From Candidatus Aenigmatarchaeota archaeon (GTDB taxonomy: Archaea > Aenigmatarchaeota > Aenigmatarchaeia > Aenigmatarchaeales > Aenigmatarchaeaceae), in NCBI GenBank assembly GCA_046760145.1, contig JBHIDO010000001.1, positions 947 to 64,946 on the forward strand: a DNA stretch of 64,000 nucleotides, given 5' to 3'. The position numbers and the translations under genes were made by a program. Under the pieces are notes generated by a model. The model worked only from the letters and a program-made list of their open reading frames with translations, had not been told where the DNA came from and did not search any database. Positions 1-64,000 of the stretch are shown here, in pieces; positions within the stretch are counted from its first letter, which is position 1; every line of letters begins with the position of its first letter.

Positions 1-1
1 T

Positions 2-391
2 ATTGGAAATCCCCTTAAAGGTGACGATAATATAGGAAATCTCATAATTGATAAACTGATTCTCAAAGATATGATTAAAATCAAGGCAAGAAATACTCCT
101 GAAAATTTCATAGAAAAGCTAAAGGGTTGTGATGAAATAATAATTCTGGATGCTCTAGAGTTTGGAGGTAAGGTTGGTGAGGTAAATATTTTCAAATTAA
201 ATGAAATTAAAGATATTTTTTCAACAACACATAATATACCAATTAATATATTACAAAAATTCTTACCAAATTCAGAAATCAAAATAATAGGAATTCAACC
301 AAAAAACATTAATTTTAGAGAAGGATTGAGTAAAGAATTGAAAGAAGAATTTGAAAATATAGTTAAAAAAGTTTCTAAACTCCTGTTGTAA
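2..391 (+). CDS. Hydrogenase maturation endopeptidase (HycI/HoxM family), 5'-partial at window edge
   Basis: Reading frame is open from nt 2 in frame with the ATG at 71. Translation starts IGNPLKGDDNIGNLI, the GxGNxxxGDDGxG signature of [NiFe] hydrogenase maturation proteases. Followed by IIILDALEFGGKVGE and a C-terminal His (STTHNIP). Lies next to a group-4 hydrogenase operon. Confidence 0.7.
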   Translation: MGNPLKGDDNIGNLIIDKLILKDMIKIKARNTPENFIEKLKGCDEIIILDALEFGGKVGEVNIFKLNEIKDIFSTTHNIPINILQKFLPNSEIKIIGIQPKNINFREGLSKELKEEFENIVKKVSKLLL

Positions 392-1283
392 ACTCACTTT
401 TAATTCTAACCACAACATAAGCTCCTGCTAGTATTAATGCAGATCCAAATAACTGTAAAAATGGTGTTGGTTCACCAAAAACAATAACACCAATGATTAG
501 AGAAATAACAGGAGCTAGAAGCAACAATGTGGATGCTTTTGACACATTTATTAATTTTATACTCCAATACCAAAAGAATATATATCCAAATAAAATAGCA
601 ACAGATATACATAAGTTAATCATCTGTTGCATGGTTAAGGCGAGCAACAAACCTAGCTTATACTGAAGTATGAGAACAGCAAATAATATAATTGCCCCAA
701 AAAACATTCTTGCAAATGAGACAACAAGGTTTGATTCTCCTTTGATCATAGCTTTTCTCGCTATTGTATTTTCTATTGCCCATAAAATGGTTGCTCCTAT
801 TACTAACATATCACCTAAAGAAGGATTAAGCCAAAATTCAGATGGACTTATTTTAGCTGAAAAAAGAAGAATTGTTCCTATGAACATGACAGCAAGAGCA
901 TAAACCTGTTTTAGACTGACTTTTTCTTTTAAAAATATGAAAGCAAAAACAGCTATGTAAATGGGTAAAGTTTTATGAAGAAATGCTGCCCTACCTCCTG
1001 TTGTAAGTTTTAAACCTGTAAAGAACATTAAAAATGCAAAGGAACCACCAATTATACCAATTGCTAGAAGATACTTCCAAGGGACTTTTTTAAATTTTTG
1101 GTAATCAAATTTACTTTGAAAAGAAGCGAGTATAAAGAATATAACACCTATGATGAGTGCTCTTATGGCTGTGAAAACAGTAGGATCTAAATCAACAACA
1201 AATATTTTGTTAATTGGAATTGCAATACCACTTACAAAGGCAGTCATTATCGCTAGAAGTGTTCCCAGTGTTTCTTTTTTCAT
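375..1283 (-). CDS. DMT/EamA-family 10-TM permease
   Basis: 302 aa, about 10 hydrophobic helices, duplicated about 140-aa halves typical of EamA/DMT transporters. No catalytic motifs. Confidence 0.5.
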   Translation of the reverse strand: MKKETLGTLLAIMTAFVSGIAIPINKIFVVDLDPTVFTAIRALIIGVIFFILASFQSKFDYQKFKKVPWKYLLAIGIIGGSFAFLMFFTGLKLTTGGRAAFLHKTLPIYIAVFAFIFLKEKVSLKQVYALAVMFIGTILLFSAKISPSEFWLNPSLGDMLVIGATILWAIENTIARKAMIKGESNLVVSFARMFFGAIILFAVLILQYKLGLLLALTMQQMINLCISVAILFGYIFFWYWSIKLINVSKASTLLLLAPVISLIIGVIVFGEPTPFLQLFGSALILAGAYVVVRIKSEFTTGV

Positions 1284-1622
1284 TTAATCACTTATAATAA
1301 TATTATTTGCCTTTTTCTTATTTTTATCTGCATATTCAAATTCGTTTGTAAGATCTATTGATTTTGGTTTTGTTGGACAAACATCTTGACATAAACCACA
1401 ATAAACACATAAGCCCATATCAAAGTCAATATTTCCTTTTTTATGAAAATTAACAGCTCCTACTGGACAGTATTTTTCGCAAAGTTTGCAACCTATACAC
1501 CTTTCTGGATAAAATTTTATTCTGCCCCGAAATCTAGAAAAAACCTTTAACTTTTCTTTAGGATATCTTCTAGTAAAAGGTTTTTTAAATAAACTTATTA
1601 TAGCTTCTAATGTAACTCTCAT
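1284..1622 (-). CDS. 2x[4Fe-4S] ferredoxin subunit of membrane-bound hydrogenase (MbhN/EchF/NuoI-like)
   Basis: Two CxxCxxCxxxCP motifs (CIGCKLCEKYCP and CVYCGLCQDVCP). 112 aa. Last gene of the hydrogenase operon, in NuoI position. Confidence 0.75.
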   Translation of the reverse strand: MRVTLEAIISLFKKPFTRRYPKEKLKVFSRFRGRIKFYPERCIGCKLCEKYCPVGAVNFHKKGNIDFDMGLCVYCGLCQDVCPTKPKSIDLTNEFEYADKNKKKANNIIISD

Positions 1623-2461
1623 ATTAATCCCATTATTACAAACTCTAACAATACGAAAAACATTATAACAAAATATACTTTAAATGCTTGGTCTAGTCTG
1701 TATCTTGGTGTTATAACCTGAATTAATGTATAAACAAAAAGGAAAATTAAACTGAAAAGGAAAATTATCAAAATATCTCTTCCAAAAAGAAGTAATGGCA
1801 TTAAAAATACAAAGAACAATCTCTTCATATATTTAGCCATTTCCATAAAAGCTAGTCTATTTCCACTATATTCTGTTGGAGCACCACTTATTATTTCTGG
1901 TGGAGCTTCTGATGTATCAAATGGTGTTATATGAAGTTCCACAAAAAATATAGCTGCTAAAGCAATAGAAGAAATTGGAAGTACTAAAAACATTAATGTT
2001 GATTGAAAATTTGCTAATGATAAAACTCCTGCAGTCATTATGAAATTAAAAATTATTATTGCAATTGTTATTTCATAAACAATCATTAATGTCATTTCTC
2101 TCATAGAACCAATTATTCCAAACGGATTATCAGAAGATAGGCCCGATAAAACATAAAAAGCACTTGCTAAAATTGTAAGATAAATTAAAAATACAAAATC
2201 ATATTCAAACTGAATTAAAGAAAACGGAATAAAAAGAAATAATGAGTATATTGTAACAAAGTAAAGAAATGGGGCTATTTTAAAAAATGGATCATTCTGA
2301 CTTTTATATGATTTTTTGGAAAATAATTTTTTAATATCATAAAATGGCTGCAATATCGGAGGTCCTATTCTGTTTTGAAGTCGTGCATTTAATTTTCTTT
2401 GTAAACCCTCATAAAGTAGTGCAATAAATGGTATAAGTATAAAGAATATTATTTCGTACAT
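1619..2461 (-). CDS. Hydrogenase membrane subunit, NuoH/HycD/MbhM/EchB-like
   Basis: 280 aa polytopic membrane protein between large subunit and ferredoxin, the position of MbhM/EchB. 4-nt style overlaps with neighbours. Confidence 0.6.
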   Translation of the reverse strand: MYEIIFFILIPFIALLYEGLQRKLNARLQNRIGPPILQPFYDIKKLFSKKSYKSQNDPFFKIAPFLYFVTIYSLFLFIPFSLIQFEYDFVFLIYLTILASAFYVLSGLSSDNPFGIIGSMREMTLMIVYEITIAIIIFNFIMTAGVLSLANFQSTLMFLVLPISSIALAAIFFVELHITPFDTSEAPPEIISGAPTEYSGNRLAFMEMAKYMKRLFFVFLMPLLLFGRDILIIFLFSLIFLFVYTLIQVITPRYRLDQAFKVYFVIMFFVLLEFVIMGLI

Positions 2462-3606
2462 ACATATTTCCTCCTAAATTGTTTTTCAGTTAAATATTCT
2501 TCTTTACCGTCCTTTACTATCATTATTCTTTCTAAACAACTAAAACATGGATCTAAAGAACCAACAACAACTGGTATGTCTCCTATTTCACAACCCTTTA
2601 GAATATGCTCTAAAATTTTAAGATAGGCAAATGTTGGAGTTCTTATTTTTGCTCTTTGAATTTTATTATTTTTGAATTTTAAAAAGTAAAACAATTCTCC
2701 TCTTGGTGCTTCTACTCTGCCTATACCTTCTCCTTCTTTTATAAGAGAAAAATCAAATTTTGGTATTTTTTTATCTGGCAACTTTTCTAAAACTTGATCT
2801 ATTATTTTTATTGATTCTAATATTTCTTTTAATCTAACAAGTGTTCTTGAAAAGGAATCTCCTTTGCTTTCAATTATTTCTTTAAAATATAATTCTTTAT
2901 AGACTTTATAAGGTGGGTCTATTTTTCTTATATCTACTCTTACACCACTTCCTCTAGCATTTGGTCCAACAAGACAAAATTTCTTTGTAATTCTCTTTGA
3001 TATTGCTCCAATATTTTTTAATCTAGCTTTTATAATATGATCAGAATATATTTCTGAAAGATATTTTTTAACTTTATTTTCAACTTGTTTTATTCTTTTT
3101 ATTATAAATTCCTTATCCCTCTTTTTCAAATCATATCTAACTGTTTTTATTTTGTTAAAATTATGATGAACTCTGCCTCCTGTTATTTTTTCAAAAATAT
3201 CAATAATTTTTTCTCTTTCTCTCCAAAAATACATGAAAAGTGTATCATAACCTATTTCATGACTCAATAAACCTAACCAAAGTAAATGACTGTGTATTCT
3301 TTCTAACTCCATCATTAATACTCTAAGTAATTTAACTTTGTAATCAGCATTAAATTTTAAAATACTTTCAACTGTTCTAGTATACGCATTTTCATGTGCT
3401 GCAGAACAAATACCACAAATTCTTTGAGAAATATACAAAGCTGAATCTGGATTTTTTCCTTCTAATATTTTTTCTAAACCTTTATGAGTATAACCTAAAC
3501 GTAAATCAATTTCTTGTATATAATTTCCATCCAGAGTAACTCTTAAGCATGTTGGTTCTTTTAATGCAGGATGTTGTGGACCTATTGGTATTGTAAAGTC
3601 ATGCAT
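2449..3606 (-). CDS. Group-4 (energy-converting) [NiFe] hydrogenase large subunit (MbhL/EchE/NuoD-like)
   Basis: N-terminal RICGICSAAH (RxCGxC Ni-Fe ligand motif) and C-terminal DPCFSCLER (DPCxxCxxR/H motif). 385 aa. Confidence 0.85.
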   Translation of the reverse strand: MHDFTIPIGPQHPALKEPTCLRVTLDGNYIQEIDLRLGYTHKGLEKILEGKNPDSALYISQRICGICSAAHENAYTRTVESILKFNADYKVKLLRVLMMELERIHSHLLWLGLLSHEIGYDTLFMYFWREREKIIDIFEKITGGRVHHNFNKIKTVRYDLKKRDKEFIIKRIKQVENKVKKYLSEIYSDHIIKARLKNIGAISKRITKKFCLVGPNARGSGVRVDIRKIDPPYKVYKELYFKEIIESKGDSFSRTLVRLKEILESIKIIDQVLEKLPDKKIPKFDFSLIKEGEGIGRVEAPRGELFYFLKFKNNKIQRAKIRTPTFAYLKILEHILKGCEIGDIPVVVGSLDPCFSCLERIMIVKDGKEEYLTEKQFRRKYVCTK

Positions 3607-3610
3607 TTTA

Positions 3611-3919
3611 TCACTTTTTTAAAGGTGGTTTTTCTTTCCAATCATCAGCTAAAAATAATTTTAAATGTAATTTAGGATTCCCTTTAAATTCAACACCAAA
3701 GAAATCATGAATCTCTCTTTCAAAGTAATCTGCATTAGGGAATATATCAACAATACTTTCAATAATTGGTTTTATTTTTGGGAGATTAAAAGTTAATTTA
3801 CTTATTTTTCCATTTTTATCAAAAAAATAATTTAATTTGAAATCATTTTCTTGTAAACAAACAATTGAAATTAATCTATGACCTTTTAATTTTTTTACTC
3901 TTTGTTTTATCTTTTTCAT
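3611..3919 (-). CDS. NuoC/MbhK/EchD-like hydrogenase subunit
   Basis: ADYFEREIHDFFGVEFKGNP resembles the NuoC 30-kDa subunit core motif (ERExxDxxGxxFxGHP). 102 aa. Sits between NuoB-like and NuoD-like genes. Confidence 0.6.
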   Translation of the reverse strand: MKKIKQRVKKLKGHRLISIVCLQENDFKLNYFFDKNGKISKLTFNLPKIKPIIESIVDIFPNADYFEREIHDFFGVEFKGNPKLHLKLFLADDWKEKPPLKK

Positions 3920-4379
3920 TTAATCTACCTAACATTTTTAATATCCCATCAATTATAGCTTCTGGTCTTGGTGGACAGCCTGGAACATACATGTCTACTG
4001 GTATTATTTTATCTACAGGACCAACAAAATTGTATGAATCTTTAAATGGTCCACCTGTTATTGCACAAGAACCAATTGCTATAACTTTTTTATTATCTAC
4101 CATTTGTTTATAAATAGTTTTTAATCTTTCTTTATTCTGACGATTAACAATTCCACTTGTTAACAAAATATCAGCATGTCTTGCACTTGATTTTAAAAGT
4201 ATTCCAAATCTTTCAATATCATATCTTGGAGTTAACAGAGCATATATCTCTAAAATACAACCATTACATCCTCCGACATCAAAATTACAAACCCATGGAG
4301 ATTTTTTTAATTCTTTCACAAACCAACACCAGCTATTAAAATCATTGTTGTTAAAATTGCTAAAGTTATCAATAACCAT
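3876..4379 (-). CDS. [NiFe] hydrogenase small subunit, NuoB-like (MbhJ/EchC)
   Basis: CNGCILEI ... GSCAITGGPF ... VPGCPPRPE: the four Cys of the proximal 4Fe-4S cluster of NuoB/small-subunit family. 167 aa. Confidence 0.8.
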   Translation of the reverse strand: MVIDNFSNFNNNDFNSWCWFVKELKKSPWVCNFDVGGCNGCILEIYALLTPRYDIERFGILLKSSARHADILLTSGIVNRQNKERLKTIYKQMVDNKKVIAIGSCAITGGPFKDSYNFVGPVDKIIPVDMYVPGCPPRPEAIIDGILKMLGRLNEKDKTKSKKIKRS

Positions 4380-4483
4380 TTTTTATTGAAAAAATGTCCA
4401 TATCTTTTAGGTAATATTATCTTTTCAGGATCTTTTTCCCCACCCATGTAAATATCCATTATATGCTTTTCTTCTTTTTTCAT
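4316..4483 (-). CDS. Small single-TM protein in hydrogenase operon (start assumed at internal MKKEEK; ATGA overlap with upstream gene)
   Basis: ORF with C-terminal hydrophobic helix (WLLITLAILTTMILIAGVGL). Position in operon only. Confidence 0.3.
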   Translation of the reverse strand: MKKEEKHIMDIYMGGEKDPEKIILPKRYGHFFNKKWLLITLAILTTMILIAGVGL

Positions 4484-5358
4484 TAAATCACATTGAATAA
4501 TATAAACCATTGTATTTGTGGAAATATTCCTAAAATTAAACAAAAAAATGCTAATATACCATTAATTAGCGTAACTGGTCTTGGTATAAACTTTTCTTTA
4601 CCTTCTCCAACTAATAAAACATAAACAATTTTATAATACATCACAAACAAAATCAAAGTTGCAAAAATTCCAAATATAGCTATTGCTGGAGCAAGAAAGA
4701 AGCTTGTTGTAAGGAAAATCCATTTAGGAACAAACATATTAAAAACCGGTAAACCGGCTAGAGATAAGCATGCTATAGTTACAAAAATATCATTCCATTT
4801 ATTAGTGAAGTAAGACCCTTTTAATTGATATATGTATGTTTTATTTCTTGCAAATATTCCTATTGCTAGGAATAATACTAAACCTGGAAAAATATAATTA
4901 AAAATTTGAATTGTACCAAGTATTTGTAATTCTCCAAATAATTTAGCAAGAGATAGATCTGCAATTATAAATAATATCTGTATTACTGTTGATAGTAAAA
5001 GAAATTCTTTTAATTTACTCTGAAATATAGCAAATATTGCTAATACAGAAACAAATACTAAAGAAACCAAAGTTATAAAAAAATAAAAATTGAGTTCGAA
5101 GAGAAATAAATTAAAAAAGAACCAAGAAAGTAAAATTGTTGTAAATATGTTAAAGGATATGAATTTTCCAAAACTTATCTTTTTGTAGAAGAATAAAAAG
5201 AATAAAATTAAAATTGCAATATACCAGTAAAAAATTGTTAAAATTGAAAATAAAACCAATAAAGCTAATAAAATTAAATTTTTCTTATCATAAAAGAATG
5301 AATATATTGAAATAGAAATAGTTGCTATCAAAATAAGTGTTATAAATAAAAGCATCAT
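4483..5358 (-). CDS. Polytopic membrane subunit of hydrogenase operon (short NuoL/MbhH-like?)
   Basis: 291 aa, very hydrophobic, first gene of operon. Too short for a full antiporter-type subunit; assignment by position. Confidence 0.4.
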   Translation of the reverse strand: MMLLFITLILIATISISIYSFFYDKKNLILLALLVLFSILTIFYWYIAILILFFLFFYKKISFGKFISFNIFTTILLSWFFFNLFLFELNFYFFITLVSLVFVSVLAIFAIFQSKLKEFLLLSTVIQILFIIADLSLAKLFGELQILGTIQIFNYIFPGLVLFLAIGIFARNKTYIYQLKGSYFTNKWNDIFVTIACLSLAGLPVFNMFVPKWIFLTTSFFLAPAIAIFGIFATLILFVMYYKIVYVLLVGEGKEKFIPRPVTLINGILAFFCLILGIFPQIQWFILFNVI

Positions 5359-5399
5359 AATTATTTTAAACTCTCTTTCCTTTTATTTCTATCCTAAAT

Positions 5400-5437
5400 T
5401 TACAATATATTTAAATGTAAATAACAAATCATTTCTC
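5400..5437 (+). promoter_or_regulatory. Candidate archaeal TATA/BRE promoter for histone gene (divergent from hydrogenase operon)
   Basis: A/T-rich box atatatttaaatg about 25-30 nt upstream of ATG 5438. Short leader, suggesting a near-leaderless transcript. Confidence 0.3.
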
Positions 5438-5641
5438 ATGGACCTACAAAAAGCTCCTGTTGAAAGAATTCTCAAGAAAACAAGAATGAGGGTTAGTAAA
5501 GATGCAGTAGAAGAATTTGCTATTTTATTAGAAGAAATAACAGCTGACATAGCAGCAGAAGCCTGCGCAATTGCGAAAAGAAATAATAGGAAAACTGTTC
5601 TTAAAGAAGATATTTTAGAAGCTAAGAAAAAGCTAGAATGA
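5438..5641 (+). CDS. Archaeal histone (HMf-like histone fold)
   Basis: 67 aa. Pattern PVERILKK...VSKDAVEEFAILLEEITADIAAEACAIAKRNNRKTVLKEDIL matches the archaeal histone fold. Confidence 0.85.
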   Translation: MDLQKAPVERILKKTRMRVSKDAVEEFAILLEEITADIAAEACAIAKRNNRKTVLKEDILEAKKKLE

Positions 5642-5680
5642 TTTCTTATGTATTTAAATACTTTTCAGTAGTAATATGTT

Positions 5681-6166
5681 ATGGTATTTATGAAGATAAT
5701 TGAATATGCGAATCAACTTAAAATTGGTAAAATAAAGCAGAGAACATGGGCTGGAATTATTGATATCAATGAAAAATTTCCAAATGAGTCTAAAACTACT
5801 TTTGGTATAGTTAAACGTTTCGAATACAAAATTGGGTTCACTCCACATTATCCTACTGTTGTTGATGATAATCACATCGAATTTAGTTATCCTAGCCTTG
5901 CAACATATTACTTCAACAACGATGCTCTGGACAAGACAATGGGTGGATTTAGTAATGATTCAGAAATCTTCGATAAATATAACCACTTTGTCCTTAATGT
6001 ACGTAAAGTAGCATCTAAAGAAACATCTAATCTAAAGGAATTTTTAACATTAGCCAGAAGACTCTATGAAAAACCAAAAAGCAAAATCATACCAACAACT
6101 ACGAAAGCTAAATGGGAGAAAGCTATAATTAGTTCTTCGATGGAAACTAATTCTCAAAAACAATAA
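5681..6166 (+). CDS. Hypothetical protein
   Basis: 161-aa ORF, no recognisable motif. Confidence 0.35.
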   Translation: MVFMKIIEYANQLKIGKIKQRTWAGIIDINEKFPNESKTTFGIVKRFEYKIGFTPHYPTVVDDNHIEFSYPSLATYYFNNDALDKTMGGFSNDSEIFDKYNHFVLNVRKVASKETSNLKEFLTLARRLYEKPKSKIIPTTTKAKWEKAIISSSMETNSQKQ

Positions 6167-6222
6167 AACTATAACTTCTAGTAGTAAATATAATTTAAAT
6201 CTTTTAGTATCTAATAAAGATT

Positions 6223-7212
6223 ATGAACATAGATGAAATTATTCAAAAAATAATCGAGCACACCGGACTAAATAAAGAGGAGATTGATAAAAAGATTATC
6301 GAAAAACAAAAAGAACTATCAAACTTGGTTTCTAGAGAAGGTGCAACTTATATTATTGCAAAGGAGCTTGGTTTAGAATTATTTCCTAAGGTTAAAAGGA
6401 GATTAGAAATAAAGAACATTATCCCTAAAATAAGAAATTTGAACTTATCTGCAAGAGTTATAAGGGTTTTTGGACCTAAAGGATTTACAACAAAAGAAGG
6501 TAGAAGTGGTAAAGTTGCTAGCATAATTCTAGGAGATTCTACAGGAACAATCAGATTATCTTTATGGGATGAACAAACACATCTCGCAGAAAAAATAACA
6601 CCTGGTATGGCTATTCAGATTTTTAATGGATATACAAGAGATGATAACCTAGGAGGAGTTGAAATAAGATTAAGTAAAAGTGGTGGGATAAAAATTCTAG
6701 AATCTTCTGATCTACCATCTATAGAGAAAATATCAAAACCAACAACTCAAAGAAAGAATATAATCAATTTGAAAGAAGGTGATGAAGCTGAAGTAAGGGC
6801 TGCCTTGGTTCAATTGTTTGAAACAAGAGTTTTTTATGAAATATGTCCTCATTGTGGGAAAAGACTGATAACAACAAATAATACCTTTAAATGTAATCAA
6901 CATGGAAATGTTGACCCTTCTTATGCAATTGTTTTATCTGGAGTAATTGATGATGGTACAGAAAATATTAGGGCTGTTTTCTTTAGAACAGCGGCCTTAC
7001 AATTAATAGGAATGAATATGGAAGATGCATTAAGCAAAAAAGATAGCCTCTTAGAGGATATTGATGTTTTAGGTAAAGAATTTATTTTAACTGGAACAGT
7101 AAGAAGAAATAAAATGTTTAATAGATTAGAATTCGTGGCAAACAGTGTTAGAGAAATTGATGTTACTAACGAGGCAAACAAAATCTTAAATAGTTTAGCT
7201 TCTAATGTTTAA
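6223..7212 (+). CDS. Replication protein A / ssDNA-binding protein (OB fold + Zn ribbon)
   Basis: N-terminal MNIDEIIQKI...KEEIDKKIIEKQKELSNLVSREGATYIIAKELG typical of archaeal RPA. OB-fold segment (ARVIRVFGPKGFTTKEGRSGKVASIILGDSTGTIRLSLWDE). C4 zinc ribbon CPHCGKR...CNQHG. Confidence 0.7.
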   Translation: MNIDEIIQKIIEHTGLNKEEIDKKIIEKQKELSNLVSREGATYIIAKELGLELFPKVKRRLEIKNIIPKIRNLNLSARVIRVFGPKGFTTKEGRSGKVASIILGDSTGTIRLSLWDEQTHLAEKITPGMAIQIFNGYTRDDNLGGVEIRLSKSGGIKILESSDLPSIEKISKPTTQRKNIINLKEGDEAEVRAALVQLFETRVFYEICPHCGKRLITTNNTFKCNQHGNVDPSYAIVLSGVIDDGTENIRAVFFRTAALQLIGMNMEDALSKKDSLLEDIDVLGKEFILTGTVRRNKMFNRLEFVANSVREIDVTNEANKILNSLASNV

Positions 7213-7323
7213 ATACTATTTATTTTTGTGATTTTATGAAGAATAGAAAATCAAATTATCTGAATATAATAAAGGAAAATGTGAATAATATCAACTTAAT
7301 GGTTAATTTATAAGGAGATTTTA

Positions 7324-8274
7324 ATGACCGAAATAGCTGATTTACCAGGTGTTGGAGAAAAAACAGGTGAAAAGCTGAAAAAAGCTGGCTATGTTGACAT
7401 GATGGCAATTGCAGCTGCATCACCAATGGAATTAGCAGAAGCTGCAGAAATAGGGGAAGTAACTGCTGCTAAAATAATTAATGCTGCAAGAGAAGTTTTA
7501 AATATTGGTTTTGAGAGCGCATCTCAAGTTATGGAGAGGAGATTAAAAATAGGAAGAATTACAACATGTAGTGAAAATTTGAATGAGTTATTGGGGGGTG
7601 GAGTAGAAACTGCAGCTGTTACAGAATTTCATGGAGCATTTGGTTCTAGTAAAACACAGGTAGCACATCAATTAGCTGTCAACGTCCAATTACCAAAAGA
7701 AAGGGGTGGTTTAGAAGGTGGTTGTTTATTCATAGATGCAGAAGCAACATTCAGACCAGAAAGAATAAAGCAAATGGCTGAGGCTCTTGAATTAGATGTG
7801 GAAAAGGTTTTGAATAATATCACGGTTGGTAGAGTTTATAATTCTGATCATCAAATTATATTGGTCGAAAAGGCAGGAGATATAATTAGAGAAAAAAACG
7901 TTAAATTATTAGTGATTGATTCAGTGACATCATTATTTAGAGCAGATTATTTGGGAAGAGGAACATTAGCTACTAGACAACAAAAACTAAATAGACACTT
8001 ACATACATTACAAAGACTAGGAGATGTTTATAACATTGCGGTTTATATAACAAATCAGGTTATGGCAAGACCAGATATTTTATTCGGAGATCCAACTGCT
8101 CCAATTGGTGGTCATATCATAGGACACTTCTCAACTTATAGGATTTATGTTAGAAAGTCTAAAGGCGATACAAGAATTGCAAGAATGATTGATTCTCCAA
8201 ATCTTCCAGAAGGAGAATGTGTATTTTCTATCAAACCTGAAGGAATTAGAGACCCCAATGGGAAAAAGAGATAA
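7324..8274 (+). CDS. radA: DNA repair and recombination protein RadA
   Basis: N-terminal HhH ([17 protein letters not shown]), Walker [10 protein letters not shown], RecA-fold core, 316 aa. Confidence 0.9.
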
Positions 8275-8308
8275 ATATAGAATTAATACTAGATTGTTTA
8301 TGGGAATG

Positions 8309-8566
8309 CTAAACTATATCTTTCTCAGCAATTATTATAAAGTCTCCAACAGACTTTACAGAAGAGAATGGTATTAATAATCTTCCTCTGTCATCTTCTG
8401 ATAATTGCATTTCCAAAGCCTGTTTTGTTGGTTCTGCAATAACTAAATTCATCAATTCTCCTGACTCTGTTATAAACTTAACATCTCCAACAACTCCAAA
8501 CTTTCTTCCTGTTTCTTCAGAAACTATAATCTTACCGACCATATCTTTACCACGCACATTAGCCAC
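8309..8566 (-). CDS. PRC-barrel domain protein
   Basis: 85 aa. GKDMVGKIIVSEETGRKFGVVGDVKFITESGEL pattern typical of archaeal PRC-barrel proteins. Confidence 0.45.
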   Translation of the reverse strand: MANVRGKDMVGKIIVSEETGRKFGVVGDVKFITESGELMNLVIAEPTKQALEMQLSEDDRGRLLIPFSSVKSVGDFIIIAEKDIV

Positions 8567-8601
8567 AAAATCACCTTTTAATTATTTCACAAAATAAATA
8601 T

Positions 8602-8814
8602 TTAAGCTTTTAATAACGGCTCTTTTTTCTCACAATTTAAACATAAATCAGAAAACCCTACTTCTGTACAAACATCTTTTATTTCTACATTATATCCATC
8701 TATTTTTCTTATCCTTTGCATTGTGACATATTTATCTCTTTTTCTTTCCTTGCTTACTTTATAACATAAAGCATGATAAGGCATTCCTATTTTTTCAATG
8801 GTTGTAATACTCAT
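8602..8814 (-). CDS. Small Cys-containing hypothetical protein
   Basis: 70-aa ORF with C-terminal CxxC (CLNCEK). 4-nt overlap with upstream kinase gene. Confidence 0.3.
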   Translation of the reverse strand: MSITTIEKIGMPYHALCYKVSKERKRDKYVTMQRIRKIDGYNVEIKDVCTEVGFSDLCLNCEKKEPLLKA

Positions 8815-9359
8815 AACAATCCCTTTATTAATTTTATTAATTTCTTTTCTGTTTGCCTTTTAGTTAATTTAGAATTATTTATTACATAATTAGCCATTTT
8901 TATAATTTTTCCTAAACCATGTGACAATTCTAACTTATCTCTATTTTTTAGATATTTTTTAGATTCTTTTTTTCCAAATCTTTTTCTTTTGATTATTCTT
9001 TTAACTCTCACATTAAAATTGGTTTTTGTTGCAATAATTATTGGTTTTATTTTAGAATATTTTTCTAATAATTTTATTTCTTCTGGTGCCCTACATCCTT
9101 CAATAACTATTATTTTTTTCCTAGATTTTTTGATCTTATCCCATGTTCTTTTTATTATTAATCTTTCTCTTCCTCTTGTATGAAACCAATGAGCAATTTT
9201 AGCATCATTTTCAGGAGTATATTTTAATCCTCTTTTCTTGATCTCATCTCTTATTACATCACCGGTTCTAAATACTTTTCCATTAAAATTCTTTGCAATA
9301 ACATCTGCTGCAAAAGATTTTCCAGAACCAGGCATTCCTACTACAACAAAGATTTTCAT
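8811..9359 (-). CDS. P-loop nucleotide/nucleoside kinase-like protein (adenylate/dephospho-CoA-kinase-like, UPF0200-type). Start at internal MKIFVVVG.
   Basis: Walker A GMPGSGKSF immediately after the Met; about 180 aa, size and layout of small archaeal NMP-kinase-like proteins. Confidence 0.55.
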   Translation of the reverse strand: MKIFVVVGMPGSGKSFAADVIAKNFNGKVFRTGDVIRDEIKKRGLKYTPENDAKIAHWFHTRGRERLIIKRTWDKIKKSRKKIIVIEGCRAPEEIKLLEKYSKIKPIIIATKTNFNVRVKRIIKRKRFGKKESKKYLKNRDKLELSHGLGKIIKMANYVINNSKLTKRQTEKKLIKLIKGLL

Positions 9360-9508
9360 AAAGAATAATTGTAATTCTAGTTTAAATTGATTTTTAGAAA
9401 TCATTAATTCTAAATAATCTTAACATTTTTCAAAGCGGAGACACAATCATCATTCCTGTACAACGGCCTGTGCGCATAGACAATGGGACAATCCCAGTCC
9501 CAATAAAT

Positions 9509-10594
9509 CTAACTCTCAACAAACAAAGTCTTAACCTTAGGTGTCAAAGCATACATATAGGCCTTACCACGAGCTTCTCTTTGGACAAATCCTTCTAGCA
9601 TCATCCTTTTCAAAATATTATTAACAGACCTTATTGCATGACCTTTGGATTTATATCCTTTCATTTCTAATTCTTCAACAATAGCTGTTGGTGTTAACCA
9701 GTCTCTTCTAGATAATAAGTCTATTATTTTTCTTTGCTTATAAGGTAAATCTCTTAATTTTTCTTCAGAAGGTGGTTTTGGTGAAAAAGTAACTACTGGT
9801 TCTTCAACTCTCACTTTTTTTTCAGGAATTTCCCTTAGTTCTTCTATATCAAACTCATCAATCATATCCCTTTTATTTTCTAAAGCTCTTGAAACAAGCT
9901 TATCGCATAATTTTATTACTTCTCTTGGAAATCCACCTGTTCTCTGATAAATTTTATCTAGAGCCTGGACTGTGAACGGAACAGTACCTCTTCCACCAAC
10001 ATCAGCTATTCTTTTTTGAATTAAATCTCTTACATCTTCTTGATTTAAAGATATTAGAGATATACGGGTGGTTATTCTTTGATTCAAAGTTTCAATCTCC
10101 TTTAATTTTTCTTCTAGAATAGGCATTCCAGCAATAATTAAACTAACATTATCTATTTGATCAACCAAAACTCTTAACCATTCTAAAACTTCTCTGTTAG
10201 TTTCATGAGCTTCATCTAATAGTAAAATTAATTGGTTTCCTTTTAGTTTTTTATTTACATATGCTGGTAAATTGAAAAGTGAGGGATATTTTCTAAAAAT
10301 TCTTTCCCAGAAACTTAAAGGAAAATTTTCAGTAAAAATATTTATAAAATAATCTGGTTTTTCAGGTGGTTTGCTTATGTATAAAGCATGTTGGTGGGCA
10401 TTCATTCTCAACCATTTTAAAAACGTTGTCTTACCAGAACCAGTATGACCTGTTATTAGAGCTATTTTATGCTTATTTTCTATGTGTTTTAAAGAAGCTC
10501 TTACTTGCTCTTCATAACCAGTAAATAATTTAGGATCAATTTTTAAAGTAAAGGGATTTTCTTTCCACCCCCATTTTTGGTATCCTTCTGCCAT
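9509..10594 (-). CDS. Divergent Orc1/Cdc6-like AAA+ ATPase with C-terminal winged helix
   Basis: Walker A GHTGSGKTT, Walker B LLLDEAHE. N-terminal DPKLFTGYEEQ positionally analogous to the Cdc6 P..L.HRE.Q segment. C-terminal wH (KQRKIIDLLSRRDWLTPTAIVEEL...). Adjacent to iteron array 11360-11640. Confidence 0.5.
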   Translation of the reverse strand: MAEGYQKWGWKENPFTLKIDPKLFTGYEEQVRASLKHIENKHKIALITGHTGSGKTTFLKWLRMNAHQHALYISKPPEKPDYFINIFTENFPLSFWERIFRKYPSLFNLPAYVNKKLKGNQLILLLDEAHETNREVLEWLRVLVDQIDNVSLIIAGMPILEEKLKEIETLNQRITTRISLISLNQEDVRDLIQKRIADVGGRGTVPFTVQALDKIYQRTGGFPREVIKLCDKLVSRALENKRDMIDEFDIEELREIPEKKVRVEEPVVTFSPKPPSEEKLRDLPYKQRKIIDLLSRRDWLTPTAIVEELEMKGYKSKGHAIRSVNNILKRMMLEGFVQREARGKAYMYALTPKVKTLFVES

Positions 10595-11353
10595 TTACTC
10601 ACCAAAGTTAAAAAGAGAGTATTTTTCTCTTCCCTTAGTATCTTTATAAATAACTTCAATCAAGCGCGTTTTTTCTTCCATTTTAGGAATAAATTCCGAT
10701 GGAATTGGTATCCATCTTAGCTTTTTCCATTTCTTAAACTGAGCTTTTTTCTTCCTTGAAATTAACTTATTCTCACAAAAGAGACGGGTAACCCAACAAT
10801 TTCTACCTGTAACTCTATATTCCCAGCTAGAATCATTACCAGTTTTACCAATAAACCCCACCTTGAAAAAATTCTTAACTGTTTCAAGAATTTTTCTATC
10901 ATCTTGTGCAAGAGAAAACATTGGGTATTTATATTTTCCGGAACTGCATGTAAATGATCCTTCTGCTTCAATAAAACCAATTAACCAGTCAGAAAAATTA
11001 ACTTCTTTATAATTTGCTTCTCTTTTATTGAACGGTATCCGTTTTAATTGTTTCCAATTTTCAAATTGATTAGTTCTCCAGTCTAAAATCAGTCTACCTT
11101 CACAAAAATCTCGAATAGGCCAGCAGTTTCGACCACATACATTGTAAAACCATCCATGTTTTTTATCTGAATAAATAATAGAACCAACGTTGAAAAATTT
11201 CTTTAAAAACAACAAACTCATGATATCTTGTTGAAATACAACAAAGCTAGGATATTTTTTGTTATTTGAACAAAAAGAACCATCACCTTCTATGAAACCA
11301 AGTATCCAATCTGGTGAAACTTGTAAATCTTCTGATTTAAATTTCATAAACAT
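10595..11353 (-). mobile_element. Free-standing double-motif LAGLIDADG homing endonuclease
   Basis: Two LAGLIDADG motifs (ILGFIEGDGSF and LIGFIEAEGSF) about 100 aa apart. 252 aa. Own ATG, no upstream coding sequence. Same reading frame as the downstream Orc-like gene, separated by one TAA. Confidence 0.8.
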
Positions 11354-11359
11354 AATAAA

Positions 11360-11640
11360 TATTCATGTGAACATCTATTTAAGCTTTTCTCATAAATGTG
11401 TGAAGATGTGAAGAAAATGTGAAGAATTTTTGTGAAGATGTGAATTTTATATGAAGAATGTGTGAAGATGTGAAAATGTTAGACTTTATTTCATATATTC
11501 ACATGAAGATGACATGAAGGTAACGTGAAGATGTGAATATCGTTAGTGTTATAATATGAACTTCATGTGAATATGTTTCGTTTGTGATATTATTGTGTGA
11601 CTTTTATGAGAACTTCATGTGAAGTTTTCGTGAAGCAAAT
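11360..11640. repeat. Iteron array: at least 4 full copies of GTGAAGATGTGAA plus about 6 half-sites (CATGTGAA / ATGAAGA / GAACTTCATGTGAA); candidate replication-origin recognition boxes
   Basis: Direct reading gives TGTGAAGATGTGAAG at about 11398, 11431, 11461 and 11524. Also CATGAAGATGACATGAAGG and GAACTTCATGTGAA twice. Non-coding, AT-rich, upstream of an Orc-like gene. Confidence 0.6.
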
Positions 11641-11790
11641 ATGAACTTCAAAAATTCTTAAAAACCTTTCAAAACAGCTATTTTTACGGCAAAAGACGTA
11701 AAGATTTTAAAAATAATTCGTCTATTGTCTACAAATATAATATCTAATAATCTTTATAAGTATATGCTACTAGTATAGTAATAGATACCT

Positions 11791-12093
11791 ATGAAAAAAA
11801 GAAAAATCAAAAGAAACAGAGGAGTTAGAAAGGGTTTTGACCCTAAAAAACTAGCTAAAATATGGAACGTATTAGCAGAAGCAGGAGATTGGTTACATGT
11901 AGCTGATATTTCTAGAAGAACAGGTATTCACGAAGCCACAGTAAGGTGGTATCTAGATCACTATCTTCAAAAGGCTATTGATGAAGAAAGAATCGTACCT
12001 AATATTAGATTAAGACTAGTTAAATTAAAACCTGGTGTTGATCTTAAATCGTATATAAAGGCTCTAAAAATGATTGAAAAGGTTAAAACATAA
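11791..12093 (+). CDS. Small basic winged-helix/HTH DNA-binding protein (hypothetical)
   Basis: Lys/Arg-rich N-terminus followed by WNVLAEAGDWLHVADISRRTGIHEATVRWYL (HTH-like). 100 aa. Confidence 0.4.
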   Translation: MKKRKIKRNRGVRKGFDPKKLAKIWNVLAEAGDWLHVADISRRTGIHEATVRWYLDHYLQKAIDEERIVPNIRLRLVKLKPGVDLKSYIKALKMIEKVKT

Positions 12094-12284
12094 TAAGTTA
12101 AGAAAATTATAGTACAATAGATTATGAACGCTATAATAGCAATACATCTAATATAACATATAAAAAGTTTTAAAAAGATTCATATGTATATACATATATA
12201 CAGATATGTGCACACTCATACACACCCTAAATACGACTTACAGCATCATTATTGGAGTTATTGTTGGTTGCGAGGAGTCGAAAA

Positions 12285-12428
12285 ATGGCAATTAAAAAAT
12301 CGATTGAAAGGAGAGAAAGATTAAATGGTAATAGTGTTATTGTTAGTGTACAGAAGAAAGAGATATCTGATAAGGAATTTATAAAAGCTATGAAACCTAT
12401 AATTAAGAAAATGTCTAAAGAAATCTAA
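12285..12428 (+). CDS. 47-aa small ORF, possible AbrB/MazE-like swapped-hairpin protein
   Basis: GAGGAG Shine-Dalgarno-like 8 nt upstream of ATG. Sequence MAIKKSIERRERLNGNSVIVSVQKKEISDKEF resembles AbrB/SpoVT-type beta-hairpin. Not in supplied ORF track (short). Confidence 0.25.
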   Translation: MAIKKSIERRERLNGNSVIVSVQKKEISDKEFIKAMKPIIKKMSKEI

Positions 12429-12985
12429 GGTTTTGATATATGTTTGTGTTCTTTTACACCATCATGTAAAAGTTTTTTATCTTTTGTTATAAGTATAAGA
12501 CCTAATTTTTTACATATATCTAAATGAATAACATTATTTACCTTGAACCTAAATCTATTTTTTTTGATCATATTATAAGTATCTTCATCTATGTTTATCT
12601 CTTTTATAGTTTTCATACCTAAATATTTCTCTAAATATTGCCACATTCTATCAATATCAGAAGGAGTTATGTGATCAAAATCAGTTCTAAGCCTTCTTGC
12701 AACTTCACATTTGGTGAGAACAGAACTATAAATCTTGTTTTTGTATGCAGGATTTTTAAAACGCTTTATAATGCGCGGTATCATAAATTTTCTTTTCTTT
12801 TTAAAGCTTTTAGCTATCTCCTTGAAGAAACCATATACTATATTTGTTTCTAAATAAACAGATTTCATATAACCACTTAATAATGAAAAAAATAAACTTA
12901 TAAAAATTTCTATTTTTAAAAAGAAGTTTTTAAAGATAAACGTTAAGTGTCTAAGCTTTCTATAAATAATATTATCACAAGTCAA
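12425..12985 (-). CDS. Hypothetical protein; C-terminal segment PIN-like (true start probably internal)
   Basis: C-terminus VIHLDICKKLGLILITKDKKL resembles the last PIN-domain motif. N-terminal about 60 aa is hydrophobic and low-complexity, probably not translated. Confidence 0.3.
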   Translation of the reverse strand: MTCDNIIYRKLRHLTFIFKNFFLKIEIFISLFFSLLSGYMKSVYLETNIVYGFFKEIAKSFKKKRKFMIPRIIKRFKNPAYKNKIYSSVLTKCEVARRLRTDFDHITPSDIDRMWQYLEKYLGMKTIKEINIDEDTYNMIKKNRFRFKVNNVIHLDICKKLGLILITKDKKLLHDGVKEHKHISKP

Positions 12986-13322
12986 TCCTCTTGGCTATGA
13001 TCTCGATTTGATCCTTATATTCTGAAACTCTTCCCAAAACTGTTATTTCATCACCATTTTCTAATTCATAGGCTTCTTCTATATTTGAATTTTTAAATAC
13101 TACTACCTGAATTTCTCCGGTATTATCAGCCACCTTTAGAAAAACATGACCATCTTTACTAACATAAACAGATGTAACCATTCCAGAGATTCTCTGTAAC
13201 TGTCCTATTTTAACATCTGATATCTTGACTGTTTCTATTGAAGACCTAGTTAAAAAGAATAAAGATACTATTCCTATGATAGCAATAACAATCGATGCTT
13301 TTAATAATTTCTTGCTTTCCAT
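12975..13322 (-). CDS. Membrane-anchored OB-fold (tRNA_anti-like) protein
   Basis: N-terminal signal anchor (LLKASIVIAIIGIVSLFFL) followed by OB-fold-like GMVTSVYVSKDGHVFLKVADNTGEIQVVVF. Confidence 0.45.
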   Translation of the reverse strand: MESKKLLKASIVIAIIGIVSLFFLTRSSIETVKISDVKIGQLQRISGMVTSVYVSKDGHVFLKVADNTGEIQVVVFKNSNIEEAYELENGDEITVLGRVSEYKDQIEIIAKRIDL

Positions 13323-13406
13323 GATTTTTATTGAAATTTAAAAAGAATATTGATTTTTTACTTAATAGAGTAGTAAATTTAAAAGTTTCCATATTAATCT
13401 TAAAAT

Positions 13407-13856
13407 ATGGGTTTATATTCAAAACTTCAAAGACATTTTCCTGAAGAATTGGAAAAACTAGTGCCAGAAGAAATAAAATATTTGGAAGACGAACCATTTA
13501 TGACAGAAAGCTGTGGTGCTTGCTCTCATCTTCGTTGGGGTAGCTGGACAAAAGCATTTGGAGGAGATCTTGTAGAAGATAGAGAATATGGTGAAATACC
13601 ATGTTGTTCAGAAGGAAATGAAATATGGGAAATGAGTGAAGCTCCAGATGCGGTTCCTTTAACACCTGAAGATGCTCTTGAGTGGTATGTTATAAAAAGC
13701 GAATCAAGAAACAGTGTTTGTAAAAGATATGATGGTTCAATACCTTATACTAAAAAAGAAATTGAAGATTTTATTAAGAAAAGGAATGAAATAATAAAAA
13801 AGGTTACTGGTTTTGATAGTTTGAGCAAACTTGAAGAATATCTTGAATCAAGTTAA
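13407..13856 (+). CDS. Acidic Cys-containing hypothetical protein
   Basis: 149-aa ORF; CGACSHLRW...CCSEG. No family recognised. Confidence 0.35.
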   Translation: MGLYSKLQRHFPEELEKLVPEEIKYLEDEPFMTESCGACSHLRWGSWTKAFGGDLVEDREYGEIPCCSEGNEIWEMSEAPDAVPLTPEDALEWYVIKSESRNSVCKRYDGSIPYTKKEIEDFIKKRNEIIKKVTGFDSLSKLEEYLESS

Positions 13857-14387
13857 TTTCGAAGAAAATATCTCTTTATAAACTGGTCCCCTCCTAGTCA
13901 AAACAGATTGAATCAAATCAATTTTATTAACTTCCATTTCACCAATTTCTGGATTCAAGAATTCTATTATTTTTACTAGTTCTTCTCTGTTTCTTCCAGA
14001 TCTAACTCTTCCTAATGTTAAATGCGGAACAAACCTATCTTTTTTAAATCCTAAATTTTCTAAGGAATTATTTAATTCACTAGCAATAGCTTCTAACATT
14101 TTCCCATCTTCAACTCCTAACCATACAACTCTTATATAAGATTTACTTGGAAAAACTCCTATTCCCTTTATATTTATTTTAAATTTTTCAAATTTTTCAG
14201 CTGTTTCTTGAATTATTTCTTTGATTTTATCTATTTTTTCATCAGAAACCTCTCCTAAAAATTTTAAACAGAAATGCAAATTATCTTTTTCAACAAATTT
14301 TATGTCAAAATCTTTGAATTTTTCTTGAATTTTTATTATTTTTCTTTTTAAATCATCAGAAATTTCTATTGAAATGAATAATCTCAT
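13848..14387 (-). CDS. 2H phosphoesterase (RNA 2',3'-cyclic phosphodiesterase / LigT-ThpR family)
   Basis: Two H-x-T/S-like motifs about 80 aa apart (LHFCLKFLGE and PHLTLGRV). 179 aa, typical size. Confidence 0.5.
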   Translation of the reverse strand: MRLFISIEISDDLKRKIIKIQEKFKDFDIKFVEKDNLHFCLKFLGEVSDEKIDKIKEIIQETAEKFEKFKINIKGIGVFPSKSYIRVVWLGVEDGKMLEAIASELNNSLENLGFKKDRFVPHLTLGRVRSGRNREELVKIIEFLNPEIGEMEVNKIDLIQSVLTRRGPVYKEIFSSKLT

Positions 14388-14493
14388 AAAAAAGCTTTTA
14401 TGTAAAATGGTATTTAAAACTTCTTTTGTAAAATATAAATTTTTATAAGTCTTATTGTGTATATAAGTATCTGCGCTTTTTTGGAGTGATATT

Positions 14494-16632
14494 ATGTTTA
14501 CTAAAATTCGTAAGAGAGATGGGAGGATAGTTGATTTTCAACCAGAAAAAATTACAAATGCTATTTTTAAAGCAGCTGTTGCTGTTGGTGGTTCTGATAG
14601 AGAACTAGCAGAAAAATTGTCAAAAAAGGTTGTTGAAATAGCAGAAAGCAGATTTAAAGATAAAACACCAAATGTAGAAGATATACAAGATATTGTTGAA
14701 GAAGTTTTAATTAAATCTGGTCATGATAGAACTGCTAAAGCTTATATATTATATAGACAAGAAAGGAAAAATATCAGAGATGCTAAAGCTGTTTTCTATG
14801 GTGTAACAGATGATTTGAAATTATCATTAAACGCAATAAAAGTTTTAGAAAAAAGATATTTAATGAAAGATGAAAATGGTAAAGTGATAGAAACTCCAAA
14901 ACAATTATTTAGAAGAGTTGCAAAAGCAATTGCATCTGCAGACTTGTTATATGATCAGAATGCTGATGTTAAAAAAACTGAAAGAGATTTCTATAATATG
15001 ATGGCAAATTTAGAATTCTTGCCAAATTCTCCTACATTAATGAATGCTGGAACAGAATTAGGACAATTATCTGCTTGTTTTGTTTTGCCAGTAGGAGATT
15101 CAATGGAAGAGATATTTGAATCAATAAAACACACCGCACTAATTCATAAATCTGGTGGTGGAACAGGTTTTAGTTTTTCAAGATTAAGACCAAAAGGAGA
15201 TATAGTTAAGACAACTGGAGGAATTGCGTCTGGTCCTTTGACGTTTATGAGTGTTTTTAATTCTGCAACCGAAGCTGTTAAACAGGGTGGTAGAAGAAGG
15301 GGAGCAAACATGGGAATGTTAAGAGTTGATCATCCTGATATTCTTGATTTTATAATTGCAAAGGAAAAGGAAGGAATTTTCAATAATTTCAATTTATCGG
15401 TTGCATTAACAGAAGACTTTATGAAAGCTGTTGAAAATAATAAAGAATACAAATTAATTAACCCCAGAACAGAAGAGATTGTAAAGGAAATTAATGCAAA
15501 AACTGTTTTTGATATGATTGTTGCAATGGCTTGGAAAAACGGAGAACCGGGGATAGTGTTTCTTGATAGGATTAACAAAGATAATCCAACCCCCCATTTA
15601 GGAGAAATTGAATCAACAAACCCCTGCGGCGAACAACCATTATTACCATATGAATCCTGCAATTTGGGGTCAATTAATCTAGCAAAAATGGTTGAATATG
15701 GGGAAATTGACTGGTACAAATTAAGAGGAATTGTTCATAATGCGGTCCATTTTCTTGATAATGTTATTGACCTTAACAAATACCCCATTGACGAAATTGA
15801 GGAAATGACAAAAATTAACAGAAAGATTGGTTTGGGTGTTATGGGGTTTGCAGACATGCTAATTCAATTAGGAATTCCTTATAATTCTGATGAAGCTGTT
15901 GTATTAGCTGAAAAAATAATGCAATTTATTTATGTTGAAGCAAGGAAAAAGTCAGAAGAACTAGGAAAACAAAGAGGATCTTTCCCTGCATTTGAAAAAA
16001 GTAAATTAAACAACGGAAATTATGAAGCAATGAGAAACGCAACTGTTACAACAGTAGCACCCACCGGATCAATAAGTATAATAGCTGGTTGCTCTTCAGG
16101 AATAGAACCATTGTTTGCAATAAGTTTTGTTAGAAATGTGATGGAAGGAACAGATTTACTAGAAATAAATCCAATCTTTGAAGCATTAGCAAGAAAAGAA
16201 GGGTTTTATTCACATGAATTAATGAGAGAAATTGCAAAAGGGGGTAGTTTAAAAGATTTAGAAATACCAGAAATAATTAAAAAAGTTTTTGTAACTGCTC
16301 ATGATATTTCACCGGAATGGCATATAAAAATACAAGCAGCTTTTCAGAAATATACTGACAATGCTGTTTCTAAAACAATTAATTTCCCACAAAATGCAAC
16401 TCCAGATGACATTGCAAATGCCTATTGGTTAGCTTATCAACTTGGTTGTAAAGGATTAACGGTTTATAGAGATAAGAGTAGGGAAACACAAGTCCTTAAT
16501 ATAATGGAAGAAGAGAAAAGGAAAATAATAATTCCAGAAAAACAAAATCCTAAATCAGTAAAAATTCCTAAAAAAGTAAAAGTAAAAGCTGATTCAGATT
16601 ATTCTGGTGGTTGTAGTAATTGTAAGGTTTAG
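14494..16632 (+). CDS. nrdJ: Ribonucleoside-triphosphate/diphosphate reductase, adenosylcobalamin-dependent (class II, NrdJ) with N-terminal ATP-cone
   Basis: ATP-cone start ([24 protein letters not shown]). Catalytic [22 protein letters not shown]-terminal CSNCKV. 712 aa. Confidence 0.85.
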
Positions 16633-16862
16633 AATTTCGGACTATAATGTGTTTTAGTTTTCTTAATACCATTTATTGTTCTTATTTTATTGAAAATTAA
16701 ATCAATAAGATGTTCATAATTTCTTACTTCTACCATAAGAATTGCATCATCTGTTCCAAATAAAGCGTATGATTCTTTAATTTCTTCATATCTTCTTAGA
16801 GACCCTACTATTTCTTTGTAAGGTTTATTCAACTTCAAGAAAATAATTGCTCTATCATCCAT
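16629..16862 (-). CDS. Stand-alone AsnC/Lrp-type ligand-binding (RAM) domain protein
   Basis: 77 aa. [42 protein letters not shown] matches the C-terminal regulatory domain of Lrp/AsnC, without HTH. Confidence 0.5.
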
Positions 16863-16885
16863 ATTTATTAATTGAACAAGAAAAT

Positions 16886-17839
16886 TTAAATTATTAATTT
16901 TCCATTTTTCATAATTAATTTCTTACCAAACCAGATTGTAGGTTTTTTAATAATTCCGTCTAAATGAACATTACTCTTATTTTTTCCACCAAGAGATTTA
17001 TTATCCCCAAATGCAACATGACATGTCCCCATAACCTTTTCATCTAATAAAACATTTCCAATAATCTTAGCTTTTGAATTTAATCCAATAGAAAATTCAG
17101 CTATTGTAGTTGAATTTTTATCAGATTTTTTAAAAATATTTTTTAATTTATTTGCATTTTTTCCAAATATATTAATTATTTTTCCATTTTCCACATCAAT
17201 TATTAACGGGGATTTTAAAACCCCTACTCCAACCATTGCACCATCTATTACTAGTCTACCGTTTGATCCGTTTTCTAGTGGTGCTATCCCACATTCCCCT
17301 GCCGGTAAATTATGCAAACTTCCAATATGATCCATTATCCCGTCATCTGACTGTGGTTCTCTTTTATCATATTTTATTTTGATATTTGTTCCATTTTTTG
17401 TTTTAATTTTAATAATAGAATATCTTTTATAATATTTTGATAATTTATTACAGATTTTTTGTAATTTTTTATAATTAATATTTAATGCTGGTATCATTTT
17501 TCTTGTTATATCTGGCATTGTTGCAATTCTTGCATTTTTTCTAGCTTTTCTAATAGCTTTTGTATGAGTTAGAGAAATTGTTGTAATACCTAAAATAATA
17601 TCATATTTTTTCATTAATCTTATTACATTTTGTGGTGGTTCTCTTCTAGTTTGTTTAGCTACCTTTATTTTAACTAATTTGATATTATCAGAAATCTTCT
17701 TACATTCATTATAAAACAATTTTGCAATTTCTTCTTTATTTTTATCATATATTATTAAAACTTTTTCTTTGGGTTTTAATAAAATTGCATTTTTTACTGC
17801 ATTTTCAATTGCTTTCATTAATATCACATTGTAGGACAT
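16886..17839 (-). CDS. Aminopeptidase, M29 (AmpS/aminopeptidase T)-like
   Basis: C-terminal GTCHVAFGDNKSLGGKNKSNVHLDG resembles the M29 HiAxG...N.S..H.D metal-site motif. Co-oriented with tldE/tldD. Confidence 0.45.
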   Translation of the reverse strand: MSYNVILMKAIENAVKNAILLKPKEKVLIIYDKNKEEIAKLFYNECKKISDNIKLVKIKVAKQTRREPPQNVIRLMKKYDIILGITTISLTHTKAIRKARKNARIATMPDITRKMIPALNINYKKLQKICNKLSKYYKRYSIIKIKTKNGTNIKIKYDKREPQSDDGIMDHIGSLHNLPAGECGIAPLENGSNGRLVIDGAMVGVGVLKSPLIIDVENGKIINIFGKNANKLKNIFKKSDKNSTTIAEFSIGLNSKAKIIGNVLLDEKVMGTCHVAFGDNKSLGGKNKSNVHLDGIIKKPTIWFGKKLIMKNGKLII

Positions 17840-19131
17840 GTTATATTAACATTTTTCACCAAAACAAATGGTGTAAGAACTGGAGTTTCAACTTCCCACC
17901 ACTGAATCCATTCTGGTTTATTAGAAATAGCTATGATGTTTTTTAAAATTCTTTCTAAGTTATCTGTAATTCTAATTCCTTTCAGGGATTTGGTTATATT
18001 CCCGTTTTTTATTAAAAAAATTCCATCTCTGGGAATTGTTGAAAAATCTCCTGTTCTGTAATTTTGAAATCTTGTATACCAAACATTTGTTATATATAGC
18101 CCTTCTTTAACCTTTTTAAATAATTTTTCTTTTGAAAATTTTCCAGGTTTTAAAATTATATTTGTTGGTATTGGAGCAATTAAACCAGCATTTCCTGTTG
18201 ACTTTGTTTTATATTTCTTTGCAGTAGACGTATTATGTAAATAGGTTTTTAAAATTCCTTTATTAATAATATTTGTTTTTTGGGTTGGATAACCTTCTGC
18301 ATCAAACATAGAAGAATGAAAACCTCCTTCTATACTTCCATTATCTGCTAAGTTAACTATTTTACTCCCTACTTCTTTTCCTAGTTTTTCTGCTAGAAAT
18401 GAAAATCCAGCATCAACTGCAAAAGCTGATGAAAATCTTCCAACAAGATTTAATAAATTAGCAATTGGCAATGAATCAAATATTACATCAAATTTACCCT
18501 TTCTACCTTTTTTGGGTTTTTTTGCTAATTTAGATATTAAACCCGCTTTTTCTCCTGCTTTTTCAGGATTAAAATTATTCAAGGTTCTAGCACAAGAAAC
18601 AGCATGACCAGATTCATCTTTTTCATTAAAAGCTCTTATGTAAATTTGGATGGTTGTAGATTTTTCTGATGCAGAAACATTTGAAGATGTTTCTAAATTA
18701 TTTTCAAATGAAGTTGTATAAAGGGTTCCTGCTGTTTTTTTACTATTTTGTAAAGCAGAATTAATTGCTGTTTGAACTTTATCTAAAATGTTTTCAGATA
18801 TATTTTCTATTTTTTTATCATAAAGATTTGGAATTTTTTTATATTTGAATGGGCCTTGTGCAATTCCAAAATAATCTGAACTTGGTTTTGTGGCCTTTGC
18901 ATATTTAATTAATTTTTTAATTGTTTCATTAACTGATTTTTCAGACAAATCATCTATTGTGGTTTGTACAACTCTACCTTTCCATGTTAAGAAAATATTT
19001 GACCTTAAAACATTCCAATTTTGTATAGCTGTTATGGAATTGTTTGCAAATTTTACTTGATTAGCTTTTCCTTTGGTGGTTTGAACTATTACATCATCTG
19101 CTCCTATTTTTAATGCTTTTTTAATTATCAT
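17824..19131 (-). CDS. tldE: TldE/PmbA-family metallopeptidase partner (start moved to internal MIIKKALKIG giving ATGA overlap with tldD)
   Basis: PmbA/TldD-fold length and C-terminal GGFHSSMFDAEGYPTQKTNIINKGILKTYLHN. Lacks HExxxH. Confidence 0.7.
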   Translation of the reverse strand: MIIKKALKIGADDVIVQTTKGKANQVKFANNSITAIQNWNVLRSNIFLTWKGRVVQTTIDDLSEKSVNETIKKLIKYAKATKPSSDYFGIAQGPFKYKKIPNLYDKKIENISENILDKVQTAINSALQNSKKTAGTLYTTSFENNLETSSNVSASEKSTTIQIYIRAFNEKDESGHAVSCARTLNNFNPEKAGEKAGLISKLAKKPKKGRKGKFDVIFDSLPIANLLNLVGRFSSAFAVDAGFSFLAEKLGKEVGSKIVNLADNGSIEGGFHSSMFDAEGYPTQKTNIINKGILKTYLHNTSTAKKYKTKSTGNAGLIAPIPTNIILKPGKFSKEKLFKKVKEGLYITNVWYTRFQNYRTGDFSTIPRDGIFLIKNGNITKSLKGIRITDNLERILKNIIAISNKPEWIQWWEVETPVLTPFVLVKNVNITCPTM

Positions 19132-20528
19132 ATTATCACTTTTCTTAATCTGATATGTGGTCCACCAAACCAAACAGGAACTCCTTGCATAGGCTCGCCC
19201 TTTCCACAAGTTCCAGTAGAAAATTCCAGTTTTTTTCCAATAGCATCAATTGCTTGATAAAGAGTTGGAGTATTTATTTCCAAAACAGGTCTTCTTATTA
19301 GACCATCTATTTTTCCATTAGTTATTTTATAAGATTCTAAACCAACATATCTTTGATTAAGCCTTTTATCATCAATATTCCATTCCATATAAGATTTAAT
19401 GTAAATTCCTCTTCTTACATCAATTAAATCATCAAAACTAAATTTTCCTGGTTTAAAATATGTATTTGACATTCTAACTATTGGTTCGTTTGACCAATTG
19501 TTCGCTCTAGCAGAACCATTACTGTTTGTTGAAAATTCAAAAGCAGTTTCTCTATTATGTAAGAATGTATTGATTACTCCATTTTTTATTAAAAATTTTT
19601 CTCTTGCTTCAACACCTTCATCATCATATAAATAAAAACCATAACTATTTGGGATGGTTGGATTATCAACCAAATTAACAACATCTGTTCCGATTTTATA
19701 TCCTAACATATTTCTTTTTACAAACGATTCTCCTGCTTGAGCTGCTTCTCTTCCTAATATTCTATCTGCTTCATATGGGTGTCCACAACTTTCATGTGCA
19801 ATTATACCTGCTAATTCTGGAGAAAGAATTACATCAAATTTACCTTTTGGAGTTTTTGGGGATTTTGAAATTTTAGATAAAATGTTTGCTTCCTTAACTA
19901 AGGTTTCTACTAATTTCCATTTTTTAAATAATTCCCAACCACCACTCCCACCATATTCGAACAGCCTTTGTTCTGTTGATCTGTTTGATAGAAATGTTAA
20001 CATATATTCAAAGTAAATTCTCGGAATCTTAGAATGTATCTTTGATCCTTCAGAATTTATAAAATATTTTTCTCTAAATTCATCTACTAATTCAAAATAT
20101 CTAACTGGTAGATTTAAGTTTGTTTTTAAAACTTCTTTTTCTATGTTTAATAATTCTTTTACCTTTTCCTCCAAACTAATATTCTTTATCTTAATTTTTT
20201 CTTTTACTTGATATTTTTTTCTATTTGTTTTTTCTCTAGATAATAAGATTGGTTTTTTAATAAATTTCCTCGAATATTTTGTCATTTTTATTGCAGAAGA
20301 AATTGCCTTTTTTATTTTTTCAAAATCTGGCTCGCTTATAAACGCTAAACCCATCGAACCTTTTTTAAATACTCTAATACATAATCCACTACTTTTAATA
20401 AAATTAGTTAAATCTACATTACCATTTTTTAAGATTATTTTATTAGATTCAAAGTTCTCTGATCTTACTTCAGCATAATCAGACAAACTGTTTGCATATT
20501 TTAATGCTTTTTCAGCTAAATCTAACAT
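19128..20528 (-). CDS. tldD: TldD-family metallopeptidase
   Basis: HESCGHPYEADRIL (HExxxH...E) motif. 466 aa. Confidence 0.8.
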   Translation of the reverse strand: MLDLAEKALKYANSLSDYAEVRSENFESNKIILKNGNVDLTNFIKSSGLCIRVFKKGSMGLAFISEPDFEKIKKAISSAIKMTKYSRKFIKKPILLSREKTNRKKYQVKEKIKIKNISLEEKVKELLNIEKEVLKTNLNLPVRYFELVDEFREKYFINSEGSKIHSKIPRIYFEYMLTFLSNRSTEQRLFEYGGSGGWELFKKWKLVETLVKEANILSKISKSPKTPKGKFDVILSPELAGIIAHESCGHPYEADRILGREAAQAGESFVKRNMLGYKIGTDVVNLVDNPTIPNSYGFYLYDDEGVEAREKFLIKNGVINTFLHNRETAFEFSTNSNGSARANNWSNEPIVRMSNTYFKPGKFSFDDLIDVRRGIYIKSYMEWNIDDKRLNQRYVGLESYKITNGKIDGLIRRPVLEINTPTLYQAIDAIGKKLEFSTGTCGKGEPMQGVPVWFGGPHIRLRKVII

Positions 20529-20561
20529 ATTTTCTAAATTTGTATTCTTAATTTATTAAAC

Positions 20562-21710
20562 TTACTTTAAATCATCCATTGTCAATACTTTGATTCTTTG
20601 TGGTGATCTAACTTTAACACTCCTCATTCCAACCATATATTTAATTCCATTATGAGAACCAAAGTTAACCATTCTTTGGTCTATATCACCATCTATTACA
20701 ACTGCTTTTGCATCCAATCTTTTCATTGTATTAAATATTTCTTTTATAGGAACCTTACCAAGAATTTCCATTTTTTCATTTAGAAAACAAGCAGCTCTTG
20801 TTCCAATCAAATCTTCCAAGATTGTTTTGAAAATTTTTTTCTTTTCCTCATCTATGTAAATTTTTCTCTTTCTTAATTTTTTAACATCTTTAATTTGATT
20901 AACTGGTACCTTTTCTCTTAAACATTTAAAAATTTCTTTTTTTGTTAATTCTTCTACTTCTTCACCACCTAAAGCTCTTGCAACAAAATCTATTTCACAA
21001 GTTGCCAATAATTCTTTTAATATCAAGTCTCCTCCCCTATCACCATCAAGAAATGCTGTTATTGACTTTTCCTTTGATAAGTCTATAATGGTTTGTGGTA
21101 CAGAGGTTCCTTCTATCGCAATTACGTTTTTAATACCATGCTTTAAAAGGTTAATAACATCTGCTCTTCCTTCTACTACTATAATTGAGTCATATGCATC
21201 TAAATTAGGACCTGCTGGTAATCCATTATAATTTTCAATTTCAGAACCCCTTACTGCTTCTTTAATTTGTTCAGATATTTCTTGGGTGTCTGGTACACCC
21301 TCATCAAACATCCTTTCTAATAATTCTTTTGCCCTATCAACAACATATTTTCTTTTCTCAATTCTAACATCATCTATTTTTTCTGTATAAATCTTAGCAT
21401 TAGAAGGTCCGATTCTTTCAATGGTTTCAATACAAGCCGCAATTAAGGATGTTTGAGAAGCATCAAGACTAGAAGGTATGATAATTTCTCCTGATGTTTT
21501 TCCATTTTCATTTTTTATTTCTACATCTATTCTTCCTACTCTTCCTGTTCTCTGCAATTCCCTTAAATCCATATCAGGACCTAATAAACCTTCTGTTTGT
21601 CCAAACACTGCTCCTATTACATCTGGTTTTTCTACAGTTCCTTCTGCTTCAAATCTAGCGTATATTATGTATTTTGAAGTGGTTTGCGCCAATTTACTCA
21701 TTAATATCAC
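20562..21710 (-). CDS. dnaG: Archaeal DnaG-type primase (Toprim)
   Basis: N-terminal KYIIYARFEAEGTVEKPDVIGAVFGQTEGLLG is the archaeal DnaG signature. Toprim IVVEGRADVINLL...DGDRGGD. Confidence 0.85.
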   Translation of the reverse strand: MILMSKLAQTTSKYIIYARFEAEGTVEKPDVIGAVFGQTEGLLGPDMDLRELQRTGRVGRIDVEIKNENGKTSGEIIIPSSLDASQTSLIAACIETIERIGPSNAKIYTEKIDDVRIEKRKYVVDRAKELLERMFDEGVPDTQEISEQIKEAVRGSEIENYNGLPAGPNLDAYDSIIVVEGRADVINLLKHGIKNVIAIEGTSVPQTIIDLSKEKSITAFLDGDRGGDLILKELLATCEIDFVARALGGEEVEELTKKEIFKCLREKVPVNQIKDVKKLRKRKIYIDEEKKKIFKTILEDLIGTRAACFLNEKMEILGKVPIKEIFNTMKRLDAKAVVIDGDIDQRMVNFGSHNGIKYMVGMRSVKVRSPQRIKVLTMDDLK

Positions 21711-22066
21711 CTCAAGGATTTTAATTCTTCAATTGTTCGGATTCTTAATTTTGCAAATATTGTTTTTAATTTTTTTCTCGATACAATATCTACTTTACAT
21801 CCTTGAGATTGAAGAAAGAGGGTTAGTTTTTTGTTAATCTCTTTACCTTCTCTATCAAAGTCAGTAAATATCATGATTTTTTTGAATTTTTTTAATTTTA
21901 AACTTGTTTCGTATAAGCCTTTTTCAATTGTAAATATTTTGGTGAATTTAAAGGATCGTAATACTTTTTTATCACGTTTACCCTCAACAATTACTGGTCT
22001 ATCTTTTATGTTTTTAAATAATTCCAGTAACTTTTCTTCAATCTCCTTTTTAATCATAGAATACAA
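21707..22066 (-). CDS. Small stand-alone Toprim-domain protein
   Basis: VIVEGKRDKKVL (E of Toprim) and IFTDFDREGKEI (DxD). 119 aa. ATGA overlap with dnaG. Confidence 0.55.
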   Translation of the reverse strand: MYSMIKKEIEEKLLELFKNIKDRPVIVEGKRDKKVLRSFKFTKIFTIEKGLYETSLKLKKFKKIMIFTDFDREGKEINKKLTLFLQSQGCKVDIVSRKKLKTIFAKLRIRTIEELKSLR

Positions 22067-22097
22067 AGGTATTTAAAGATTTTTAAAGTTGATTTAT

Positions 22098-22646
22098 TTA
22101 CAATTCTGATGATTCTTCTTTACAAGTATCACAAACCCATCTATCATTCACATTATGAAGCATTTCAGAGAAATTTCCACACAATTCACACTCACCCGAA
22201 TTAAACTCTTCAATAGTAGAGGGTTCACCTTCTATGAATAATCTTTCTCTTAAAATTTCAATTGCAGCTGGTGCAACTTTTGCAATCTCTCTATCAGAAA
22301 TAATTCCTACTAATCTTCCTAGAGAAACAACTGGTATTCTTTCATAACCATACTTTGTCATTGTTCTTGCTACATCTGCCAAATCATTATCAGAAGAACA
22401 AGTAATTAAAGGTGTGTTCATTATCTCCTTTAATTTTATTTCAGATGGTTTCATATCTTTAGCAACAACTTTGTTAACAACATCTTCCCTGGTAACAATA
22501 CCAATTGGTTTGTTTCCTTCACAAATTATTACAGATCCCACATCTTCTTTTTTCATTAATCTAGATCCTTCGAGAACTGTTTGAGAAGGTCTTGCGGTTA
22601 CAACTCTTGCTACCATTGCATCTTTAACTTGAATTCCTGTTGGCAT
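22098..22646 (-). CDS. CBS-pair domain protein with C-terminal Zn ribbon
   Basis: Two CBS repeats (VKDAMVARVVTARPSQT..., IKLKEIMNTPLITCSSD...) and C-terminal CELCGN...CDTCK. Confidence 0.6.
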   Translation of the reverse strand: MPTGIQVKDAMVARVVTARPSQTVLEGSRLMKKEDVGSVIICEGNKPIGIVTREDVVNKVVAKDMKPSEIKLKEIMNTPLITCSSDNDLADVARTMTKYGYERIPVVSLGRLVGIISDREIAKVAPAAIEILRERLFIEGEPSTIEEFNSGECELCGNFSEMLHNVNDRWVCDTCKEESSEL

Positions 22647-22708
22647 AATATCAGTTATCTTCTTAATAAATATAAACTTATCTATAAAGAAAAAATATCT
22701 TTATAAAT

Positions 22709-23449
22709 TTGATTCGACAATCTATATATATGGATACGAAAACTTTAGCAAGAGAAAGACTTTCTAGAAAAATAGCAGGAGAAATTGTTTTAAGTCATGA
22801 TGCTGGAAAAACTATCCAAAAATGGAGAAATATTTTTAAAATTCCTCAAAGAAAATTAGCAGATGAAATAGGAATAATGCCTTCTGTTATTTCTGATTAT
22901 GAAAACGGTAGAAGGAAGTCTCCTGGTATCAAAGTAATAAAAAGACTAGTAAATGCAATGATAAGTTTAGATGAAAAATCTGGTGGTAAAATAATTCAAG
23001 ATTTTTCAGCCTTTCCTACAAAAACTGTTCTCTCTGATGGTATTTTAGATATGAAGGAATTTAAAACACCTATTAGTATTAAAGATTTTTGTAAAATTAT
23101 AGAAAGTCCTGTTATAGTTAGAAGTGATTTAATAAATAATAAGCTTTATGGTTATACAATAATTGATAGTATGAAGGCTATTATTGAATTATCACCAATG
23201 GATATGGTTAAATTATATGGATTAACAAGTGAAAGAGCCTTGATATTTACTGGTGCTCATAGAGGAAAAAGTTCAATGGTTGCTTTGAAAGTAACTAATT
23301 TAAGGCCTGGTTTAGTAGTTTTACATGGTTCTGAAGGTATTGATGATTTAGCAAGAAGAATAGCTGAATTAGAAAGCATACCTGTAGGAATAACTAAAAT
23401 AAAAAATGTTGATCAACTTATAAAAACATTAAAAAGAAAAACAAATTAG
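22709..23449 (+). CDS. XRE-type HTH domain protein with uncharacterised C-terminal domain
   Basis: IPQRKLADEIGIMPSVISDYENGRRKSPG is a helix-turn-helix of XRE type. Divergent from CBS gene. Confidence 0.5.
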   Translation: MIRQSIYMDTKTLARERLSRKIAGEIVLSHDAGKTIQKWRNIFKIPQRKLADEIGIMPSVISDYENGRRKSPGIKVIKRLVNAMISLDEKSGGKIIQDFSAFPTKTVLSDGILDMKEFKTPISIKDFCKIIESPVIVRSDLINNKLYGYTIIDSMKAIIELSPMDMVKLYGLTSERALIFTGAHRGKSSMVALKVTNLRPGLVVLHGSEGIDDLARRIAELESIPVGITKIKNVDQLIKTLKRKTN

Positions 23450-23459
23450 TTCCTCCCCT

Positions 23460-23778
23460 TCATTTCTTATCGAAGTTGAATTCGAAAAATAAAATATTTT
23501 TATTAATAAATTAATAACATTGTTATAAGAAATAAAGGTAAATAAGTTACTTATATTTCTTATGAAACCTTTAAAGGAAATAAAAGGGTGTGTTTTTTAT
23601 AAAAATAACAGTGTTATAAAAATAAATTTCTTTACATGTGAATATTTTACGAATAAAATTTAATTTTCCATGTGAAATAAAGGGGTTAACGTGAAGATAA
23701 TTATAAATATATTCATTCTTATTAAAAATCTTACTTCAAAAGAAATAAAGGTTTCCATAAGAAACTGAGGTATTAATA
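23460..23778. promoter_or_regulatory. Candidate oriC / origin-recognition-box region upstream of orc1/cdc6
   Basis: About 320 bp non-coding, very AT-rich. Contains CCATGTGAAATAAAGGGGTTAACGTGAAGATAA (23668-23700), which aligns to the archaeal ORB (ttCCAGTGGAAACgAAAGGGGT). Four GAAATAAAGG repeats (about 23531, 23578, 23674, 23743). Mini-ORB-like TACATGTGAATATTTTAC. Confidence 0.5.
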
Positions 23779-24969
23779 ATGAAAAAAATAGAAAAAATTT
23801 TTAATAAATTTCTTGATTCAAAACCCATATTTATAAATCGAGAAGCTCTTTCAATTTCATTTACACCAGAAGATATACCACATAGAGAAGCTCAAATAAA
23901 TGAGTTAGGAAGAATTCTGGCTCCGGCCTTAAAAAACGGAAAGCCTAGCAATGTATTCATATATGGAAGATGCGGAACAGGAAAAACTTTAATTTCTAAA
24001 TTGGTAGGATCAGAACTAGAAAAAATTAGTCAGTCTAATGGTCAAACCATTAAAGTTATTTATGTTAATTGTAAAATGAAAAAATCAGCTGATACAGAAT
24101 ATAGATTATTGGCTGGTTTAGCTAAGAAATTTGGAAAACAAGTTCCATTTACAGGATTGCCAACAGATCAAATTTATAATGCTTTTTTTGAAAGTTTGGA
24201 CAAAAGAAAACAAACTCTTATTTTAATTATAGATGAGATTGATGCTTTAGTTCAAAAAACAGGAGACGAAATTCTTTATAATCTAACAAGGATAAACCAA
24301 GATCTTAAAAACTCTAAATTATCTATTATAGGGATAACAAATAATCTGAGTTTTATTGAATCTTTAGATCCAAGGGTAAGAAGTTCCTTAGGTGAAGAAG
24401 AACTAATATTTCCACCTTATAATGCTTTACAATTACAAGATATTTTAAGGCAAAGATCTTCTATTGCTTTTGTATCTGGAGTTTTAGAAGAAGGAGTAAT
24501 TGAAAAATGTGCTGCTTTGGCTGCTCAGGAGCATGGAGATGCTAGAAGAGCTTTAGAATTGTTAAGGGTTGCTGGAGAACTAGCTGAGAGGAATGCAGAT
24601 GAAAAAATAACAACAGAGCATGTTGACCTAGCTCAGAAAAAAATTGATATAGATAGTGTTTTAGAAACAGTAAAAACCCAACCAAAACAAAGCCAGGCTG
24701 TTTTATATGCAATAATACAACTAGATAAAAAGAATATAGAAACAAGTGATGTAATTAATAAATATCAAGAAATTTGTAAGCAACATGGTTTAAGGGTATT
24801 AACACAAAGAAGAGTTTCAGATTTAATATCAGAACTATATTTATTTGGTATAATTGATTCAAAGATAATATCTAAGGGGAGATATGGGAGGACAAGAGTT
24901 ATAAATTTAAATTTAACTAATAATGTTAAGAAAAAACTAAAAAATCTTCTTAACCAAATATTCTTATGA
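23779..24969 (+). CDS. orc1: Orc1/Cdc6 replication initiator
   Basis: FTPEDIPHREAQINEL (Cdc6 N-terminal motif), Walker A GRCGTGKT, Walker B IIDEID, C-terminal winged helix. 396 aa. GAGGT RBS upstream. Confidence 0.9.
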   Translation: MKKIEKIFNKFLDSKPIFINREALSISFTPEDIPHREAQINELGRILAPALKNGKPSNVFIYGRCGTGKTLISKLVGSELEKISQSNGQTIKVIYVNCKMKKSADTEYRLLAGLAKKFGKQVPFTGLPTDQIYNAFFESLDKRKQTLILIIDEIDALVQKTGDEILYNLTRINQDLKNSKLSIIGITNNLSFIESLDPRVRSSLGEEELIFPPYNALQLQDILRQRSSIAFVSGVLEEGVIEKCAALAAQEHGDARRALELLRVAGELAERNADEKITTEHVDLAQKKIDIDSVLETVKTQPKQSQAVLYAIIQLDKKNIETSDVINKYQEICKQHGLRVLTQRRVSDLISELYLFGIIDSKIISKGRYGRTRVINLNLTNNVKKKLKNLLNQIFL

Positions 24970-25868
24970 ATTATTTAACCGAATTAATAAAACTAGGATT
25001 TTTAGTTGAACCTAATGCAGCAGAATTATTAAAAAATTTAAATCAAGGTGAATTTGAAAAACTATTAGAAAATTTGAAAAAGGAAGAGTCATTAGTTTTA
25101 TCAGAAAAATTTATAAAAAAAATATTTAAAAAAGAAATAAAAATTATAAAAACCTTTATTCCAATCAAAAAACTTTCTATTCAAGATTTTGTTAATATGT
25201 TAAATAACAGATATAATTTCTTACAAAACATTTTAGTTAATAAATTAGCAATGGAAAATATAATTTCTATTAACAAAGTTAGTTCTGGGAATACTACAAT
25301 AATAGGAATGGTAAAAATAAGACAAGAAAAAAATAACAATCTTATTGTATGGTTAGAAGATCAGACAGGTGAAATTGAAACAATTATACCCAAGATGTTG
25401 GGAGAAAAAATAAATTTAGATGATGTTATTGCAATTACAGGTAATATTTCAAACAAAAAATTATACGGAGAAAAGATAATATTTCCTGATATCCCAATAA
25501 GAAGAGTAAATTATTCTGATGATTCAATTAAAATTGCTTTTATTTTGAATGGAAAAGATTATGATGCTGATTATTTAATTTATGAAAATAAAATCAAAGA
25601 CAAATTAAATAATAAAATTCTTGAAATTACAAACCCATCAATTGTAAGCATAGGGGGAATAATAATTTTGATTGCTCATAAATTTGAACCATTTGAAATT
25701 TTAAAAAAGAGATATATTCATAAAGATAAAACTGATTTTTTAATTGATAATGTTCCAGATATTTTATTTACCGATAGAAAAATTAATACAAACTATAAAG
25801 GAGTAACTATTGTTTCAGGAAACAATTTAATAAATTTAAAGACTAGAGAAGTAATTTCTTTAGAATAG
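24966..25868 (+). CDS. PolD small-subunit (DP1)-like protein: N-terminal DP1-type helical domain + OB fold, lacking the calcineurin-like phosphodiesterase domain
   Basis: N-terminus LTELIKLGFLVEPNAAELL matches the DP1 N-terminal pattern (G[YF]L[IV].P.A..LL). OB-fold-like TTIIGMVKIRQEKNNNLIVWLEDQTGEIETIIP...DVIAITGNI. No GDxHG/GNH[DE] phosphoesterase motifs. 300 aa. Conserved cdc6-DP1 position. Confidence 0.4.
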   Translation: MNYLTELIKLGFLVEPNAAELLKNLNQGEFEKLLENLKKEESLVLSEKFIKKIFKKEIKIIKTFIPIKKLSIQDFVNMLNNRYNFLQNILVNKLAMENIISINKVSSGNTTIIGMVKIRQEKNNNLIVWLEDQTGEIETIIPKMLGEKINLDDVIAITGNISNKKLYGEKIIFPDIPIRRVNYSDDSIKIAFILNGKDYDADYLIYENKIKDKLNNKILEITNPSIVSIGGIIILIAHKFEPFEILKKRYIHKDKTDFLIDNVPDILFTDRKINTNYKGVTIVSGNNLINLKTREVISLE

Positions 25869-25905
25869 AAAACAGTTTAAATATTTAATATCTATAAAAT
25901 TACTC

Positions 25906-28542
25906 ATGGAAATACAGATTCTTGATTGTGATTATGTAATGCTACAAGGAAAGCCATTGATAAGAATATTTGGAAAAACAATGAATGGTGAATCAATTTG
26001 TGTTTTTTATGATAAGTTCTTACCATATTTTTACCTTTATGGAGATGAAGAGGAATATCCTAGAATTGCTAAGGAAATAAATAAAAGATATGATGTTAAA
26101 ATTGAGGTTGTTAAAAGAATTCTTCCAATTGGATATCAAAAACCAGTAAATATATTAAAAATAATTGGCAAAGATCCAGGTAAAACTCCAGAAATTAGAG
26201 AATTTGTAAGAAAATTTGGAACCCCTTATGAAGCAGATATTCTTTTTAAATATAGATTCATGGCAGATTTTGATTTGAAAGGAATGGGATGGATTAATGT
26301 TAAAGGAAAATTTAGAAAAACAAATACAGTTAAATGCAGGGCTTTGGCTGCAGATAATATAAAACCAATAGAGATTTTGAAAAATGCTCCATTAAAATAT
26401 TTAGCAATAGATTTAGAATGTTTAGGAGGAGAAGACAGATTAGTAACACCTGAGAAGGATTCAATTATTATAGTAAGTTTGGCATTTTATCCTACATACA
26501 AGGGAAAAAACCAAATGGTTTTGCTAGCAAAACCAATACAAACAGGAAAAGATGTTATTGGTCATAGTGATGAAGCGGATATGTTAAAAAACCTTTTGGA
26601 AATAATAAAAGATTTTGATCCTGATATTATAACTGGTTATAACATAAATAATTTTGATTTACCATTTCTAATAAAAAGATTAGAAATATTAAAATTACCA
26701 AGAGATTTAGGAAGGTCAGAAAAAAATGCTTTTTGTAGAAAGTTAATTTATTCACACATTCCTACTGTTTCTGGAAGAGTTATTGTTGATTCTTTTGAAA
26801 TTTTAAAAAGAGATCCTTGGGTGAAATTTAAAAGATATGATTTAGGCACGGTAGCAAGAGAATTATTAGATATAGAAAAGTTGGAAATGGGTGGACCACG
26901 CGAAATAAGAGAACTTTGGAATGGAAAAGATATGAAAAAACTTGTCGATTATGCAAGAAGAGATGCTGAACTTGCTTTGAAATTAATTATTGAAAAAAGA
27001 ATTTTAGACAAATTTTTCGAGTTATCTAAAATATCAGGTCTATTATTGCAAGAAAGTTTAGGAGGCCAGTCACAAAGACATGAATTCAAATTACTAAGAG
27101 AGTTTGGAAAAAGAAAATTTATTATGCCTTGTAAACCAGGACAAAACACATTAGAAAAAAGAATAAAAGAAAGAACAAATTTAGGATTGAAAGGTGCTTT
27201 AGTTTTAGAACCAGAAGTTGGTTTGTATAATAATATTATTGTTTTAGATTTTACAAGCCTATATCCTTCTTTAATAAGAGCATTTAACATATGCCCAACC
27301 ACATTTCTTGTAAATGGTGAAGAAATTGATCATATAGAATCACCTTATGGAACAAAGTTTGTTAAACCAAGTATTAGAAAAGGCATATTACCAAAAATTC
27401 TTGATGAATTAATAAACACAAGGGCTGATGTAAGAAAACAGGTTAAATTAACCGAAGATAAAGAGGAGAAAAGAACTTTAAATGCAAAACAACTTGCTTT
27501 GAAGGATATGGCAAATTCTCTTTATGGATATACTGGTTACATAAGATCAAGACTTTATGTTATTCAAATTGCAAATACAATTACTGCTTTTGGTAGAGAT
27601 ACAATAAGAAAAACTAAAAAACTAATCGAGGAAAACTTTCCTGTAAAGGTTTTGTATGCTGATACAGATTCTGTTTTTATAAAATCTGATGCAAAAACTT
27701 TAGAAGAAGCTGAAAAATTAGGAAAAGAAATTTCACAATTTATAACAAATAAATTAAAAGGTTTGGATCTAAAATTTGAAAAAATATTCAAAACATTTTT
27801 GATTTTATCAAAGAAAAGATATGCGGGTTGGGCATTTGAAAGAGAAAAAGATGGATGGAAAGATAGTTTGGATATGAAAGGAATTGAGACTATAAGAAGA
27901 GACTGGTGCGAATTAACATCTGAGACGATGTTAAAGGTTTTAAAAATTGTTTTGAAAGAACAAAACATTACAAAAGCATGTAAATATGTTAGAAGTGTTA
28001 TAGAAGATTTATCTAAAAATAAAGTCCCATTAGAAAAGTTAGCTGTTGTAAAAGGAATTACAAAATCTTTGGATTCTTATGATGGAATTCAGCCACATGT
28101 TGAATTGGCTAAAAAAATTCTAAAAAGAGACCCTACCAGAGGGTCAATGGTTGGTGAAAGATTAGGGTATGTGATAATAAAAGGAAATCAGTTATTGTCA
28201 AAAAGAGCAGAAGACCCAAATTATGTTAAGGAAAAAGGATTGAAAATTGATTCTCAATATTATATTCAAAATCAATTGTTACCTCCTTTAGAAAGAATAT
28301 TTGAGGTTTGTGGAGTAACATCTTCTGAATTATTAGAAGGTGTTAGACAATTAAGTTTAATGGACTCTTTCAAAGTAAAATCACCAGAAGAAACCATTTT
28401 AAAAGAATTTGATTCTGTTACATGTAAGGCTTGTCATTGGACTTTCAGAAGACCTCCGTTAAAGGGTTCTTGTCCACGTTGTGATTCTAAATTGTATTTT
28501 TCTGGAAATGGTTCAATTGGAAAAAGTGTTGAATTTAACTAA
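25906..28542 (+). CDS. polB: Family-B DNA polymerase (PolB) with 3'-5' exonuclease domain and C-terminal Zn finger
   Basis: Exo I LAIDLEC, Exo II YNINNFDLPFL, Exo III YARRDAELA. Pol motif A DFTSLYPSLI, motif B KQLALKDMANSLYGYTGY, motif C YADTDSVF. C-terminal CKACHW...CPRCDS. Confidence 0.95.
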   Translation: MEIQILDCDYVMLQGKPLIRIFGKTMNGESICVFYDKFLPYFYLYGDEEEYPRIAKEINKRYDVKIEVVKRILPIGYQKPVNILKIIGKDPGKTPEIREFVRKFGTPYEADILFKYRFMADFDLKGMGWINVKGKFRKTNTVKCRALAADNIKPIEILKNAPLKYLAIDLECLGGEDRLVTPEKDSIIIVSLAFYPTYKGKNQMVLLAKPIQTGKDVIGHSDEADMLKNLLEIIKDFDPDIITGYNINNFDLPFLIKRLEILKLPRDLGRSEKNAFCRKLIYSHIPTVSGRVIVDSFEILKRDPWVKFKRYDLGTVARELLDIEKLEMGGPREIRELWNGKDMKKLVDYARRDAELALKLIIEKRILDKFFELSKISGLLLQESLGGQSQRHEFKLLREFGKRKFIMPCKPGQNTLEKRIKERTNLGLKGALVLEPEVGLYNNIIVLDFTSLYPSLIRAFNICPTTFLVNGEEIDHIESPYGTKFVKPSIRKGILPKILDELINTRADVRKQVKLTEDKEEKRTLNAKQLALKDMANSLYGYTGYIRSRLYVIQIANTITAFGRDTIRKTKKLIEENFPVKVLYADTDSVFIKSDAKTLEEAEKLGKEISQFITNKLKGLDLKFEKIFKTFLILSKKRYAGWAFEREKDGWKDSLDMKGIETIRRDWCELTSETMLKVLKIVLKEQNITKACKYVRSVIEDLSKNKVPLEKLAVVKGITKSLDSYDGIQPHVELAKKILKRDPTRGSMVGERLGYVIIKGNQLLSKRAEDPNYVKEKGLKIDSQYYIQNQLLPPLERIFEVCGVTSSELLEGVRQLSLMDSFKVKSPEETILKEFDSVTCKACHWTFRRPPLKGSCPRCDSKLYFSGNGSIGKSVEFN

Positions 28543-28546
28543 GCAG

Positions 28547-29743
28547 CTAAATCAAACCAATTCCCATAAAAAATAAAATCGTAGGAATAATTAAACAACC
28601 CATTGAATAACTTCTTCTTACTCCAATTAAATTGGGAATTATTCCAATTGCTATTCCTGTAAAGGAAATTAATAATCCCATTATTCCAGAAAAGAAAACA
28701 ATTAGACCAAAAATAAAAATAGAAACATAAAAACATAATTTTGAATAATTAACTTTACTAAGTATTTTCAAAAACCTTTTTGATATATTTAATGTTAATA
28801 TAGATGCAATTCCTGCAGCAAATATGATTACTGATATAAAGATCAAAATTTCATTAAATCCAATATTTAATAATTTTGAAATACCAACCGCAATTCCTGA
28901 TCTTGGATTTCCTATTAACCATAGTGCTAACAAAGAATAAATTAAATCTGAAGAATCAACTGCTGATAATGAAATTAAAAAATCTTTACCTTCTTTTTTC
29001 TTTGAAACTTGCTGAGCTAGAATTGCTGATTGCGCAGCACCTAATCCAGGAAGTAAACCAGCTATAATTCCTGCTAAACTTCCTATTCCTATTGAAGAAA
29101 ATATTCTTTTGAATTTTACCTTTTCTTCTTCAAATGTAAAATTTTCTGGTAATTTAGTTTTTCGAAAAACAGATATTAATAACAAAGGTAAACCAAACAA
29201 ACCAGTTAATAATGGAAATATATAAGAATCTGAAAAATCAAGAACAGCTAAACCAAGTAATCCTGATAAGATAAAAACAGAAAATGCAAATAATTTATTT
29301 TTTCCTTTTTCTCTTAGGATCATATAACCCATAACAAATATTAGTAACCAATGAATATGTGGTCTTATTATTTCATATAATTCAGGAACAAATAATGCAA
29401 ATAATGGTAAAGTTAAAATTGCAAATAAAATTCCTCCTAAATTTCCGATAACAGTTAATTTGATTGCTTCAAAACCTTTCCCTTCTAATAATAATTTATG
29501 TCCAGGTAGAACTCCTAATGATGTTGTATCTTCTGGCGCACCTAGCAATATAGCAGGTATGTAAGCTAAAAAAGAGTCAACTACACCACAAGTTATTAAG
29601 ATTATAGCAGCTGTTAAAGGATCAAACAAAAATGAAATTCCAAGTATTATTGGTATTGTATTATTAGGATGTAAGCCAGGAAGTAATCCTGCACCTATAC
29701 CTAAAACAATTCCTAGCAAAAGAGCAAGAAAAAAATCTAACAT
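28547..29743 (-). CDS. TctA-family (DUF112) integral membrane protein
   Basis: 398 aa polytopic protein with repeated G-x-LPGL-G(A) motifs (GIGAGLLPGLHP..., GIIAGLLPGLGAAQSA) characteristic of the TctA family. Confidence 0.45.
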   Translation of the reverse strand: MLDFFLALLLGIVLGIGAGLLPGLHPNNTIPIILGISFLFDPLTAAIILITCGVVDSFLAYIPAILLGAPEDTTSLGVLPGHKLLLEGKGFEAIKLTVIGNLGGILFAILTLPLFALFVPELYEIIRPHIHWLLIFVMGYMILREKGKNKLFAFSVFILSGLLGLAVLDFSDSYIFPLLTGLFGLPLLLISVFRKTKLPENFTFEEEKVKFKRIFSSIGIGSLAGIIAGLLPGLGAAQSAILAQQVSKKKEGKDFLISLSAVDSSDLIYSLLALWLIGNPRSGIAVGISKLLNIGFNEILIFISVIIFAAGIASILTLNISKRFLKILSKVNYSKLCFYVSIFIFGLIVFFSGIMGLLISFTGIAIGIIPNLIGVRRSYSMGCLIIPTILFFMGIGLI

Positions 29744-29791
29744 AATATGAAAACAATATTTTAAAAGAAATAATTAATTTACTACTTTCAG

Positions 29792-31498
29792 TTAAATTTC
29801 ATGTTCTTCTAGTATTTTTTCTGCAACTCTTCCGAATGCTGGTCTTGTTATTACAATACCAATTAAAATTCCTAAAACAGTTGTTATTGCAAACCCTCTC
29901 ATAACACCAATACCAACAAACATTAATGGTAACATTGCAGCAATAATTGTTCCAGCCGCACCAAATATTATGAAGAAAGCTCTTTTGATTCTTTGTTTTA
30001 AAGTATAAATTTTCTTTTCAGCACCACCACCAATTAATATTTCATCTATTATCATTATTTGATCGTTTGTTCCAGTTCCAATTGCAGCAATTATTCCAGC
30101 TATAGCAGCTAAATCAATTGTCCATTTTATTAATGATGCAGCCCCCAAAATTAGAATTAACTCTGATGCACTCCAAAGCATCATAGGAATTAATATTTTG
30201 ATTTTTCTATATCTGAAAAATATTACACCAGCAACAGCAATTTCAGCTATAATTGCAGCTATTATAGCTGCCTTAAAGAATTCTTGTCCTAGACTTGGAG
30301 AGATCTGATCAATTTTTATTATTTCTAAACTAACCGGTAAAGACCCTGATTGTAAAATACTTTGTAATGTTAATTTTTCTTGTAAAGCATCACTTCTAGT
30401 TGATCTAAAACCTGTTATCAAAGGAGTTGTGTATGCTTTTCCTTTTAGCTCAGCAGCAATACCTAAGCTAGAAACTTCTTTTTCATCCATATAAAGATAA
30501 ATTTTACTTTCTAAATATTTTTCACCGCTAGTTGGATTGGTTATAATTTTCATATTCTTTGTGATATCAGCAAATTTTTTGGCACTTTCTTCTGAAATAA
30601 ATACCTGAAACTGAAATTGCCAACCTTCCTGTAATTGTAAAATTCTAGATACACAAATTCCTGGTTGATCTTGCATACAAACCGATTTTATATCAGAACC
30701 AGTAAAAACAGTAAACATAAGAACAGCGGTTTGGTTTGTTAGATTAAAAACTTCAAATTCAATTCCATTAAGTTTAGAAGTATCATTTATAGACAATAAT
30801 TCATTATTAATTTTTACTTGATTATTCTGAAGTTCAACTGTATAGTTATTATCACCCAACATAAAACTGCTGATATTTTCTTTAAAATTAACAAAAATTG
30901 GTATTTTACCTTCAAATTTTCCTTGTTTTGCTAATAAATTTTCAATTTCTTCTTTTGTTCCACCAGCCATTTCAATTTGTGCATAATTATTTCCAGAAAC
31001 ATCTTTAACTTGTTGGAATTTGGCCTCTTTTAAACCATAAATATTAATTCTAGTTTCTAATGTAGCAATTATTTGTTGCATTACTATGTCGGAAACATTT
31101 TCTTTTGGTTTTAGTAATACTCTGGTTCCACCAACTAGGTCTAAACCAAAATTTAAATTAGTTCTAGGTTTTCCTTTTACAATTACTCCTAATCCAGGCT
31201 CCTGAATATTTACAATATCAAGTTTTCCATTATGAATAAATCTAAGATTTCCAGTAAAATCATCAAATATATAAAAATCTTCTGGTGTTGATATATCTTT
31301 TTCATTTATCCATGTTATAATTTCACCAACATTTACTATGTTAAAAAGAGGAGAATCAGACGAAATACTCGTAACAATTACACCTTTCTGAAATGATGGT
31401 GCAATTGCAAATAAAGATAATGCCACTAGAATTATTACTAATAATACTCTCCAATCTTTTAGTAAATTCAATATCATATTTTCCTCTCCAGATACCAT
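29792..31498 (-). CDS. secD: Protein-export membrane protein SecD
   Basis: N-terminal TM, large extracytoplasmic domain, C-terminal 5-6 TM bundle with SecD/F signature. Follows secF. Confidence 0.7.
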   Translation of the reverse strand: MVSGEENMILNLLKDWRVLLVIILVALSLFAIAPSFQKGVIVTSISSDSPLFNIVNVGEIITWINEKDISTPEDFYIFDDFTGNLRFIHNGKLDIVNIQEPGLGVIVKGKPRTNLNFGLDLVGGTRVLLKPKENVSDIVMQQIIATLETRINIYGLKEAKFQQVKDVSGNNYAQIEMAGGTKEEIENLLAKQGKFEGKIPIFVNFKENISSFMLGDNNYTVELQNNQVKINNELLSINDTSKLNGIEFEVFNLTNQTAVLMFTVFTGSDIKSVCMQDQPGICVSRILQLQEGWQFQFQVFISEESAKKFADITKNMKIITNPTSGEKYLESKIYLYMDEKEVSSLGIAAELKGKAYTTPLITGFRSTRSDALQEKLTLQSILQSGSLPVSLEIIKIDQISPSLGQEFFKAAIIAAIIAEIAVAGVIFFRYRKIKILIPMMLWSASELILILGAASLIKWTIDLAAIAGIIAAIGTGTNDQIMIIDEILIGGGAEKKIYTLKQRIKRAFFIIFGAAGTIIAAMLPLMFVGIGVMRGFAITTVLGILIGIVITRPAFGRVAEKILEEHEI

Positions 31499-32295
31499 CT
31501 TAATAATCCAGCATTAGTTATCCATGTGTTAATTACATCAAATATTAATCCAATTAAAAGAACAGATGCAATTTGAGTAATTATGCTTGATGCTGATATT
31601 ATAAACAAAGCAAATAAAGCTGCTGCTGTTGCTCCTATCATTGTTAAACCGGTTTTCATTGTTCCTTTTATTCTATTTTTTAAATTACCTTCTCTAGTTT
31701 TCAAAATCCTTGTGGTTAACAAAATATCTGTGTCAACAGAGTAACCAATTAATAGCAATAATGCGGCAAATGTTGCTAAAGATAATTCTATTCCTAACAT
31801 TTGTGAAAATGCTAGTGTTTCAACAATATCTGCAAACCCAGCCAAAATAACATAAAAGCTTGGTAAAGCTTTTTTAAAAATTATAAAAACAGTTACAGCC
31901 ATAAAAAGAAAGGCAAACCCTAAAACAACCTGTGCTTGTTGAAAGAAGGCTGCTCCTAAACTGGGTGTTATTGTTTGAACAGAATAACTATCAAACACAT
32001 ATCCATTGTTTTTTAAAGTGTTAATTACATCATCTGAATTTATACTTGAATCAAATTCAATTAAAACAGAATATCCAGTAATACCTCTAGCAATCCTAAC
32101 ATCTGCATTATATTCTTTTAAAATATTTTCTAAAATATGTTCATTGGGAGGTGTTGAAGATTCAGCAGAAATTAATGTTCCACCTTTCAAATCTACATCA
32201 AGATTCAAACCAGTAGTAGATATTACCCAAAATAAATAAATTAAAGATAAAACTAATAATGCTACAGGTATTATCATCAAGGTCTTATAATTCAT
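31474..32295 (-). CDS. secF: Protein-export membrane protein SecF
   Basis: 273 aa. N-terminal TM + LDVDLKGGTLI start of the periplasmic domain, then 5 C-terminal TM. Overlaps secD start. Confidence 0.7.
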   Translation of the reverse strand: MNYKTLMIIPVALLVLSLIYLFWVISTTGLNLDVDLKGGTLISAESSTPPNEHILENILKEYNADVRIARGITGYSVLIEFDSSINSDDVINTLKNNGYVFDSYSVQTITPSLGAAFFQQAQVVLGFAFLFMAVTVFIIFKKALPSFYVILAGFADIVETLAFSQMLGIELSLATFAALLLLIGYSVDTDILLTTRILKTREGNLKNRIKGTMKTGLTMIGATAAALFALFIISASSIITQIASVLLIGLIFDVINTWITNAGLLRWYLERKI

Positions 32296-32335
32296 ACCAA
32301 AAATGTTATATAATCAACTATTTATATGGTTATTG

Positions 32336-33286
32336 ATGAGAATAGGCATAATTGGATGTGGGATAAATGGTGCATATTTGGGTTGGAAGTTATCTAGAAA
32401 AAATGATGTTACAATTTTTGAGCAGAAAAGAAAAATAGGAAAAGAGGTATGTTCTGGTTTAGTTTCTGAAAGGTTGTGGAATTTTATACCTAAAAATAAA
32501 AAATTAATTAAAAACACAATTAATTCAGCTATTTTACACTATCCTAATAAAGACGTTAAATTGGATTTTTCACCCAAAATATTTGTTTTAGAACATAAAT
32601 TATTAGATAGATATGTTGTATCTTTAGCAAAGAAAAATAACATAAAGATATTTTTGAATAAGAAAGTAACAAAAGTAACTCAAAACAAAAAACCTATAAT
32701 ATATGCTAGAAAATCGTTTGAATTTGATTATGTTATTGGTTGTGATGGTGCATTATCAATAACAAGAAAATCCTTAGGGATTGAAGATCCTAAATATAGG
32801 CTAGGAATGCTAACATATGTTAACAAAAAGGATAAATCTGATTTTTTTGAAACTTGGCCAACCAAACATGGTTTTTTTTGGAGAATACCTAGAGGATCTA
32901 AAGTTGAGTATGGTATATTAGAAAGAACAGATAGAGCAAAGAGGATGTTTCAGAGTTTTCTCAAGAAAAAGAAAATAAAGACAAGGAAAATTTACTCACG
33001 TGTTATACCATTAGGATTAACTAAACTTTATAAAGGAAAAATAGCTTTGACTGGAGATGCTTGTGGCCTAACAAAACCATGGTCTGGTGGGGGCATAATT
33101 TGGGGTTTATTAGCAGATGATATTTTATTAAGAACATTTCCAAACTTTAGGAAGTATGAGAATGAAGTAAGAAGATTATTTGAAGCAAATATATTCTTTT
33201 CAAATTTAACAGCTAGTTTAGCTTTTAAAATATCTAAATTACCATTACCTAGAAAATATTTGTTTGATAGTGATTGGGTATTTTAA
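32336..33286 (+). CDS. FAD-dependent geranylgeranyl-reductase-family oxidoreductase (start at MRIGIIG)
   Basis: Rossmann dinucleotide motif IGIIGCGINGAYLG, then EVCSG. Size about 315 aa typical of archaeal GGR-family short forms. Confidence 0.55.
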   Translation: MRIGIIGCGINGAYLGWKLSRKNDVTIFEQKRKIGKEVCSGLVSERLWNFIPKNKKLIKNTINSAILHYPNKDVKLDFSPKIFVLEHKLLDRYVVSLAKKNNIKIFLNKKVTKVTQNKKPIIYARKSFEFDYVIGCDGALSITRKSLGIEDPKYRLGMLTYVNKKDKSDFFETWPTKHGFFWRIPRGSKVEYGILERTDRAKRMFQSFLKKKKIKTRKIYSRVIPLGLTKLYKGKIALTGDACGLTKPWSGGGIIWGLLADDILLRTFPNFRKYENEVRRLFEANIFFSNLTASLAFKISKLPLPRKYLFDSDWVF

Positions 33287-34242
33287 AATAATTTTTTCAA
33301 AATTTCTATTGTTTTTTCAACAGACTCTTTACTATTATATTTTGGTTTCCATCCTAGTTGCTTTATTTTATCTATAGAAAGTAGCATGTATTTTACATCA
33401 CCTTTCCAACCACGTCCTCCATCAACCCCTCCTGTAAATTTATATTCAATATTTTCTAATCCCAATCCCTTGACAACCAAGTCTGCTATTTCTTTAACAG
33501 TTATCCTATCTTCAGAACCAAGATTAAAGATTTCAACCCTATTTTTAGCATTTTTCTCACTAAAAATCATTCCATCAATGCAATCGTCTATATAAAGATA
33601 AGATTTAGACTGGGTTCCATCACCTAGAATCTCAAGTTCTTTAGGGTTTTGTTTTAATTTTTTAATAAAATCAAATATAACACCATGACCACTTCTTTCT
33701 CCAATAACATTTGCAAACCTTAATAAAACAGATTTCATATCAAACGTATAACAATAACTCGATATTAGGGCTTCTGCAGCTAATTTTGATGCTGCATAAA
33801 GTGAAATAGGAATAAGTGGCCCATAATCTTCTTTGGTTGGAATTTGAGTTGCATCACCATAAACTGCTGAAGTAGAAGTAAATATTATATTTTTTATTCC
33901 TTTTTTTCTCATTGCTTCTAAGAGATTATAGGTAGCAACTATATTCTGATCAAAATGAACTCTTGAATCTTCAGCCCCAATTTTAACATCTGGATTTGCT
34001 GCAAGATGATAAACCTTTTCAACATCATTTAAGCATTTTTCAATATCTTCTGGTTTTAACAAATCCCCCACAACAACCTCAAAATTTGGATTACCTTCAT
34101 TATGTTTTATATTTTTCATGTTTCCAGAACTCAGATTGTCTAGCACTATTACTTTTTCATTCATAGAAAGTAGTTTATCAACTAAATGAGAACCTATAAA
34201 TCCAGCTCCACCCGTAACTAATATCTTAGACATAATATTCAT
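33283..34242 (-). CDS. NAD-dependent sugar-nucleotide epimerase/dehydratase (GalE/extended SDR family)
   Basis: ILVTGGAGFIGSHLVDKLL (GxxGxxG), catalytic YAASKLAAE (YxxxK), SDR size. Confidence 0.8.
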   Translation of the reverse strand: MNIMSKILVTGGAGFIGSHLVDKLLSMNEKVIVLDNLSSGNMKNIKHNEGNPNFEVVVGDLLKPEDIEKCLNDVEKVYHLAANPDVKIGAEDSRVHFDQNIVATYNLLEAMRKKGIKNIIFTSTSAVYGDATQIPTKEDYGPLIPISLYAASKLAAEALISSYCYTFDMKSVLLRFANVIGERSGHGVIFDFIKKLKQNPKELEILGDGTQSKSYLYIDDCIDGMIFSEKNAKNRVEIFNLGSEDRITVKEIADLVVKGLGLENIEYKFTGGVDGGRGWKGDVKYMLLSIDKIKQLGWKPKYNSKESVEKTIEILKKLF

Positions 34243-34280
34243 ATATTAAGAGTAGTTATTTATCTTTATCGGGTGTTGAA

Positions 34281-35795
34281 ATGAAATTACAAAGAAAAAT
34301 TATTTCGAATGTTTTTTATTATTTTTTAGATATTGTTACTTTGTCAATTTTCGGTTATATTTTCTGGATATTAATGGGTAAGATGTTAGTACCAGAACAA
34401 TATGGAATTTTGTTAACAGTGGTTTCTTTATTTTATGTTTTTGTTTCAATTACTACTTTGGGTTTTCATGAAGCTTTGCCTAAGTTTATATCTGAATTGG
34501 TAAAGAAAAATAAATTATCACAAATTAGATCAATGATAACTTATTCGATAAAATTTGTAACTATTACATCATTACTATTATCTGTAGCAATTTTCTTTTT
34601 ATCAGAAAATACTTCTTTGATTTTATATGGTTCCGAGAAAATGATAATACCCCTTCAATTCCTTTCAATACTTTTATTTTCTGGTGTTTTGGCATATATT
34701 TCTAAGTCAATTTTACAAGGATTTCAAAATTTCAAAAAATTATTTCTAGCTGATTTAACAGGTAATATATTAAAAATAATAATAGCATTTGTTTTGGTTT
34801 TTATTGGCCTTGGAGTTATAGGTGGAATTATTTCATTGGTTGTATGGTTTATATCAGTTGTAATTGTTTCTATAATTGTGATAATAAAAATATTTAAATC
34901 TAAATTAAAAAAAATAAATTTTGATAAAAAGAAATTTTTCAAATTCAGTTTACTTAGTGTTGTATCATTATCGTCTTTGCTTTTGATACAACAAGGAGGA
35001 ATAATAATTCTAGGATTTTTATCAACTTTAGAATCTGTTGCATTTTTAGGAGTTGCATTTCTTGTTGGTCAAATAGTTATTTTAATTCCAATTGTTATAA
35101 TGGGATCACTATTTCCAACTTTTTCTAGTTTTTGGGTAAAAGAAAAGAATAAGTTCACAAAATTATTATCAATTTCAATTAAAGTAATTGTTTTGACAGT
35201 TTTACCACTTGTTATTTTATTTACAATGCTTTCTGATTGGATAGTTAAAATTTTATATACAACAGAATATTTACCAGCATCATTTTTGTTTCCAGGATTT
35301 CTTTTTGGAAGTTTCTTATTAGGAATAAATTTATTGATTTTAATAGCATTATATTCTGCAAATAAACCCAATTTAAGAGCTTTAACACTTTTTATTGGTA
35401 TGATTATAAACATTTCTTTATGCTTTATTTTAATACCAACATTTGGTGCACAGGGTGCTGTTTTTGCATTTTTAACATCCCAAATCTTTACATTAGTGTT
35501 TTCACTTTTGTTTATTAGTAAATTAATTCAATTAAAATTTTCAAGAAGAAGTGTTCTAATTATACCGGTAAACATAATATTCTTAATTTTATTATTTTTC
35601 ATAAAATTAACTGAAATATTAGTATTAAAGGTTTTGGTAATTTTATTTTCAATAATGATTTACATAATTTTGTTGTTTGCATTAAAAATAATAAACAGAA
35701 ATGATTTAGATATTTTAAATTATTTTCCTGATAAACTAGGTTTCGAGGCTTTTAAAAGGGTAGTTAAGAGGATGATAAATTTTTTTAAGAGATAA
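34281..35795 (+). CDS. Wzx/MOP-superfamily oligosaccharide flippase (polysaccharide biosynthesis protein)
   Basis: 504 aa, about 14 TM helices, layout of Polysacc_synt/Wzx (AglR-like). First gene of glycosylation island. Confidence 0.6.
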   Translation: MKLQRKIISNVFYYFLDIVTLSIFGYIFWILMGKMLVPEQYGILLTVVSLFYVFVSITTLGFHEALPKFISELVKKNKLSQIRSMITYSIKFVTITSLLLSVAIFFLSENTSLILYGSEKMIIPLQFLSILLFSGVLAYISKSILQGFQNFKKLFLADLTGNILKIIIAFVLVFIGLGVIGGIISLVVWFISVVIVSIIVIIKIFKSKLKKINFDKKKFFKFSLLSVVSLSSLLLIQQGGIIILGFLSTLESVAFLGVAFLVGQIVILIPIVIMGSLFPTFSSFWVKEKNKFTKLLSISIKVIVLTVLPLVILFTMLSDWIVKILYTTEYLPASFLFPGFLFGSFLLGINLLILIALYSANKPNLRALTLFIGMIINISLCFILIPTFGAQGAVFAFLTSQIFTLVFSLLFISKLIQLKFSRRSVLIIPVNIIFLILLFFIKLTEILVLKVLVILFSIMIYIILLFALKIINRNDLDILNYFPDKLGFEAFKRVVKRMINFFKR

Positions 35796-35886
35796 GCTTA
35801 AAAAACTTTGTAGTTAATACTTTTAAGTAGTAAAAGATAAAAATATATTTAAACATAAATAATATAACAGCGTTATAAGTGATATT

Positions 35887-37293
35887 ATGAGGGTTTTACT
35901 TGTACAGCCAAATTATAGAAGAACAAGAGAAACTGGTGCATGGTTGGTTAATCCACCAATTGGGCTAGGATATATAGCATCAGTTTTAGAAAAAAATAAT
36001 ATATCTGTTGAAATTATAGATGCAAACGCATTAAATTTAATTCCAGAAGATGTTGCTCTTTATGCAAAAAATTTTGATATTATAGGAGTTAGTATGTTAA
36101 CTCCTGCTCATAGATTTGGAGTTGCTCTAGCAAACCATGAATTATTAAAAAATAAACTTAAGGTTGTTGGGGGTCCACATGCTTCTGGATATCCTGAAGA
36201 ATTACTCGAAAGTGGATTTGATATAGTAGTTAGGGGAGAGGGAGAATATAGTTTTCTAGAAATAGTACAAGGCAAGAATTTGAAGGATATATTAGGTATT
36301 TCTTTTAAGGATAATGGCAAAATAATTCACAATAAAAACAGACCAGAATTAGATGTAGATAAACTACCATTCCCAGCAAGACATTTAATGATAAAAAATG
36401 GTGTTGATTTGCCTTATCTTTCGGCTGGTACACAATATAGACCATGGTCACCTATTTTTACGAGTAGAGGATGTCCATATGACTGTAATTTCTGCAATAA
36501 GAAAGTGTTTGGTTATAAGTTTAGGCCAAGAAGTCCTGAAAATGTTGTAAAGGAAATTGATTTTCTGGTTAAAAATTATGGTGTAAAAGAAATTGATATT
36601 TATGATGATACATTTAATCTTGATATTGAGAGGGCAGAAAAAATATTAGATCTAATAATTGAAAGAAATTATAAAATTTACATAAGGACAACAAACGGGC
36701 TCAGAGCTGATAAAGTGACAAGAAGATTTTTAGAAAAAATGAAAAAAGCGGGTTGTATATACATTGCATATGGAATAGAATCTGGAGATCAATCTGTTTT
36801 AGATAAAATACCTAAAGCAGAAACATTAGAAGATATCAGACGTGCTGTTAAATTAACAAAAGAAGTAGGTATTCCTGTATGTGGTTTTATTATGTTTGGT
36901 TTGTTTGGGGATACAAAGGAAACTATGCAAAAAACCATTGATTTTACAAAGGAACTTGATTTAGATTTTGTTGCAGTAAATCTTACAACACCATATCCCG
37001 GGACTAAATTATTTGATAGAATTAAAAAAGAAGGAAAATTTTTATTTGATTTTAATAAATGGGAAGATTTTCATCATACATCTGGTAGAATGTGTTTTAC
37101 ACACCCAGATGTTGCTTCTCCAAAAGAAGTTGAAGAAGCATATCAACGTGCATATAGAGAATTTTATTTTAGACCACGTTATTTAATTAGACAATTATTA
37201 AAAGTTAGAACTTGGGAGCAATTTAAAGGAATGATTCGTGGAGGTATAGCGATATGGAAAGGAGCATTCAAAAAACAAAAAGTAGATCTATGA
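35887..37293 (+). CDS. B12-binding (class B) radical SAM enzyme, paralog 1
   Basis: N-terminal B12-binding-domain start MRVLLVQPNY...IGLGYIASVL. Radical SAM cluster motif SRGCPYDCNFC (CxxxCxxC). 468 aa. Confidence 0.8.
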   Translation: MRVLLVQPNYRRTRETGAWLVNPPIGLGYIASVLEKNNISVEIIDANALNLIPEDVALYAKNFDIIGVSMLTPAHRFGVALANHELLKNKLKVVGGPHASGYPEELLESGFDIVVRGEGEYSFLEIVQGKNLKDILGISFKDNGKIIHNKNRPELDVDKLPFPARHLMIKNGVDLPYLSAGTQYRPWSPIFTSRGCPYDCNFCNKKVFGYKFRPRSPENVVKEIDFLVKNYGVKEIDIYDDTFNLDIERAEKILDLIIERNYKIYIRTTNGLRADKVTRRFLEKMKKAGCIYIAYGIESGDQSVLDKIPKAETLEDIRRAVKLTKEVGIPVCGFIMFGLFGDTKETMQKTIDFTKELDLDFVAVNLTTPYPGTKLFDRIKKEGKFLFDFNKWEDFHHTSGRMCFTHPDVASPKEVEEAYQRAYREFYFRPRYLIRQLLKVRTWEQFKGMIRGGIAIWKGAFKKQKVDL

Positions 37294-38705
37294 GGGTTTT
37301 GTTATTAAATCCACCATGGATAAAGGGTTTTAATAGATTTAGTAGATGGAGCTCTAGATCTGTTTCAGAAACATTATCTGAGCCACTTTATTTAGCTTAT
37401 GCTACAGCTGTTCTTGAAAGAGATACAAATGCAGATGTAAAACTAATAGACGCATTTGCTCTTGGTTGGAAATTATCTGAATTAAAAAGAAATTTAAAAA
37501 AAATAAATCCTGATTTGGTTGTTATAGAATCAACCACACCCTCATTTGAAGATGATATGAAAACAGTTAAAATTATTAAGAATAATACTAATGCTAAAAT
37601 TATGTTAGTTGGAACGCATGGAAGTGTATTTCCCAAGGAAACCCTTAGAAATAATCCAATAGACATAGTTGCTATAGGAGAGTATGATTATACTGTTAGG
37701 GATGTTGTTAAGAATTTTAATAATTTAAGAAGGGTTAAAGGAATAGCATTTAAAAAAAATGGAAAAATCATAAAAACATCGCCACGTCCATTAATAGAAA
37801 ACTTAGATTCTTTACCATTCCCAGCAAGACACCATTTAGATATGAGCAAATATAGGGAATCTAACATTACTAAAAAAATATTTGCTAGGATGATAAGTTC
37901 TAGAGGATGTACTGGGAGATGTATTTTTTGTGTTTTCAATTTTGTGTATAACAATCTTAGATGGAGAGGAAGAAGTGCTAAAAATGTTGTTGATGAGATG
38001 GAACATTTGATAAATGAATATGGAATAGAATATATTTACATTGATGATGATACTTTTACAATTGATAAAAAGCGTGTTCATGACATATGTAAACTGATAA
38101 TTAAAAGGGGAATAAATAAAAAATTGTCATGGGGAAGTCTTTCAAGGATAGATACGGTTAATGAAAAAATGTTAAAAACAATGGTAGAAGCTGGTTGTGA
38201 TTTACTGGTTTATGGAGTAGAATCGGGAGATCAAAACGTACTGAATAATATGAAAAAAGGAATAACATTGGAGCAAATAAGAAGGGTATTTAAATGGACA
38301 AAAAAAGCTGGGATAAGAATTCATGCGACTTTTATGTTTGGCTCACCAGGTGAAACCAAAGAAACAATTAGAAAAACTATAGAATTTGCAAAAGAACTTA
38401 ATCCTGATACAGCCCAATTTCCAATTTGTATGCCATATCCTGGTACAGAATTTTATGAGATTGCAAAGAAAAATAATTGGTTAAAATTTAATAAGTGGTC
38501 AGATTTTTATAGTGCTACAGATAGAGCTGTTATTGAAACACCCCAATTATCAAGAAAGGATCTTGAGAAAGCTGTTAAAATGGCTTATAAAGAATTTTAT
38601 ATGAGACCAAGATTTATATTAAAGAAATTATTTTCTATCAATTCGTTTTCACAATTTAAAGAAACTATAAAAGGAGGATTTGCTTTGTTAAAATCTTTAA
38701 GGTGA
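37290..38705 (+). CDS. B12-binding (class B) radical SAM enzyme, paralog 2 (start at MRVLLLNPPW, ATGA overlap)
   Basis: SSRGCTGRCIFC radical SAM motif. Same domain order and length as paralog 1. Confidence 0.8.
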   Translation: MRVLLLNPPWIKGFNRFSRWSSRSVSETLSEPLYLAYATAVLERDTNADVKLIDAFALGWKLSELKRNLKKINPDLVVIESTTPSFEDDMKTVKIIKNNTNAKIMLVGTHGSVFPKETLRNNPIDIVAIGEYDYTVRDVVKNFNNLRRVKGIAFKKNGKIIKTSPRPLIENLDSLPFPARHHLDMSKYRESNITKKIFARMISSRGCTGRCIFCVFNFVYNNLRWRGRSAKNVVDEMEHLINEYGIEYIYIDDDTFTIDKKRVHDICKLIIKRGINKKLSWGSLSRIDTVNEKMLKTMVEAGCDLLVYGVESGDQNVLNNMKKGITLEQIRRVFKWTKKAGIRIHATFMFGSPGETKETIRKTIEFAKELNPDTAQFPICMPYPGTEFYEIAKKNNWLKFNKWSDFYSATDRAVIETPQLSRKDLEKAVKMAYKEFYMRPRFILKKLFSINSFSQFKETIKGGFALLKSLR

Positions 38706-38709
38706 TATA

Positions 38710-40158
38710 ATGAAAGTACAATTAATTAATCCTCCAAGATTTAATAAAACACCAGTAATTAGAGAAGTTAGATGTGCAGGTTTATCACCAGTTTCTGTTT
38801 TTCCTCCTTTAAACCTTGCTTATATAGCATCTTTTCTTAGAGAAAGGGGTATTGATATTTCTTTAATAGACGCTAATGCTCTGGATTTATCATGGAACGA
38901 TGTTGAAGATTCTATAAGAAAATTCAAACCAGATGTAATTATCTTTAAATCTTCACCTCCTACAATGATTTGGGATTGTAATACTGCTAAAATAGCTAAA
39001 AAAATTAATAAAAAAATTATTACAATTTTAGATGATTCTCATATAGCCCCTGTATTCCCAGAGAAAACACTTAAGAAATTTCCTTATATTGATCTTTTAA
39101 TAAGAGGTGAATCTGAGAAAACTTCTTTTCAATTGATAAAAACAATAAAAGGAAAAAGGAATTTCAATAAAGTTACTGGCATAAGTTTCAGAAAGGGAAA
39201 TAAAATTGTTAATACCAAACCTACACCACCTATTAAAAATTTAGATGACTTACCAATACCTGCTTTTGACCTTCTTCCAATCAATAAGTATTTTTCAATA
39301 ACATTTTCTAAAAGAAAACCATTTATGACTATAATAACTTCAAGAGGTTGCCCATTTAGATGCGATTTTTGTATTGTTGGAGGTTCTACTGTTTGGAGGG
39401 GTTCTGGAAATGGATGGTTTCAAAGAAGTGCAAAATCAATTTTAGATGAAATAGAACACTTAGTTAAGAATTATAAAATAAAAGATATCTATTTTTTTGA
39501 TGAAACCTTTACAGTCGATAAAAAAAGAGTTCTAGAAATTTGTAAAGGTATTAAAAAAAGAAATATAAAGATAAATTGGTCTTGTAATTCAAGAGTTGAC
39601 AGTGTGCAGGATGAAAAAATGTTAAAAACAATGGCAGAAGCAGGTTGTTGGAATTTATTATTTGGTGTTGAATCTGGCTCTCAAGAAATATTAGATTCTT
39701 GCAATAAAAGAATAAATATTTCGCAAATAAAAAAAACATTCGAGATTACAAAAAAATATGGTATATATGCTTCTAGTTCCTTTATGGTAGGTCTTCCAGG
39801 TGAGACCAAAGAAACAATTAGAAAAACTTTAAAACTTGCTTTAGAGTTAAATCCAGATTTTTCTCAATTTGTTATAACAACACCATATCCTGGTACAATA
39901 CTTTATGAAAAGGTAAAAAAAGAAGGACTTCTAGAAAGAGATTATAAATTCTCAAGTTATGATGCTTATTGTGTCCAAGATCATCCAGTTTTAAGAACAG
40001 AATTCATGAGTTCCGAAGAAATTGCCAGAGCACAAAAATGGCTTTATAAGAAATTTTATTTTAGATTATCATACATTTTACATAGATTATTTTCTATAAA
40101 AAATTTTAATGAATTGAAATATCACCTTAAAGCTATGAAATATGTTGCTGGTGTTTAA
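38710..40158 (+). CDS. B12-binding (class B) radical SAM enzyme, paralog 3
   Basis: MKVQLINPPR start; TSRGCPFRCDFC. Shares the conserved block GLPGETKETIRKT with paralogs 2 and 4. Confidence 0.8.
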   Translation: MKVQLINPPRFNKTPVIREVRCAGLSPVSVFPPLNLAYIASFLRERGIDISLIDANALDLSWNDVEDSIRKFKPDVIIFKSSPPTMIWDCNTAKIAKKINKKIITILDDSHIAPVFPEKTLKKFPYIDLLIRGESEKTSFQLIKTIKGKRNFNKVTGISFRKGNKIVNTKPTPPIKNLDDLPIPAFDLLPINKYFSITFSKRKPFMTIITSRGCPFRCDFCIVGGSTVWRGSGNGWFQRSAKSILDEIEHLVKNYKIKDIYFFDETFTVDKKRVLEICKGIKKRNIKINWSCNSRVDSVQDEKMLKTMAEAGCWNLLFGVESGSQEILDSCNKRINISQIKKTFEITKKYGIYASSSFMVGLPGETKETIRKTLKLALELNPDFSQFVITTPYPGTILYEKVKKEGLLERDYKFSSYDAYCVQDHPVLRTEFMSSEEIARAQKWLYKKFYFRLSYILHRLFSIKNFNELKYHLKAMKYVAGV

Positions 40159-40794
40159 ATGTCGAAAAAAGTAGTGATGAATGAATGGGAAAAAATGTGG
40201 AAAGATTTTGATAGGCATACATTCTTAGGTGAATATTTTTTTAATAAAATCAAAGACAAGTTGAATGAAATTTTGATAGAAATAAAAATACCAAAAAAAT
40301 CTAAAGTTATTGATGTTGGTTGTGGTTCTGGTAGAACATTATTATGGTTAAGAAGCATGGGGTATAAAAATTCCATAGGTATTGACCATTCTAAATCAAG
40401 TATTCAATATTGTATAAATAAAAATAATCTCAAAAAAAATGATGTATTCTTAATGGATGCATTTAAGACAAAATTTAAAAATAATACATTTGACTTAGTT
40501 TTTTCTGAAGGTTTAATAGAACATTTTAAAAATTTTAATCCTGTTGTGAAAGAAATGTGTAGAATAAGTAAAAGATATGTAATCATAGTACAACCAAACC
40601 ATTTCTCTTTTTTAAAATTTTTATCAAACTTTTTTTATATTTTTTATAAATGGAGAGGTCCACCAGAATATACTTATAAAATAGAAGATTTTGAAAAATC
40701 CTTTTCAAAACATAATTTTTACCTTAAAAAAATTAAAAGCACATTATTTAATGGTTTTTGGATTTTATTATTTGAAAAATCAAAGGTGAAATAG
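40159..40794 (+). CDS. Class I SAM-dependent methyltransferase
   Basis: Motif I VIDVGCGSGRTLLWL, motif post-I IGIDHS, motif II/III DLVFSEGLIEH. 211 aa. Confidence 0.75.
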   Translation: MSKKVVMNEWEKMWKDFDRHTFLGEYFFNKIKDKLNEILIEIKIPKKSKVIDVGCGSGRTLLWLRSMGYKNSIGIDHSKSSIQYCINKNNLKKNDVFLMDAFKTKFKNNTFDLVFSEGLIEHFKNFNPVVKEMCRISKRYVIIVQPNHFSFLKFLSNFFYIFYKWRGPPEYTYKIEDFEKSFSKHNFYLKKIKSTLFNGFWILLFEKSKVK

Positions 40795-40795
40795 A

Positions 40796-42157
40796 ATGAG
40801 AATAATGTTAATAAATCCACAATATGTTGAAGGATATATTCATTCTGCGAGATGGGATGGTTTAACTATTTCTGGGAGTCATTGGTATCCTATTTTTTTA
40901 GCTTATTGTACTGGTTTGTTAGAAAAATATGGTCATAAATGTAAACTTATTGATGCTGAAGCTGATAATTTATTAGATAATCAAATATTTTCTATAGCAA
41001 AAAAATTTAACCCAGATTTTACTGTTATTTATATTTCTAAAAAAGGATTAAAGCAAAATGTAGATTTATCAGAAAGAATTAAGAAAGAAACGGACTCTAA
41101 AATTATATTTGTTGGTCCTTGGGCTTCTATGGAACCAAAAAATATCTTAAAAAATAAAGTTGTTAATTATTTAATTGATGGAGAATTTGAATATACTGTT
41201 AAAGATATAGTTGAAGGAAAAATAAAGAAAAGATATTTAAAAACAAAACGTTTAACAAAAAAACAATTAGAAGAATTACCTTGGGTAACTAAGGTTTATA
41301 AGAGACATCTAAATATTAAAAATTATAAAATTGGTTCTCTTTGGCATCCGTTTGTAGATACATTTACAGGTAGAAAATGTTATTGGAGTAAATGTACCTT
41401 TTGTTTATGGCCATTCACAAATTTGAAAGAAGGAGGATACATAGTAAGAGACATTGAAGATGTTCTTGATGAAATTGATTGGGTTAGTAAAAACTTGCCA
41501 ATAAAAGAGATATTTATTCAGGATGATACACTTCCTGGTTGGAGAGCAAAACAAATTGCTGAAGGAATTCTTAGAAGAGGAATAAAAATAAGATGGTCTG
41601 CTTATGCAAGAGGAGATTTGTCAATGACGCCTAAAATTTTAAAATTAATGAGAAAATCTGGATGTCATTGTTTGCATATTGGTTATGAGTCTAGTTCTAA
41701 TAAAATTTTAAGAAATGTAAATAAAGGAGTTACTAAAGAAGATTTAGAAAAATTTACAAAATGGGTCAATGATGCTGGTATAGACATTCATGGAGATTTT
41801 ATGGTAGGTCTTCCAGGTGAGACCAAAGAAACTATAAGAGATACAATTGAATGGGCCAAAAAATTGAATATAGTCACTTACCAATTTGCTCCACCTAAAG
41901 CATATCCATGTACACCTTATTATGAAGAACTAAAAAGAAATTCTCACCTTGATGAAAATGATAAATTAAAACTCCCTAATATGAGTTATTCTGAAATAGA
42001 AATGTGGTGTAAGAGGGCAATGAGAGAATGTTATTTTAATTTTGGTTTTCTACGGAGAGTTATTTTCAAACCACGTGAATTGAAAAGACTACTTAGATCT
42101 AGTATTTACGTAGTACCACATATTTTTTCTAAGTCTAAAAGTAGTGAGGTAAGTTAA
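40796..42157 (+). CDS. B12-binding (class B) radical SAM enzyme, paralog 4
   Basis: MRIMLINPQY start; CYWSKCTFC (Cx4Cx2C variant of rSAM motif); GLPGETKETIRDT block. Confidence 0.75.
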   Translation: MRIMLINPQYVEGYIHSARWDGLTISGSHWYPIFLAYCTGLLEKYGHKCKLIDAEADNLLDNQIFSIAKKFNPDFTVIYISKKGLKQNVDLSERIKKETDSKIIFVGPWASMEPKNILKNKVVNYLIDGEFEYTVKDIVEGKIKKRYLKTKRLTKKQLEELPWVTKVYKRHLNIKNYKIGSLWHPFVDTFTGRKCYWSKCTFCLWPFTNLKEGGYIVRDIEDVLDEIDWVSKNLPIKEIFIQDDTLPGWRAKQIAEGILRRGIKIRWSAYARGDLSMTPKILKLMRKSGCHCLHIGYESSSNKILRNVNKGVTKEDLEKFTKWVNDAGIDIHGDFMVGLPGETKETIRDTIEWAKKLNIVTYQFAPPKAYPCTPYYEELKRNSHLDENDKLKLPNMSYSEIEMWCKRAMRECYFNFGFLRRVIFKPRELKRLLRSSIYVVPHIFSKSKSSEVS

Positions 42158-42816
42158 TGAAATCAAAAAGGATATCAGCAAAAATTATAAGAGAATTGAA
42201 TATGCCAAAATCTTTAGCATATAAATCCCCAAATCCATTTATCAGAAGAATTTTTTGGCAAAGATTTGATGTTTTACTCAAATTATCTAATATAAAGAAA
42301 ACAGATAAAGTTGCAGATGTAGGATGTGGAAGTGGCTTATTTTTACCAACACTTTCAAAATTTTCTTCTGAAGTTTATGCATTTGATAAAGATATAAATA
42401 AAAGTACCTACGAGCTTCTTAAAATGTTTAAAATTAGAAATGTCAAACTAATAAAAAAGGATATCGGAAAATCATTTAAATTAAAAAATTATTTTGATGT
42501 TGTAATATGCGCTGATGTTTTAGAGCATATTGATAATGTAGAGGGTGTTATTGGAAATATATCAAATATAATGAAAAATAATGGTAAATTATTAGTTTCA
42601 AATCCTTCTGATAGTATAATATATAAATTTTTATCATATTTTACTGGATTCAAAAAATCCTCTTTAAAAGAAAAACATATAACAAATACCAAAGATATTG
42701 AGAAATTATTAAAGAAACATTTTCTTTTGAAAGAAAAAGTTTATGTACCAAATAAATTGCTATCTTTATTTAACATATTATTTTTTGAAAAGAATTCAAA
42801 AAAGGTGAATAAATGA
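42157..42816 (+). CDS. Class I SAM-dependent methyltransferase (second copy)
   Basis: VADVGCGSGLFLPTL motif I; DVVICADVLEHI. 219 aa. Confidence 0.75.
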   Translation: MKSKRISAKIIRELNMPKSLAYKSPNPFIRRIFWQRFDVLLKLSNIKKTDKVADVGCGSGLFLPTLSKFSSEVYAFDKDINKSTYELLKMFKIRNVKLIKKDIGKSFKLKNYFDVVICADVLEHIDNVEGVIGNISNIMKNNGKLLVSNPSDSIIYKFLSYFTGFKKSSLKEKHITNTKDIEKLLKKHFLLKEKVYVPNKLLSLFNILFFEKNSKKVNK

Positions 42817-44090
42817 AAATAAATATTGAAAATTTCTTATTGGTATTATTTTTAATTGTTCTTGTATTTTCAAACATATATTTTGTAACCCCTAATTCAG
42901 ATACTTATCTTCATTACTTAGTTTCAAAAATGATAATGAAAAATCCATCAATTCTATGGGAGCCACATGAAACTGAATTTTTGGGTGGTGGTCAATTATT
43001 AGATATTAATATTTATACTTCTGTAACCCCATTACCTAACATTCTTTATGCATTTTTATTTTTAATTGGCATAGGACCAAAAATTATAGATATAATTTCA
43101 ATAATAGGAATAGCTTATTTTCTTTTTAAGTTAGATAAAAGAGCAATACCATTTTTGTTTTTATCTTTTTTATTTATAAGAATTTCAATATTTGGTGGTC
43201 ATGATTTACTTCTTTTATTCTTAATGTTAGGTATAATTTATTTTTTTGAAAGAAAACCTAAGATTGCTGCAATTTTTGCTGGTTTCTGTCCTCTTGTTAA
43301 GACAACGGGATTTATTATTCTTGGAGCATACATTCTATCACTCTTTATATTTAAAAGAAAAGAAATTTTCACAAAAAATTTTTATAAAAACAAATTCTTT
43401 ATTGCATTTTTAATATCTATTTTAATAATTTTTCCTTGGTACTTAAGGAATTTTATATTCTTTGATGGAGATATATTAGCTACTCTAACAGGTCAAAGTT
43501 ATAGCAGAATAGTTGAAGGAGAAGAATGGTTAAAAACAGGTATACAAGCTACTCAACCAGAAAGATATTGGTGGGATGCTAGCGGTTATTATCCATTGCC
43601 TATAGATATTCTTTTTTATATCGGACTTTTATTTACCGCTATAAATTTTTATAGAGAAAGAAAATTTGACAAAGAATTATTGTTCATAATAATATTTGCA
43701 GTATTTTACTTTTCTGTTCAAGCTTTAAACATTCAAACTTTGATGTCAATCCGTTATATTTTGCCTATATTTCCTCTTTTAGCTTTACAGATAACAAAGG
43801 GAGTATCTGAAAAATATTTGAAATACTTCTATGTATTTTGTTTAATTATGTTAGTATTTTTCATGTACAACATACCAAAATATTCATTTAATATCTTAGA
43901 TGCACAGTTAACTCCTGTTTGTAATCAAGCAAAAGCAATTGTAGATTATGAACCGGTTTATGTAAAATTTTTACATAATTGGTTTTTAATATACAAATGC
44001 GACTTTAATGCTGTTTCAGAAGAACAAAGCATATGGACAGTTGATTTAGAAAAAGGAGAAGTCTATAAAACAAACAGATCTTTGAGTTGA
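42813..44090 (+). CDS. Polytopic membrane protein, possible GT-C-fold glycosyltransferase
   Basis: 425 aa, more than 10 TM helices. Context between methyltransferase and HprK-like gene. No catalytic motif identified. Confidence 0.3.
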   Translation: MKINIENFLLVLFLIVLVFSNIYFVTPNSDTYLHYLVSKMIMKNPSILWEPHETEFLGGGQLLDINIYTSVTPLPNILYAFLFLIGIGPKIIDIISIIGIAYFLFKLDKRAIPFLFLSFLFIRISIFGGHDLLLLFLMLGIIYFFERKPKIAAIFAGFCPLVKTTGFIILGAYILSLFIFKRKEIFTKNFYKNKFFIAFLISILIIFPWYLRNFIFFDGDILATLTGQSYSRIVEGEEWLKTGIQATQPERYWWDASGYYPLPIDILFYIGLLFTAINFYRERKFDKELLFIIIFAVFYFSVQALNIQTLMSIRYILPIFPLLALQITKGVSEKYLKYFYVFCLIMLVFFMYNIPKYSFNILDAQLTPVCNQAKAIVDYEPVYVKFLHNWFLIYKCDFNAVSEEQSIWTVDLEKGEVYKTNRSLS

Positions 44091-44094
44091 TATT

Positions 44095-45108
44095 ATGAAA
44101 ATTGGGTACAACATTCACAATATTTTTAAATTTAACATAGAAAGTAAAAAACAAAGTTACTTGAATAATGTTTATTCATATTTCAAAACAAATATAATTA
44201 AAAATCCAGATATGAATATAATTTTAAATCATAAATTTATTATACCAAAAGATGAATTCAAAAATATAAATAAAAGGTTTTTTATTTCGAAAAATAAGAT
44301 ATATTTTGAAGATTCTCATAAGTTTTCACAATGGAGAGCTTTGATTGAAAATCTAGAATCAAATAAGTTAAATCTCGTATTAGGCGGCAATATATTATTT
44401 TCTGAACGTTTTTTATATCGATTTATAGTTGAACCAATAATTCAATATAAATTAGTTCAGAAAGGATATAGTTTTGTACATTCTTCTTCTGTTGGAGGAA
44501 AAAAAGCACATGTTTTTGTTTCATTACCTGGTGTTGGAAAAACAAGCATTGCAATGAACTTAGTTAGAGAAGGTTATGAATTTTTTGGTGACGATTTTAT
44601 AATTCTTTATAAAAACAAAGTTTATAGTTATCCTACTTCTGTTAGACTTTTAGATTACAATATGAAAACTTGCCCATTTTTATGGAAAAAAATAAAAAAT
44701 AAAGAAAAATTATTTCTAACATTGAAAAGTTTATTGCGAATATTTTCTTTAAATAAGATTAAATTACCACAAGATATAGATGTAAAACAAATAACAAATA
44801 AAGTTGGAAAATCAAAGGAAATTGGTTCTGTAAATATTCTTAGATCTTCAAAAAATAGTAAAGTTAAAATTAAGAAAATAACTAAAAGGGAAGCAATAAG
44901 AAAAATAATTTTAATTAACAAACCTGAATTTGAAAGATTTTCACAATGTTTAGAAATTTACTCTAGGATGAAAAAAGGTTTACCAAATTATTGGAGATTA
45001 CAAAAGAAAAACTTATCTAAGTTGAACGCGAAATATTATGAAATATATATTCCTAAAAAATATGGTAAAATAACACTTCAAAGAATAATGAATAACATAG
45101 GAGAATAA
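44095..45108 (+). CDS. HPr-kinase/phosphorylase C-terminal-domain-like P-loop protein
   Basis: AHVFVSLPGVGKTSIAMNLVREGYEFFGDDFIIL parallels the HprK C-domain G.SG.GKSe.AL.L...Gh.Lv.DD P-loop. Confidence 0.5.
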   Translation: MKIGYNIHNIFKFNIESKKQSYLNNVYSYFKTNIIKNPDMNIILNHKFIIPKDEFKNINKRFFISKNKIYFEDSHKFSQWRALIENLESNKLNLVLGGNILFSERFLYRFIVEPIIQYKLVQKGYSFVHSSSVGGKKAHVFVSLPGVGKTSIAMNLVREGYEFFGDDFIILYKNKVYSYPTSVRLLDYNMKTCPFLWKKIKNKEKLFLTLKSLLRIFSLNKIKLPQDIDVKQITNKVGKSKEIGSVNILRSSKNSKVKIKKITKREAIRKIILINKPEFERFSQCLEIYSRMKKGLPNYWRLQKKNLSKLNAKYYEIYIPKKYGKITLQRIMNNIGE

Positions 45109-45109
45109 A

Positions 45110-46588
45110 ATGGAAATTGAGCTTAAAAAAGAATATATTGGATTAATATTGATCTTGATAATTGGTATTTTATTCATTTACTTAGCTCCCCAAACAAATT
45201 TACTTGGAGAAGATGAAGAAGTATACTTTTCATTAGGAAAAGAGTTTTCTCAAGGAAAATTTCCACTCTTTAAACATACGGGCGGTCCTGCTAATGTAGT
45301 ACCACTCCTTCCATTAATTTTTGTACCATTTTTCCTTTTATTTGGTACGTCTTTGGGCGTTGCTAAAATGGTAGTGGCTATATTTGGAATTTTAACTATT
45401 ATTATGGTTTACTTTATAGGAAGACAATATGGTTTAGTTGCGGCTATATCCTCTATTGCAATTCTTTTATCAATACCAATTTTTGTCCAATTATCAATGT
45501 TATCTTATACGGATATACCAATAGCATTCTTCTCTATTTTAGCAATGTTTATTTTCATGAAATTAGATTCTTCTAAAAAAGCAATTTTAGGAGGTGTTAT
45601 ATTAGCTTTAGCATTTTATACAAAACAAACTGGTTCTTTTTTGGCATTAGTTTTTCTTTTATATGGTGCTTATAAATATGTTTTCAAAAAGGATAAGAAA
45701 TATATTAAATTTATTTTTACATCATTAATAATATTTGGAGTTTTAATTGCACCATGGATAATTAAGAATATTATATTTTATAATTATCCATATTTTGAAG
45801 GTTTAAATCTATTTTTTCCTGGAACTGCTTTAGGCACTCAAATACCACAGTGGATGGTTGAAGCAGTCAGTACTTTATCACCAAGAATAAACTTCATTAG
45901 TGCGTTTGGTCATATAGCATTAATTATAACTCTATTTGGTATAATATTCATAGCTTTAAAAAAAGAAGAAAAATTCTTCTTACCTATTTTAATGTTTGTA
46001 ATGTTTTTTGCAATATTTTATTTTGGATCTTTTACAGGAAGAATAATATCAGAGGCCAGATATTTTACTGTTATATTACCACAATTAGCTATAATTGGAG
46101 GATTATTTTTGCAAAAATTATCTGAAAATAAAAAAACATATTTATTAATTGTAATTATCATTATAGGAGTATCTATTTTTTCTGGTTTATCTCTCGCTTT
46201 TGCTATAAGTAATTCAGTAAGATACCCCTCAGATTATGTTGAAGCATTAAAATGGATTAAAGAAAATACACCACAAGATTCTAAAATATTTACAGCATAT
46301 TCTGGAAGTGTTAAAATATATGCTGATAGGAATAGTGTATGGGGGATAGAAGAGTTTCCAGATGTAATGACAACACAAGATTCAAATTACATATATAGAA
46401 TATTGAAAAATAACAATGTAAGCTATATTCTTATTTGGTCTGGAATTTTATCAGATAGATACATAATACCAGAATCTAATCTTTTTGGGGCATTTACATA
46501 TAATTTCCTTAATGTAGTTAATAAAGATCAAGAACATTTTAAAGTAGTTTTTCAAAATCAAAATAATATAATTTTTGAATTAATGTAA
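45110..46588 (+). CDS. GT-C-fold membrane glycosyltransferase-like protein (PMT/ArnT-like) with C-terminal soluble domain
   Basis: 492 aa. About 11 TM N-terminal region typical of GT39/GT83-type enzymes, followed by about 120-aa hydrophilic C-terminal domain. Confidence 0.4.
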   Translation: MEIELKKEYIGLILILIIGILFIYLAPQTNLLGEDEEVYFSLGKEFSQGKFPLFKHTGGPANVVPLLPLIFVPFFLLFGTSLGVAKMVVAIFGILTIIMVYFIGRQYGLVAAISSIAILLSIPIFVQLSMLSYTDIPIAFFSILAMFIFMKLDSSKKAILGGVILALAFYTKQTGSFLALVFLLYGAYKYVFKKDKKYIKFIFTSLIIFGVLIAPWIIKNIIFYNYPYFEGLNLFFPGTALGTQIPQWMVEAVSTLSPRINFISAFGHIALIITLFGIIFIALKKEEKFFLPILMFVMFFAIFYFGSFTGRIISEARYFTVILPQLAIIGGLFLQKLSENKKTYLLIVIIIIGVSIFSGLSLAFAISNSVRYPSDYVEALKWIKENTPQDSKIFTAYSGSVKIYADRNSVWGIEEFPDVMTTQDSNYIYRILKNNNVSYILIWSGILSDRYIIPESNLFGAFTYNFLNVVNKDQEHFKVVFQNQNNIIFELM

Positions 46589-46631
46589 TATTTAAATAAT
46601 TTGTAATATTAGGTATCTATGGTGTTTAAAA

Positions 46632-48077
46632 ATGAAAATAACAATTTTAATGCCACCTGCATTAAAAGGTAAAGCACCGGAAAGGATATTTGGATGTAAT
46701 TATGGTTTATTTTATCAACCAAATATTTTCATACTTTACTCAGCTGCAGTGCTAGAAAAAAATAATCATAAAGTTAAAGTGCTTGATTGTCCTGTAGAAA
46801 AGATTTCATGGAGAAAACTAGAAAATATCTTAAAAGAAGACAATTCTAACCTTTATGTTTTTTATACAGTTTTTTTATCAGAAGAAATAGATAAGTATGC
46901 TCATAAATTAATCAGAAAACTTAGAGGGAATATTCCAATAGTTTTCATAGGACCAGAACCAACTTCAAGACCAAAAGATTTTCTACTAGATAAAAATATC
47001 TTTGTTATAAGGGGAGAAGCAGATTATGCTTTGTTAGAATTGGTAAATGAATTAGAAAAAAATAAGAATTTTAAGAAAATAAAGGGTCTATCATGGAAAC
47101 ATGATAAAAAAATAATTCATAATCCTCAAAGACCAATTTTAACTAATAAAGAATTAGACAAATTACCATTCCCAGCAAGACATTTAATAAAAAAAGAATT
47201 GTATTATAATCCAAAATTAAGAGGAAGACCATCAACTGTTATGTTAACAAGCAGAGGTTGTTGGGGACGTTGTATTTATTGCATTCCTTGTTCATATATG
47301 TTTGCTAGAGAAATAGAAAACAAAAGATTTTCTGGATTAAAACCTAAAGTAGGGTTACGTTCGCCAGAAAATATTATTAAAGAGTTTAAGTTATTAAAAA
47401 GACAAGGATATAAATCTGTTGCAATTATAGATGATAATTTTGTTAACGGTGAAGAAAGAACAATCAAAATTTGTAAAGGTATAAAAAATTTAGGAATTGA
47501 ATGGGGTTGTTTAGCAAGACCTGATACATTGCAGAATGAAGATATGATTAAAGCTATGGCAGAAGCTGGTTGTGTTTACATTGACATAGGCGCTGAATCA
47601 TTTGATCAAAAAGTTTTGGACTTTGTTCATAAAGATTTAAAAGTTGGAGATATTTTTAATGCAATATTTTTATTAAAAAAACATGGAATAGAACCTAAAG
47701 TTAACATTTTATTTGGAACAAGTCCTTATGAAACAGAAGAATCAATTAAATGGACAGTAAAAATGTTAAAAGAATTAGATATAGAATGGGTAAGTTTTGA
47801 TGTTACAATTCCACACCCAAATACAGAGTTTTATAAATTTGTTAAAAGAAAAAAATGGTTTGGTACTAAATCTGGAGATTATGAGCCTGTTGATCCTTTA
47901 AGGTCTGCAACAGTTAATTTTCCTAATTTGAGTCATAAAAAATTAGAAGAATTAGTAAAATGGGCTTATCGCGAATATTATCTAAGACCGAAATATGTTT
48001 GGAAAAGATTATTAAAAATTAAAAATGTTCAAGAATTAAAAGAATTGATAAGAACTGCTTGGAGGCTGTTCTTTTGA
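46632..48077 (+). CDS. B12-binding (class B) radical SAM enzyme, paralog 5
   Basis: MKITILMPPA start; TSRGCWGRCIYC. Confidence 0.8.
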   Translation: MKITILMPPALKGKAPERIFGCNYGLFYQPNIFILYSAAVLEKNNHKVKVLDCPVEKISWRKLENILKEDNSNLYVFYTVFLSEEIDKYAHKLIRKLRGNIPIVFIGPEPTSRPKDFLLDKNIFVIRGEADYALLELVNELEKNKNFKKIKGLSWKHDKKIIHNPQRPILTNKELDKLPFPARHLIKKELYYNPKLRGRPSTVMLTSRGCWGRCIYCIPCSYMFAREIENKRFSGLKPKVGLRSPENIIKEFKLLKRQGYKSVAIIDDNFVNGEERTIKICKGIKNLGIEWGCLARPDTLQNEDMIKAMAEAGCVYIDIGAESFDQKVLDFVHKDLKVGDIFNAIFLLKKHGIEPKVNILFGTSPYETEESIKWTVKMLKELDIEWVSFDVTIPHPNTEFYKFVKRKKWFGTKSGDYEPVDPLRSATVNFPNLSHKKLEELVKWAYREYYLRPKYVWKRLLKIKNVQELKELIRTAWRLFF

Positions 48078-49030
48078 AATATCCATCTATAACTGTTCTT
48101 ATAACAATAAAAAACGCTAAGGATACAATCAAACAATGCATTGATTCCTTATTAAAATTAGATTATCCTAACTATAGAATCTTTGTTGTAGATGCATTTT
48201 CTAATGATGGAACATATGAGATATTAAAAAGTTATGGAAATAAAATAGAGTTACACCAATTAAAGGGTTGGGCACCCAGAGCATATAATTGGGCAATTGA
48301 TAGAATAAAAACAGAATACATTGCTTTAATAGACGGGGATTGTACTGTACCAAGAAATTGGTTAAAAGAATTAATAAAGGGTTTTAAGTCAGATGATATT
48401 TTAGAAGTTCTTGGTTTTTGTGCAACACCTAAGAATGTTTCTAAGTTACAAAAAATAATTGGTGCAGATTTAGAGGACAGATTTAAACATCTACCAAAAT
48501 ATCCTTCTAGAGCTCCTACTATGAATGTTATTTTTAAAACAGAAACAGCAAAAAAGTTAAAGTTTGATGAATCTTTAAGGGTTGGTTATGATACTGATTT
48601 TTCTTTCCGTTTAACAAAACTTGGTAAAATTTATTATAATCCTAAAGCTGTTATTTATCATTATCATAGAGCAACTTGGAAAAATTATTTCAAACAACAG
48701 TATATAACTGCAACAATGATGCCCAAGTTATATAGTAAACATAAATCAAAGTCCAAAGGAGACCCCATAACTAAATCAACTATGATAATTCAACCATTCC
48801 TATCATACTTAGGAATTTTAGGTTTGATTTTATATTTTTTAACTTCACAATTTCTTGCTTTCGCTATTTCTATGTTTTTGATTTTATTATTTCTTTTCAT
48901 TGTTGATACTATACGTTTGAGCAAAAATCTTAGTGATGTTTTCTGGCTTTTTGCTATTTTTATTGTAAGAAATGTAGCATGGTCTATTGGACTTATCAAG
49001 GGTATAATTAGTTATTTGATAGGAAGATAG
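48059..49030 (+). CDS. Family-2 glycosyltransferase with C-terminal TM helices
   Basis: ITVLITIKNAKDTIKQCIDSLL...YRIFVVDAFSNDGT (GT-A DxD region: IDGDC). Two C-terminal TM helices. Confidence 0.7.
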   Translation: MEAVLLKYPSITVLITIKNAKDTIKQCIDSLLKLDYPNYRIFVVDAFSNDGTYEILKSYGNKIELHQLKGWAPRAYNWAIDRIKTEYIALIDGDCTVPRNWLKELIKGFKSDDILEVLGFCATPKNVSKLQKIIGADLEDRFKHLPKYPSRAPTMNVIFKTETAKKLKFDESLRVGYDTDFSFRLTKLGKIYYNPKAVIYHYHRATWKNYFKQQYITATMMPKLYSKHKSKSKGDPITKSTMIIQPFLSYLGILGLILYFLTSQFLAFAISMFLILLFLFIVDTIRLSKNLSDVFWLFAIFIVRNVAWSIGLIKGIISYLIGR

Positions 49031-49031
49031 C

Positions 49032-49448
49032 ATGTGGTGGAAAAAACATTTTATTTTATCTTTTCTATTGGGTTCTCTTTATTTTCTTTTTTCTGAAGAT
49101 TTTATAGGCGGGATTATAGTTTTTTTGTCAGGCTCTTTGATAGATATAGACCATTATATTCTGTATAAGATTGTTAGTAAAGAAAGTTTTTCCAACATAT
49201 ATAAAAGATTTTACAAAATTGAAAAAGGAAAAATACCTGATAAAGATGTACATAAATATGTTTTACCGTTTCATAATTTTGAATTTGCAATTATTATAAT
49301 AATTTTAATTTTCTTTCATCCAATTTTTTTACCAATAGCAATAGGTTCTGTTTCACATTTCTTATCTGATATTATTACTGTAAGAAATTTTAAAATAAAA
49401 AACTATTATTCTCTAATATATTATTTTTCTAAAAAATTATCCAAATAA
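49032..49448 (+). CDS. Small 4-TM membrane protein (hypothetical)
   Basis: 138 aa hydrophobic ORF tightly following GT2 gene. Confidence 0.3.
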   Translation: MWWKKHFILSFLLGSLYFLFSEDFIGGIIVFLSGSLIDIDHYILYKIVSKESFSNIYKRFYKIEKGKIPDKDVHKYVLPFHNFEFAIIIIILIFFHPIFLPIAIGSVSHFLSDIITVRNFKIKNYYSLIYYFSKKLSK

Positions 49449-50111
49449 CCATCTTACAAAAAGATGCCAGGCATTCTTAAAACCATCTAAAACTCCAACA
49501 CCCCTAACCTTTCTAGGACTAATAATTGAAATTTCATTTATTTTTAATTTTTTTCTAGAAGCTTCTAGTATCATTTCAGCTTCTATAGCATATCTATCAG
49601 CTTTTAGATTTAATTTTTTCAATTTATCTGCTTTTATTGCTCTATAACCACATTCTGTATCTGATAACCATTTATTAAAATTAAATCCAAAGCATAGCAA
49701 ATTTACTCCAAATCTTAAGCCAATATTTCCAAATAAATTAATTCTACTTGTAGCTATTTTTCCTTTAAACCTAGACCCTATTACCATATCACTTTTCTTT
49801 AAAGCCTTCAAAAATTTTGGGATGTCTTCTGGTCTGTGTTGTCCATCTGCATCCAGAAATATTATGATATCTGGTTTGTATTTCATAGCTATTTTTGAGC
49901 CAAGTCTTTTGGCATAACCATTACCTCTATTATTTTTATAAGAAATAACTTTGGCCCTAGCCTTTTTTGCTATTTCTTCAGTATTATCAGTAGAGCCATC
50001 ATTTACAACTATTACTAAATTTGAATATTTTTTAGCTCTTCTTATAACACTAGAAAACACTTTACTTCTTTTACCTTCATTATAAGCAGGGATTATAGTT
50101 ATAACTTTCAT
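49437..50111 (-). CDS. Family-2 glycosyltransferase, dolichyl-phosphate sugar synthase (Dpm1/AglJ/AglD-like)
   Basis: MKVITIIPAYNEG...VNDGSTDNTEEI...IIFLDADGQH: canonical Dpm1/GtrB-type GT2 motifs. 224 aa. Confidence 0.8.
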   Translation of the reverse strand: MKVITIIPAYNEGKRSKVFSSVIRRAKKYSNLVIVVNDGSTDNTEEIAKKARAKVISYKNNRGNGYAKRLGSKIAMKYKPDIIIFLDADGQHRPEDIPKFLKALKKSDMVIGSRFKGKIATSRINLFGNIGLRFGVNLLCFGFNFNKWLSDTECGYRAIKADKLKKLNLKADRYAIEAEMILEASRKKLKINEISIISPRKVRGVGVLDGFKNAWHLFVRWLFG

Positions 50112-50156
50112 AAAACCACTTAAGGTATATATTATTAACCCTTATAAAATAATAAT

Positions 50157-51185
50157 ATGAAAATAAATTATGTTTTATGGAATTTGAAATGTACTGGTGG
50201 TAATAGGGTTATATTTGAAATAGCTAATGGCTTGGTTGACAGGGGTTATGATGTAACTATAACTGCTGCTGGTGGAGATCCAAATTGGTTTCCCCTCAGA
50301 GCTAAATTAAGAATTTTTCGTAGTTATTTCAAATATCCATCTTTGCTAAATATGATGAGTAGTTTCTTTACTATGATGACAAAGAAACATGAAGCAGATG
50401 TAGTTATTGCTACCTGGGCCTTTACTGCTTATCCTGTTAAATATTCTGGAAATGGGAAAAAATTTTATCATATTCAACATTATGAACCATTATTTTTTAA
50501 CCAACCTTTTAAATATCTTGTAAAGAGAACATATTCTTTTCCTTTGAAATTAATTTCTAATTGTATTTGGCTAAGAAACATGCTAAAAAAGAAACATAAT
50601 AGAGATTCAGTAATAATAAATCCTGGTATTGATCTGAAGTTATTCAGACCTAAAAAATTAAAAAAAGATCCTAGTAAAAAAAGAATTGTTTGTTTGGGAA
50701 AGGATTACATTCCTTGGAAAGGGGTCCAAGATGCATTTAAAGCAATGGAAATTGTAAATGAAAAAAGAAAAGATGTTGAATTGATTTTTTATGGTATTAG
50801 ACCTTTAACAACTAAAAATCCTAAGGTTCCTTATAGATTTATTAAATTTCCCTCTGATGAAGAACTTGTTAATCTATATAATTTGGCTGATTTAGTTCTT
50901 TGTCCATCTTGGTATGAAAGTTTTCCACTTCCTCCATTAGAAGCAATGGCTTGTGGTGTTCCAATTGTTACCACAAGATATGGAACTGAAGATTATGCTT
51001 TTGATGGAAAGAATTCACTAGTAATTCCACCAAAAAGACCAAAATTAATGGCAGAAGCAATTTTAAAAGTTTTAGATGATGAAAAATTGGCTAGAAGATT
51101 AAGAGAAAATGGAATAAAAACAGCTAAAAAATTTACTTGGAATAATACAGTTGATAAATTTGAAAGATTATTAAAAGAGATATAA
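50157..51185 (+). CDS. GT-B-fold glycosyltransferase, family 4-like
   Basis: C-terminal EAMACGVPIVTTRYGTEDYAFDGKNSLVI (E-x7-E GT4 motif). 342 aa. Confidence 0.75.
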   Translation: MKINYVLWNLKCTGGNRVIFEIANGLVDRGYDVTITAAGGDPNWFPLRAKLRIFRSYFKYPSLLNMMSSFFTMMTKKHEADVVIATWAFTAYPVKYSGNGKKFYHIQHYEPLFFNQPFKYLVKRTYSFPLKLISNCIWLRNMLKKKHNRDSVIINPGIDLKLFRPKKLKKDPSKKRIVCLGKDYIPWKGVQDAFKAMEIVNEKRKDVELIFYGIRPLTTKNPKVPYRFIKFPSDEELVNLYNLADLVLCPSWYESFPLPPLEAMACGVPIVTTRYGTEDYAFDGKNSLVIPPKRPKLMAEAILKVLDDEKLARRLRENGIKTAKKFTWNNTVDKFERLLKEI

Positions 51186-51225
51186 TGAAATTAAGGTGTG
51201 TAATTTGAAAATATCATTTATAGTG

Positions 51226-52602
51226 ATGTATAAACCCACTCCATTAAGTCTATGTTATCCTTCACTTGGTGTTGGTTATCTTTCTTCATATGTTAAACAA
51301 AATACTGATTTTAAAACATCTGTAATTGATACTGCAATAGAAGATCCTATTAATAGATTAACCAAAGAACGCCCAGATATAATAGGAATATCTTCGTCAA
51401 CATTAGAATTCCACGAGGCAATTGAATTATCAAAAAAAATTAAGGAAATTTTTGATGTCCCCATAATAGTAGGAGGATCTCATATATCTGCATTACCACA
51501 CACATTACAAGATTCTTTTGATATTGGAATTATTGGTGAAGGTGAACAAACTCTTGTTGAATTATTAAAATTATTTGAAAAGTATGGATTCAGTTCTAAT
51601 AAACTTAAAAATATAAATGGAATTGTTTTTCATGATAAAAATAATAATAAAATAACAAAATCCAGGGAACTGATTAGACCTTTGGATAGAATACCTATGC
51701 CTGATTATGATTTATTTAACATGAAATATTATCTTAAAAAACAAGATCATTTTCCAAGAAAACATGGAAAAGGAATGTCGATGATAACTTCAAGAGGATG
51801 TCCTTATAGATGCGTTTTTTGTGGAAGTTCTCATTTTTGGAGGATGTTAAGATATCACTCAGCTGAATATTCAGTAAACGTAATGAAATTCCTAATAGAT
51901 AAATATGATGTTGAATTCATCAATATATTTGATGACATATTTGTAATAGATATTAAAAGATTAAAGGAAATAGTGAAACTAATTAGAGAAGAAGGAATAC
52001 ATAAAAAAGTAACTTTTGGTATTCAATCACGAGCAAATATAATGTCAGATGAAATCTGTAAATTACTAAAACAAATGAATGTTTATTATCTTGGTTTTGG
52101 TCTGGAAAGTGGAAGTGAAAAGATACTAAATTATTTAAAAAAAGGGACTGTCACTGTAGAAGATAATAAAAATGCTGTGAAAATGTGTAAGAAATATAAT
52201 TTTGCTGTTGGGTCTGGTTTTATGGTAGGTAATCCTAATGAAACTGAGAAAGATATGAATGACACTTTAAAATTTATTCAAGAAAACAATATGGATAGTT
52301 GTACTGTTTATATAACAGCTCCTTTACCAGGAACAGAGCTTTGGGAATATGCCAAGAAAGAAGGTCTTGTTTCAGATAATATGGATTGGAGTAAAATAAA
52401 TCAATTCTTTACTGGTGATAATGTTATATTGAGTAAAATGGACAGAGAGAAATTTACTATGATTTATAATAAAATATTAAGAGCAAGTACTGTTTCAAAA
52501 ATAAGAAGTAACATATTACATCCATTCTCATTAACTAGTTATTTCATAAAGAATCCATTTGCAATAATAAAGTACTTAAAACAAATAAGAAAAGGTGGGT
52601 GA
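51226..52602 (+). CDS. B12-binding (class B) radical SAM enzyme, paralog 6 (start at MYKPTP; longer ORF begins 51196)
   Basis: TSRGCPYRCVFCGS radical SAM motif. N-terminal B12-binding-like region. Confidence 0.75.
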   Translation: MYKPTPLSLCYPSLGVGYLSSYVKQNTDFKTSVIDTAIEDPINRLTKERPDIIGISSSTLEFHEAIELSKKIKEIFDVPIIVGGSHISALPHTLQDSFDIGIIGEGEQTLVELLKLFEKYGFSSNKLKNINGIVFHDKNNNKITKSRELIRPLDRIPMPDYDLFNMKYYLKKQDHFPRKHGKGMSMITSRGCPYRCVFCGSSHFWRMLRYHSAEYSVNVMKFLIDKYDVEFINIFDDIFVIDIKRLKEIVKLIREEGIHKKVTFGIQSRANIMSDEICKLLKQMNVYYLGFGLESGSEKILNYLKKGTVTVEDNKNAVKMCKKYNFAVGSGFMVGNPNETEKDMNDTLKFIQENNMDSCTVYITAPLPGTELWEYAKKEGLVSDNMDWSKINQFFTGDNVILSKMDREKFTMIYNKILRASTVSKIRSNILHPFSLTSYFIKNPFAIIKYLKQIRKGG

Positions 52603-53918
52603 ATAAATTGAAAATAGGAATATTAGGGGGAGGATTAACTGGTTTATCTTTAGGATTATTTCTAAAACATGATTTTGAAATTTTGGAAAAAGAAAAAGAA
52701 TGTGGAGGATTATGTAGAAGTATTCAGGAAAATGGTTTTACATTTGACTATGGAGGAGGACATATTTTATTTTCAAGGGATGAAGAAATTCTCAACTTTA
52801 TGTTAAAGTTACTTTCAGATAACATTGTAAAATGTAAAAGAAATAGCAAAATTTTTTATAACGGAATATATATTAAATATCCATTTGAAAACGGATTAAG
52901 TGATTTGCCGTTACAAGAAAATTATGAATGCCTAAATGACTTCATAGATGTTTTAATAAAATCTTCTAAAGGAGAATTGAAAGAACCTTATAATTTTCAA
53001 GAATGGATTTATAATACATTTGGAAAGGGAATTGCTGAAAAATATCTAATTCCTTACAATAAAAAGATATGGAATTTTGACCCTCAAAACATGGGAATAG
53101 ATTGGATAAAAATTAAAGATAGATTACCAAAACCAAATCCAGAAGATATTATTAAGTCTGCATTAGGGGTTAAAACTGAAGGGTACAAAGCTCAATTATA
53201 TTTTTATTATCCTAAAAACGGTGGTATTCAATCTTTGATAAGAGAAATGGAGAAAAGAATAAAAAATATTACTAGAAAGTTTAATATCAAAAGAATTTTT
53301 AAAAGGAAGGATAAATGGCTAGTTTCTAATGGTTTTATAGAAAAAAGGTTTGATAAATTAGTATCAACTATTCCTTTGCACGATATAATCTTAATGTTGG
53401 AAAAAGTTCCAGAAAAGGTTAAAAAAGCTGTTAATGATTTAAAGTTCAATTCTTTAATGACAGTTCTTATTGGAATTGATCAAGATAATTTATTTGATAA
53501 GCATTGGATTTATATACCAGATATGAAAATGAAACCCCATAGAATAATTTGCCCTACTGCAAATACAAAGGAAACAGCTCCGCAAGGAAAATCCTCTTTA
53601 ATGGCAGAAATAACATGTAAATTTGGAGATTCTTATTGGAATAAATTTGATAGTGAAATAATAAATGAGGTTATTAATGATTTGCATGAAAGGAAAATTA
53701 TAGATAAAAATAAAGTTATTTACAAAAAATTAATGAGGTCTAAATATGCTTATGTAATTTATGATTTAGATTATCAGAAAAATATTAGAATTGTAAAAGA
53801 TTTTTTCAATGAAATTGGTATTGAATTGTGTGGAAGATTTGCAGAATTTAAATATCTTAATATGGATGCATGTATTAGAAGTGCTTTGGAAATGGCAAAG
53901 AAATTGAATTCTAAATAA
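52599..53918 (+). CDS. FAD-dependent oxidoreductase, UDP-galactopyranose-mutase/amine-oxidase-like
   Basis: N-terminal Rossmann KIGILGGGLTGLSLG followed by ECGGLCRS...FTFDYGGGHILF, resembling the UGM/amine-oxidase fold. 439 aa. Confidence 0.4.
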   Translation: MNKLKIGILGGGLTGLSLGLFLKHDFEILEKEKECGGLCRSIQENGFTFDYGGGHILFSRDEEILNFMLKLLSDNIVKCKRNSKIFYNGIYIKYPFENGLSDLPLQENYECLNDFIDVLIKSSKGELKEPYNFQEWIYNTFGKGIAEKYLIPYNKKIWNFDPQNMGIDWIKIKDRLPKPNPEDIIKSALGVKTEGYKAQLYFYYPKNGGIQSLIREMEKRIKNITRKFNIKRIFKRKDKWLVSNGFIEKRFDKLVSTIPLHDIILMLEKVPEKVKKAVNDLKFNSLMTVLIGIDQDNLFDKHWIYIPDMKMKPHRIICPTANTKETAPQGKSSLMAEITCKFGDSYWNKFDSEIINEVINDLHERKIIDKNKVIYKKLMRSKYAYVIYDLDYQKNIRIVKDFFNEIGIELCGRFAEFKYLNMDACIRSALEMAKKLNSK

Positions 53919-55962
53919 CCTCATATATTTTAACCATTTCATTTCTAAATACTTGTTTAAAATGTTCTAATCCTTGACCTTCTAACATAAACATTTTTGT
54001 GAATACAACATTCCTTAAATTTGGTGGAATTAAAACTACATATCCTTGATGTTGAGGAATCCATATTGTATACGGCATTGTTTTATCAGTAATTCTTACA
54101 TTTAATATTCCTTCTAAAGGTTTTAAGGACTCTATTAATTCTGTTTTATTATATTGATTCAATTTTAAAGTTTTTGGTATACCACCTTCGTAATAAATCA
54201 TTTCATTATATAATGAAGCTCTTCCTGTTTCTTTATCCACAAAAATCGGTAAAGGTATGTTAGCAAGAACAACAAAAGTATTTCCATAATTTCTTACCAT
54301 ATAACCACCTGCAACAAATGAATTTTGTAATCCTAGTTGATAGTAAAGAGGACAGTTTGGATTAACTGTACCATCACAACCTGTTCCAAAATATTCTATC
54401 CATCTGAATTTTCCTATTAAATCATCAGAAGCTATCCAATAAACTTTAGGAGAATTACCTTGATATTTTCTTATTAATTTTAATGATTCATTTTCATCAG
54501 TAGTTGCCATTATTTTTCCTAGATCAACAATTCTATCATTTATTGTATAATAACAAACTTCTTTACAATGTGCTCCATCTGCTATATTTCTTCTTTCAGC
54601 TAAACCAGATATCATATGCCCTGGGTCCCACCAAGTTCCAACTAAAGAATACTCAGGGGTTTGAGTTTTCAAAAAGTTCCATGCATCATCCCAATATACA
54701 TTTATGTCAGGACCAAGTTGAGATCCAATTTCATAACCAAAGTTAAATGCAATTAAAACTATAAGAACTCCTGCGCCAATACAAATTGTTTTTATTATTA
54801 TGTCTTTTTTCAGGGACCATTTAACCAAATAACCAAATCCAACTCCAATCAAGACTATGAATAATGCAGATGTAAATTCTGTAAATCTAACTCCCCTAAA
54901 TGATGTATAGACAGCTATTAAGAATAGAGTTAATAAAAACGATAATATATTAATATCTTTTTTGTAAGCTTTATATAAACCAAAAAATATAAACAAGAAA
55001 ATTACTATAAACATTATAATGTTGAATATATTATCTCCTGTTACAAATCTACCAGTTGCTAGAATCCAACCTTCTAAACTGAATATACTAAAAGGTTGTA
55101 GTTCTGCAATAGATATATTTACAATCCATACTTCTGCACGTTGGGCAAATCCAATCACATTTAATAAACTTGATATAGGACTTTGATTTGTTATAAAACC
55201 TATAATTATTAAACCTATGAAAAGTAAGACCATAAAGATAAACTGGCCTTTAAATTCTTTGAAAGAGAATTTTAATCTTTCACTAAAACTAATCTTTATT
55301 TCCTCCCTTTTTCCTATTAATAAATTTAATAGGAAATAAACAATAACATATCCTGCAAGGATTAAATACGAATAAATAAACATCTCCCAAGTTAACATGA
55401 ACGCTGTAAAACCTATTAATGCAAAACAAAAACTTGCTATTGTTCTTTTCTTTAATCCATAAATTCCTAAATAAAGGGTTAAAACTATGAAAAATAGGGT
55501 TATGGCATCAGTGTCATAAGAACTTCCAAACGTTCTTGTTAAAATTGCTGGAGCAGTTCCTATTAAAGATGCTGCCAATAAGCCACCATATTTATTTGAT
55601 AATTCTCTTCCCAAAAGGAACGCAGGAATAACAATTAAAGCTCCATAGATTGCAGACATATAAGCTGCAGTTGTCATTAAACTAAGGCCAAATAGTTTTG
55701 TAAACCAATATATAAAGACAGTTACATAGTGCATAAATGGTTGTAGATTCATAAATCTTCCAACATAATATCCAATTTCATCCCATACAGGCAAGTGTCC
55801 CCAATCAGCAAGATATTTAGTAAATCTATATTGAAAAATGGGATCAAAGGAAAGTAATCTATCAGGAACAATATTTATAGATCTTATGTAATATGAAAAT
55901 AAGAATATGAAAATTAATGCAAGCCAAACCCAGTTTTTCTTCAAAAAATTTTCTAATTTCAT
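53911..55962 (-). CDS. aglB: Archaeal oligosaccharyltransferase AglB (STT3 homologue)
   Basis: 13-TM N-terminal domain and WWDPGHMISG (WWDxG catalytic motif of STT3/AglB). 683 aa. Confidence 0.8.
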   Translation of the reverse strand: MKLENFLKKNWVWLALIFIFLFSYYIRSINIVPDRLLSFDPIFQYRFTKYLADWGHLPVWDEIGYYVGRFMNLQPFMHYVTVFIYWFTKLFGLSLMTTAAYMSAIYGALIVIPAFLLGRELSNKYGGLLAASLIGTAPAILTRTFGSSYDTDAITLFFIVLTLYLGIYGLKKRTIASFCFALIGFTAFMLTWEMFIYSYLILAGYVIVYFLLNLLIGKREEIKISFSERLKFSFKEFKGQFIFMVLLFIGLIIIGFITNQSPISSLLNVIGFAQRAEVWIVNISIAELQPFSIFSLEGWILATGRFVTGDNIFNIIMFIVIFLFIFFGLYKAYKKDINILSFLLTLFLIAVYTSFRGVRFTEFTSALFIVLIGVGFGYLVKWSLKKDIIIKTICIGAGVLIVLIAFNFGYEIGSQLGPDINVYWDDAWNFLKTQTPEYSLVGTWWDPGHMISGLAERRNIADGAHCKEVCYYTINDRIVDLGKIMATTDENESLKLIRKYQGNSPKVYWIASDDLIGKFRWIEYFGTGCDGTVNPNCPLYYQLGLQNSFVAGGYMVRNYGNTFVVLANIPLPIFVDKETGRASLYNEMIYYEGGIPKTLKLNQYNKTELIESLKPLEGILNVRITDKTMPYTIWIPQHQGYVVLIPPNLRNVVFTKMFMLEGQGLEHFKQVFRNEMVKIYEVI

Positions 55963-56094
55963 TTTATCAACTTAAGAAGAATTAGAAAAACAAATATAAA
56001 AAGTTAAAGGACTGACAATTAATTCATGAGAAATATATTACCCATACTAGATAGTATAAAGAATAGAAAAATTTTAAAATAAATTAATAAAATT

Positions 56095-56271
56095 TTATCT
56101 CCTTCTTCTTGCAAGTCTGTATCCGCCTTTGACCTTGTAAATTGTGTAACCTTTCCTTCTTGCTTTTCTTGCAGCAGCTTTTGTTTTGAAAGTTTTCTTC
56201 CTTGAGGTTCTTCTTCTTGTTCTTCTTCTTGCTGTTCTTCTTCTTGCAACTCTTCTTCGTCTTCTTACCAT
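56095..56271 (-). CDS. 58-aa arginine-rich, protamine-like small basic protein (MVRRRRRVARRRTARRRTRRRTSRKK...)
   Basis: Hand-translated from minus strand. Perfect GGAGG 7 nt upstream of ATG 56271. Encoded on a (CTTCTT)n simple repeat. The supplied track lists only the poly-Glu alternative frame (56019-56249), which lacks an RBS. Confidence 0.4.
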   Translation of the reverse strand: MVRRRRRVARRRTARRRTRRRTSRKKTFKTKAAARKARRKGYTIYKVKGGYRLARRRR

Positions 56272-56342
56272 TTTATTTCCTCCATTTTGTTTATCAAAAA
56301 TGTTTTTTGATATAATAATTATGTAAATTCTTACTTAAAAAA

Positions 56343-57386
56343 TTATCTTTTATTACAAATTATAATACCAGATTCATTTTTCTTACCATTTACAGTAAAT
56401 TTTACTGGCAAGAATTTTTCAATTACCCAAATATTTGTTAGGCAATGATTTGTAATTTCTGCAACAGAAATTTTTCCACTTGCAATTGCAAGATATGGTA
56501 ATATTTGATCTGTCATCCATCTATCTAAACAAGCATTTGTATCTAATTGTTTTTTTAATAAATTTGCACATTCTTTTCCAACATCTTCTGCCTTCTTTCT
56601 AATTTCGCCTAAACTGCTAGCACCTAAAATACTATTTGTTGTTTTTGCCCATAGAACAATTCCAGATCCTGGACAAATAGCATCGCAATATTTATAATCT
56701 ATTTTTGGAGATATAGCAAACTTTTTTGAAATAATTTTTTCTGCTGAATCTTTTTGTCTTTCAGCTACCTTAGATTTTTCTAGGTGTTTAGATGCAATTG
56801 AAATACCACAAATATTCTTTATATTTCCTTGTTCAGTTAAAATAATTTGTTTTAGTTTTTCTGCAGGATATATTTCTATTTCAACTTCGCTACCTCCACG
56901 GGGATAGAAGCCATGTCTTTTAACATTTAATTTAATTTTATAGTCTATTTTTTCTAAGAGTGGTATTGTCACATTTTCTAAATAAGGCGTTGGCGGTGCC
57001 CATTTTCCAAAACTTGCACCGCCCTTTATACTAATGTTAATTTTGTGCTTCGCAGAAATACAGGCAAGTTGTAATAATTGAAGAATTAAACCAATTGAAG
57101 CTGCGGTAGGAACTTCTATGGTTAATTTACTTTCTTTAATTTTTTGGGGGTAAAATTCTATTTCTTTGCTCCTTAACGTTATACCTTTCGTTTTAGCATT
57201 ACATAATTTTTTTGCAGCTTCTATACTTTTTACAAGTTGTGTATGTAATCCTGGTTTAGGACGATTTGATCTTATGTTATATATTCTTACAGGTTTTTGT
57301 GTTAAAATTGATAAACCTAATGATACCCTTACTATAGCTCCCCCTCCTTCTAGGTAATCTCCTGCTACTTCGATAATATTTTTCAC
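56343..57386 (-). CDS. rtcA: RNA 3'-terminal phosphate cyclase (RtcA family)
   Basis: N-terminal GGGAIVRVSLGLSILTQKPVRIYNIR matches RtcA GGGQxLRxxxxLS motif. 347 aa. Confidence 0.7.
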   Translation of the reverse strand: MKNIIEVAGDYLEGGGAIVRVSLGLSILTQKPVRIYNIRSNRPKPGLHTQLVKSIEAAKKLCNAKTKGITLRSKEIEFYPQKIKESKLTIEVPTAASIGLILQLLQLACISAKHKINISIKGGASFGKWAPPTPYLENVTIPLLEKIDYKIKLNVKRHGFYPRGGSEVEIEIYPAEKLKQIILTEQGNIKNICGISIASKHLEKSKVAERQKDSAEKIISKKFAISPKIDYKYCDAICPGSGIVLWAKTTNSILGASSLGEIRKKAEDVGKECANLLKKQLDTNACLDRWMTDQILPYLAIASGKISVAEITNHCLTNIWVIEKFLPVKFTVNGKKNESGIIICNKR

Positions 57387-57553
57387 CTTTTGAATAAGCT
57401 ATTTAAAATTTCTTGTTTATATGTAAGATTCAATTTTATATTATTCCAACATCTTTTTAATTCATTTGTTGTTATTCTTGGGATGTTACCAATTATATTT
57501 ATAACCTATGTTGTTTATAGAATTGCGTATCAACATGCGACCAAACATTGAAC

Positions 57554-58810
57554 TTAGATTTTAATTACATCACCATTGTGTGGTGCGATTGTATCAAATC
57601 CTCTAGATTTTAATTCTTTTGCAAACCTCTGACAATTGTCTCCATGCAAACAAATAACTTTCTCGGCATTAATCTTATGAGCCAGTTCAAATAATTCTGA
57701 TCTTCCTGCATGTGCAGAGAAATCAAGATATTGTATATTCATTTTTACTTTAAAATCTAAGTCCTCTGTGACATATCTTCCAGTATCTAGTAAATATCTT
57801 CCTGCTGTTCTAGGTATTAAAAAACCTGTGAATATTAAGGAGCAGTCTTGCCTGTTGTATAGATGTTTCATATATTGAACAACAGGTCCACCTTCCATTG
57901 TTCCTGAAGTTGTTACAATTGCACAAGGTTTTTTTATTGCACGTCTTCTATCATCTTGATTACGAATTAATCTAACATTTTTAAATGCTCTAGCCAAAGC
58001 TTTGGGGTCTCTTAAAAACTTTTGATGAGCTAATGCAATTTCTGTTGCCTTTTTTCCCATACCATCAAGATAAATTGGAAATTTTGGTTTGAACCTATTT
58101 AGAATCATTATAATTTCAGAAGATCTTCCTATTGCAAATGAAGGTAACAAAGCAATTCCGTTTGTTAGGATTGTATCTTTTACTAATTGATATAATTTCT
58201 TTTCTAATTCATGTCTTGGTGGATGATCTCTATTACTATAAGTAGATTCCATTATCAAAATATTAATATCCTTAGCATTAATTCTAGCTCCTGATAATAA
58301 TTCTGTTTGTTTTAGTTTGAAATCTCCTGTATAAAGAATTCTTTTGTTTTCTATTTCTAAAGCAAATGAGCAAGAACCAGGAATATGACCTGCATCATAA
58401 ACTTCTACAAAACCTTTTTTGGTTTCAAATTCTTCATCATATTCTATTACTGTTTCATATCTTTTCATTTTTTCAATATGTTTTTCTGTATAAATCCTAG
58501 GATGTTTCTTTATGATTCCAACTTTTATTGAATCTTTTAAAATCAAATGTTCCAGATCAAAAGAGGGTAAAGTAGAATAAATGTTACATTTTGATTTTTT
58601 GAATATGGTTGGTGTGGATCCACAATGATCTAAATGAGAATGGGTTAATAAAATTGTGTCAACCCTTCCTGGAGGTTTAGGCATTTCCCCCGTTTCTACT
58701 TTAATCCCATAATCAAACATTATTTTTTCCTTTGAATCTATCAAAACTGCATTTCTTCCTACTTCTCTAAAACCACCTAAACATTTGATTTGCATAATAT
58801 AAATATTCAC
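57554..58810 (-). CDS. Metallo-beta-lactamase/beta-CASP ribonuclease (aCPSF2 / RNase J-like)
   Basis: HxHxDH motif (LLTHSHLDHCGS). Beta-CASP motifs downstream (D...H...H). 418 aa. Confidence 0.8.
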   Translation of the reverse strand: MNIYIMQIKCLGGFREVGRNAVLIDSKEKIMFDYGIKVETGEMPKPPGRVDTILLTHSHLDHCGSTPTIFKKSKCNIYSTLPSFDLEHLILKDSIKVGIIKKHPRIYTEKHIEKMKRYETVIEYDEEFETKKGFVEVYDAGHIPGSCSFALEIENKRILYTGDFKLKQTELLSGARINAKDINILIMESTYSNRDHPPRHELEKKLYQLVKDTILTNGIALLPSFAIGRSSEIIMILNRFKPKFPIYLDGMGKKATEIALAHQKFLRDPKALARAFKNVRLIRNQDDRRRAIKKPCAIVTTSGTMEGGPVVQYMKHLYNRQDCSLIFTGFLIPRTAGRYLLDTGRYVTEDLDFKVKMNIQYLDFSAHAGRSELFELAHKINAEKVICLHGDNCQRFAKELKSRGFDTIAPHNGDVIKI

Positions 58811-58845
58811 TTTCTTTTTAAATAGGCAATGGAGAACCTATTTCT

Positions 58846-60855
58846 TCATCTCTTCTTAGTCTTCCAATAACCAGCCGGTTTTCTACTTAAATCGTCTTCT
58901 GTTAAATTTGGAAAAGCTTCCTTCAGAGCCTTGAAGGTACTAGAATCATATGTATTTTGAAATAATCCAGACAACCCATGTTCTTCAAATGCATCAGCTG
59001 TAACATTTTTTATACCATCAACTTCCTCTTTTAACCATTTGATAGCTTCAACCCTAATTTCTTTTTTGTTAAAGAAATTTTTTGGTAATTGTTTTAATGC
59101 TAACCACGGTGTTTCAGCCAATTCAGGATCGTAATATTCAGAATTGGGGTCTGTGAAACCAGCTTCGATAAAGGCAAGATATGGAGAATCACCATAATAC
59201 CAATTAATAAGAGCTCCAAGCTTGTTTTTAGCTAGATAATCAAGAGTCGGATATCTCTTTCCAGTTTCACTCCTAAATTCTTCTACAGCAGCCTGTATTA
59301 GATAGGCTCTATGATTTTTATTTTGTAAGAATTTATCTGGAAATTTCTTCCTTTCACCACGTCTCCTCTCATACCATAGTTGGATGGTCTCTTCTTTGGA
59401 GATATTTAAAAATCTTTTTCTCCTTTCTTCTTTAATTTGTTTTAAACGAAGCCTTTCTTCAAGTCTTTTACTCATAACAGATGGCATATCAGGAAAGTAT
59501 TTTTTTCTAAATTTTTCTAATCCACCATGGTAATGATAAATTGCAACTGAAACAGAACTATTTATTCTGCTTAGCTGAGATGCCGAAGGAAAATGTCCAA
59601 GCTTTTTTATAACTTTTTCTAATTCTTTTTTAACATTATTTTCATCTTTCCAAAAACCTTTTGGTTTTTCTGTTGCAAATCCCCTTTTCATTTTATACTC
59701 TGTCAGACTACCATAAATTGCTGTAATTCCTTGTAATAAACCTGATCTTCCACTATAACTAATTTCATATTGAGTTGGAACATGACCCAAAAGGTCTATT
59801 AATTTGTCAAATTCCATATCAATATTTTTTTTATCTCTCCAATAGTGTCTAGGAACCCTTTTCATGTCTGTAGGTTTTTTTACTAAACCAGCTTCTTTTA
59901 AAGCTGAATAAGCAGAACCATTATAGATATTTGTTATTAAAGTCCCAAGATTTTGTTCTATTAAATCCTCACTTGTTATTTCTTCAACAGGTTTTCCAAT
60001 TGCTTCTACTGCTGATTTAATATGCTCAATTCTACATTCTTTATCTTCCCAATAATACCAAGGTTTTTTGCCTTCTAAATTTTTACTCATTTTATAGTTA
60101 GCTAAACCGCCATGGAAATTTTGTATATCATCTAATAAACCAAGTTTGCCATGTTTTTGAAAATCCGAATAGACAGGAACTCTACCAAGTTTTTCCATAA
60201 ATTTATCAAATTCTCTATCAACCTTTTCTCTATCTTTCCAATAAGCAAATGGATGCTGTTTTCTATCTTCCATTTGTAATGTTGGATATGCTTCTCTTAT
60301 TAATTCAAAAATTATTTTATCTGAGTTTTTTACAACTGCAACAAACCCATTGTTGTAATAGTCATCTTGTGTTAATTCTGCAGGAGATTTTTTAAGTTTT
60401 ATTTCTGCTAACCATTTTGTTGCTCTTATTCTATTCTCTTTATTAGACCAGAATCTTTGTGGTAGTTTTCTTATAACAACCCATGGTGTTTCTGCAAATT
60501 CTTGATTATAATACTCTGATTTAGGATCTGCCAAATCACACAATTTGAAAATCTCATAAGGAGAACCATTATTGTATGTTAGTAAACTTTTAAGCTTATT
60601 TTCTTTGAAATCTTTATTTGTCGGGAAGTTTTCAGGATTTTCTTTTTGATATTCATCTAAAAAGGCTCGACCAACATATTGCTGATGTCTTACATTACTC
60701 CAAAAATAGTTTGGAAATCTTTCTCTAATACCAGCTCTAACTTCATGCCAAATTTGTATAGCTTCCTCTTCAGATACTTCAAAATATTTTTTTCTTCTAT
60801 ATTCTTTAATTTCTTTCAATTTCCTTTTATCTGCTTTTGTTAACCCCTTTGGCAT
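58846..60855 (-). CDS. Internally repeated hypothetical protein (two about 150-aa terminal repeats flanking four about 75-aa YW[KRE]D[KR]EN repeats)
   Basis: Residues about 10-160 and about 470-620 are clear duplicates (e.g. EYYNQEFAETPWVVIRKLPQRFWSNKENRIRATKWL vs EYYDPELAETPWLALKQLPKNFFNKKEIRVEAIKWL). Middle has 4 units like KPWYYWEDKECRIEHIKSAVEAIGKPV. Confidence 0.5.
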   Translation of the reverse strand: MPKGLTKADKRKLKEIKEYRRKKYFEVSEEEAIQIWHEVRAGIRERFPNYFWSNVRHQQYVGRAFLDEYQKENPENFPTNKDFKENKLKSLLTYNNGSPYEIFKLCDLADPKSEYYNQEFAETPWVVIRKLPQRFWSNKENRIRATKWLAEIKLKKSPAELTQDDYYNNGFVAVVKNSDKIIFELIREAYPTLQMEDRKQHPFAYWKDREKVDREFDKFMEKLGRVPVYSDFQKHGKLGLLDDIQNFHGGLANYKMSKNLEGKKPWYYWEDKECRIEHIKSAVEAIGKPVEEITSEDLIEQNLGTLITNIYNGSAYSALKEAGLVKKPTDMKRVPRHYWRDKKNIDMEFDKLIDLLGHVPTQYEISYSGRSGLLQGITAIYGSLTEYKMKRGFATEKPKGFWKDENNVKKELEKVIKKLGHFPSASQLSRINSSVSVAIYHYHGGLEKFRKKYFPDMPSVMSKRLEERLRLKQIKEERRKRFLNISKEETIQLWYERRRGERKKFPDKFLQNKNHRAYLIQAAVEEFRSETGKRYPTLDYLAKNKLGALINWYYGDSPYLAFIEAGFTDPNSEYYDPELAETPWLALKQLPKNFFNKKEIRVEAIKWLKEEVDGIKNVTADAFEEHGLSGLFQNTYDSSTFKALKEAFPNLTEDDLSRKPAGYWKTKKR

Positions 60856-60921
60856 ATTTGAGAATAGAATCTAAAAAGTTAAATACTAAATCTTTATTTG
60901 TTTAAATACTAAATCTTAGTC

Positions 60922-61875
60922 ATGGATAAATTCGATCTAATAACTAGAAATACGCAAGAAATAATAACACTCCAAGAATTAAAAGGAGTTTTAAAAAAGA
61001 AAAATCCTGTTGCATACTGGGGAATAGCTCCAACAGGAGAAGTTCACACTGGTTATTTAATTCCTGTTCAAAAAATACTAGATTTTGTTAAAGCCGGATT
61101 CAAATTTAAAGTTCTAATAGCAGATGTGCATGCTTATCTAGATGATATGAAAACTCCCTGGAAACTAATGGAAGCAAGAGCAAAATATTATCAAGAATGT
61201 TTAAGATTATTAGGATTAAAAAATGTGGAATATGTTTTTGATTCTGACTTTAAATATGATTCTGATTATATAAAAGAAATTTACAGATTATCAGCTATGA
61301 TCACACAAAAAAGAGCTTTGAGAGCAGCATCAGAAGTTTGCAGATTAAAAAATCCTAAAGTTTCTGAATTGATTTATCCAGTTGCACAAACAATTGATTG
61401 TTGGAAATTAGGAGTAGATGTTGCATATTCTGGTTTGGATCAAAGACACATCTACATGCTAGCAAGAGAAACCCTTCCAAAACTAGGATTCAAAGTTCCG
61501 GTTATTGTTATGACCCCTATGTTATCCGGGTTAATTAAAGGGATCAAATCATCTGCCTCAGTTCCAGAATCAAATGTTTTGATATATGATGAACCTGATA
61601 TTATAAAAAAGAAAATAAGAAAAGCATGGTGCCCATTAGAAAAAGAAAACCCAATTTTAGAATATTACAAATTTATAATATTTCCAAGATATGACAAAAT
61701 AGAAGTTAAAAATAAAAGTTTTGAAAGTTTTGAAGATTTGGAAAAAGAATTTTTAGAAAAAAATATTCACCCAGAAGATTTGAAAAATGATTTAGCAGAA
61801 AGATTAATTGAAATATTAAAACCTGCTAGAAAAATTAATAAAAGTTTAATAAAAAAGGCGTATCCAAATGCTTGA
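60922..61875 (+). CDS. tyrS: Tyrosyl-tRNA synthetase, short archaeal type
   Basis: HIGH-like PTGEVHTGYL, KMSKS-like KGIKSSAS. Collinear with the M. jannaschii TyrRS layout. 317 aa. Confidence 0.85.
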   Translation: MDKFDLITRNTQEIITLQELKGVLKKKNPVAYWGIAPTGEVHTGYLIPVQKILDFVKAGFKFKVLIADVHAYLDDMKTPWKLMEARAKYYQECLRLLGLKNVEYVFDSDFKYDSDYIKEIYRLSAMITQKRALRAASEVCRLKNPKVSELIYPVAQTIDCWKLGVDVAYSGLDQRHIYMLARETLPKLGFKVPVIVMTPMLSGLIKGIKSSASVPESNVLIYDEPDIIKKKIRKAWCPLEKENPILEYYKFIIFPRYDKIEVKNKSFESFEDLEKEFLEKNIHPEDLKNDLAERLIEILKPARKINKSLIKKAYPNA

Positions 61876-63148
61876 TATCAAGTTAATCAGAGAAAAACCA
61901 GAAATAATTAAGAACGATTTAGAGAAACGACAAGATAAAGAAAAAATGAAGTTGCTAGAAGAAGTAATAAAGAATGATGATGAATATAGAAAAAAATTGC
62001 AAGAAGTAGAGAAATTAAAACATTTGAGAAATAAAATTTCTTTGGAAATTGCAAAATTAAAAAGAGAAAAAAAAGATGTTTCTAAAAAATTAAAAGAAGC
62101 AGCTGAGATTCCAGATAAAATCAAGAAATTAGAAGATGAAATTCTAAAGTTAAAAGAAAAGATTAATAATGGACTAATGAGTTTACCAAATATATTACAT
62201 GATTCTGTTCCCTTTGGAAGAGATGAAAATGATAATGTTGAAATAAAAAAATGGGGTAAAACTCCTAAATTTGATTTTAAACCAAAAAGTCATTTGGAAA
62301 TAGCATTAAATTTAGGGTTAATAGATCCTGAAAGAGCAGCTAAAGTTGCTGGGCATGGATTTTATTATTTAAAAAAAGAGCTAGTTCTTTTAGACTTAGC
62401 AATACAAAGATTTGCAATAGATAATCTCATAAAAAAGGGTTATACATTAATTGAACCTCCTTTCATGATAAACAGAAAAGCATACGAAGGAATGATAGAT
62501 CCAACTGATTTTGAAATGGTAACATATAAAATAGAAAATGAACAAATGTATCTCATTGCAACAGCTGAACATCCCTTGGGTGCAATGTATGCTGGTGAGA
62601 TTATTGATAAAAAAAATTTACCAATAAAGCTTATTGGTGTTTCTCCTTGTTTTAGAAAAGAAGTTGGGACTCATGGGAAATATACTAAAGGATTGTTTAG
62701 AACACATCAATTTAATAAAGTTGAGCAGTTTATTTTCTGTTTACCAGAACAATCTTGGGAATTATTTGAAGAATTGCAGAAAAACTCAGAAGAGCTTTAT
62801 CAAAAATTAGAATTGAATTATAGAGTTGTCAATATATGCACAGGTGATATTGGGATAATAGCTGCAAAAAAGTATGACATTGAAGTCTGGATGGCTGATG
62901 GAAAATACAGAGAAGTGGGATCAAATTCTAACTGCACTGACTATCAGGCTAGAAGATTAAATATTAGATATAGAGAAAAACCAGGGCAGAAACCGGTTGG
63001 ATTTGTTCATACTTTGAATAATACTGCTCTTGCAACTTCTCGAACAATTCTAGCTATTTTAGAACAATATCAACAAAAAGATGGTAGTGTTTTAATTCCT
63101 AAAGTTCTTCAACCGTATATGGGAATTAAGAAGTTAGAAAAGACTTAA
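61868..63148 (+). CDS. serS: Seryl-tRNA synthetase
   Basis: N-terminal MLDIKLIREKPE + long coiled-coil arm, then class-II core (motif 2 FRKEVGTHG.., motif 3 GSVLIP). 426 aa. Confidence 0.9.
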   Translation: MLDIKLIREKPEIIKNDLEKRQDKEKMKLLEEVIKNDDEYRKKLQEVEKLKHLRNKISLEIAKLKREKKDVSKKLKEAAEIPDKIKKLEDEILKLKEKINNGLMSLPNILHDSVPFGRDENDNVEIKKWGKTPKFDFKPKSHLEIALNLGLIDPERAAKVAGHGFYYLKKELVLLDLAIQRFAIDNLIKKGYTLIEPPFMINRKAYEGMIDPTDFEMVTYKIENEQMYLIATAEHPLGAMYAGEIIDKKNLPIKLIGVSPCFRKEVGTHGKYTKGLFRTHQFNKVEQFIFCLPEQSWELFEELQKNSEELYQKLELNYRVVNICTGDIGIIAAKKYDIEVWMADGKYREVGSNSNCTDYQARRLNIRYREKPGQKPVGFVHTLNNTALATSRTILAILEQYQQKDGSVLIPKVLQPYMGIKKLEKT

Positions 63149-63179
63149 ATTCTTTTCTATTCATACCTTTATTGATTAA

Positions 63180-64000
63180 ATGAAAGGTAACTTCAAATTA
63201 GCGATTATATTCTTACTTATAACAGCTCTAGCTATTCCTGTTTATGCTTCTGTTTCTCATATGGATGTACAACCTGTCCCACCACAAAATATTAGAAGCG
63301 AAATTATCCAAGAGCCATTATTTGAAAGTAGTCCGATTGCATCTGCTATACCTATAGATCCTGAACCTTTAGATCCAGGCTGTCCTACAGATGATACTTA
63401 CATAACCACAGACACTGTTTTGAGTGGTGAATATTGTGAAATTGCAGATCCTAATGATAATGGTGTCTTAATAATTAATGCAGATAATATCGTTTTAGAT
63501 TGTAATGGAACAACATTAGATGGTATTTATAATTTTGGAATGGGCATAGTAAATCAGTATAAAAATAACGTTACAATTAAAAATTGTAACATAACAAGAT
63601 ACCAATGGGGAATTATGTTAGTTGAATTAAATAAAAATGATATTATAAATAATAACTTTACAGATAATTCTGTGGGAGTTTTGATTCCATTTCCATCTCC
63701 AATCTCGTCTCATAATACTACTATAGAAAAAAATATTTTTACAAAAAATTGGTGGGGAATCTACATGGATTCATTTTCTGATAATTTTATTATAACTAAC
63801 AATGGATTTTGTAATAATAATCTTGGACATGCTATTACTTTAGTCAGTGGGACAATTTCAAATTCAATTTATAGAAATAATTTTTTTAATAACGGACAAA
63901 CTGGTCAGGTAGAAGATCTTTCAGAATTTAATCAATGGGATAATGGATTAGAAGGTAATTATTGGTCTGATTATAATGGAACAGATTTAAATGGAGATGG
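63180..64000 (+). CDS. Secreted right-handed beta-helix (PbH1/NosD-like) repeat protein, 3'-partial; many N-x-S/T sequons
   Basis: Signal peptide MKGNFKLAIIFLLITALAIPVYA. Repeated N/G-rich about 22-aa units (IKNCNITRYQWGIML, NNNFTDNSVGVLI, ITNNGFCNNNLGHAI). Open to window end. Confidence 0.5.
   Translation, partial: MKGNFKLAIIFLLITALAIPVYASVSHMDVQPVPPQNIRSEIIQEPLFESSPIASAIPIDPEPLDPGCPTDDTYITTDTVLSGEYCEIADPNDNGVLIINADNIVLDCNGTTLDGIYNFGMGIVNQYKNNVTIKNCNITRYQWGIMLVELNKNDIINNNFTDNSVGVLIPFPSPISSHNTTIEKNIFTKNWWGIYMDSFSDNFIITNNGFCNNNLGHAITLVSGTISNSIYRNNFFNNGQTGQVEDLSEFNQWDNGLEGNYWSDYNGTDLNGD

Follow-up and report, generated by a model that had tools for sequence, protein, structure and literature searches.

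A miniaturised DP1 homolog, predicted to be nuclease-dead, between orc1/cdc6 and a B-family polymerase gene in Aenigmatarchaeota

Results

A DP1-like gene followed by PolB

What is the product of a DP1-like gene likely to do when the gene that follows it encodes a B-family polymerase (PolB) and not DP2? This question is raised by a 300-aa open reading frame in the window, by which we mean the whole 64-kb stretch of DNA that was analysed. An earlier note on this DNA had described the ORF as a DP1-like gene between cdc6 and PolB, with PolB standing in the place of DP2. The ORF is present together with the N-terminal and OB-fold motifs read in it (LGFLVEPNAAELL from residue 10, IIGMVKIRQ from residue 112 and WLEDQTGEIETII from residue 129), and its neighbors are indeed orc1/cdc6 upstream and PolB downstream. 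The features of the locus are as follows.

23450..23778, no strand: putative replication origin, an AT-rich intergenic region with ORB-like repeats (motif matches)
23779..24969, forward strand: orc1/cdc6 initiator gene (NF001625, E=1.6e-155; Pfam Cdc6_lid and Cdc6_C)
24966..25868, forward strand: DP1-like ORF, ATG start, 300 aa
25876..25883, forward strand: TATA-box-like element TTTAAATA, 22 nt upstream of the PolB ATG (read from sequence)
25906..28542, forward strand: PolB gene (PF00136, E=2e-111)

The stop of orc1/cdc6 and the start of the DP1-like gene share a 4-nt ATGA overlap. The spacer from the DP1-like gene to PolB measures 37 nt, so that no space is left for DP2 remnants, and neither DP2 nor any other ORF of more than 900 aa was found within the 64-kb window. 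The window also holds no tRNA genes. The flanking genes are of the housekeeping kind. No relative of the DP1-like protein was found in IMG/VR and 50,697 phage records, and the best phage matches of PolB reach an identity of only ∼23%; on these results and the housekeeping flanks we reject a viral or mobile origin. A protein identical to the DP1-like protein is annotated in a Candidatus Aenigmatarchaeota MAG, and the related loci with named genomes all belong to Aenigmatarchaeota.

The 300-aa protein is a DP1 homolog

The 300-aa protein is a true homolog of DP1. The NCBIfam DP1 model NF003118 matches residues 4–193 with E=4.6e-27 and phmmer aligns residues 70–182 with Pyrococcus abyssi DP1 at E=4.6e-9, which places the similarity to DP1 proposed in the earlier note far beyond chance. 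The NF003118 score of 95.1 bits is far under the DP1 equivalog cut-off of 445. A profile of the family matches the solved DP1 structures of T. kodakarensis (E=1.5e-29) and P. abyssi (E=1.5e-26). The AF2 model of the protein is confident and compact (pLDDT 91.4), and a Foldseek search with it aligned the whole model and returned DP1 on top (E=2e-16; TMq 0.61–0.63), followed by Pol delta p50, Pol epsilon B, Pol alpha B and the Pol zeta accessory subunit, with E=4e-10 to 1e-6 for the eukaryotic B-subunits. Homology to DP1 covers an N-terminal domain, an OB fold and what appears to be a reduced core of the phosphodiesterase (PDE) domain.

24966..25145, forward strand: small helical DP1N-like N-terminal domain, residues 1–60 (NF003118 alignment start, 2kxe_A, AF2)
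25146..25511, forward strand: long helix and OB fold, residues 61–182 (phmmer versus P. abyssi DP1; PF01336 in the family)
25512..25868, forward strand: probable vestigial PDE core, predicted to be catalytically dead, residues 183–300 and stop (colinear profile alignment, transitive homology, Foldseek)

The signs of a DP1N helical domain are weak but consistent: the NF003118 alignment starts at residue 4 and so reaches the DP1N-like region, the family profile matches 2kxe_A, a solved structure of the N-terminal domain of DP1 (E=0.0067), and AF2 places helices at residues 3–9, 16–22, 27–40 and 47–53. In the OB fold, E131, D132 and T134 are invariant across the family, D152 and D153 are nearly so, and PF01336 is matched by 60 of the 72 family members. 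The OB profile also matches RPA2 (6i52_B, E=5e-5).

PolB carries a DP2-like zinc module at its C-terminus

PolB divides into a catalytic body and a short tail.

25906..28305, forward strand: PolB catalytic body, residues 1–800 (PF03104, E=2.8e-35; PF00136, E=2e-111)
28306..28542, forward strand: PolB C-terminal tail, residues 801–878, predicted DP2 Zn-III-like docking module (NF003103, phmmer)
28423..28482, forward strand: Cys4 module of the PolB tail, C840-x2-C843-x12-C856-x2-C859, containing TFRRPPL

The exonuclease motifs (ExoI D169/E171, ExoII NxxxFD and ExoIII Y349/D353) and the polymerase motifs A, B and C (YADTDS) are intact, as they are in the PolBs of eight related loci, and by these motifs both the 3′-5′ exonuclease and the polymerase domain look active. 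The closest solved relative of the body is human Pol delta's catalytic subunit (E=3e-110).

The tail resembles the third zinc finger of DP2. The DP2 model NF003103 matches PolB with E=3.4e-4, and phmmer aligns the tail with the DP2 chains 6knb_B, 6hms_B and 6t8h_B at E values of ∼3e-3, pairing CKACHWTFRRPPLKGSCPRC with CVKCNTKFRRPPLNGKCPVC in a match that is short (34 aa). At E<0.01 the PDB matches of the tail are to DP2 Zn-III only. The RRxP loop of DP2 Zn-III recurs in the Cys4 module, which is kept in all complete partner PolBs; one distant locus (L002) has no RR in the loop and reads FARTP. The helices of a DP2-type C-terminal domain (CTD) are absent from the tail. This DP2-like zinc finger is a key supporting feature that the earlier note did not contain. 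PolB appears to fall within the Delta-like clade with a single Zn motif nearest DP2 ZnF-III, an assignment that rests on best matches and on the description in PMC7544198. In DP2, the KxRRxP loop of Zn-III fits into a groove that DP1 has between its OB and PDE domains, and a 20-aa Zn-III peptide has nanomolar affinity for DP1 (PMC6355029).

Gene order is conserved beside a putative origin

The order of ORB-like repeats, cdc6, DP1-like gene and PolB is kept across Aenigmatarchaeota loci, and the three genes are linked in every locus with sufficient flanking sequence. By this conserved order PolB occupies the place that DP2 has in Pyrococcus. The DP1-like gene adjoins cdc6 in nearly all loci, it lies between 37 nt and ∼2.7 kb away from PolB, and its translational coupling is with cdc6 and not with PolB. 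Upstream of cdc6, the putative origin contains the repeat GAAATAAAGG[G/T] in both orientations and TTTCCATGTGAAATAAAGGGGT at 23665–23686. All three exact matches to GAAATAAAGG in the window lie inside 23450..23778, as do 5 of the 19 matches with at most one mismatch, and 10 out of 11 related loci show a 4–55-fold enrichment of the motif upstream of cdc6. Downstream, the geometry of TTTAAATA fits that of archaeal promoters in general and therefore suggests that PolB may have its own promoter and a leaderless mRNA.

Several of these observations would also fit a different role, in which the DP1-like protein has Cdc6 at the origin as its main partner and acts there in initiation or recruitment, or binds ssDNA with its OB fold, without being a stable subunit of PolB, so that the link to PolB would reflect no more than a replication island. 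The ATGA overlap with cdc6, the near-universal adjacency to cdc6 set against a variable distance to PolB, the TATA-like element ahead of PolB and the RPA2 match of the OB profile all point this way, as does the linkage of cdc6 and DP1 that is ancient in Euryarchaeota and from which it was proposed that Cdc6 brings in the polymerase via DP1 (PMC2643942). However, such a role is compatible with that of a PolB subunit, the cdc6-linked DP1 of Euryarchaeota being still a subunit of PolD, and the DP2 Zn-III-like module on PolB would have no obvious role unless the DP1-like protein were its partner. Moreover, yeast two-hybrid and AlphaFold3 work published in 2025 on Aenigmatarchaeota proteins found that DP1 binds PolB-DP2CTD (PMC12680538). 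We therefore regard a function mainly with Cdc6 as unlikely.

The PDE domain appears to be reduced from within

Canonical DP1 owes its 3′-5′ exonuclease activity to five Mre11-like PDE motifs. None of these five metal-binding motifs (DxH, GDxxD, GNH[D/E], H and GHxH) is present in the DP1-like protein, which contains no D.H, GD..D, GD.H, GNH or GH.H pattern, and all metal ligands are lost from the PDE remnant. The earlier note had called the protein truncated and without a PDE domain; the absence of catalytic motifs stands, and the cut-off does not, in that residues ∼183–300 align as an internally reduced PDE core. The family profile runs colinearly through the DP1 PDE with internal deletions of ∼30, 64, 20 and 11 aa, which bring the domain down to ∼115 aa; by this alignment, what remains includes the strands on which DP1 bears motifs I, II, IV and V, and the motif III region is deleted. 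Relatives of 350–400 aa are intermediates with degenerate motif shapes. By these alignments the protein appears to have been shrunk by internal deletions of the PDE and not truncated.

The profile check proposed in the earlier note gave a divided answer, as DP1 models match and PF04042 does not (no match at E≤1); no other Pfam PDE family is matched either, and among the 72 family members PF04042 is matched by three, all of them longer forms. When the PDB was searched with a profile of short-form C-termini only, DP1 was not recovered, and for this reason we base the claim of a PDE remnant on the full-length alignment, which is colinear, on the match in fold and on a transitive link. In hhalign, the C-termini of the short and long forms match at 99.5% (E=1.7e-22), and those of the long forms match the DP1 PDE with E=1.2e-8, so that residues ∼217–299 are tied to the DP1 PDE transitively, via longer relatives. 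In three distant loci a standalone Metallophos gene adjoins cdc6, which we considered as a possible split-off PDE; it has no homolog in the window.

Nuclease or other catalysis from a rebuilt active site is very improbable. In the alignment, His238 stands opposite the histidine of motif IV in DP1 (AHK versus AHG) and several aspartates are conserved (D152, D153 and D265), but the entire protein has only two histidines (238 and 252), neither of them conserved in the family, the ligands of motifs I, II and V are lost along with the motif III segment, and PolB has a complete proofreading site of its own.

The DP1-like gene is under purifying selection

The DP1-like protein has 191 homologs, and a profile search brought the family to 1432 cluster representatives. 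Intact ORFs of 295–310 aa occur in more than 100 clusters at identities of 40–58%, and invariant residues are spread across all three domains. Among relatives, dN/dS is 0.09–0.13 for the DP1-like gene compared with 0.06–0.11 for cdc6 and PolB. The gene is thus under purifying selection. That the ORF is a non-functional DP1 remnant being lost from a decaying polD locus, as the earlier note had also considered, might be read from the loss of over half of the PDE with every catalytic motif, from a score of 95 against 445 bits and from a non-synonymous rate 2–3 times that of cdc6 or PolB, but it is scarcely credible and we reject it on a dN/dS of ∼0.1, on the many intact ORFs with residues invariant in all three domains, on the confident, compact AF2 model (pLDDT 91), on the kept synteny, and on the 37-nt spacer, which excludes DP2 remnants.

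Discussion

A predicted non-catalytic partner of PolB

In sum, the 300-aa protein is very probably a DP1 of reduced size with a dead nuclease, which serves as the non-catalytic second subunit, a predicted analog of the B-subunit, of the adjacent PolB, and the pair very probably replaces PolD as the replicase of Aenigmatarchaeota. The earlier note had offered a protein derived from DP1 that has no working PDE and has become an accessory factor of PolB or the replisome, and this proposal is supported by the DP1 homology, the motif loss, the linkage to PolB with its Zn module, the purifying selection and the literature.

By analogy with the contacts of DP2 Zn-III with DP1 and of the eukaryotic CysB/Zn-2 module with the B-subunit, the Zn module of PolB would dock where the OB fold and the PDE remnant leave a groove between them. 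Those loops of the PDE with which the CTD helices of DP2 make contact would have been lost from a protein whose partner tail likewise appears to be without those helices. With PolB doing its own proofreading, we propose, the nuclease of DP1 was no longer needed. The DP1N-like domain may be what ties the polymerase to GINS/CMG or to further factors at the fork; in Thermococcus, DP1N binds Gins51C (PMC9023282).

Relation to known systems

The locus is a member of the published Aenigmatarchaeota system of an inactivated DP1 and the B6-aenigma1 PolB, described by Kazlauskas et al. 2020 (PMC7544198) and taken up again in PMC12680538, and shows no substantive difference from it. Both come from the same phylum and combine a DP1 homolog without active-site motifs with a Pol-delta-like PolB whose single C-terminal Zn motif is nearest DP2 ZnF-III; most Aenigmarchaeota are without DP2 (PMC7544198), and none is found in the sequence available here. 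The system is thus already known, and the gene order and the route of PDE reduction are new details: term searches of the main texts of PMC7544198 and PMC12680538 found neither the ORB-cdc6-DP1-PolB order nor the ATGA coupling nor the internal PDE deletions with their intermediates.

Canonical DP1 (P. abyssi, PDB 5IHE/6HMF/6T8H) shares with the DP1-like protein the helical N-terminal domain, the OB fold, by the colinear alignment the core PDE strands, and a position beside cdc6 and the origin. It is longer (∼480–650 aa versus 300 aa), whereas the DP1-like protein has lost the five Mre11-like motifs and, by deletion, ∼125 aa of PDE loops and motif III, and in place of DP2 it has a B-family polymerase as its neighbor, which is also the partner published for this phylum.

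Eukaryotic B-subunits (Pol alpha, delta, epsilon and zeta; PF04042; 6TNY_B p50, 5VBN p59, 4Y97 p70) likewise join an OB fold to an inactivated PDE and have as partner a B-family catalytic subunit that carries a Zn module at its C-terminus, a partnership that is predicted in our case. In contrast to them, the DP1-like protein has a far smaller PDE remnant with no PF04042 match and is nearer to archaeal DP1 in sequence and fold, and the CTD of its partner has a single Zn motif and lacks a helical bundle, as against the two metal sites and helices of eukaryotes. The PolB3-DP2CTD and DP1 of the Asgard Baldrarchaeia offer a further likeness, as DP2 is absent there, DP1 is kept and a DP2-derived CTD on PolB binds DP1 (PMC12680538). 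The Baldrarchaeia CTD is full-length and similar to those of DP2 and eukaryotes, whereas the Aenigmatarchaeota CTD is short and is termed degenerate, with a different predicted structure (PMC12680538), which fits the ∼40-aa module found here.

How the pair may have arisen, and what it means

The order of origin, cdc6, DP1-like gene and PolB mirrors the origin, cdc6, DP1 and DP2 of Pyrococcus and suggests a replacement in place. Tentatively, and with more doubt than confidence, we raise the possibility that a PolB body was swapped for the DP2 body within an ancestral polD operon, with only the 3′ end coding for Zn-III being kept, and that the PDE loops of DP1 and the CTD helices were then lost together.

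In eukaryotic replicative polymerases, a B-family catalytic subunit and a dead B-subunit derived from DP1 are joined via a C-terminal zinc module. The Aenigmatarchaeota pair has the same chimeric architecture in an archaeon, and because of this eukaryote-like build it has a place in the published scenarios of how Pol alpha, delta and epsilon arose. The window holds no new kind of system; it is a clean, complete example beside a likely origin, and it is of practical use as a minimal pair on which the subunit interface can be studied structurally and biochemically. If the replacement of DP2 in place is true, Zn module and OB/PDE groove would form the smallest natural interface between an A-subunit and a B-subunit, and the locus would be a living model of the swap from DP2 to PolB by which the eukaryotic replicases are proposed to have originated.

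A DP1-like gene between cdc6 and PolB

The DP1-like protein (mini-DP1) is encoded in an AT-rich window (~28% GC) and lies, as the earlier note had placed it, between genes for an initiator and a family B polymerase.

23779..24969: Orc1/Cdc6 initiator gene, upstream of the DP1-like ORF (NF001625, E=1.6e-155)
24966..25868, + strand: DP1-like ORF, ATG start, 300 aa
25906..28542: PolB (family B DNA polymerase) gene, downstream of the DP1-like ORF (PF00136, E=2e-111)

The cdc6 stop overlaps the DP1-like start codon (junction ATGA), and 37 nt separate the DP1-like gene from PolB. This spacer (25869-25905) contains a TATA-like TTTAAATA at 25876-25883, ~22 nt before the PolB ATG, which resembles an archaeal TATA box for a leaderless PolB mRNA; the DP1-like gene is instead coupled to cdc6 by the ATGA overlap. 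The three peptide motifs quoted earlier start at residues 10, 112 and 129, and the reported absence of a phosphodiesterase (PDE) catalytic pattern holds, with no DxH, GDxxD, GDxH, GNH or GHxH found in the 300 aa and two histidines in total.

The 329-nt stretch upstream of cdc6 (23450-23778) has ORB-like repeats, GAAATAAAGG[G/T] and TTTCCATGTGAAATAAAGGGGT, in both orientations, and all 3 exact GAAATAAAGG matches in the window fall within it. This stretch is likely a replication origin; the ORB-like motif is also enriched 4-55x upstream of cdc6 in 10/11 related loci. Linkage of cdc6 and DP1 beside oriC is kept in Thermococcales, Halobacteriales and Methanosarcinales (Berthon et al. 2008, PMC2643942). 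In P. abyssi the genes of the island are ordered cdc6, DP1, DP2 (PMC2643942), so in the window PolB holds DP2's position, which fits the earlier proposal that the gene sits at DP1's site by the origin with PolB in place of DP2. No DP2-sized ORF was found within the 64-kb window.

All related loci whose flanks are long enough (L001, L004-L009, L011, L012) have the order cdc6, DP1-like, PolB, and in the distant L002 PolB directly follows the DP1-like gene; all named genome loci are Aenigmatarchaeota. The gap before PolB ranges from 37 nt to ~2.7 kb, with two small ORFs inserted in L001 (6944-7566) and inserts of 0.5-2.7 kb in L005-L009, so the pair is linked and not always contiguous. The three most distant loci (L002 3542-4222; L003 3760-4440, - strand; L004 496-1212) carry a standalone Metallophos (calcineurin-like phosphoesterase) gene of 226-238 aa that adjoins cdc6 or the DP1-like gene, and its motifs look intact (GDxHG-like, GNHD/GNFD); a search of the window found no homolog. 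Approximately 2 kb from the origin, 20562-22066 (- strand) encodes two Toprim proteins, a DnaG-like one of 382 aa and a small one of 119 aa, and 14494-16632 encodes a ribonucleotide reductase that carries an ATP-cone; L001 shares this replication-related neighbourhood. Elsewhere the window encodes a 361-aa AAA_22/AAA_14 ATPase (9509-10594, - strand), which may be another Orc1/Cdc6-like paralog, and a 669-aa protein (58846-60855, - strand) whose sole match is a weak HNH_repeat (homing-endonuclease-associated repeat).

Homology to DP1 and maintenance of the gene

NCBIfam DP1 models cover residues 4-193 (NF003118, E=4.6e-27), with a score of 95 bits that is far under the equivalog cut-off of 445, and P. 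abyssi DP1 structures match residues 70-182 (phmmer, E=4.6e-9). We aligned 72 family members (A1) and used the alignment as a profile and as AlphaFold2 input. The profile matched T. kodakarensis DP1 (E=1.5e-29), P. abyssi DP1 (E=1.5e-26) and the isolated DP1 N-terminal domain 2kxe (E=0.0067). Profile similarity to DP1 and to its N-terminal domain, both named in the earlier note as checks, was thus found; the window protein has no PF04042 match, and 3/72 family members do. The AlphaFold2 model was confident (pLDDT 91.4, pTM 0.83), and Foldseek against the PDB placed DP1 chains best (E=2e-16, TMq 0.61-0.63), followed by human and yeast Pol delta, epsilon, alpha and zeta B-subunits (E=4e-10 to ~1e-6).

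An identical protein is annotated in a Candidatus Aenigmatarchaeota MAG, and 191 homologs were found at E<=1e-3, ~105 of them of 295-310 aa with 40-58% identity. An exhaustive profile search gave 1432 cluster representatives, 417 at E<=1e-30, the best 150 all being short (mostly 282-404 aa). No viral relatives of mini-DP1 were found, and PolB's phage relatives are distant. Among the closest related loci dN/dS is 0.09-0.13 for the DP1-like gene, 0.06-0.09 for cdc6 and 0.08-0.11 for PolB. The DP1-like dN is 2-3x that of its neighbours, and identity to the window across loci is 39-51%, compared with 70-76% (cdc6) and 58-67% (PolB). A decaying polD locus, the alternative raised earlier, is rejected by the numerous homologs and low dN/dS.

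A reduced PDE domain

The A1 alignment is colinear through the DP1 PDE domain with large deletions.

Segments of the family and their DP1 counterparts in the PDE domain
vkvaflsek; DP1 VYAILLSDIHVGS; motif I strand retained, DxH gone
adyiilkkkiedk; DP1 KYIIIGGDVVDG; motif II gone
gap of ~64 aa in the family; DP1 segment with GNHD; motif III deleted
ieitNPslvkiegvkiL; DP1 IISNPAVIRLHGRDFLVAHG; motif IV strand retained
LevLkkRy; DP1 ELLKLRHIAP; segment retained
flidevPDivft; DP1 LVIESVPDLFQAGHVH; motif V GHxH gone

Since the full-length E-value may be due to the OB fold alone, the C-terminus was tested separately. A profile of short C-termini alone (A3) found no DP1 in the PDB. The profile of C-termini from longer members (A4, 152-202 aa) alone matches the DP1 PDE (E=1.2e-8), and A3 matches A4 with 99.5% probability (E=1.7e-22) across window-protein residues ~217-299. 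Given this chain and the colinear alignment, we read residues ~183-300 as a skeletonised, catalytically dead PDE core. Loss of the catalytic motifs therefore stands; "truncated" does not, as the domain is reduced by internal deletions with a colinear core kept. Degenerate motif shapes (VGDLGD, PGEKD) persist in longer relatives such as P0108, which suggests that the reduction was stepwise.

The partner PolB and a proposed replicase

The window PolB, like eight relatives, has intact exonuclease (I-III) and polymerase (A-C) motifs; among proteins of solved structure, its best match is the human Pol delta catalytic subunit (E=3e-110). An in-frame interruption of ~1.2 kb splits the L012 homolog (5940-9860) precisely at motif C (YADTDS, window-equivalent residues ~581-587), which we take to be the classic polB-c insertion site; the insert looks like an intein.

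The last 40 residues of PolB form a Cys4 module. NCBIfam flags it as DP2 C-terminal sequence (E=3.4e-4), and phmmer matches the module to DP2 Zn-III alone (CKACHWTFRRPPLKGSCPRC versus CVKCNTKFRRPPLNGKCPVC, E~3e-3). In PolD, an acidic groove where the OB and PDE domains of DP1 meet holds the Zn-III KxRRxP loop (Raia et al. 2019, PMC6355029), and a 20-aa Zn-III peptide binds DP1 at nanomolar affinity (earlier work cited in PMC6355029). Window PolB and its close relatives retain the RRxP loop; distant relatives show variants of it (MRRVP in L004, FARTP in L002). In contrast to DP2, the short PolB tail has no counterpart of the CTD helices that contact PDE loops; these loops are absent from mini-DP1, and we infer that the two were co-reduced.

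The mechanism that is very probably at work is a two-subunit, eukaryote-like replicase of PolB and mini-DP1. PolB would polymerise and proofread, its Zn module would dock on mini-DP1, and the DP1N-like domain would tie the enzyme either to GINS/CMG, a connection described for DP1N in Thermococcus (PMC9023282), or to Cdc6 at the origin. Both docking and tethering are proposed by analogy, backed by published yeast two-hybrid results for the phylum. DP1 homology, motif loss, PolB linkage and selection support the earlier note's main interpretation, a dead DP1 derivative serving as a PolB or replisome accessory factor.

Relation to published work

Kazlauskas et al. 2020 (PMC7544198) described an inactivated DP1 group, 'Aenigma_GB_GCA_002789635-like', together with B6-aenigma1 PolBs whose single C-terminal Zn motif is nearest DP2 ZnF-III; DP2, which most Aenigmarchaeota lack, was in their proposal replaced by PolB. 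PMC12680538 terms the Aenigmatarchaeota CTD degenerate and reports DP1 binding to PolB-DP2CTD by yeast two-hybrid and AlphaFold3. Because these papers cover the same system, the mini-DP1/PolB pair is a correct rediscovery of what is already known. In term searches, the main text of neither paper turned up any mention of the gene neighbourhood. What is added here to the known system is small: the conserved order origin-cdc6-DP1-PolB and the pattern of PDE deletions.

Follow-up and report, generated by a model that had tools for sequence, protein, structure and literature searches.

Why a glycan-assembly locus of a tiny DPANN archaeon carries six B12-type radical SAM (rSAM) genes, and whether these enzymes act on sugars or on the lipid carrier, is the question raised by a Candidatus Aenigmatarchaeota MAG. 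The window, i.e. the whole stretch of 64,000 nucleotides analysed, contains an AglB-adjoining glycan-assembly island of about 23 kb (33283-55962). The island is most likely a surface-glycan, and most likely N-glycan, assembly locus expanded with B12-type rSAM tailoring enzymes.

Gene content of the AglB-adjoining island

The island had been delimited in a first-pass annotation, and its extent was borne out by gene content (Pfam, NCBIfam, PDB and fold matches). The edges described there, an epimerase and a Wzx-type flippase facing AglB, were present (Pfam Epimerase, Polysacc_synt and STT3), as were the Dpm1-like GT2, second GT2, GT4 and GT-C-like membrane proteins (Pfam, NCBIfam, hhalign), and the two class I methyltransferases and HprK-like P-loop protein among the rSAMs (Pfam; AF2 PEP-carboxykinase/HprK fold). 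Three genes were absent from that annotation, namely a geranylgeranyl-reductase-family gene (32303-33286), a YdjM-like ORF (49032-49448) and a UDP-galactopyranose-mutase-like gene (52599-53918), and the island plausibly starts at 32303 instead of 33283. Domain content was assigned for all 19-20 island genes. From wzx through the small ORF, 14 genes run in one direction, spaced by -19 to +91 nt, and neighbours in the run rS3/MT1/rS4/MT2/unk425 abut or overlap. The rSAMs, methyltransferases and P-loop protein are without TM segments, and the GT-C proteins, Wzx and AglB are polytopic. Genes lie on the plus strand unless stated otherwise, and loci fetched for comparison carry L numbers.

The geranylgeranyl-reductase-family flavoprotein (NCBIfam TIGR02032 128.9 bits, below the cutoff of 158.8) may serve polyprenol or dolichol saturation; in Micrarchaeota L092 a 51% ortholog takes the same place, with SecF on one side and the glycan locus on the other, and this position is kept in L101. 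The NAD-dependent, GalE/RmlB-like sugar epimerase/dehydratase (33283..34242, minus strand; Pfam Epimerase E 1e-54) stayed below the cutoffs of the GalE and dTDP-glucose dehydratase models and has 40-61% orthologs in L001, L088 and L089. The Wzx/MOP-type flippase for lipid-linked glycans (34281..35795; Polysacc_synt E 3.6e-18) has about 10 or more hydrophobic segments and a 41% ortholog in L089. A UDP-galactopyranose mutase (UGM)-like FAD protein of eukaryotic type (52599..53918; Pfam NAD_binding_8 and Amino_oxidase) matched UGM structures 4dsg (E 6.7e-29) and 3ute (E 7e-24) without reaching the TIGR00031 cutoff and is a candidate pyranose-to-furanose NDP-sugar mutase.

Several glycosyltransferases were identified. 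The soluble AglJ/Dpm1/PpgS-like GT2 (49437..50111, minus strand; PF00535 E 5e-23) scored 96 bits on NCBIfam AglJ (cutoff 325) and 81 bits on PpgS, has 37-44% homologs in L001, L088, L091, L101 and L112, and is a candidate dolichyl-phosphate hexose synthase. The GT4 (GT-B) enzyme (50157..51185; Glycos_transf_1 E 2.5e-29) has a 43% ortholog in L001. The PMT_2/ArnT-type GT-C protein (45110..46588; Pfam PMT_2 42.3 bits against a cutoff of 26.1, and PMT) has 37-46% orthologs; enzymes of this type use polyprenyl-phosphate sugars as donors on the outer face. The membrane protein at 42813..44090 had no Pfam match, but with 8 hydrophobic segments and an hhalign probability of 93.7% to the PMT_2 alignment it is probably a second GT-C-type glycosyltransferase, and its 41-46% orthologs occur in L001, L088 (two copies), L089, L101 and L104. 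AglB, the STT3-family oligosaccharyltransferase (53911..55962, minus strand, convergent with the island genes; Pfam STT3 86.9 bits, cutoff 24.5), carries the motifs WWDPG, SIAE (TIXE-like) and YDTD, read from the translation. In L103 and L112, orthologs with 60-61% identity have rSAM/GT2 genes as neighbours, and AglB is 21-23% identical to the STT3s of Omnitrophota (L007, L010, L011, L086).

MT1 (40159..40794; Methyltransf_11 E 3.8e-17) has 51-54% orthologs after rS3 in L088 and L089, and MT2 (42157..42816; Methyltransf_23 E 8e-15) has 40-45% orthologs in the same two contigs. Fusions of rSAM and class I methyltransferase exist (P0034, P0055) and connect the two kinds of enzyme whose genes alternate here; MT1 is 29.6% identical (E 1.7e-6) to the methyltransferase domain of such a fusion in L005. 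The P-loop protein (44095..45108) was modelled by AF2 with pLDDT 80 and pTM 0.80, and its top Foldseek match in PDB was ATP-dependent PEPCK (E 1e-8, TMq 0.56), with HprK/P at rank 39. GxGKT and DD are invariant in its family, for which 5.8e9 sequences yielded only 10 members, including orthologs in L088, L089 and in Halobacteriota L090, where the gene adjoins a counterpart of the UGM-like gene within a glycan cluster that lacks rSAM genes. From the modelled fold it is a putative kinase or phosphotransferase. The small two-segment membrane ORF (49032..49448; Pfam YdjM E 0.011, below cutoff) had no homolog in any fetched locus, and its part in the system is uncertain.

Six B12-binding-domain radical SAM genes

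Exactly six ORFs with Radical_SAM (PF04055) and B12-binding (PF02310) domains were detected by Pfam in the island, and a family profile run against the 64-kb window returned the same six and no other match, in agreement with the count given before. They are rS1 (35887..37293; CPYDCNFC; PF04055 100 bits, PF02310 64 bits), rS2 (37290..38705, the ORF opening at 37254; CTGRCIFC), rS3 (38710..40158; CPFRCDFC; 0-nt gap to MT1), rS4 (40796..42157; CYWSKCTFCLWP), rS5 (46632..48077; CWGRCIYC; PF04055 70.8 bits) and rS6 (51196..52602, alternative start 51226; CPYRCVFC; PF04055 82.8 bits, PF02310 60.1 bits). The cysteine clusters stood as described, CX3CX2C in five and CX4CX2C in rS4. Conversely, the N-terminal pattern M[RK][VI]xL[IL]NPP, ascribed to all six, is exact only in rS2 and rS3, loose in rS1, rS4 and rS5, and does not fit rS6. 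The description as tandem holds for three contiguous genes, but the remainder are interspersed with other genes; with pairwise identities of 25-43%, the six are old paralogs and not recent tandem copies.

The PF02310 gathering score was reached by five of the six, and the weak B12-type domain of rS5 fell short (29.5 against 32.1 bits). For the L001 ortholog of rS5 no B12-binding domain was called, and at least one paralog may therefore be cobalamin-independent. The organism itself uses cobalamin, as a class II B12-dependent RNR is encoded in the same window.

The best NCBIfam models for the six were HpnJ (cutoff 577.6) and BchE (cutoff 481), on which they scored 131-334 bits, whereas bona fide HpnJ reached 716-765 bits on the HpnJ model. 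Assignment as HpnJ or BchE was therefore rejected, and none of the housekeeping rSAM families checked fits. The closest solved structure was AprD4 (E 1.7e-43). In the first-pass annotation class B membership had been taken to imply C-methylation, which is unsafe: neither HpnJ nor BchE is a methylase, and HpnJ clusters with Fom3 and MoeK5 (PMC9204698). Methylase and non-methylase are not told apart by rSAM sequence.

The relationships of each paralog were traced in a neighbour-joining tree, whose deep nodes are unsupported and which was built without Cds, Gmm, GrsA/B, GenK or MoeK5 references. rS1, rS2, rS3 and rS5 have 1:1 orthologs in L001 (bootstrap 98-100). rS1 pairs with L001_8592 (bootstrap 100) and has 63-64% orthologs in L001, L088 and L089. 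An Aenigmatarchaeota MAG protein at NCBI matches rS2 with 100% identity; rS2 has 64-66% orthologs in related contigs, over 3800 homologs at E<1e-30 and a score of 334 bits on the HpnJ model. rS3 has 60-62% orthologs and groups with bacterial L006_9168 (bootstrap 100). rS4 (289 bits on the HpnJ model) is the nearest of the six to the true HpnJ clade; it pairs with Planctomycetales L015_4608 (bootstrap 99), the two together have HpnJ as sister group (bootstrap 76), and a motif is shared. rS6, the most divergent paralog, had BchE as its best NCBIfam model (152.6 bits) and has 42-44% orthologs in L092 and L099.

Coupling to GT2_323 and conservation in other genomes

The reading frame of rS5 overlaps by 19 nt that of GT2_323 (48059..49030; PF00535, PF13641, PF13632), a membrane-anchored GT2. 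Its predicted fold (AF2 pLDDT 94) is minimal cellulose-synthase-like and PcManGT-like, with Foldseek matches to PcManGT 6yv7 (E 3.7e-13) and hyaluronan synthase (TMq up to 0.68), and its family is DPANN-wide at 44-66% identity. The 51-74% orthologs of rS5 (L001, L089, L101, L104, L092) lie directly upstream of GT2_323 in L092, L101 and L104, and the 63-71% orthologs of rS4 in Nanoarchaeia L091 and metagenome loci usually do so. A full-length GT2_323-type GT2 was found within 300 nt of the rSAM in 10 of 19 near relatives and 11 of 20 rS4 loci, but in none of 61 distant loci, true HpnJ among them; flanks of true HpnJ held none in up to 10 kb on each side. By gene neighbourhood, GT2_323 is the conserved partner of the rSAM. 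Among 126 ORFs within four genes of rS2-like genes, there were 20 GT2, 9 GT4-type, 4 PMT_2, 3 STT3 and 15 further rSAM.

The rS1-rS2-rS3-MT block was kept in four Aenigmatarchaeota-like contigs (L001, L088, L089, L101), where it lies among GT, GT-C, epimerase and Wzx genes, usually also with rS4, rS5, two GT-C proteins and the PEPCK/HprK-fold protein; most of the cassette was retained in L088, L089, L101 and L104. Nanoarchaeia L091 has MT, rS4 (63%) directly upstream of GT2_323, PMT_2, Wzx, AglH and STT3. Micrarchaeota L092 has rS5 (54%) followed by GT2_323, together with rS6 (44%), Wzx and the same flank as the window (TctA-SecDF-GGR). AglB homologs occurred in 6 of 20 rS4 loci, and a minimal locus (L097) consists of wzx, AglH, GT-C, PMT, rS4, GT2_323 and AglB. 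Four Omnitrophota, which are bacteria (L007, L010, L011, L086), combine STT3 and a GtrB-like GT2 with an HpnJ-like rSAM and a GT2 resembling GT2_323, and L010 and L011 have PMT_2 as well. Occurrence of the block outside glycosylation loci was checked as well, and relatives, from the four contigs to L091, L092 and Omnitrophota, keep it inside such loci. The rSAM genes are a conserved part of the glycan locus across DPANN and some bacteria. Bacterial rSAM/GT2 modules of Elusimicrobia (L004), BRC1 (L012/L013) and Endomicrobiales (L014) had no STT3 within the stretch examined, so the rSAM/GT2 pair is not strictly tied to N-glycosylation.

Discussion

On balance, a fairly likely account of the island is that dolichol-linked sugars undergo radical tailoring in the cytoplasm before they are flipped and then transferred by AglB and the GT-C enzymes. 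Nucleotide sugars would be made ready by the epimerase/dehydratase and the UGM-like flavoenzyme, the AglJ/Dpm1-like GT2 would load a sugar onto dolichyl phosphate, and GT2_323 and GT4 would assemble the lipid-linked glycan on the cytoplasmic face. There the six soluble rSAMs, each a distinct old subfamily, would modify unactivated carbons of specific sugar residues together with the two class I methyltransferases and the P-loop protein; the rSAM directly upstream of GT2_323 may target the donor or product of GT2_323. The candidate chemistry comprises C-methylation of the kind done by GenK and MoeK5, contraction of the ring into a carbocycle in the manner of HpnJ/Cds, and a deoxygenation like that of AprD4. 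Wzx would then move the intermediates across the membrane, AglB would transfer the glycan to Asn, and the two PMT_2-like GT-C proteins would add dolichol-phosphate-borne sugars outside the cell. No Agl pathway with rSAM enzymes was described in the literature searched, as had been claimed, and the recurrence of related rSAMs in loci of this type, in DPANN archaea and some bacteria, points to undescribed radical chemistry on glycans.

The tailored product could instead be a separate glycoconjugate made via a GT2 and PMT_2-type GT-C route, such as a surface glycan that is O-linked or polymeric, or else a glycolipid or lipoglycan whose head group is an HpnJ/Cds-like cyclitol; AglB would then be adjacent only because envelope genes in general lie clustered in a small genome. 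The bacterial modules without STT3 in the stretch examined, PMT_2-type genes that co-occur at least as regularly as STT3, and the location of AglB on the other strand, apart from the co-directional genes, fit this explanation, as does a PIG-L-family deacetylase near the rS5/GT2 pair in L092, which recalls the GlcNAc transfer, deacetylation and HpnJ steps of hopanoid cyclitol ethers (PMC13459092). It is nevertheless unlikely, for STT3 or AglB stands beside the module in two domains, the archaeal cases being the window, L001, L091, L096-L098, L102, L103 and L112 and the bacterial ones the four Omnitrophota, and L097 pairs rS4 and GT2_323 with AglB even in a minimal locus. Moreover, GT2_323 is not HpnI-like, and the flanks fetched around true HpnJ (up to 10 kb per side) lack a full-length gene of its type. 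It is PcManGT-like, and PcManGT is reportedly a mannosyltransferase implicated in N-glycan synthesis.

That the rSAMs modify lipid, either the dolichol/polyprenol carrier or scavenged membrane lipids and glycolipids, seems improbable. Possible reactions would be isoprenoid-chain methylation, cyclisation or cross-linking, cf. GrsA/B, Gmm and HpnP/R. Among characterised archaeal B12-rSAMs, many have isoprenoid lipids as substrates, e.g. GrsA/B and the MoeK5-like Gmm (PMC11214058), and lipid cores are the targets of the best characterised (PMC11214058; PMC13459092); the reductase gene abuts the island in a position kept in L092 and L101; and, since every glycan intermediate of a locus of this kind is bound to lipid, co-location by itself cannot separate a sugar from a carrier target. 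However, the window and the related loci examined contained neither Tes, Gms or Grs genes nor others for lipid synthesis, the tight and specific coupling of rSAM is to GT2_323 and not to the reductase, the nearest named relatives (HpnJ) and the nearest solved structure (AprD4) are sugar-ring enzymes, and six distinct carrier modifications would be without precedent. We infer a sugar as the preferred substrate.

That the six are housekeeping or unrelated class B enzymes (BchE-like tetrapyrrole cyclases, HemN-like oxidases, RiPP/peptide methylases) merely lying among glycosylation genes is hardly credible and was largely refuted, because the significant matches to BchE, ApyD and RiPP C-methylase models are all far beneath curated cutoffs, the island has no tetrapyrrole gene or SPASM domain (Pfam), and orthologs remain in glycan loci across DPANN phyla and bacteria, even though large rSAM arrays occur elsewhere, e.g. 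beside nitrogenase paralogs in Elusimicrobia (bioRxiv 10.1101/765248).

Among known systems, the proposed radical tailoring of lipid-linked sugars is closest to HpnJ, the nearest named family, and AprD4, the nearest solved structure, both of which have sugar rings as substrates. AprD4 is cobalamin-independent, as rS5 may be, and GT2_323 resembles in predicted structure PcManGT, a membrane mannosyltransferase of Pyrobaculum calidifontis.

Gene content of the island

Every component that the first-pass annotation had listed between 33283 and 55962 was confirmed by Pfam and NCBIfam scans. Fourteen co-directional genes, of which wzx is the first and the small ORF at 49032 the last, were separated by gaps of -19 to +91 nt, and the radical SAM (rSAM) gene rS3 (38710), the class I methyltransferase gene MT1 (40159-40794), rS4 (40796), the second methyltransferase gene MT2 (42157-42816) and the membrane protein gene unk425 (42813-44090) abutted or overlapped. 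Wzx, both GT-C-like proteins and AglB were polytopic; the rSAMs, the methyltransferases and the P-loop protein had zero hydrophobic segments. AglB/STT3 matched the Pfam N-terminal membrane domain (PF02516, 86.9 bits vs cutoff 24.5), scored 41.5 bits on the archaeo_STT3 equivalog model (cutoff 450), and carried the motifs WWDPG, YDTD (DxD) and SIAE (TIXE-like), which were assigned by eye in the translation. GT2_224 (49437-50111) reached 96 bits on the AglJ model TIGR04182 (cutoff 325) and 81 on the PpgS model (cutoff 370), and is, as judged from these scores, AglJ/Dpm1-like only. The polytopic GT-C protein GTC492 (45110-46588) matched PMT_2 (Pfam, 42.3 bits vs cutoff 26.1). For unk425, no Pfam match was obtained even at E<=10, and hhalign with a 2-sequence profile aligned it to the PMT_2 GT-C family (93.7%, E 2e-7, 236 columns). 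An ORF at 52599-53918, which had been left unnamed, resembled structures of eukaryote-type UDP-galactopyranose mutase (4dsg, E 6.7e-29); it scored 35.7 bits on TIGR00031, below the cutoff of 303.75, and is classed by homology as a UGM-like flavoenzyme. A geranylgeranyl-reductase-family gene (32303-33286) abutted the island. The small ORF unk138 (49032-49448) had homologs in none of the fetched loci.

The P-loop protein (44095-45108) had been described as HprK-like. Its PEPCK/HprK fold was borne out, and the best PDB folds were ATP-dependent PEP carboxykinases, with HprK/P lower (AF2 model, pLDDT 80; Foldseek E 1e-8 and 3e-5, respectively). The assignment was made from the structure model because sequence searches gave nothing above threshold: there was no sequence match in PDB, Pfam and NCBIfam matches were sub-threshold only, and the HprK_rel_A/B models were not reached (16-18 bits vs cutoff 200). 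The family comprised 10 members in 5.8 billion sequences, with GxGKT and DD invariant. Every gene neighbourhood inspected was an archaeal glycan cluster, and in a Halobacteriota locus (L090, 10001-11074) the homolog was located beside a UGM-like flavoprotein and a GT2, with no rSAM genes.

Six divergent class B radical SAM paralogs

The six genes read as class B rSAMs (rS1-rS6; 35887, 37290, 38710, 40796, 46632 and 51196/51226) all matched PF02310 and PF04055 (Pfam), as proposed; five exceeded the PF02310 gathering score and rS5 was marginal (29.5 vs 32.1 bits). The three-Cys motif for the SAM-binding [4Fe-4S] cluster was present in all six in the two forms noted at first pass, CX3CX2C in five and CX4CX2C in rS4, and the latter was common to the rS4 orthologs in L015, L088, L089 and L091. 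By domain and motif, rS1-rS6 belong to the class B (B12-domain) rSAM family. Cobalamin use is predicted, with indirect evidence from a B12-dependent RNR encoded in the window; AprD4 illustrates that a protein may have a B12-like domain and still not bind cobalamin. The family profile matched no other ORF in the whole 64-kb window, and rS2 alone had >3800 homologs at E<1e-30.

Pairwise identity among the paralogs was just 25-43%, which rules out a recent tandem duplication of six copies. This reading was also countered by orthologs of five paralogs in other DPANN loci (42-74% identity, or partners at bootstrap 98-100), and further by the well-supported bacterial partners of rS3 and rS4 (bootstrap 99-100). 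In a distance-based neighbour-joining tree of 69 sequences over 461 columns (100 bootstraps), whose deep nodes are weak and whose sampling excludes Cds, Gmm, GrsA/B, GenK and MoeK5 sequences, rS1, rS2, rS3 and rS5 each paired with genes of the related archaeal locus L001 (bootstrap 98-100%).

Proteins in which an rS2-like B12-rSAM is naturally fused, at its C-terminus, to a class I SAM methyltransferase were also found, namely P0034 (807 aa; L005 10001-12424), directly downstream of a GT2 like the island's GT2_323, and P0055 (751 aa). They constitute a Rosetta-stone link between the two kinds of enzyme whose genes alternate in the island.

Relationship to HpnJ and other known families

The best curated NCBIfam model was HpnJ for five paralogs, with full-length alignments, and BchE for rS6. 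On the HpnJ model (TIGR03471, equivalog cutoff 577.6) the paralogs scored 131-334 bits, compared with 716 and 765 bits for true HpnJ genes from a genome scan taken as controls and 360-436 bits for rSAMs encoded in the glycan modules of bacteria and DPANN archaea; on the BchE model (TIGR02026, cutoff 481) they scored 83-249 bits. A housekeeping identity, for example BchE-like, had been named as the outcome that would speak against a role in glycan tailoring, and it was not found, all scores lying far under the HpnJ and BchE cutoffs. A RiPP or housekeeping role of the six rSAMs is effectively excluded by these sub-cutoff scores, by rSAM neighbours that are glycan genes and by the coupling to GT2_323 described below. 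Scores on the NCBIfam AprD4 model were 31-128 bits (cutoff 500), and the closest solved structure to the family profile was AprD4 (6fd2, E 1.7e-43), followed by MgmA/QCMT, OxsB, CysS, TokK and TsrM.

HpnJ and BchE are non-methylases, and MoeK5, Fom3 and GenK are methylases; among the paralogs, rS4 is the one nearest to HpnJ. HpnJ, Fom3 and MoeK5 co-cluster in a published sequence similarity network (PMC9204698). HpnJ is a hopanoid-associated B12-binding rSAM for which contraction of the glucosamine ring of BHT-glucosamine to a cyclitol ether has been proposed, and is itself without in vitro characterisation (PMC13459092). No hopanoid genes (shc, hpnI, hpnK) were found in the window.

A glycosyltransferase coupled to the radical SAM genes

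The tightest rSAM link in the island is to a PcManGT-like GT2, GT2_323 (48059-49030), which rS5 overlaps by 19 nt. Foldseek with its AF2 model (pLDDT 94) retrieved PcManGT (PDB 6yv7; E 3.7e-13, TMq 0.58) and hyaluronan synthases (TMq up to 0.68). GT2_323 is a DPANN-wide protein. A full-length GT2 of this type was located <=300 nt from an rSAM gene in 10 of 19 near relatives and in 11 of 20 rS4 loci, and in none of 61 more distant loci, including those of the true HpnJ genes checked. Among 126 ORFs <=4 genes from rS2-like genes, 36 were glycosyltransferases (20 GT2, 9 GT4-type, 4 PMT_2 and 3 STT3) and 15 were further rSAMs.

Two other readings of GT2_323 were considered. A GtrB/DPMS-type polyprenyl-phosphate sugar synthase was not supported, the best folds being PcManGT, hyaluronan synthase and TarP/TarS. 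Homology of the rSAM/GT2 pair, as a pair, to HpnJ/HpnI was rejected: GT2_323 had no match to the HpnI model, and near true HpnJ only N-terminal GT-A matches were detected, in ORFs 1.9-7.7 kb off.

Conservation in archaea and bacteria

The loci compared were mostly MAG or metagenome contigs, on which ORFs were called by a simple script. Close relatives (L001, L088, L089, L101 and L104, with rS2 or rS4 orthologs at 62-69%) kept rS1-rS2-rS3, MT1, rS4, MT2, unk425, the P-loop protein and GTC492 in slightly rearranged order, together with rS5, GT2_323, the epimerase and Wzx, and the L001 locus ended in STT3. The same block outside glycosylation loci would have weakened the original proposal; in close relatives it is kept among glycan genes. 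A Nanoarchaeia locus (L091) encoded a methyltransferase, rS4 (63%, CX4CX2C), GT2_323, PMT_2, Wzx, AglH and STT3, and a Micrarchaeota locus (L092) encoded rS5 (54%) followed by GT2_323, plus rS6 (44%). A metagenome scan with rS4 yielded 20 usable loci, six with AglB homologs and nine (L101, L103, L104, L106 and L108-L112) with at least three rSAM paralogs. Overall, AglB/STT3 adjacency recurred in L001, L091, L096-L098, L102, L103 and L112.

The flank TctA-SecD-SecF-geranylgeranyl-reductase-like precedes the glycan locus in both the window (28547-33286) and L092 (1-4821), at 51-65% identity. Aenigmatarchaeota and Micrarchaeota therefore share the site at which the glycosylation locus is inserted, and this site is conserved between DPANN phyla.

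In bacteria, four Omnitrophota loci (L007 2611-9403; L010 3932-12378; L011 3779-12357; L086 5225-11452) each had an operon that combined STT3 with a GtrB-like GT2, an rSAM resembling HpnJ and a GT2 resembling GT2_323, and two of them (L010 and L011) additionally had a PMT_2 GT-C. These operons look like a bacterial N-glycosylation-like system beyond the known Campylobacterota/Desulfobacterota examples. Their STT3/PglB-type genes encoded 830-865 aa. A GT2-rSAM-GT2 triad was found in Elusimicrobia, BRC1/Sumerlaeota and Endomicrobiales. One bacterial array was larger than that of the window, with eight rSAM-family ORFs, a GT2_323-type GT2 and a Dpm1-like GT2 in 19 kb (L006, MAG bacterium E14_metabat.bin.161, 1-19126). 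The Elusimicrobia rSAM arrays in published work adjoin nitrogenase paralogs, not glycan loci (bioRxiv 10.1101/765248).

Other features of the window

The window is archaeal, with ~28% G+C, and encodes Cdc6, family B DNA polymerase, SecDF, RadA and RPA. A protein from a 'Candidatus Aenigmatarchaeota archaeon' MAG at NCBI matched rS2 at 100% identity. A class II adenosylcobalamin-dependent RNR with an ATP-cone is encoded at 14494-16632 on the + strand (NF006417, 1033 bits vs 961; TIGR02504, 762 vs 400). Cobalamin is therefore evidently available to the organism, an archaeon with a small genome, and B12 dependence thus extends to one of its essential enzymes. No Rfam family, cobalamin riboswitches included, reached the gathering threshold in the 64 kb of chromosomal sequence, and ARAGORN detected no tRNA genes in it.

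A hydrogenase/Mrp-like membrane module on the - strand (375-5358) contained a NuoH-like gene (1619-2461), a NiFe-hydrogenase large subunit/Complex1_49kDa gene (2449-3606) and an Mrp subunit D-like gene (4483-5358), and represents, in the genome of a DPANN archaeon, machinery of the energy-conserving hydrogenase type. At 9509-11353 (-), a free-standing LAGLIDADG endonuclease ORF (10595-11353) adjoined an AAA_22 ATPase ORF (9509-10594), and a 669-aa ORF at 58846-60855 (-) had only a weak match to the homing-endonuclease-associated HNH_repeat; they possibly represent mobile or selfish elements. Clustered with the gene for Cdc6/Orc1 (23779-24969) were those for an OB-fold protein (24966-25868) and for the family B DNA polymerase (25906-28542), and the intergenic region upstream of cdc6 (23449-23779) may be a replication origin.

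Discussion

As we interpret it, the island serves to assemble lipid-linked glycans, and the rSAMs are integral, evolutionarily old parts of it. All functional statements on it are derived from homology and synteny. In the most economical mechanism, the rSAMs would tailor sugars on, or destined for, a dolichol-linked glycan in the cytoplasm, after which Wzx would flip the product and AglB and the GT-C proteins would transfer it. Putative transfer to Asn by the neighbouring AglB is suggested by adjacency only.

The reaction type is not readable from sequence. Because rS4 is closest to HpnJ (bootstrap 76) and has the C.FCLWP motif in common with it, it is the foremost candidate for ring contraction in the manner of HpnJ/Cds (PMC13459092). 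Methyl-rich products would fit the alternation of rSAMs with class I methyltransferases and the rSAM-MT fusions. As a tentative proposal, to which we give somewhat less than an even chance, DPANN archaea and the Omnitrophota, which are ultrasmall too, may put C-methylated, deoxygenated or ring-contracted (carbocyclic) sugars made by B12-rSAMs on STT3-dependent protein glycans, the enzymes acting on lipid-linked intermediates with a minimal cellulose-synthase-like GT2 as their obligate partner.

It is plausible that the lipid carrier or a membrane lipid, instead of the sugars, is modified by the rSAMs. Isoprenoids are the substrates of those archaeal class B rSAMs that are known (GrsA/B and the MoeK5-like Gmm; PMC11214058), and the island is flanked by a reductase gene, but no lipid-synthesis genes were found in the window or in the related loci examined, and the partner to which coupling is conserved is a glycosyltransferase. 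That the product is something other than an N-glycan, such as a glycolipid, a lipoglycan or a GT-C-dependent glycan, is a weakened alternative, since STT3 beside the module recurs in two domains, even though bacterial modules occur without STT3 in the stretch examined.

To our knowledge, no protein-glycosylation pathway in any domain uses class B rSAMs. Our literature search retrieved nothing linking these enzymes to AglB, STT3 or N-glycosylation loci, and no link to glycans was found in those parts of recent B12-rSAM reviews that were covered by keyword search. Loci of this kind are already known; such a set of enzymes in them, and the chemistry that it implies, are not. Class B rSAMs number >220,000 sequences, with known reactions for just a few dozen (PMC12931638). 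A large orphan clade now gains a testable physiological context, lipid-linked glycan assembly beside STT3/AglB and GT-C, whose conservation spans DPANN archaea, Omnitrophota, Elusimicrobia and BRC1, and a minimal experimental unit is defined, rS4 or rS5 plus the PcManGT-like GT2. If tailoring of the glycan sugars is true, C-methylated or carbocyclic residues would join the N-glycan repertoire as a new branch of its chemistry, the HpnJ-like class B rSAMs, a very large clade of orphans, would receive their first assigned function, and envelope biogenesis at the symbionts' cell surface would be tied to external B12 from hosts or community. With sugars as the target, the distinctive surfaces of genome-reduced episymbionts would also be partly explained.

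Comparison with known systems

Sugar-directed class B or class-B-like rSAMs include GenK/Fms7/GenD1 and MoeK5 (C-methylation), AprD4 (diol dehydratase) and OxsB (ring contraction), and the substrate of MoeK5 is a lipid-linked saccharide. These antibiotic-pathway enzymes have the same domain architecture as the island paralogs, but they sit in actinomycete secondary-metabolite clusters. With HpnJ, rS4 and the bacterial glycan-module clade have in common the C.FCLWP cluster motif (grouping bootstrap 76-91), and both systems co-encode a GT2 in a lipid-linked sugar setting, which is putative for the island. However, the host here is an archaeon whose window lacks hopanoid genes, and its GT2 resembles PcManGT and not HpnI; such a GT2 is absent beside true HpnJ. 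Cds (Saci_1489) is a Sulfolobus rSAM proposed to convert a lipid-linked hexose to a five-membered carbocycle (PMC13459092). Compared by described reaction only, its logic matches one candidate chemistry for the island, whereas Cds acts on the GDGT head groups of thermoacidophiles and is not reported from N-glycosylation loci.

PcManGT, the transmembrane mannosyltransferase of Pyrobaculum calidifontis, has the same architecture as GT2_323, a GT-A domain with C-terminal helices, and both are archaeal, at a sequence identity of just 16-17%. PcManGT is reportedly implicated in N-glycan synthesis and, unlike GT2_323, is not known to pair with a radical SAM enzyme.

The island had been called different from any described Agl pathway, and this held, as literature searches found no Agl pathway with radical SAM or cobalamin-dependent enzymes. 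It resembles the characterised pathways of Haloferax (AglJ/G/I/E/D/P/R/B), Methanococcus (AglO/K/C/A/L/B) and Sulfolobus in its clustered AglB/STT3 (WWDxG), Wzx-type flippase, AglJ/Dpm1-like GT2, GT2 and GT4 extension enzymes and epimerases, and its SAM-dependent methyltransferases may be compared with AglP. It differs from them in that no Agl equivalog model was reached by its genes, and in that it adds six rSAMs, a UGM-like flavoenzyme, a protein with the PEPCK/HprK fold and two GT-C proteins of PMT_2 type, one of them (unk425) only probable.

Follow-up and report, generated by a model that had tools for sequence, protein, structure and literature searches.

The reading we favor, at somewhat better than an even chance, is that the 669-aa repeat protein encoded in our window (the whole stretch of 64,000 nucleotides that we analyzed) binds DNA as a non-catalytic array, descends from the targeting modules of selfish nucleases, and came to its present form by insertion and by the fusion of two genes. 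The earlier note had reported this ORF with exact coordinates and length, and it lies on the minus strand, with 669 codons followed by a stop. The public protein collection contains an identical 669-aa protein (P0001), and a Logan contig from a second assembly (L008) matches positions 58005-61268 of the window with one mismatch and carries the same ORF. The protein is made up of eight full copies and one truncated copy of a single four-helix unit of ~65 aa, which occurs in two types, A and B (Table 1).

Table 1. Layout of the repeat gene and of the region upstream of it, in positions of the window.
Feature	Residues	Position	Strand	Basis
Whole ORF, read as a fused two-gene repeat protein	1-669	58846..60855	-	ORF list; identical public protein; Logan contig
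Leader 1, two basic helices	1-46	60718..60855	-	Alignment; AF2 helices 7-25, 29-41
Unit 1, divergent type B ('FPNYFW...NGSPYEIF')	47-115	60511..60717	-	Partial B-profile match 79-102; alignment; AF2
Linker 1, YYNQEFAETPWVVIRK	116-130	60466..60510	-	Alignment; AF2 short helices 118-137
Unit 2, type B	131-197	60265..60465	-	B profile i-E 2.9e-15
Unit 3, type A (PF18780-like)	198-261	60073..60264	-	A profile i-E 4.6e-12; PF18780 15.8 bits alone
Unit 4, type B	262-331	59863..60072	-	B profile i-E 2.9e-22
Unit 5, type A	332-394	59674..59862	-	A profile i-E 1.8e-16; AF2 di-unit pLDDT 94.8
Unit 6, type A, with tail of putative ancestral gene 1	395-456	59488..59673	-	A profile i-E 2.6e-22; AF2 di-unit
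A7 run, putative fusion joint		59500..59506	-	Frame inspection
Leader 2, second leader copy	457-504	59344..59487	-	Leader profile i-E 1.8e-15 at 457-510; alignment
Unit 7, divergent type B	505-574	59134..59343	-	B profile i-E 1.6e-8
Linker 2, YYDPELAETPWLALKQ	575-589	59089..59133	-	Repeat alignment
Unit 8, type B	590-656	58888..59088	-	B profile i-E 7.9e-16
Truncated ninth unit and basic tail, LSRKPAGYWKTKKR	657-669	58849..58887	-	Motif scan; P0018 comparison
Two perfect copies of the 16-nt sequence TTAAATACTAAATCTT in direct orientation, spacing 23		60879..60917	.	Sequence scan

Our alignment of residues 1-197 with residues 456-655 (37% identity over 201 columns, E 2e-45) confirmed the long N- and C-terminal repeats noticed earlier. 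The parse into two long and four short repeats did not hold, in that each long repeat is a basic two-helix leader followed by two more units. A type A profile built from other proteins only (P0002 and P0003, bona fide PF18780 members) matched residues 203-255, 335-394 and 398-452 (i-E 5e-12 to 3e-22), and a type B profile, likewise built from other proteins only, matched residues 130-176 (i-E 3e-15), 264-328 (3e-22), 504-569 (2e-8) and 589-647 (8e-16); the top score among 500 composition-preserving shuffles of the 669-aa protein was 7.1 bits. Comparison by hhalign of 300 type A with 193 type B units of other proteins gave a probability of 96.9% and an E of 1.9e-10 with 58 columns in register, and with this profile-profile comparison as the one basis, we class the two types as homologous variants of one unit. 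Within the protein the units are 8-38% identical pairwise, as is consistent with old copies; the gene contains no DNA-level tandem repeat, we found no further copy of the family elsewhere in the 64-kb window, and tRNA and Rfam scans of the window gave zero matches.

The motif that the earlier note ascribed to all four central repeats is present in full (E-[FL]-x-K-x4-LG-x-x-P) in units 3, 5 and 6, but not in unit 4, a type B unit that has only the P-x-x-YW-x-D-K-E start in common with the others. Likewise, the ending 'GLL...G.L..YKM' occurs only in units 3 and 5. Positions conserved in the units include P-x-G-Y-W, an N-cap Asn, G-H-F-P and the R/K of helix 4. Outside the units, leader 1 carries a conserved N-terminal motif (M.KGLTK.D..L..IR.Y..YS.EE.v.IW.eVR.G), and linker 1 holds the P-W that is invariant in proteins related to the N-terminal head (P124, W125). 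The truncated ninth unit reads 'KPAGYWKTKKR*', and P0018, which is 50% identical to the C-terminal half, has a full type A unit after the equivalent 'KPQGYW'. The description of the protein as basic overall is borne out by its pI of 9.32, but this is not distinctive, since the median over 48 long ORFs of the window is 9.35 and its net positive charge is not above the proteome background; the type B units are acidic or neutral, and the leaders and type A units are more basic. As the earlier note had it, there is no enzymatic motif: a Pfam scan found no catalytic domain, and searches of Pfam, NCBIfam, PADLOC and the sequences in the PDB showed no nuclease domain (HNH, GIY-YIG, LAGLIDADG or PD-(D/E)xK) in the protein.

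The arrangement of the two leaders indicates that the ORF is composed of two paralogous genes of the family, one for aa 1-456 and one for aa 457-669, that were joined in frame where the sequence has a slippery run of seven A (A7). Across the joint the fused product reads 'KKYFPDMPSV'. The leader motif is N-terminal in 24 of 24 other leader-bearing proteins, and an internal copy is present only in the 669-aa ORF. Changing the A7 run at 59500-59506 to A8 leads the frame into a TGA at 59491-59489, 1 nt ahead of an ATG at 59487-59485 that encodes M457. It is the combination of a leader that is internal only here with a TGA and then an ATG restored by a single added A that argues for a fusion of two genes, and the ORF recurs unchanged in the second assembly.

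Our exhaustive search identified 1396 related clusters (E<=1e-3), and a word-indexed homologue search, which returned just 7 proteins when run with the whole protein and a single one when run with the B-unit profile, therefore strongly underestimates the family. The whole 669-aa protein matches PF18780 (HNH_repeat, 'homing endonuclease associated repeat') marginally, with 27.2 bits (E 5e-6) against a gathering cut-off of 26, and as isolated units only unit 3 (15.8 bits) and unit 5 (12.3 bits) touch the model. Its closest relatives P0002 and P0003 score 73 and 40 bits, and PF18780 matches 65 of the 98 best relatives; the type B units, and the proteins P0004, P0006 and P0007 that have type B units only, gave no match. 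With DUF4046 (PF13255, cut-off 22.8 bits) the 669-aa protein is not listed at E<=1, and there is one 'faint' precomputed match. A profile of the head finds P0162-P0168 (E 4.5e-37 to 2.3e-14), of which P0162, P0164, P0166 and P0168 pass the DUF4046 cut-off, and BLASTP against a DUF4046 protein of Bacillus thuringiensis plasmid pBTHD521-6 (WP_050822643.1) gave E values of 5e-7, 3e-5 and 4e-5. These sequence matches indicate that the 669-aa protein belongs to a superfamily spanning PF18780 and PF13255.

The literature on these two families yielded one table line and no established function, so the unit does not match a well-known domain of established function, a match that the earlier note had named as refuting its reading. 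Searches of NCBIfam, PHROGs and PADLOC with the 669-aa protein gave nothing credible (two NCBIfam matches were far below threshold), tblastn against phages with the 669-aa protein and with P0162 gave no match, and a search for related loci found none for the 669-aa protein in genomes and viral contigs, and none for P0072 in metagenome contigs. Pfam matches to CUE, Sigma70_r3, YqbF_HeH and Frankia_peptide were inconsistent across members, and we regard them as noise or at most as helix-extension-helix-like hints; those to CUE, Sigma70_r3 and Frankia_peptide fell short of the cut-off in every case for which a bit score was given.

Modeling was carried out on two sub-regions, and a full-length alignment was dropped since MAFFT spliced the head modules across both halves. 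The AF2 model of a di-unit (pLDDT 94.8) has four helices per unit, and that of the head has a pLDDT of 92.7 and a pTM of 0.79; on these models, the 669-aa protein is predicted to be an all-alpha tandem-repeat protein. The structure prediction proposed as a check in the earlier note thus gave confident models, but neither Foldseek nor sequence profiles tied them significantly to a solved structure. With Foldseek, no DNA-binding or other fold in the PDB was matched significantly (the di-unit reached E 4.1 at best, the head 0.92), and against BFVD the best matches, at E about 0.02, were two uncharacterized siphovirus proteins. Sequence searches of the PDB, run with the protein and the B-unit, A di-unit and head profiles, found nothing credible and no solved structure of the family. 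The di-unit profile matched the neck of DC-SIGNR (3jqh, E 1.9e-5), but we discount this as spurious, because the score sums six weak alignments to a coiled-coil repeat of 23 aa, none of which has an i-E below 9.9.

An all-alpha head packed this rigidly might also belong to a helical solenoid that binds proteins, in the manner of TPR, HEAT or Sel1 arrays, with nucleic acids uninvolved. The acidic or neutral character of the type B units would suit such a scaffold, as would the absence of a nucleic-acid enzyme domain from most family members, and the top Foldseek matches, weak as they are, are TPR-like proteins and designed helical repeats. Every one of these matches is non-significant, however (E>=0.9, TM<=0.26), and members of the head family have no conserved partner gene beside them. 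The fusion partners that can be recognized in the family all act on DNA (PD-(D/E)xK nuclease, Mrr, SNF2/ResIII), and we consider a protein-protein scaffold unlikely.

These fusions are evidence for our preferred reading of a DNA-binding array. A PD-(D/E)xK nuclease domain resembling T7 endonuclease I is present in 15 of 153 relatives, about 10% of the best 150 (P0005 and P0007 are of this type), on the same arrays as in the 669-aa protein, which itself lacks it. Its match to T7 endonuclease I is weak (E 0.007) and runs over the catalytic S..E / PDF / E motifs, with the canonical Lys of E-x-K replaced, and it also matches the PADLOC candidate PDC-S69 (E 2.8e-11). Mrr_cat, ResIII and SNF2 domains are present in a few other relatives, and in the contigs of P0002 and P0003 an SNF2-MTase gene directly precedes the family gene. 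Since most relatives have no catalytic domain, the association with nucleases is that of a minority (about 15-20 of 153), and other C-terminal domains of the relatives match nothing in Pfam or the PDB. Because the fused partners act on DNA, DNA is favored over RNA as the target, and we infer from them that the 669-aa protein probably binds DNA. The earlier idea of a modular nucleic-acid-binding or scaffold protein therefore stands as far as modular and non-enzymatic are concerned, and for the nucleic-acid role the nuclease and helicase fusions of the relatives, along with the name that Pfam gives the repeat, provide the best inference.

The earlier note had drawn its idea from the position of the gene, co-directional with RtcA and a beta-CASP RNase, and this does not survive a comparison of loci. 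If the protein were a modular RNA-binding or scaffold protein working with these two enzymes, the gene should accompany them, and it is indeed co-directional with beta-CASP, which lies downstream across a gap of about 35-50 nt, and some homologues are found among RNA-processing genes (exosome, RNase P, aaRS). Such neighbors are, however, expected by chance, since most of what a DPANN genome encodes is information processing. In 18 related Aenigmarchaeota-type loci the backbone RtcA-betaCASP|TyrRS-SerRS is present without the repeat gene, with beta-CASP and TyrRS directly adjacent in 13 of these 18, and 80 syntenic SerRS loci contained no family member (the SerRS relatives with 71-74% identity all come from Aenigmatarchaeota). 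In the contigs of homologues that we read, the family gene never adjoins RtcA or beta-CASP, and a TATA-like box in the gap before beta-CASP suggests that this gene has a promoter of its own. Together with the DNA-acting fusion domains of the relatives, this makes a role alongside the RNA enzymes highly improbable, and synteny has largely refuted it. A conserved backbone without the repeat gene argues instead for a lineage-specific insertion, placed, on this comparison, between the divergent beta-CASP and TyrRS genes of an Aenigmarchaeota (DPANN) genome. No conserved partner gene was found beside members of the head family; the small ORFs that precede P0161 and P0163, which we considered as candidates, show no relationship either to one another or to family members.

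An insertion of this kind might also be a decaying remnant of a homing or selfish nuclease gene, once free-standing, whose nuclease domain has been lost and which is no longer under selection. The beta-CASP/TyrRS intergenic spot holds unrelated insertions in other genomes, no nuclease domain is left, the array ends in a truncated unit and two genes appear to have been joined at a slippery run, as a gene in decay would show. Yet the frame is intact over all 669 codons, despite a G+C content of about 30% in which stops arise easily, and nuclease-less proteins of the head family are present in many DPANN genomes at 30-40% identity with W36, P78, P124, W125 and the leader all kept, a conservation that points to purifying selection. 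The gene also has a putative promoter: a 66-bp region common to it and the divergent TyrRS gene holds the two 16-nt repeats, each with a TATA-like box, and the copy at 60879-60894 sits 24-39 nt ahead of the repeat-gene ATG, the right distance for such a box. We therefore rate decay as distinctly unlikely.

Among known systems, units 3, 5 and 6 are PF18780 repeats, tandem, helical and similar in size to those of that family (the Pfam profile has 54 positions), whereas the protein has no HNH or other nuclease, and the Pfam model misses the head and five of the eight units, all of type B. The DUF4046 plasmid proteins of the Bacillus cereus group and of Priestia have a head-like N-terminus ('..FPkGFW..') followed by type B units with 'PWE' linkers, and like the 669-aa protein they are stand-alone and non-catalytic, without conserved neighbors. 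In contrast, the 669-aa protein falls below the DUF4046 threshold, has a longer archaeal leader with type A units mixed in, and is encoded on an archaeal chromosome, where DUF4046 is found on bacterial plasmids (266 plasmid records).

Free-standing homing endonucleases of the I-TevI and I-HmuI type consist of small tandem helical modules (NUMOD/IENR, helix-turn-helix) with interchangeable nucleases, and their genes lie between host genes. Relatives of the 669-aa protein show the same combinatorial pattern of modules and nucleases, and its own gene is inserted between conserved host genes; unlike in those enzymes, the unit is larger (four helices, about 65 aa), there is no match in sequence or fold, and the nuclease is missing. 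TALE, mTERF, PUF and PPR proteins are modular helical-repeat binders of nucleic acids, and the long array of helical units described here could likewise track along a nucleic acid. It differs from them in unit length and number of helices, has no structural match to them, and lacks a near-identical scaffold with hypervariable code positions, its variability being spread along the unit.

Under the DNA-binding reading, the repeat array would be the DNA-targeting part of selfish or defense-type nucleases, and an array without a nuclease would still bind DNA. A helical scaffold may be formed by the rigid head and the type B units, with the more basic leaders and type A units running along the DNA, and the array might occupy particular DNA sites without cleavage, having been domesticated to regulate or to protect them; it would play no part in the neighboring RNA-repair genes. 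A bolder extension, which we offer as a long shot, is that the HNH_repeat/DUF4046 unit is a general DNA-reading scaffold in which each unit contacts a few bp and unit composition sets specificity, and that nuclease-less arrays, recruited repeatedly in DPANN and on Bacillus plasmids, serve as regulators or as protectors against cognate selfish nucleases, with the 16-nt repeat as a candidate operator.

If a role on DNA is correct, it would provide the first functional handle on PF18780 and DUF4046, which comprise >1000 clusters from archaea, Bacillus plasmids and some phages. Genome annotation should treat the apparent link to RtcA and beta-CASP as an accident of insertion and not carry it forward. 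The family would also interest protein engineers, should its units turn out to read DNA modularly. Under the favored reading, the 669-aa protein is a clear case of a selfish-nuclease targeting module that has outlived its nuclease, a route that also lies behind some of the DNA-binding domains of transcription factors.

The 669-aa open reading frame lies where the earlier note had placed it, in an AT-rich window (25-31% G+C), and its long terminal repeats were confirmed, with residues 1-197 aligning to residues 456-655 at 37% identity (E 2e-45). Alignment with MAFFT showed a common pattern in eight segments of ~65 aa (U1 to U8 in order), i.e., P-x-x-[YF]-W followed by a long helix, then G-x-x-P with two or three short helices after it, and a Gly-rich end. 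To guard against circularity, we made profiles of the two unit variants from other proteins only (type A from homologues P0002 and P0003, type B from P0004, P0006 and P0007). The type-A profile matched residues 203-255, 335-394 and 398-452 (i-E 5e-12 to 3e-22), and the type-B profile matched residues 130-176 (i-E 3e-15), 264-328 (3e-22), 504-569 (2e-8) and 589-647 (8e-16) and part of unit 1; none of 500 shuffled versions of the protein exceeded 7.1 bits. The repeats previously described as "two long plus four short" are real, but are better parsed as [leader + B' + linker + B] - A - B - A - A - [leader + B' + linker + B] - stub, where the leader is a basic two-helix segment, and among the four central repeats U4 is a B unit with only the YW-x-D-K-E start in common. 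Pairwise identity among the units is 8-38%, we found no tandem repeat at the DNA level in the gene, and the units are old copies. The C-terminal half ends within a ninth unit ("KPAGYWKTKKR*"); the homologue P0018, 50% identical to this half, carries the same motif followed by a complete A unit.

Types A and B align as one module: hhalign of 300 A units against 193 B units, taken from 167 other proteins, gave a probability of 96.9% (E 1.9e-10) with 58 columns in register, the consensus being P.GYWkdweNve.EL..iI.eLGhFPt..EL..lG.ssL..AI.kYHGG...VReklGy for type A and P.gyW..KeNRi.AirWLVeKlgK.P.eIt..DF..nGL.GLL.yY.gSPy.ALkEAGy for type B. AlphaFold2 modelled residues 332-460, a pair of A units, with four helices per unit of about 15, 6, 11 and 8 residues (71-row di-unit alignment; pLDDT 94.8, pTM 0.62), and modelled the head, residues 1-200, as two leader helices, unit 1, three short linker helices round an invariant P-W, and unit 2 in the same four-helix layout (21-row alignment; pLDDT 92.7, pTM 0.79). 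As the A-A pair has the lower pTM, A units may be joined flexibly and the head may be rigid. Foldseek searches of the PDB with both models returned nothing significant (best E 4.1 for the di-unit and 0.92 for the head, TM <= 0.26), PDB sequence searches found no related entry, and the best matches among viral models were two uncharacterised siphovirus proteins (E about 0.02). A protein-protein scaffold would be compatible with this helical-repeat architecture, and we regard such a role as unlikely.

An exhaustive phmmer search retrieved 1396 cluster representatives at E<=1e-3, 720 at E<=1e-10 and 166 at E<=1e-30; a word-indexed homologue search retrieved 7 proteins only. The query scores 27.2 bits against the model of the Pfam family PF18780 (HNH_repeat, "Homing endonuclease associated repeat"), whose cut-off is 26; P0002 scores 73 bits and P0003 40 bits, and a match to this family was obtained for 65 of the 98 best relatives. 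When units were scanned singly, only U3 and U5 touched this model, and B units, leaders and B-only proteins gave no match to it. The first 200 residues recur as the N-terminus of ~20 of the best 150 relatives (alignment A4, with W36, P78, P124 and W125 invariant); the head-profile search retrieved proteins named Candidatus Aenigmatarchaeota, and one earlier homologue match came from Micrarchaeota. Four head-profile matches (P0162, P0164, P0166 and P0168) pass the PF13255 DUF4046 cut-off over the head region, and tblastn with P0162 identified 266 plasmids of the Bacillus cereus group and Priestia with products annotated "DUF4046 domain-containing protein". One of these plasmid proteins, from B. 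thuringiensis pBTHD521-6, aligns directly with the query over the B units and head (E 5e-7 to 4e-5). Together with the PF18780 score, these matches indicate that the query forms a bridge between PF18780 and PF13255 DUF4046, both Pfam families of unknown function. Open-access full text in PubMed Central and bioRxiv yielded nothing on either family beyond one table line, which lists PF18780 among repeat families that lack a known structure. Sub-threshold matches to PF14407 "Frankia_peptide" recurred inside the type-B-rich proteins P0021, P0031, P0155 and P0161 (best E 4.3e-10, every match shown being below the 48-bit cut-off), and are probably a compositional or motif coincidence.

We found no catalytic domain in the query. 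The non-repeat regions of the 153 best relatives form a few clusters, the largest comprising 15 proteins, including P0005 (aa 249-380) and P0007 (aa 273-398), with a ~130-aa domain (alignment A6) whose invariant residues are S..E...D, H, D(F), E, Y and K. The match of this domain to T7 endonuclease I (2pfj, 1m0d; E 0.007-0.02) covers the catalytic motifs, although the canonical Lys of E-x-K is replaced; the domain also matches the PADLOC candidate PDC-S69 (E 2.8e-11). Mrr_cat, NA-iREase1, ResIII/Helicase_C and SNF2 domains each occur in single relatives, and every recognisable fusion partner is of a kind that acts on DNA, in line with the Pfam name; enzyme domains are absent from most relatives. 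A second C-terminal domain of ~170 aa, fused to type-A arrays in P0023, P0044, P0051, P0065, P0067, P0135 and P0139 (alignment A7; invariant motifs "KIGIDVTN" and "LDELW"), had no match in Pfam or the PDB. At two loci, L001:2981-7389 and L004:2800-7385, a SNF2/DEAD helicase-SAM methyltransferase gene (ZorD/DrmD/DpdE-like in PADLOC) has a 4-nt overlap with a gene encoding 8-9 type-A repeats and, C-terminally, a ~170-aa domain of unknown function; the two look like a conserved module and are a candidate defence or epigenetic system.

Features of the window, and genomic context of nine relatives
Feature	Position	Strand	Remark
Repeat gene	58846-60855	-	669 aa
beta-CASP	57554-58810	-	adjoins repeat gene
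RtcA	56343-57386	-	after beta-CASP
TyrRS-SerRS pair	60922 onward	+	divergent from repeat gene
TyrRS	60922-61875	+	317 aa
TTAAATACTAAATCTT, two copies	60879-60894, 60902-60917		16-nt perfect direct repeat, 23 nt start to start
76-aa ORF	56019-56249	-	between oligosaccharyltransferase-like gene and RtcA
P0021, P0154			housekeeping genes
P0161, P0163, P0006			other chromosomal settings
P0005, P0007			small ORFs with LAGLIDADG gene or helicases
P0002, P0003			directly behind SNF2 helicase-methyltransferase fusion

The backbone beta-CASP (-) | TyrRS (+) - SerRS was present in 18 of 80 fetched loci, often with RtcA, and SerRS relatives at 71-74% identity all came from Candidatus Aenigmatarchaeota MAGs, which assigns the window to a DPANN archaeon. 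In 13 of the 18, beta-CASP and TyrRS are direct neighbours (stop-to-stop gap <= 165 bp); in the other 5 the gap is 650-1500 bp, and the three examined (L018, L026 and L046) contain unrelated genes. The gap in the window is 2112 bp and is occupied by the repeat gene, and neither the A, B, head and leader profiles nor BLASTP with the query matched any ORF of the 80 loci. The repeat gene is therefore a lineage-specific insertion at an insertion-tolerant spot, and the RtcA/beta-CASP neighbourhood is uninformative on its function. The link to these two genes drawn in the earlier note is wrong, since related loci keep the backbone without the repeat gene, and a role as an RNA-repair partner, contradicted by this synteny, is highly improbable. 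No conserved neighbour was found on the contigs of ten relatives (nine homologues and one cluster-mate of the tenth), nor a second family copy within the window. Because the repeat gene and beta-CASP each have their own upstream TATA-like box at a leaderless-type distance, they would not need to be co-transcribed.

In Aenigmarchaeota-type genomes the divergent beta-CASP|TyrRS junction is a hot spot of lineage-specific insertion, with examples in five loci (L018, L026, L046, L060 and L085) that include a 142-aa ORF, a 380-aa kinase-like ORF, and a gene pair with an MTAP-like member. The window's TyrRS shares only 31-42% identity with the syntenic TyrRS of the L018-L085 loci, in genomes where SerRS is 60-74% and beta-CASP 34-63% identical, and may be unusually divergent or displaced. 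The TTAAATACTAAATCTT copies, each with a TATA-like box and with no further exact copy in the window, sit in the 66-bp region between the repeat gene and TyrRS and could be a duplicated promoter or an operator. Within 58795-58845, the beta-CASP start is probably ATG 58795 (MQIKCLGG...) rather than GTG 58810; a TATA-like "CCTATTTAAAAAG" lies ~30 nt upstream of this ATG, within the short gap past the repeat-gene stop codon. The 76-aa ORF, with its low-complexity QEEEQQEEEQEEE start, is probably not a gene.

The leader motif is found at the very N-terminus (start <= 11) of all 24 other proteins bearing it, and the sole internal copy is residues 457-510 of the query, whose start "MPSVMSK..." aligns with "MPKGLTK..." at residue 1. 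Across the joint, the minus strand has the sequence TTT AGA AAA AAA TAC TTT CCT GAT ATG CCA, with a run of seven A at 59500-59506; a run of eight would end a first gene ("...FRKKILS") at TGA 59491-59489, followed by T and the ATG of M457, to give a 455-aa gene and a 213-aa gene in what would be a typical tight archaeal gene junction. The halves, at 37% identity, are as distant from each other as from homologues in other genomes; they are old paralogues and did not arise by recent duplication. A Logan contig from an independent assembly covers window 58005-61268 with one mismatch and contains the same fused ORF, so the fusion is reproducible at the assembly level (two independent assemblies). 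Insertion, truncation and fusion would all fit the remains of a mobile nuclease gene in decay, but the 669-codon frame is intact in AT-rich DNA and the head is conserved across many genomes, and we consider decay distinctly improbable.

The most economical reading, which we favour with modest confidence, is that the repeat array would serve selfish or defence-type nucleases as their DNA-targeting part, and that nuclease-less arrays like the query would be DNA-binding proteins, occupying sites without cutting. Several results weigh against this reading: we detected no DNA-binding fold, the pI of the query (9.32) is no different from the proteome median (9.35), with its positive charge confined to the leaders, A units and C-terminal stub, and most relatives carry no enzyme domain. 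Of the earlier proposal of a modular nucleic-acid-binding protein, modularity holds, and nucleic-acid binding is probable, of DNA rather than RNA. The query is a member of a known, uncharacterised kind (PF18780/DUF4046), in a variant that current models barely recognise, the variant features being the archaeal leader, the mixed A and B units and the two-gene fusion. Its value is that it links two orphan families and that it makes a possible new DNA-binding module tractable to testing.
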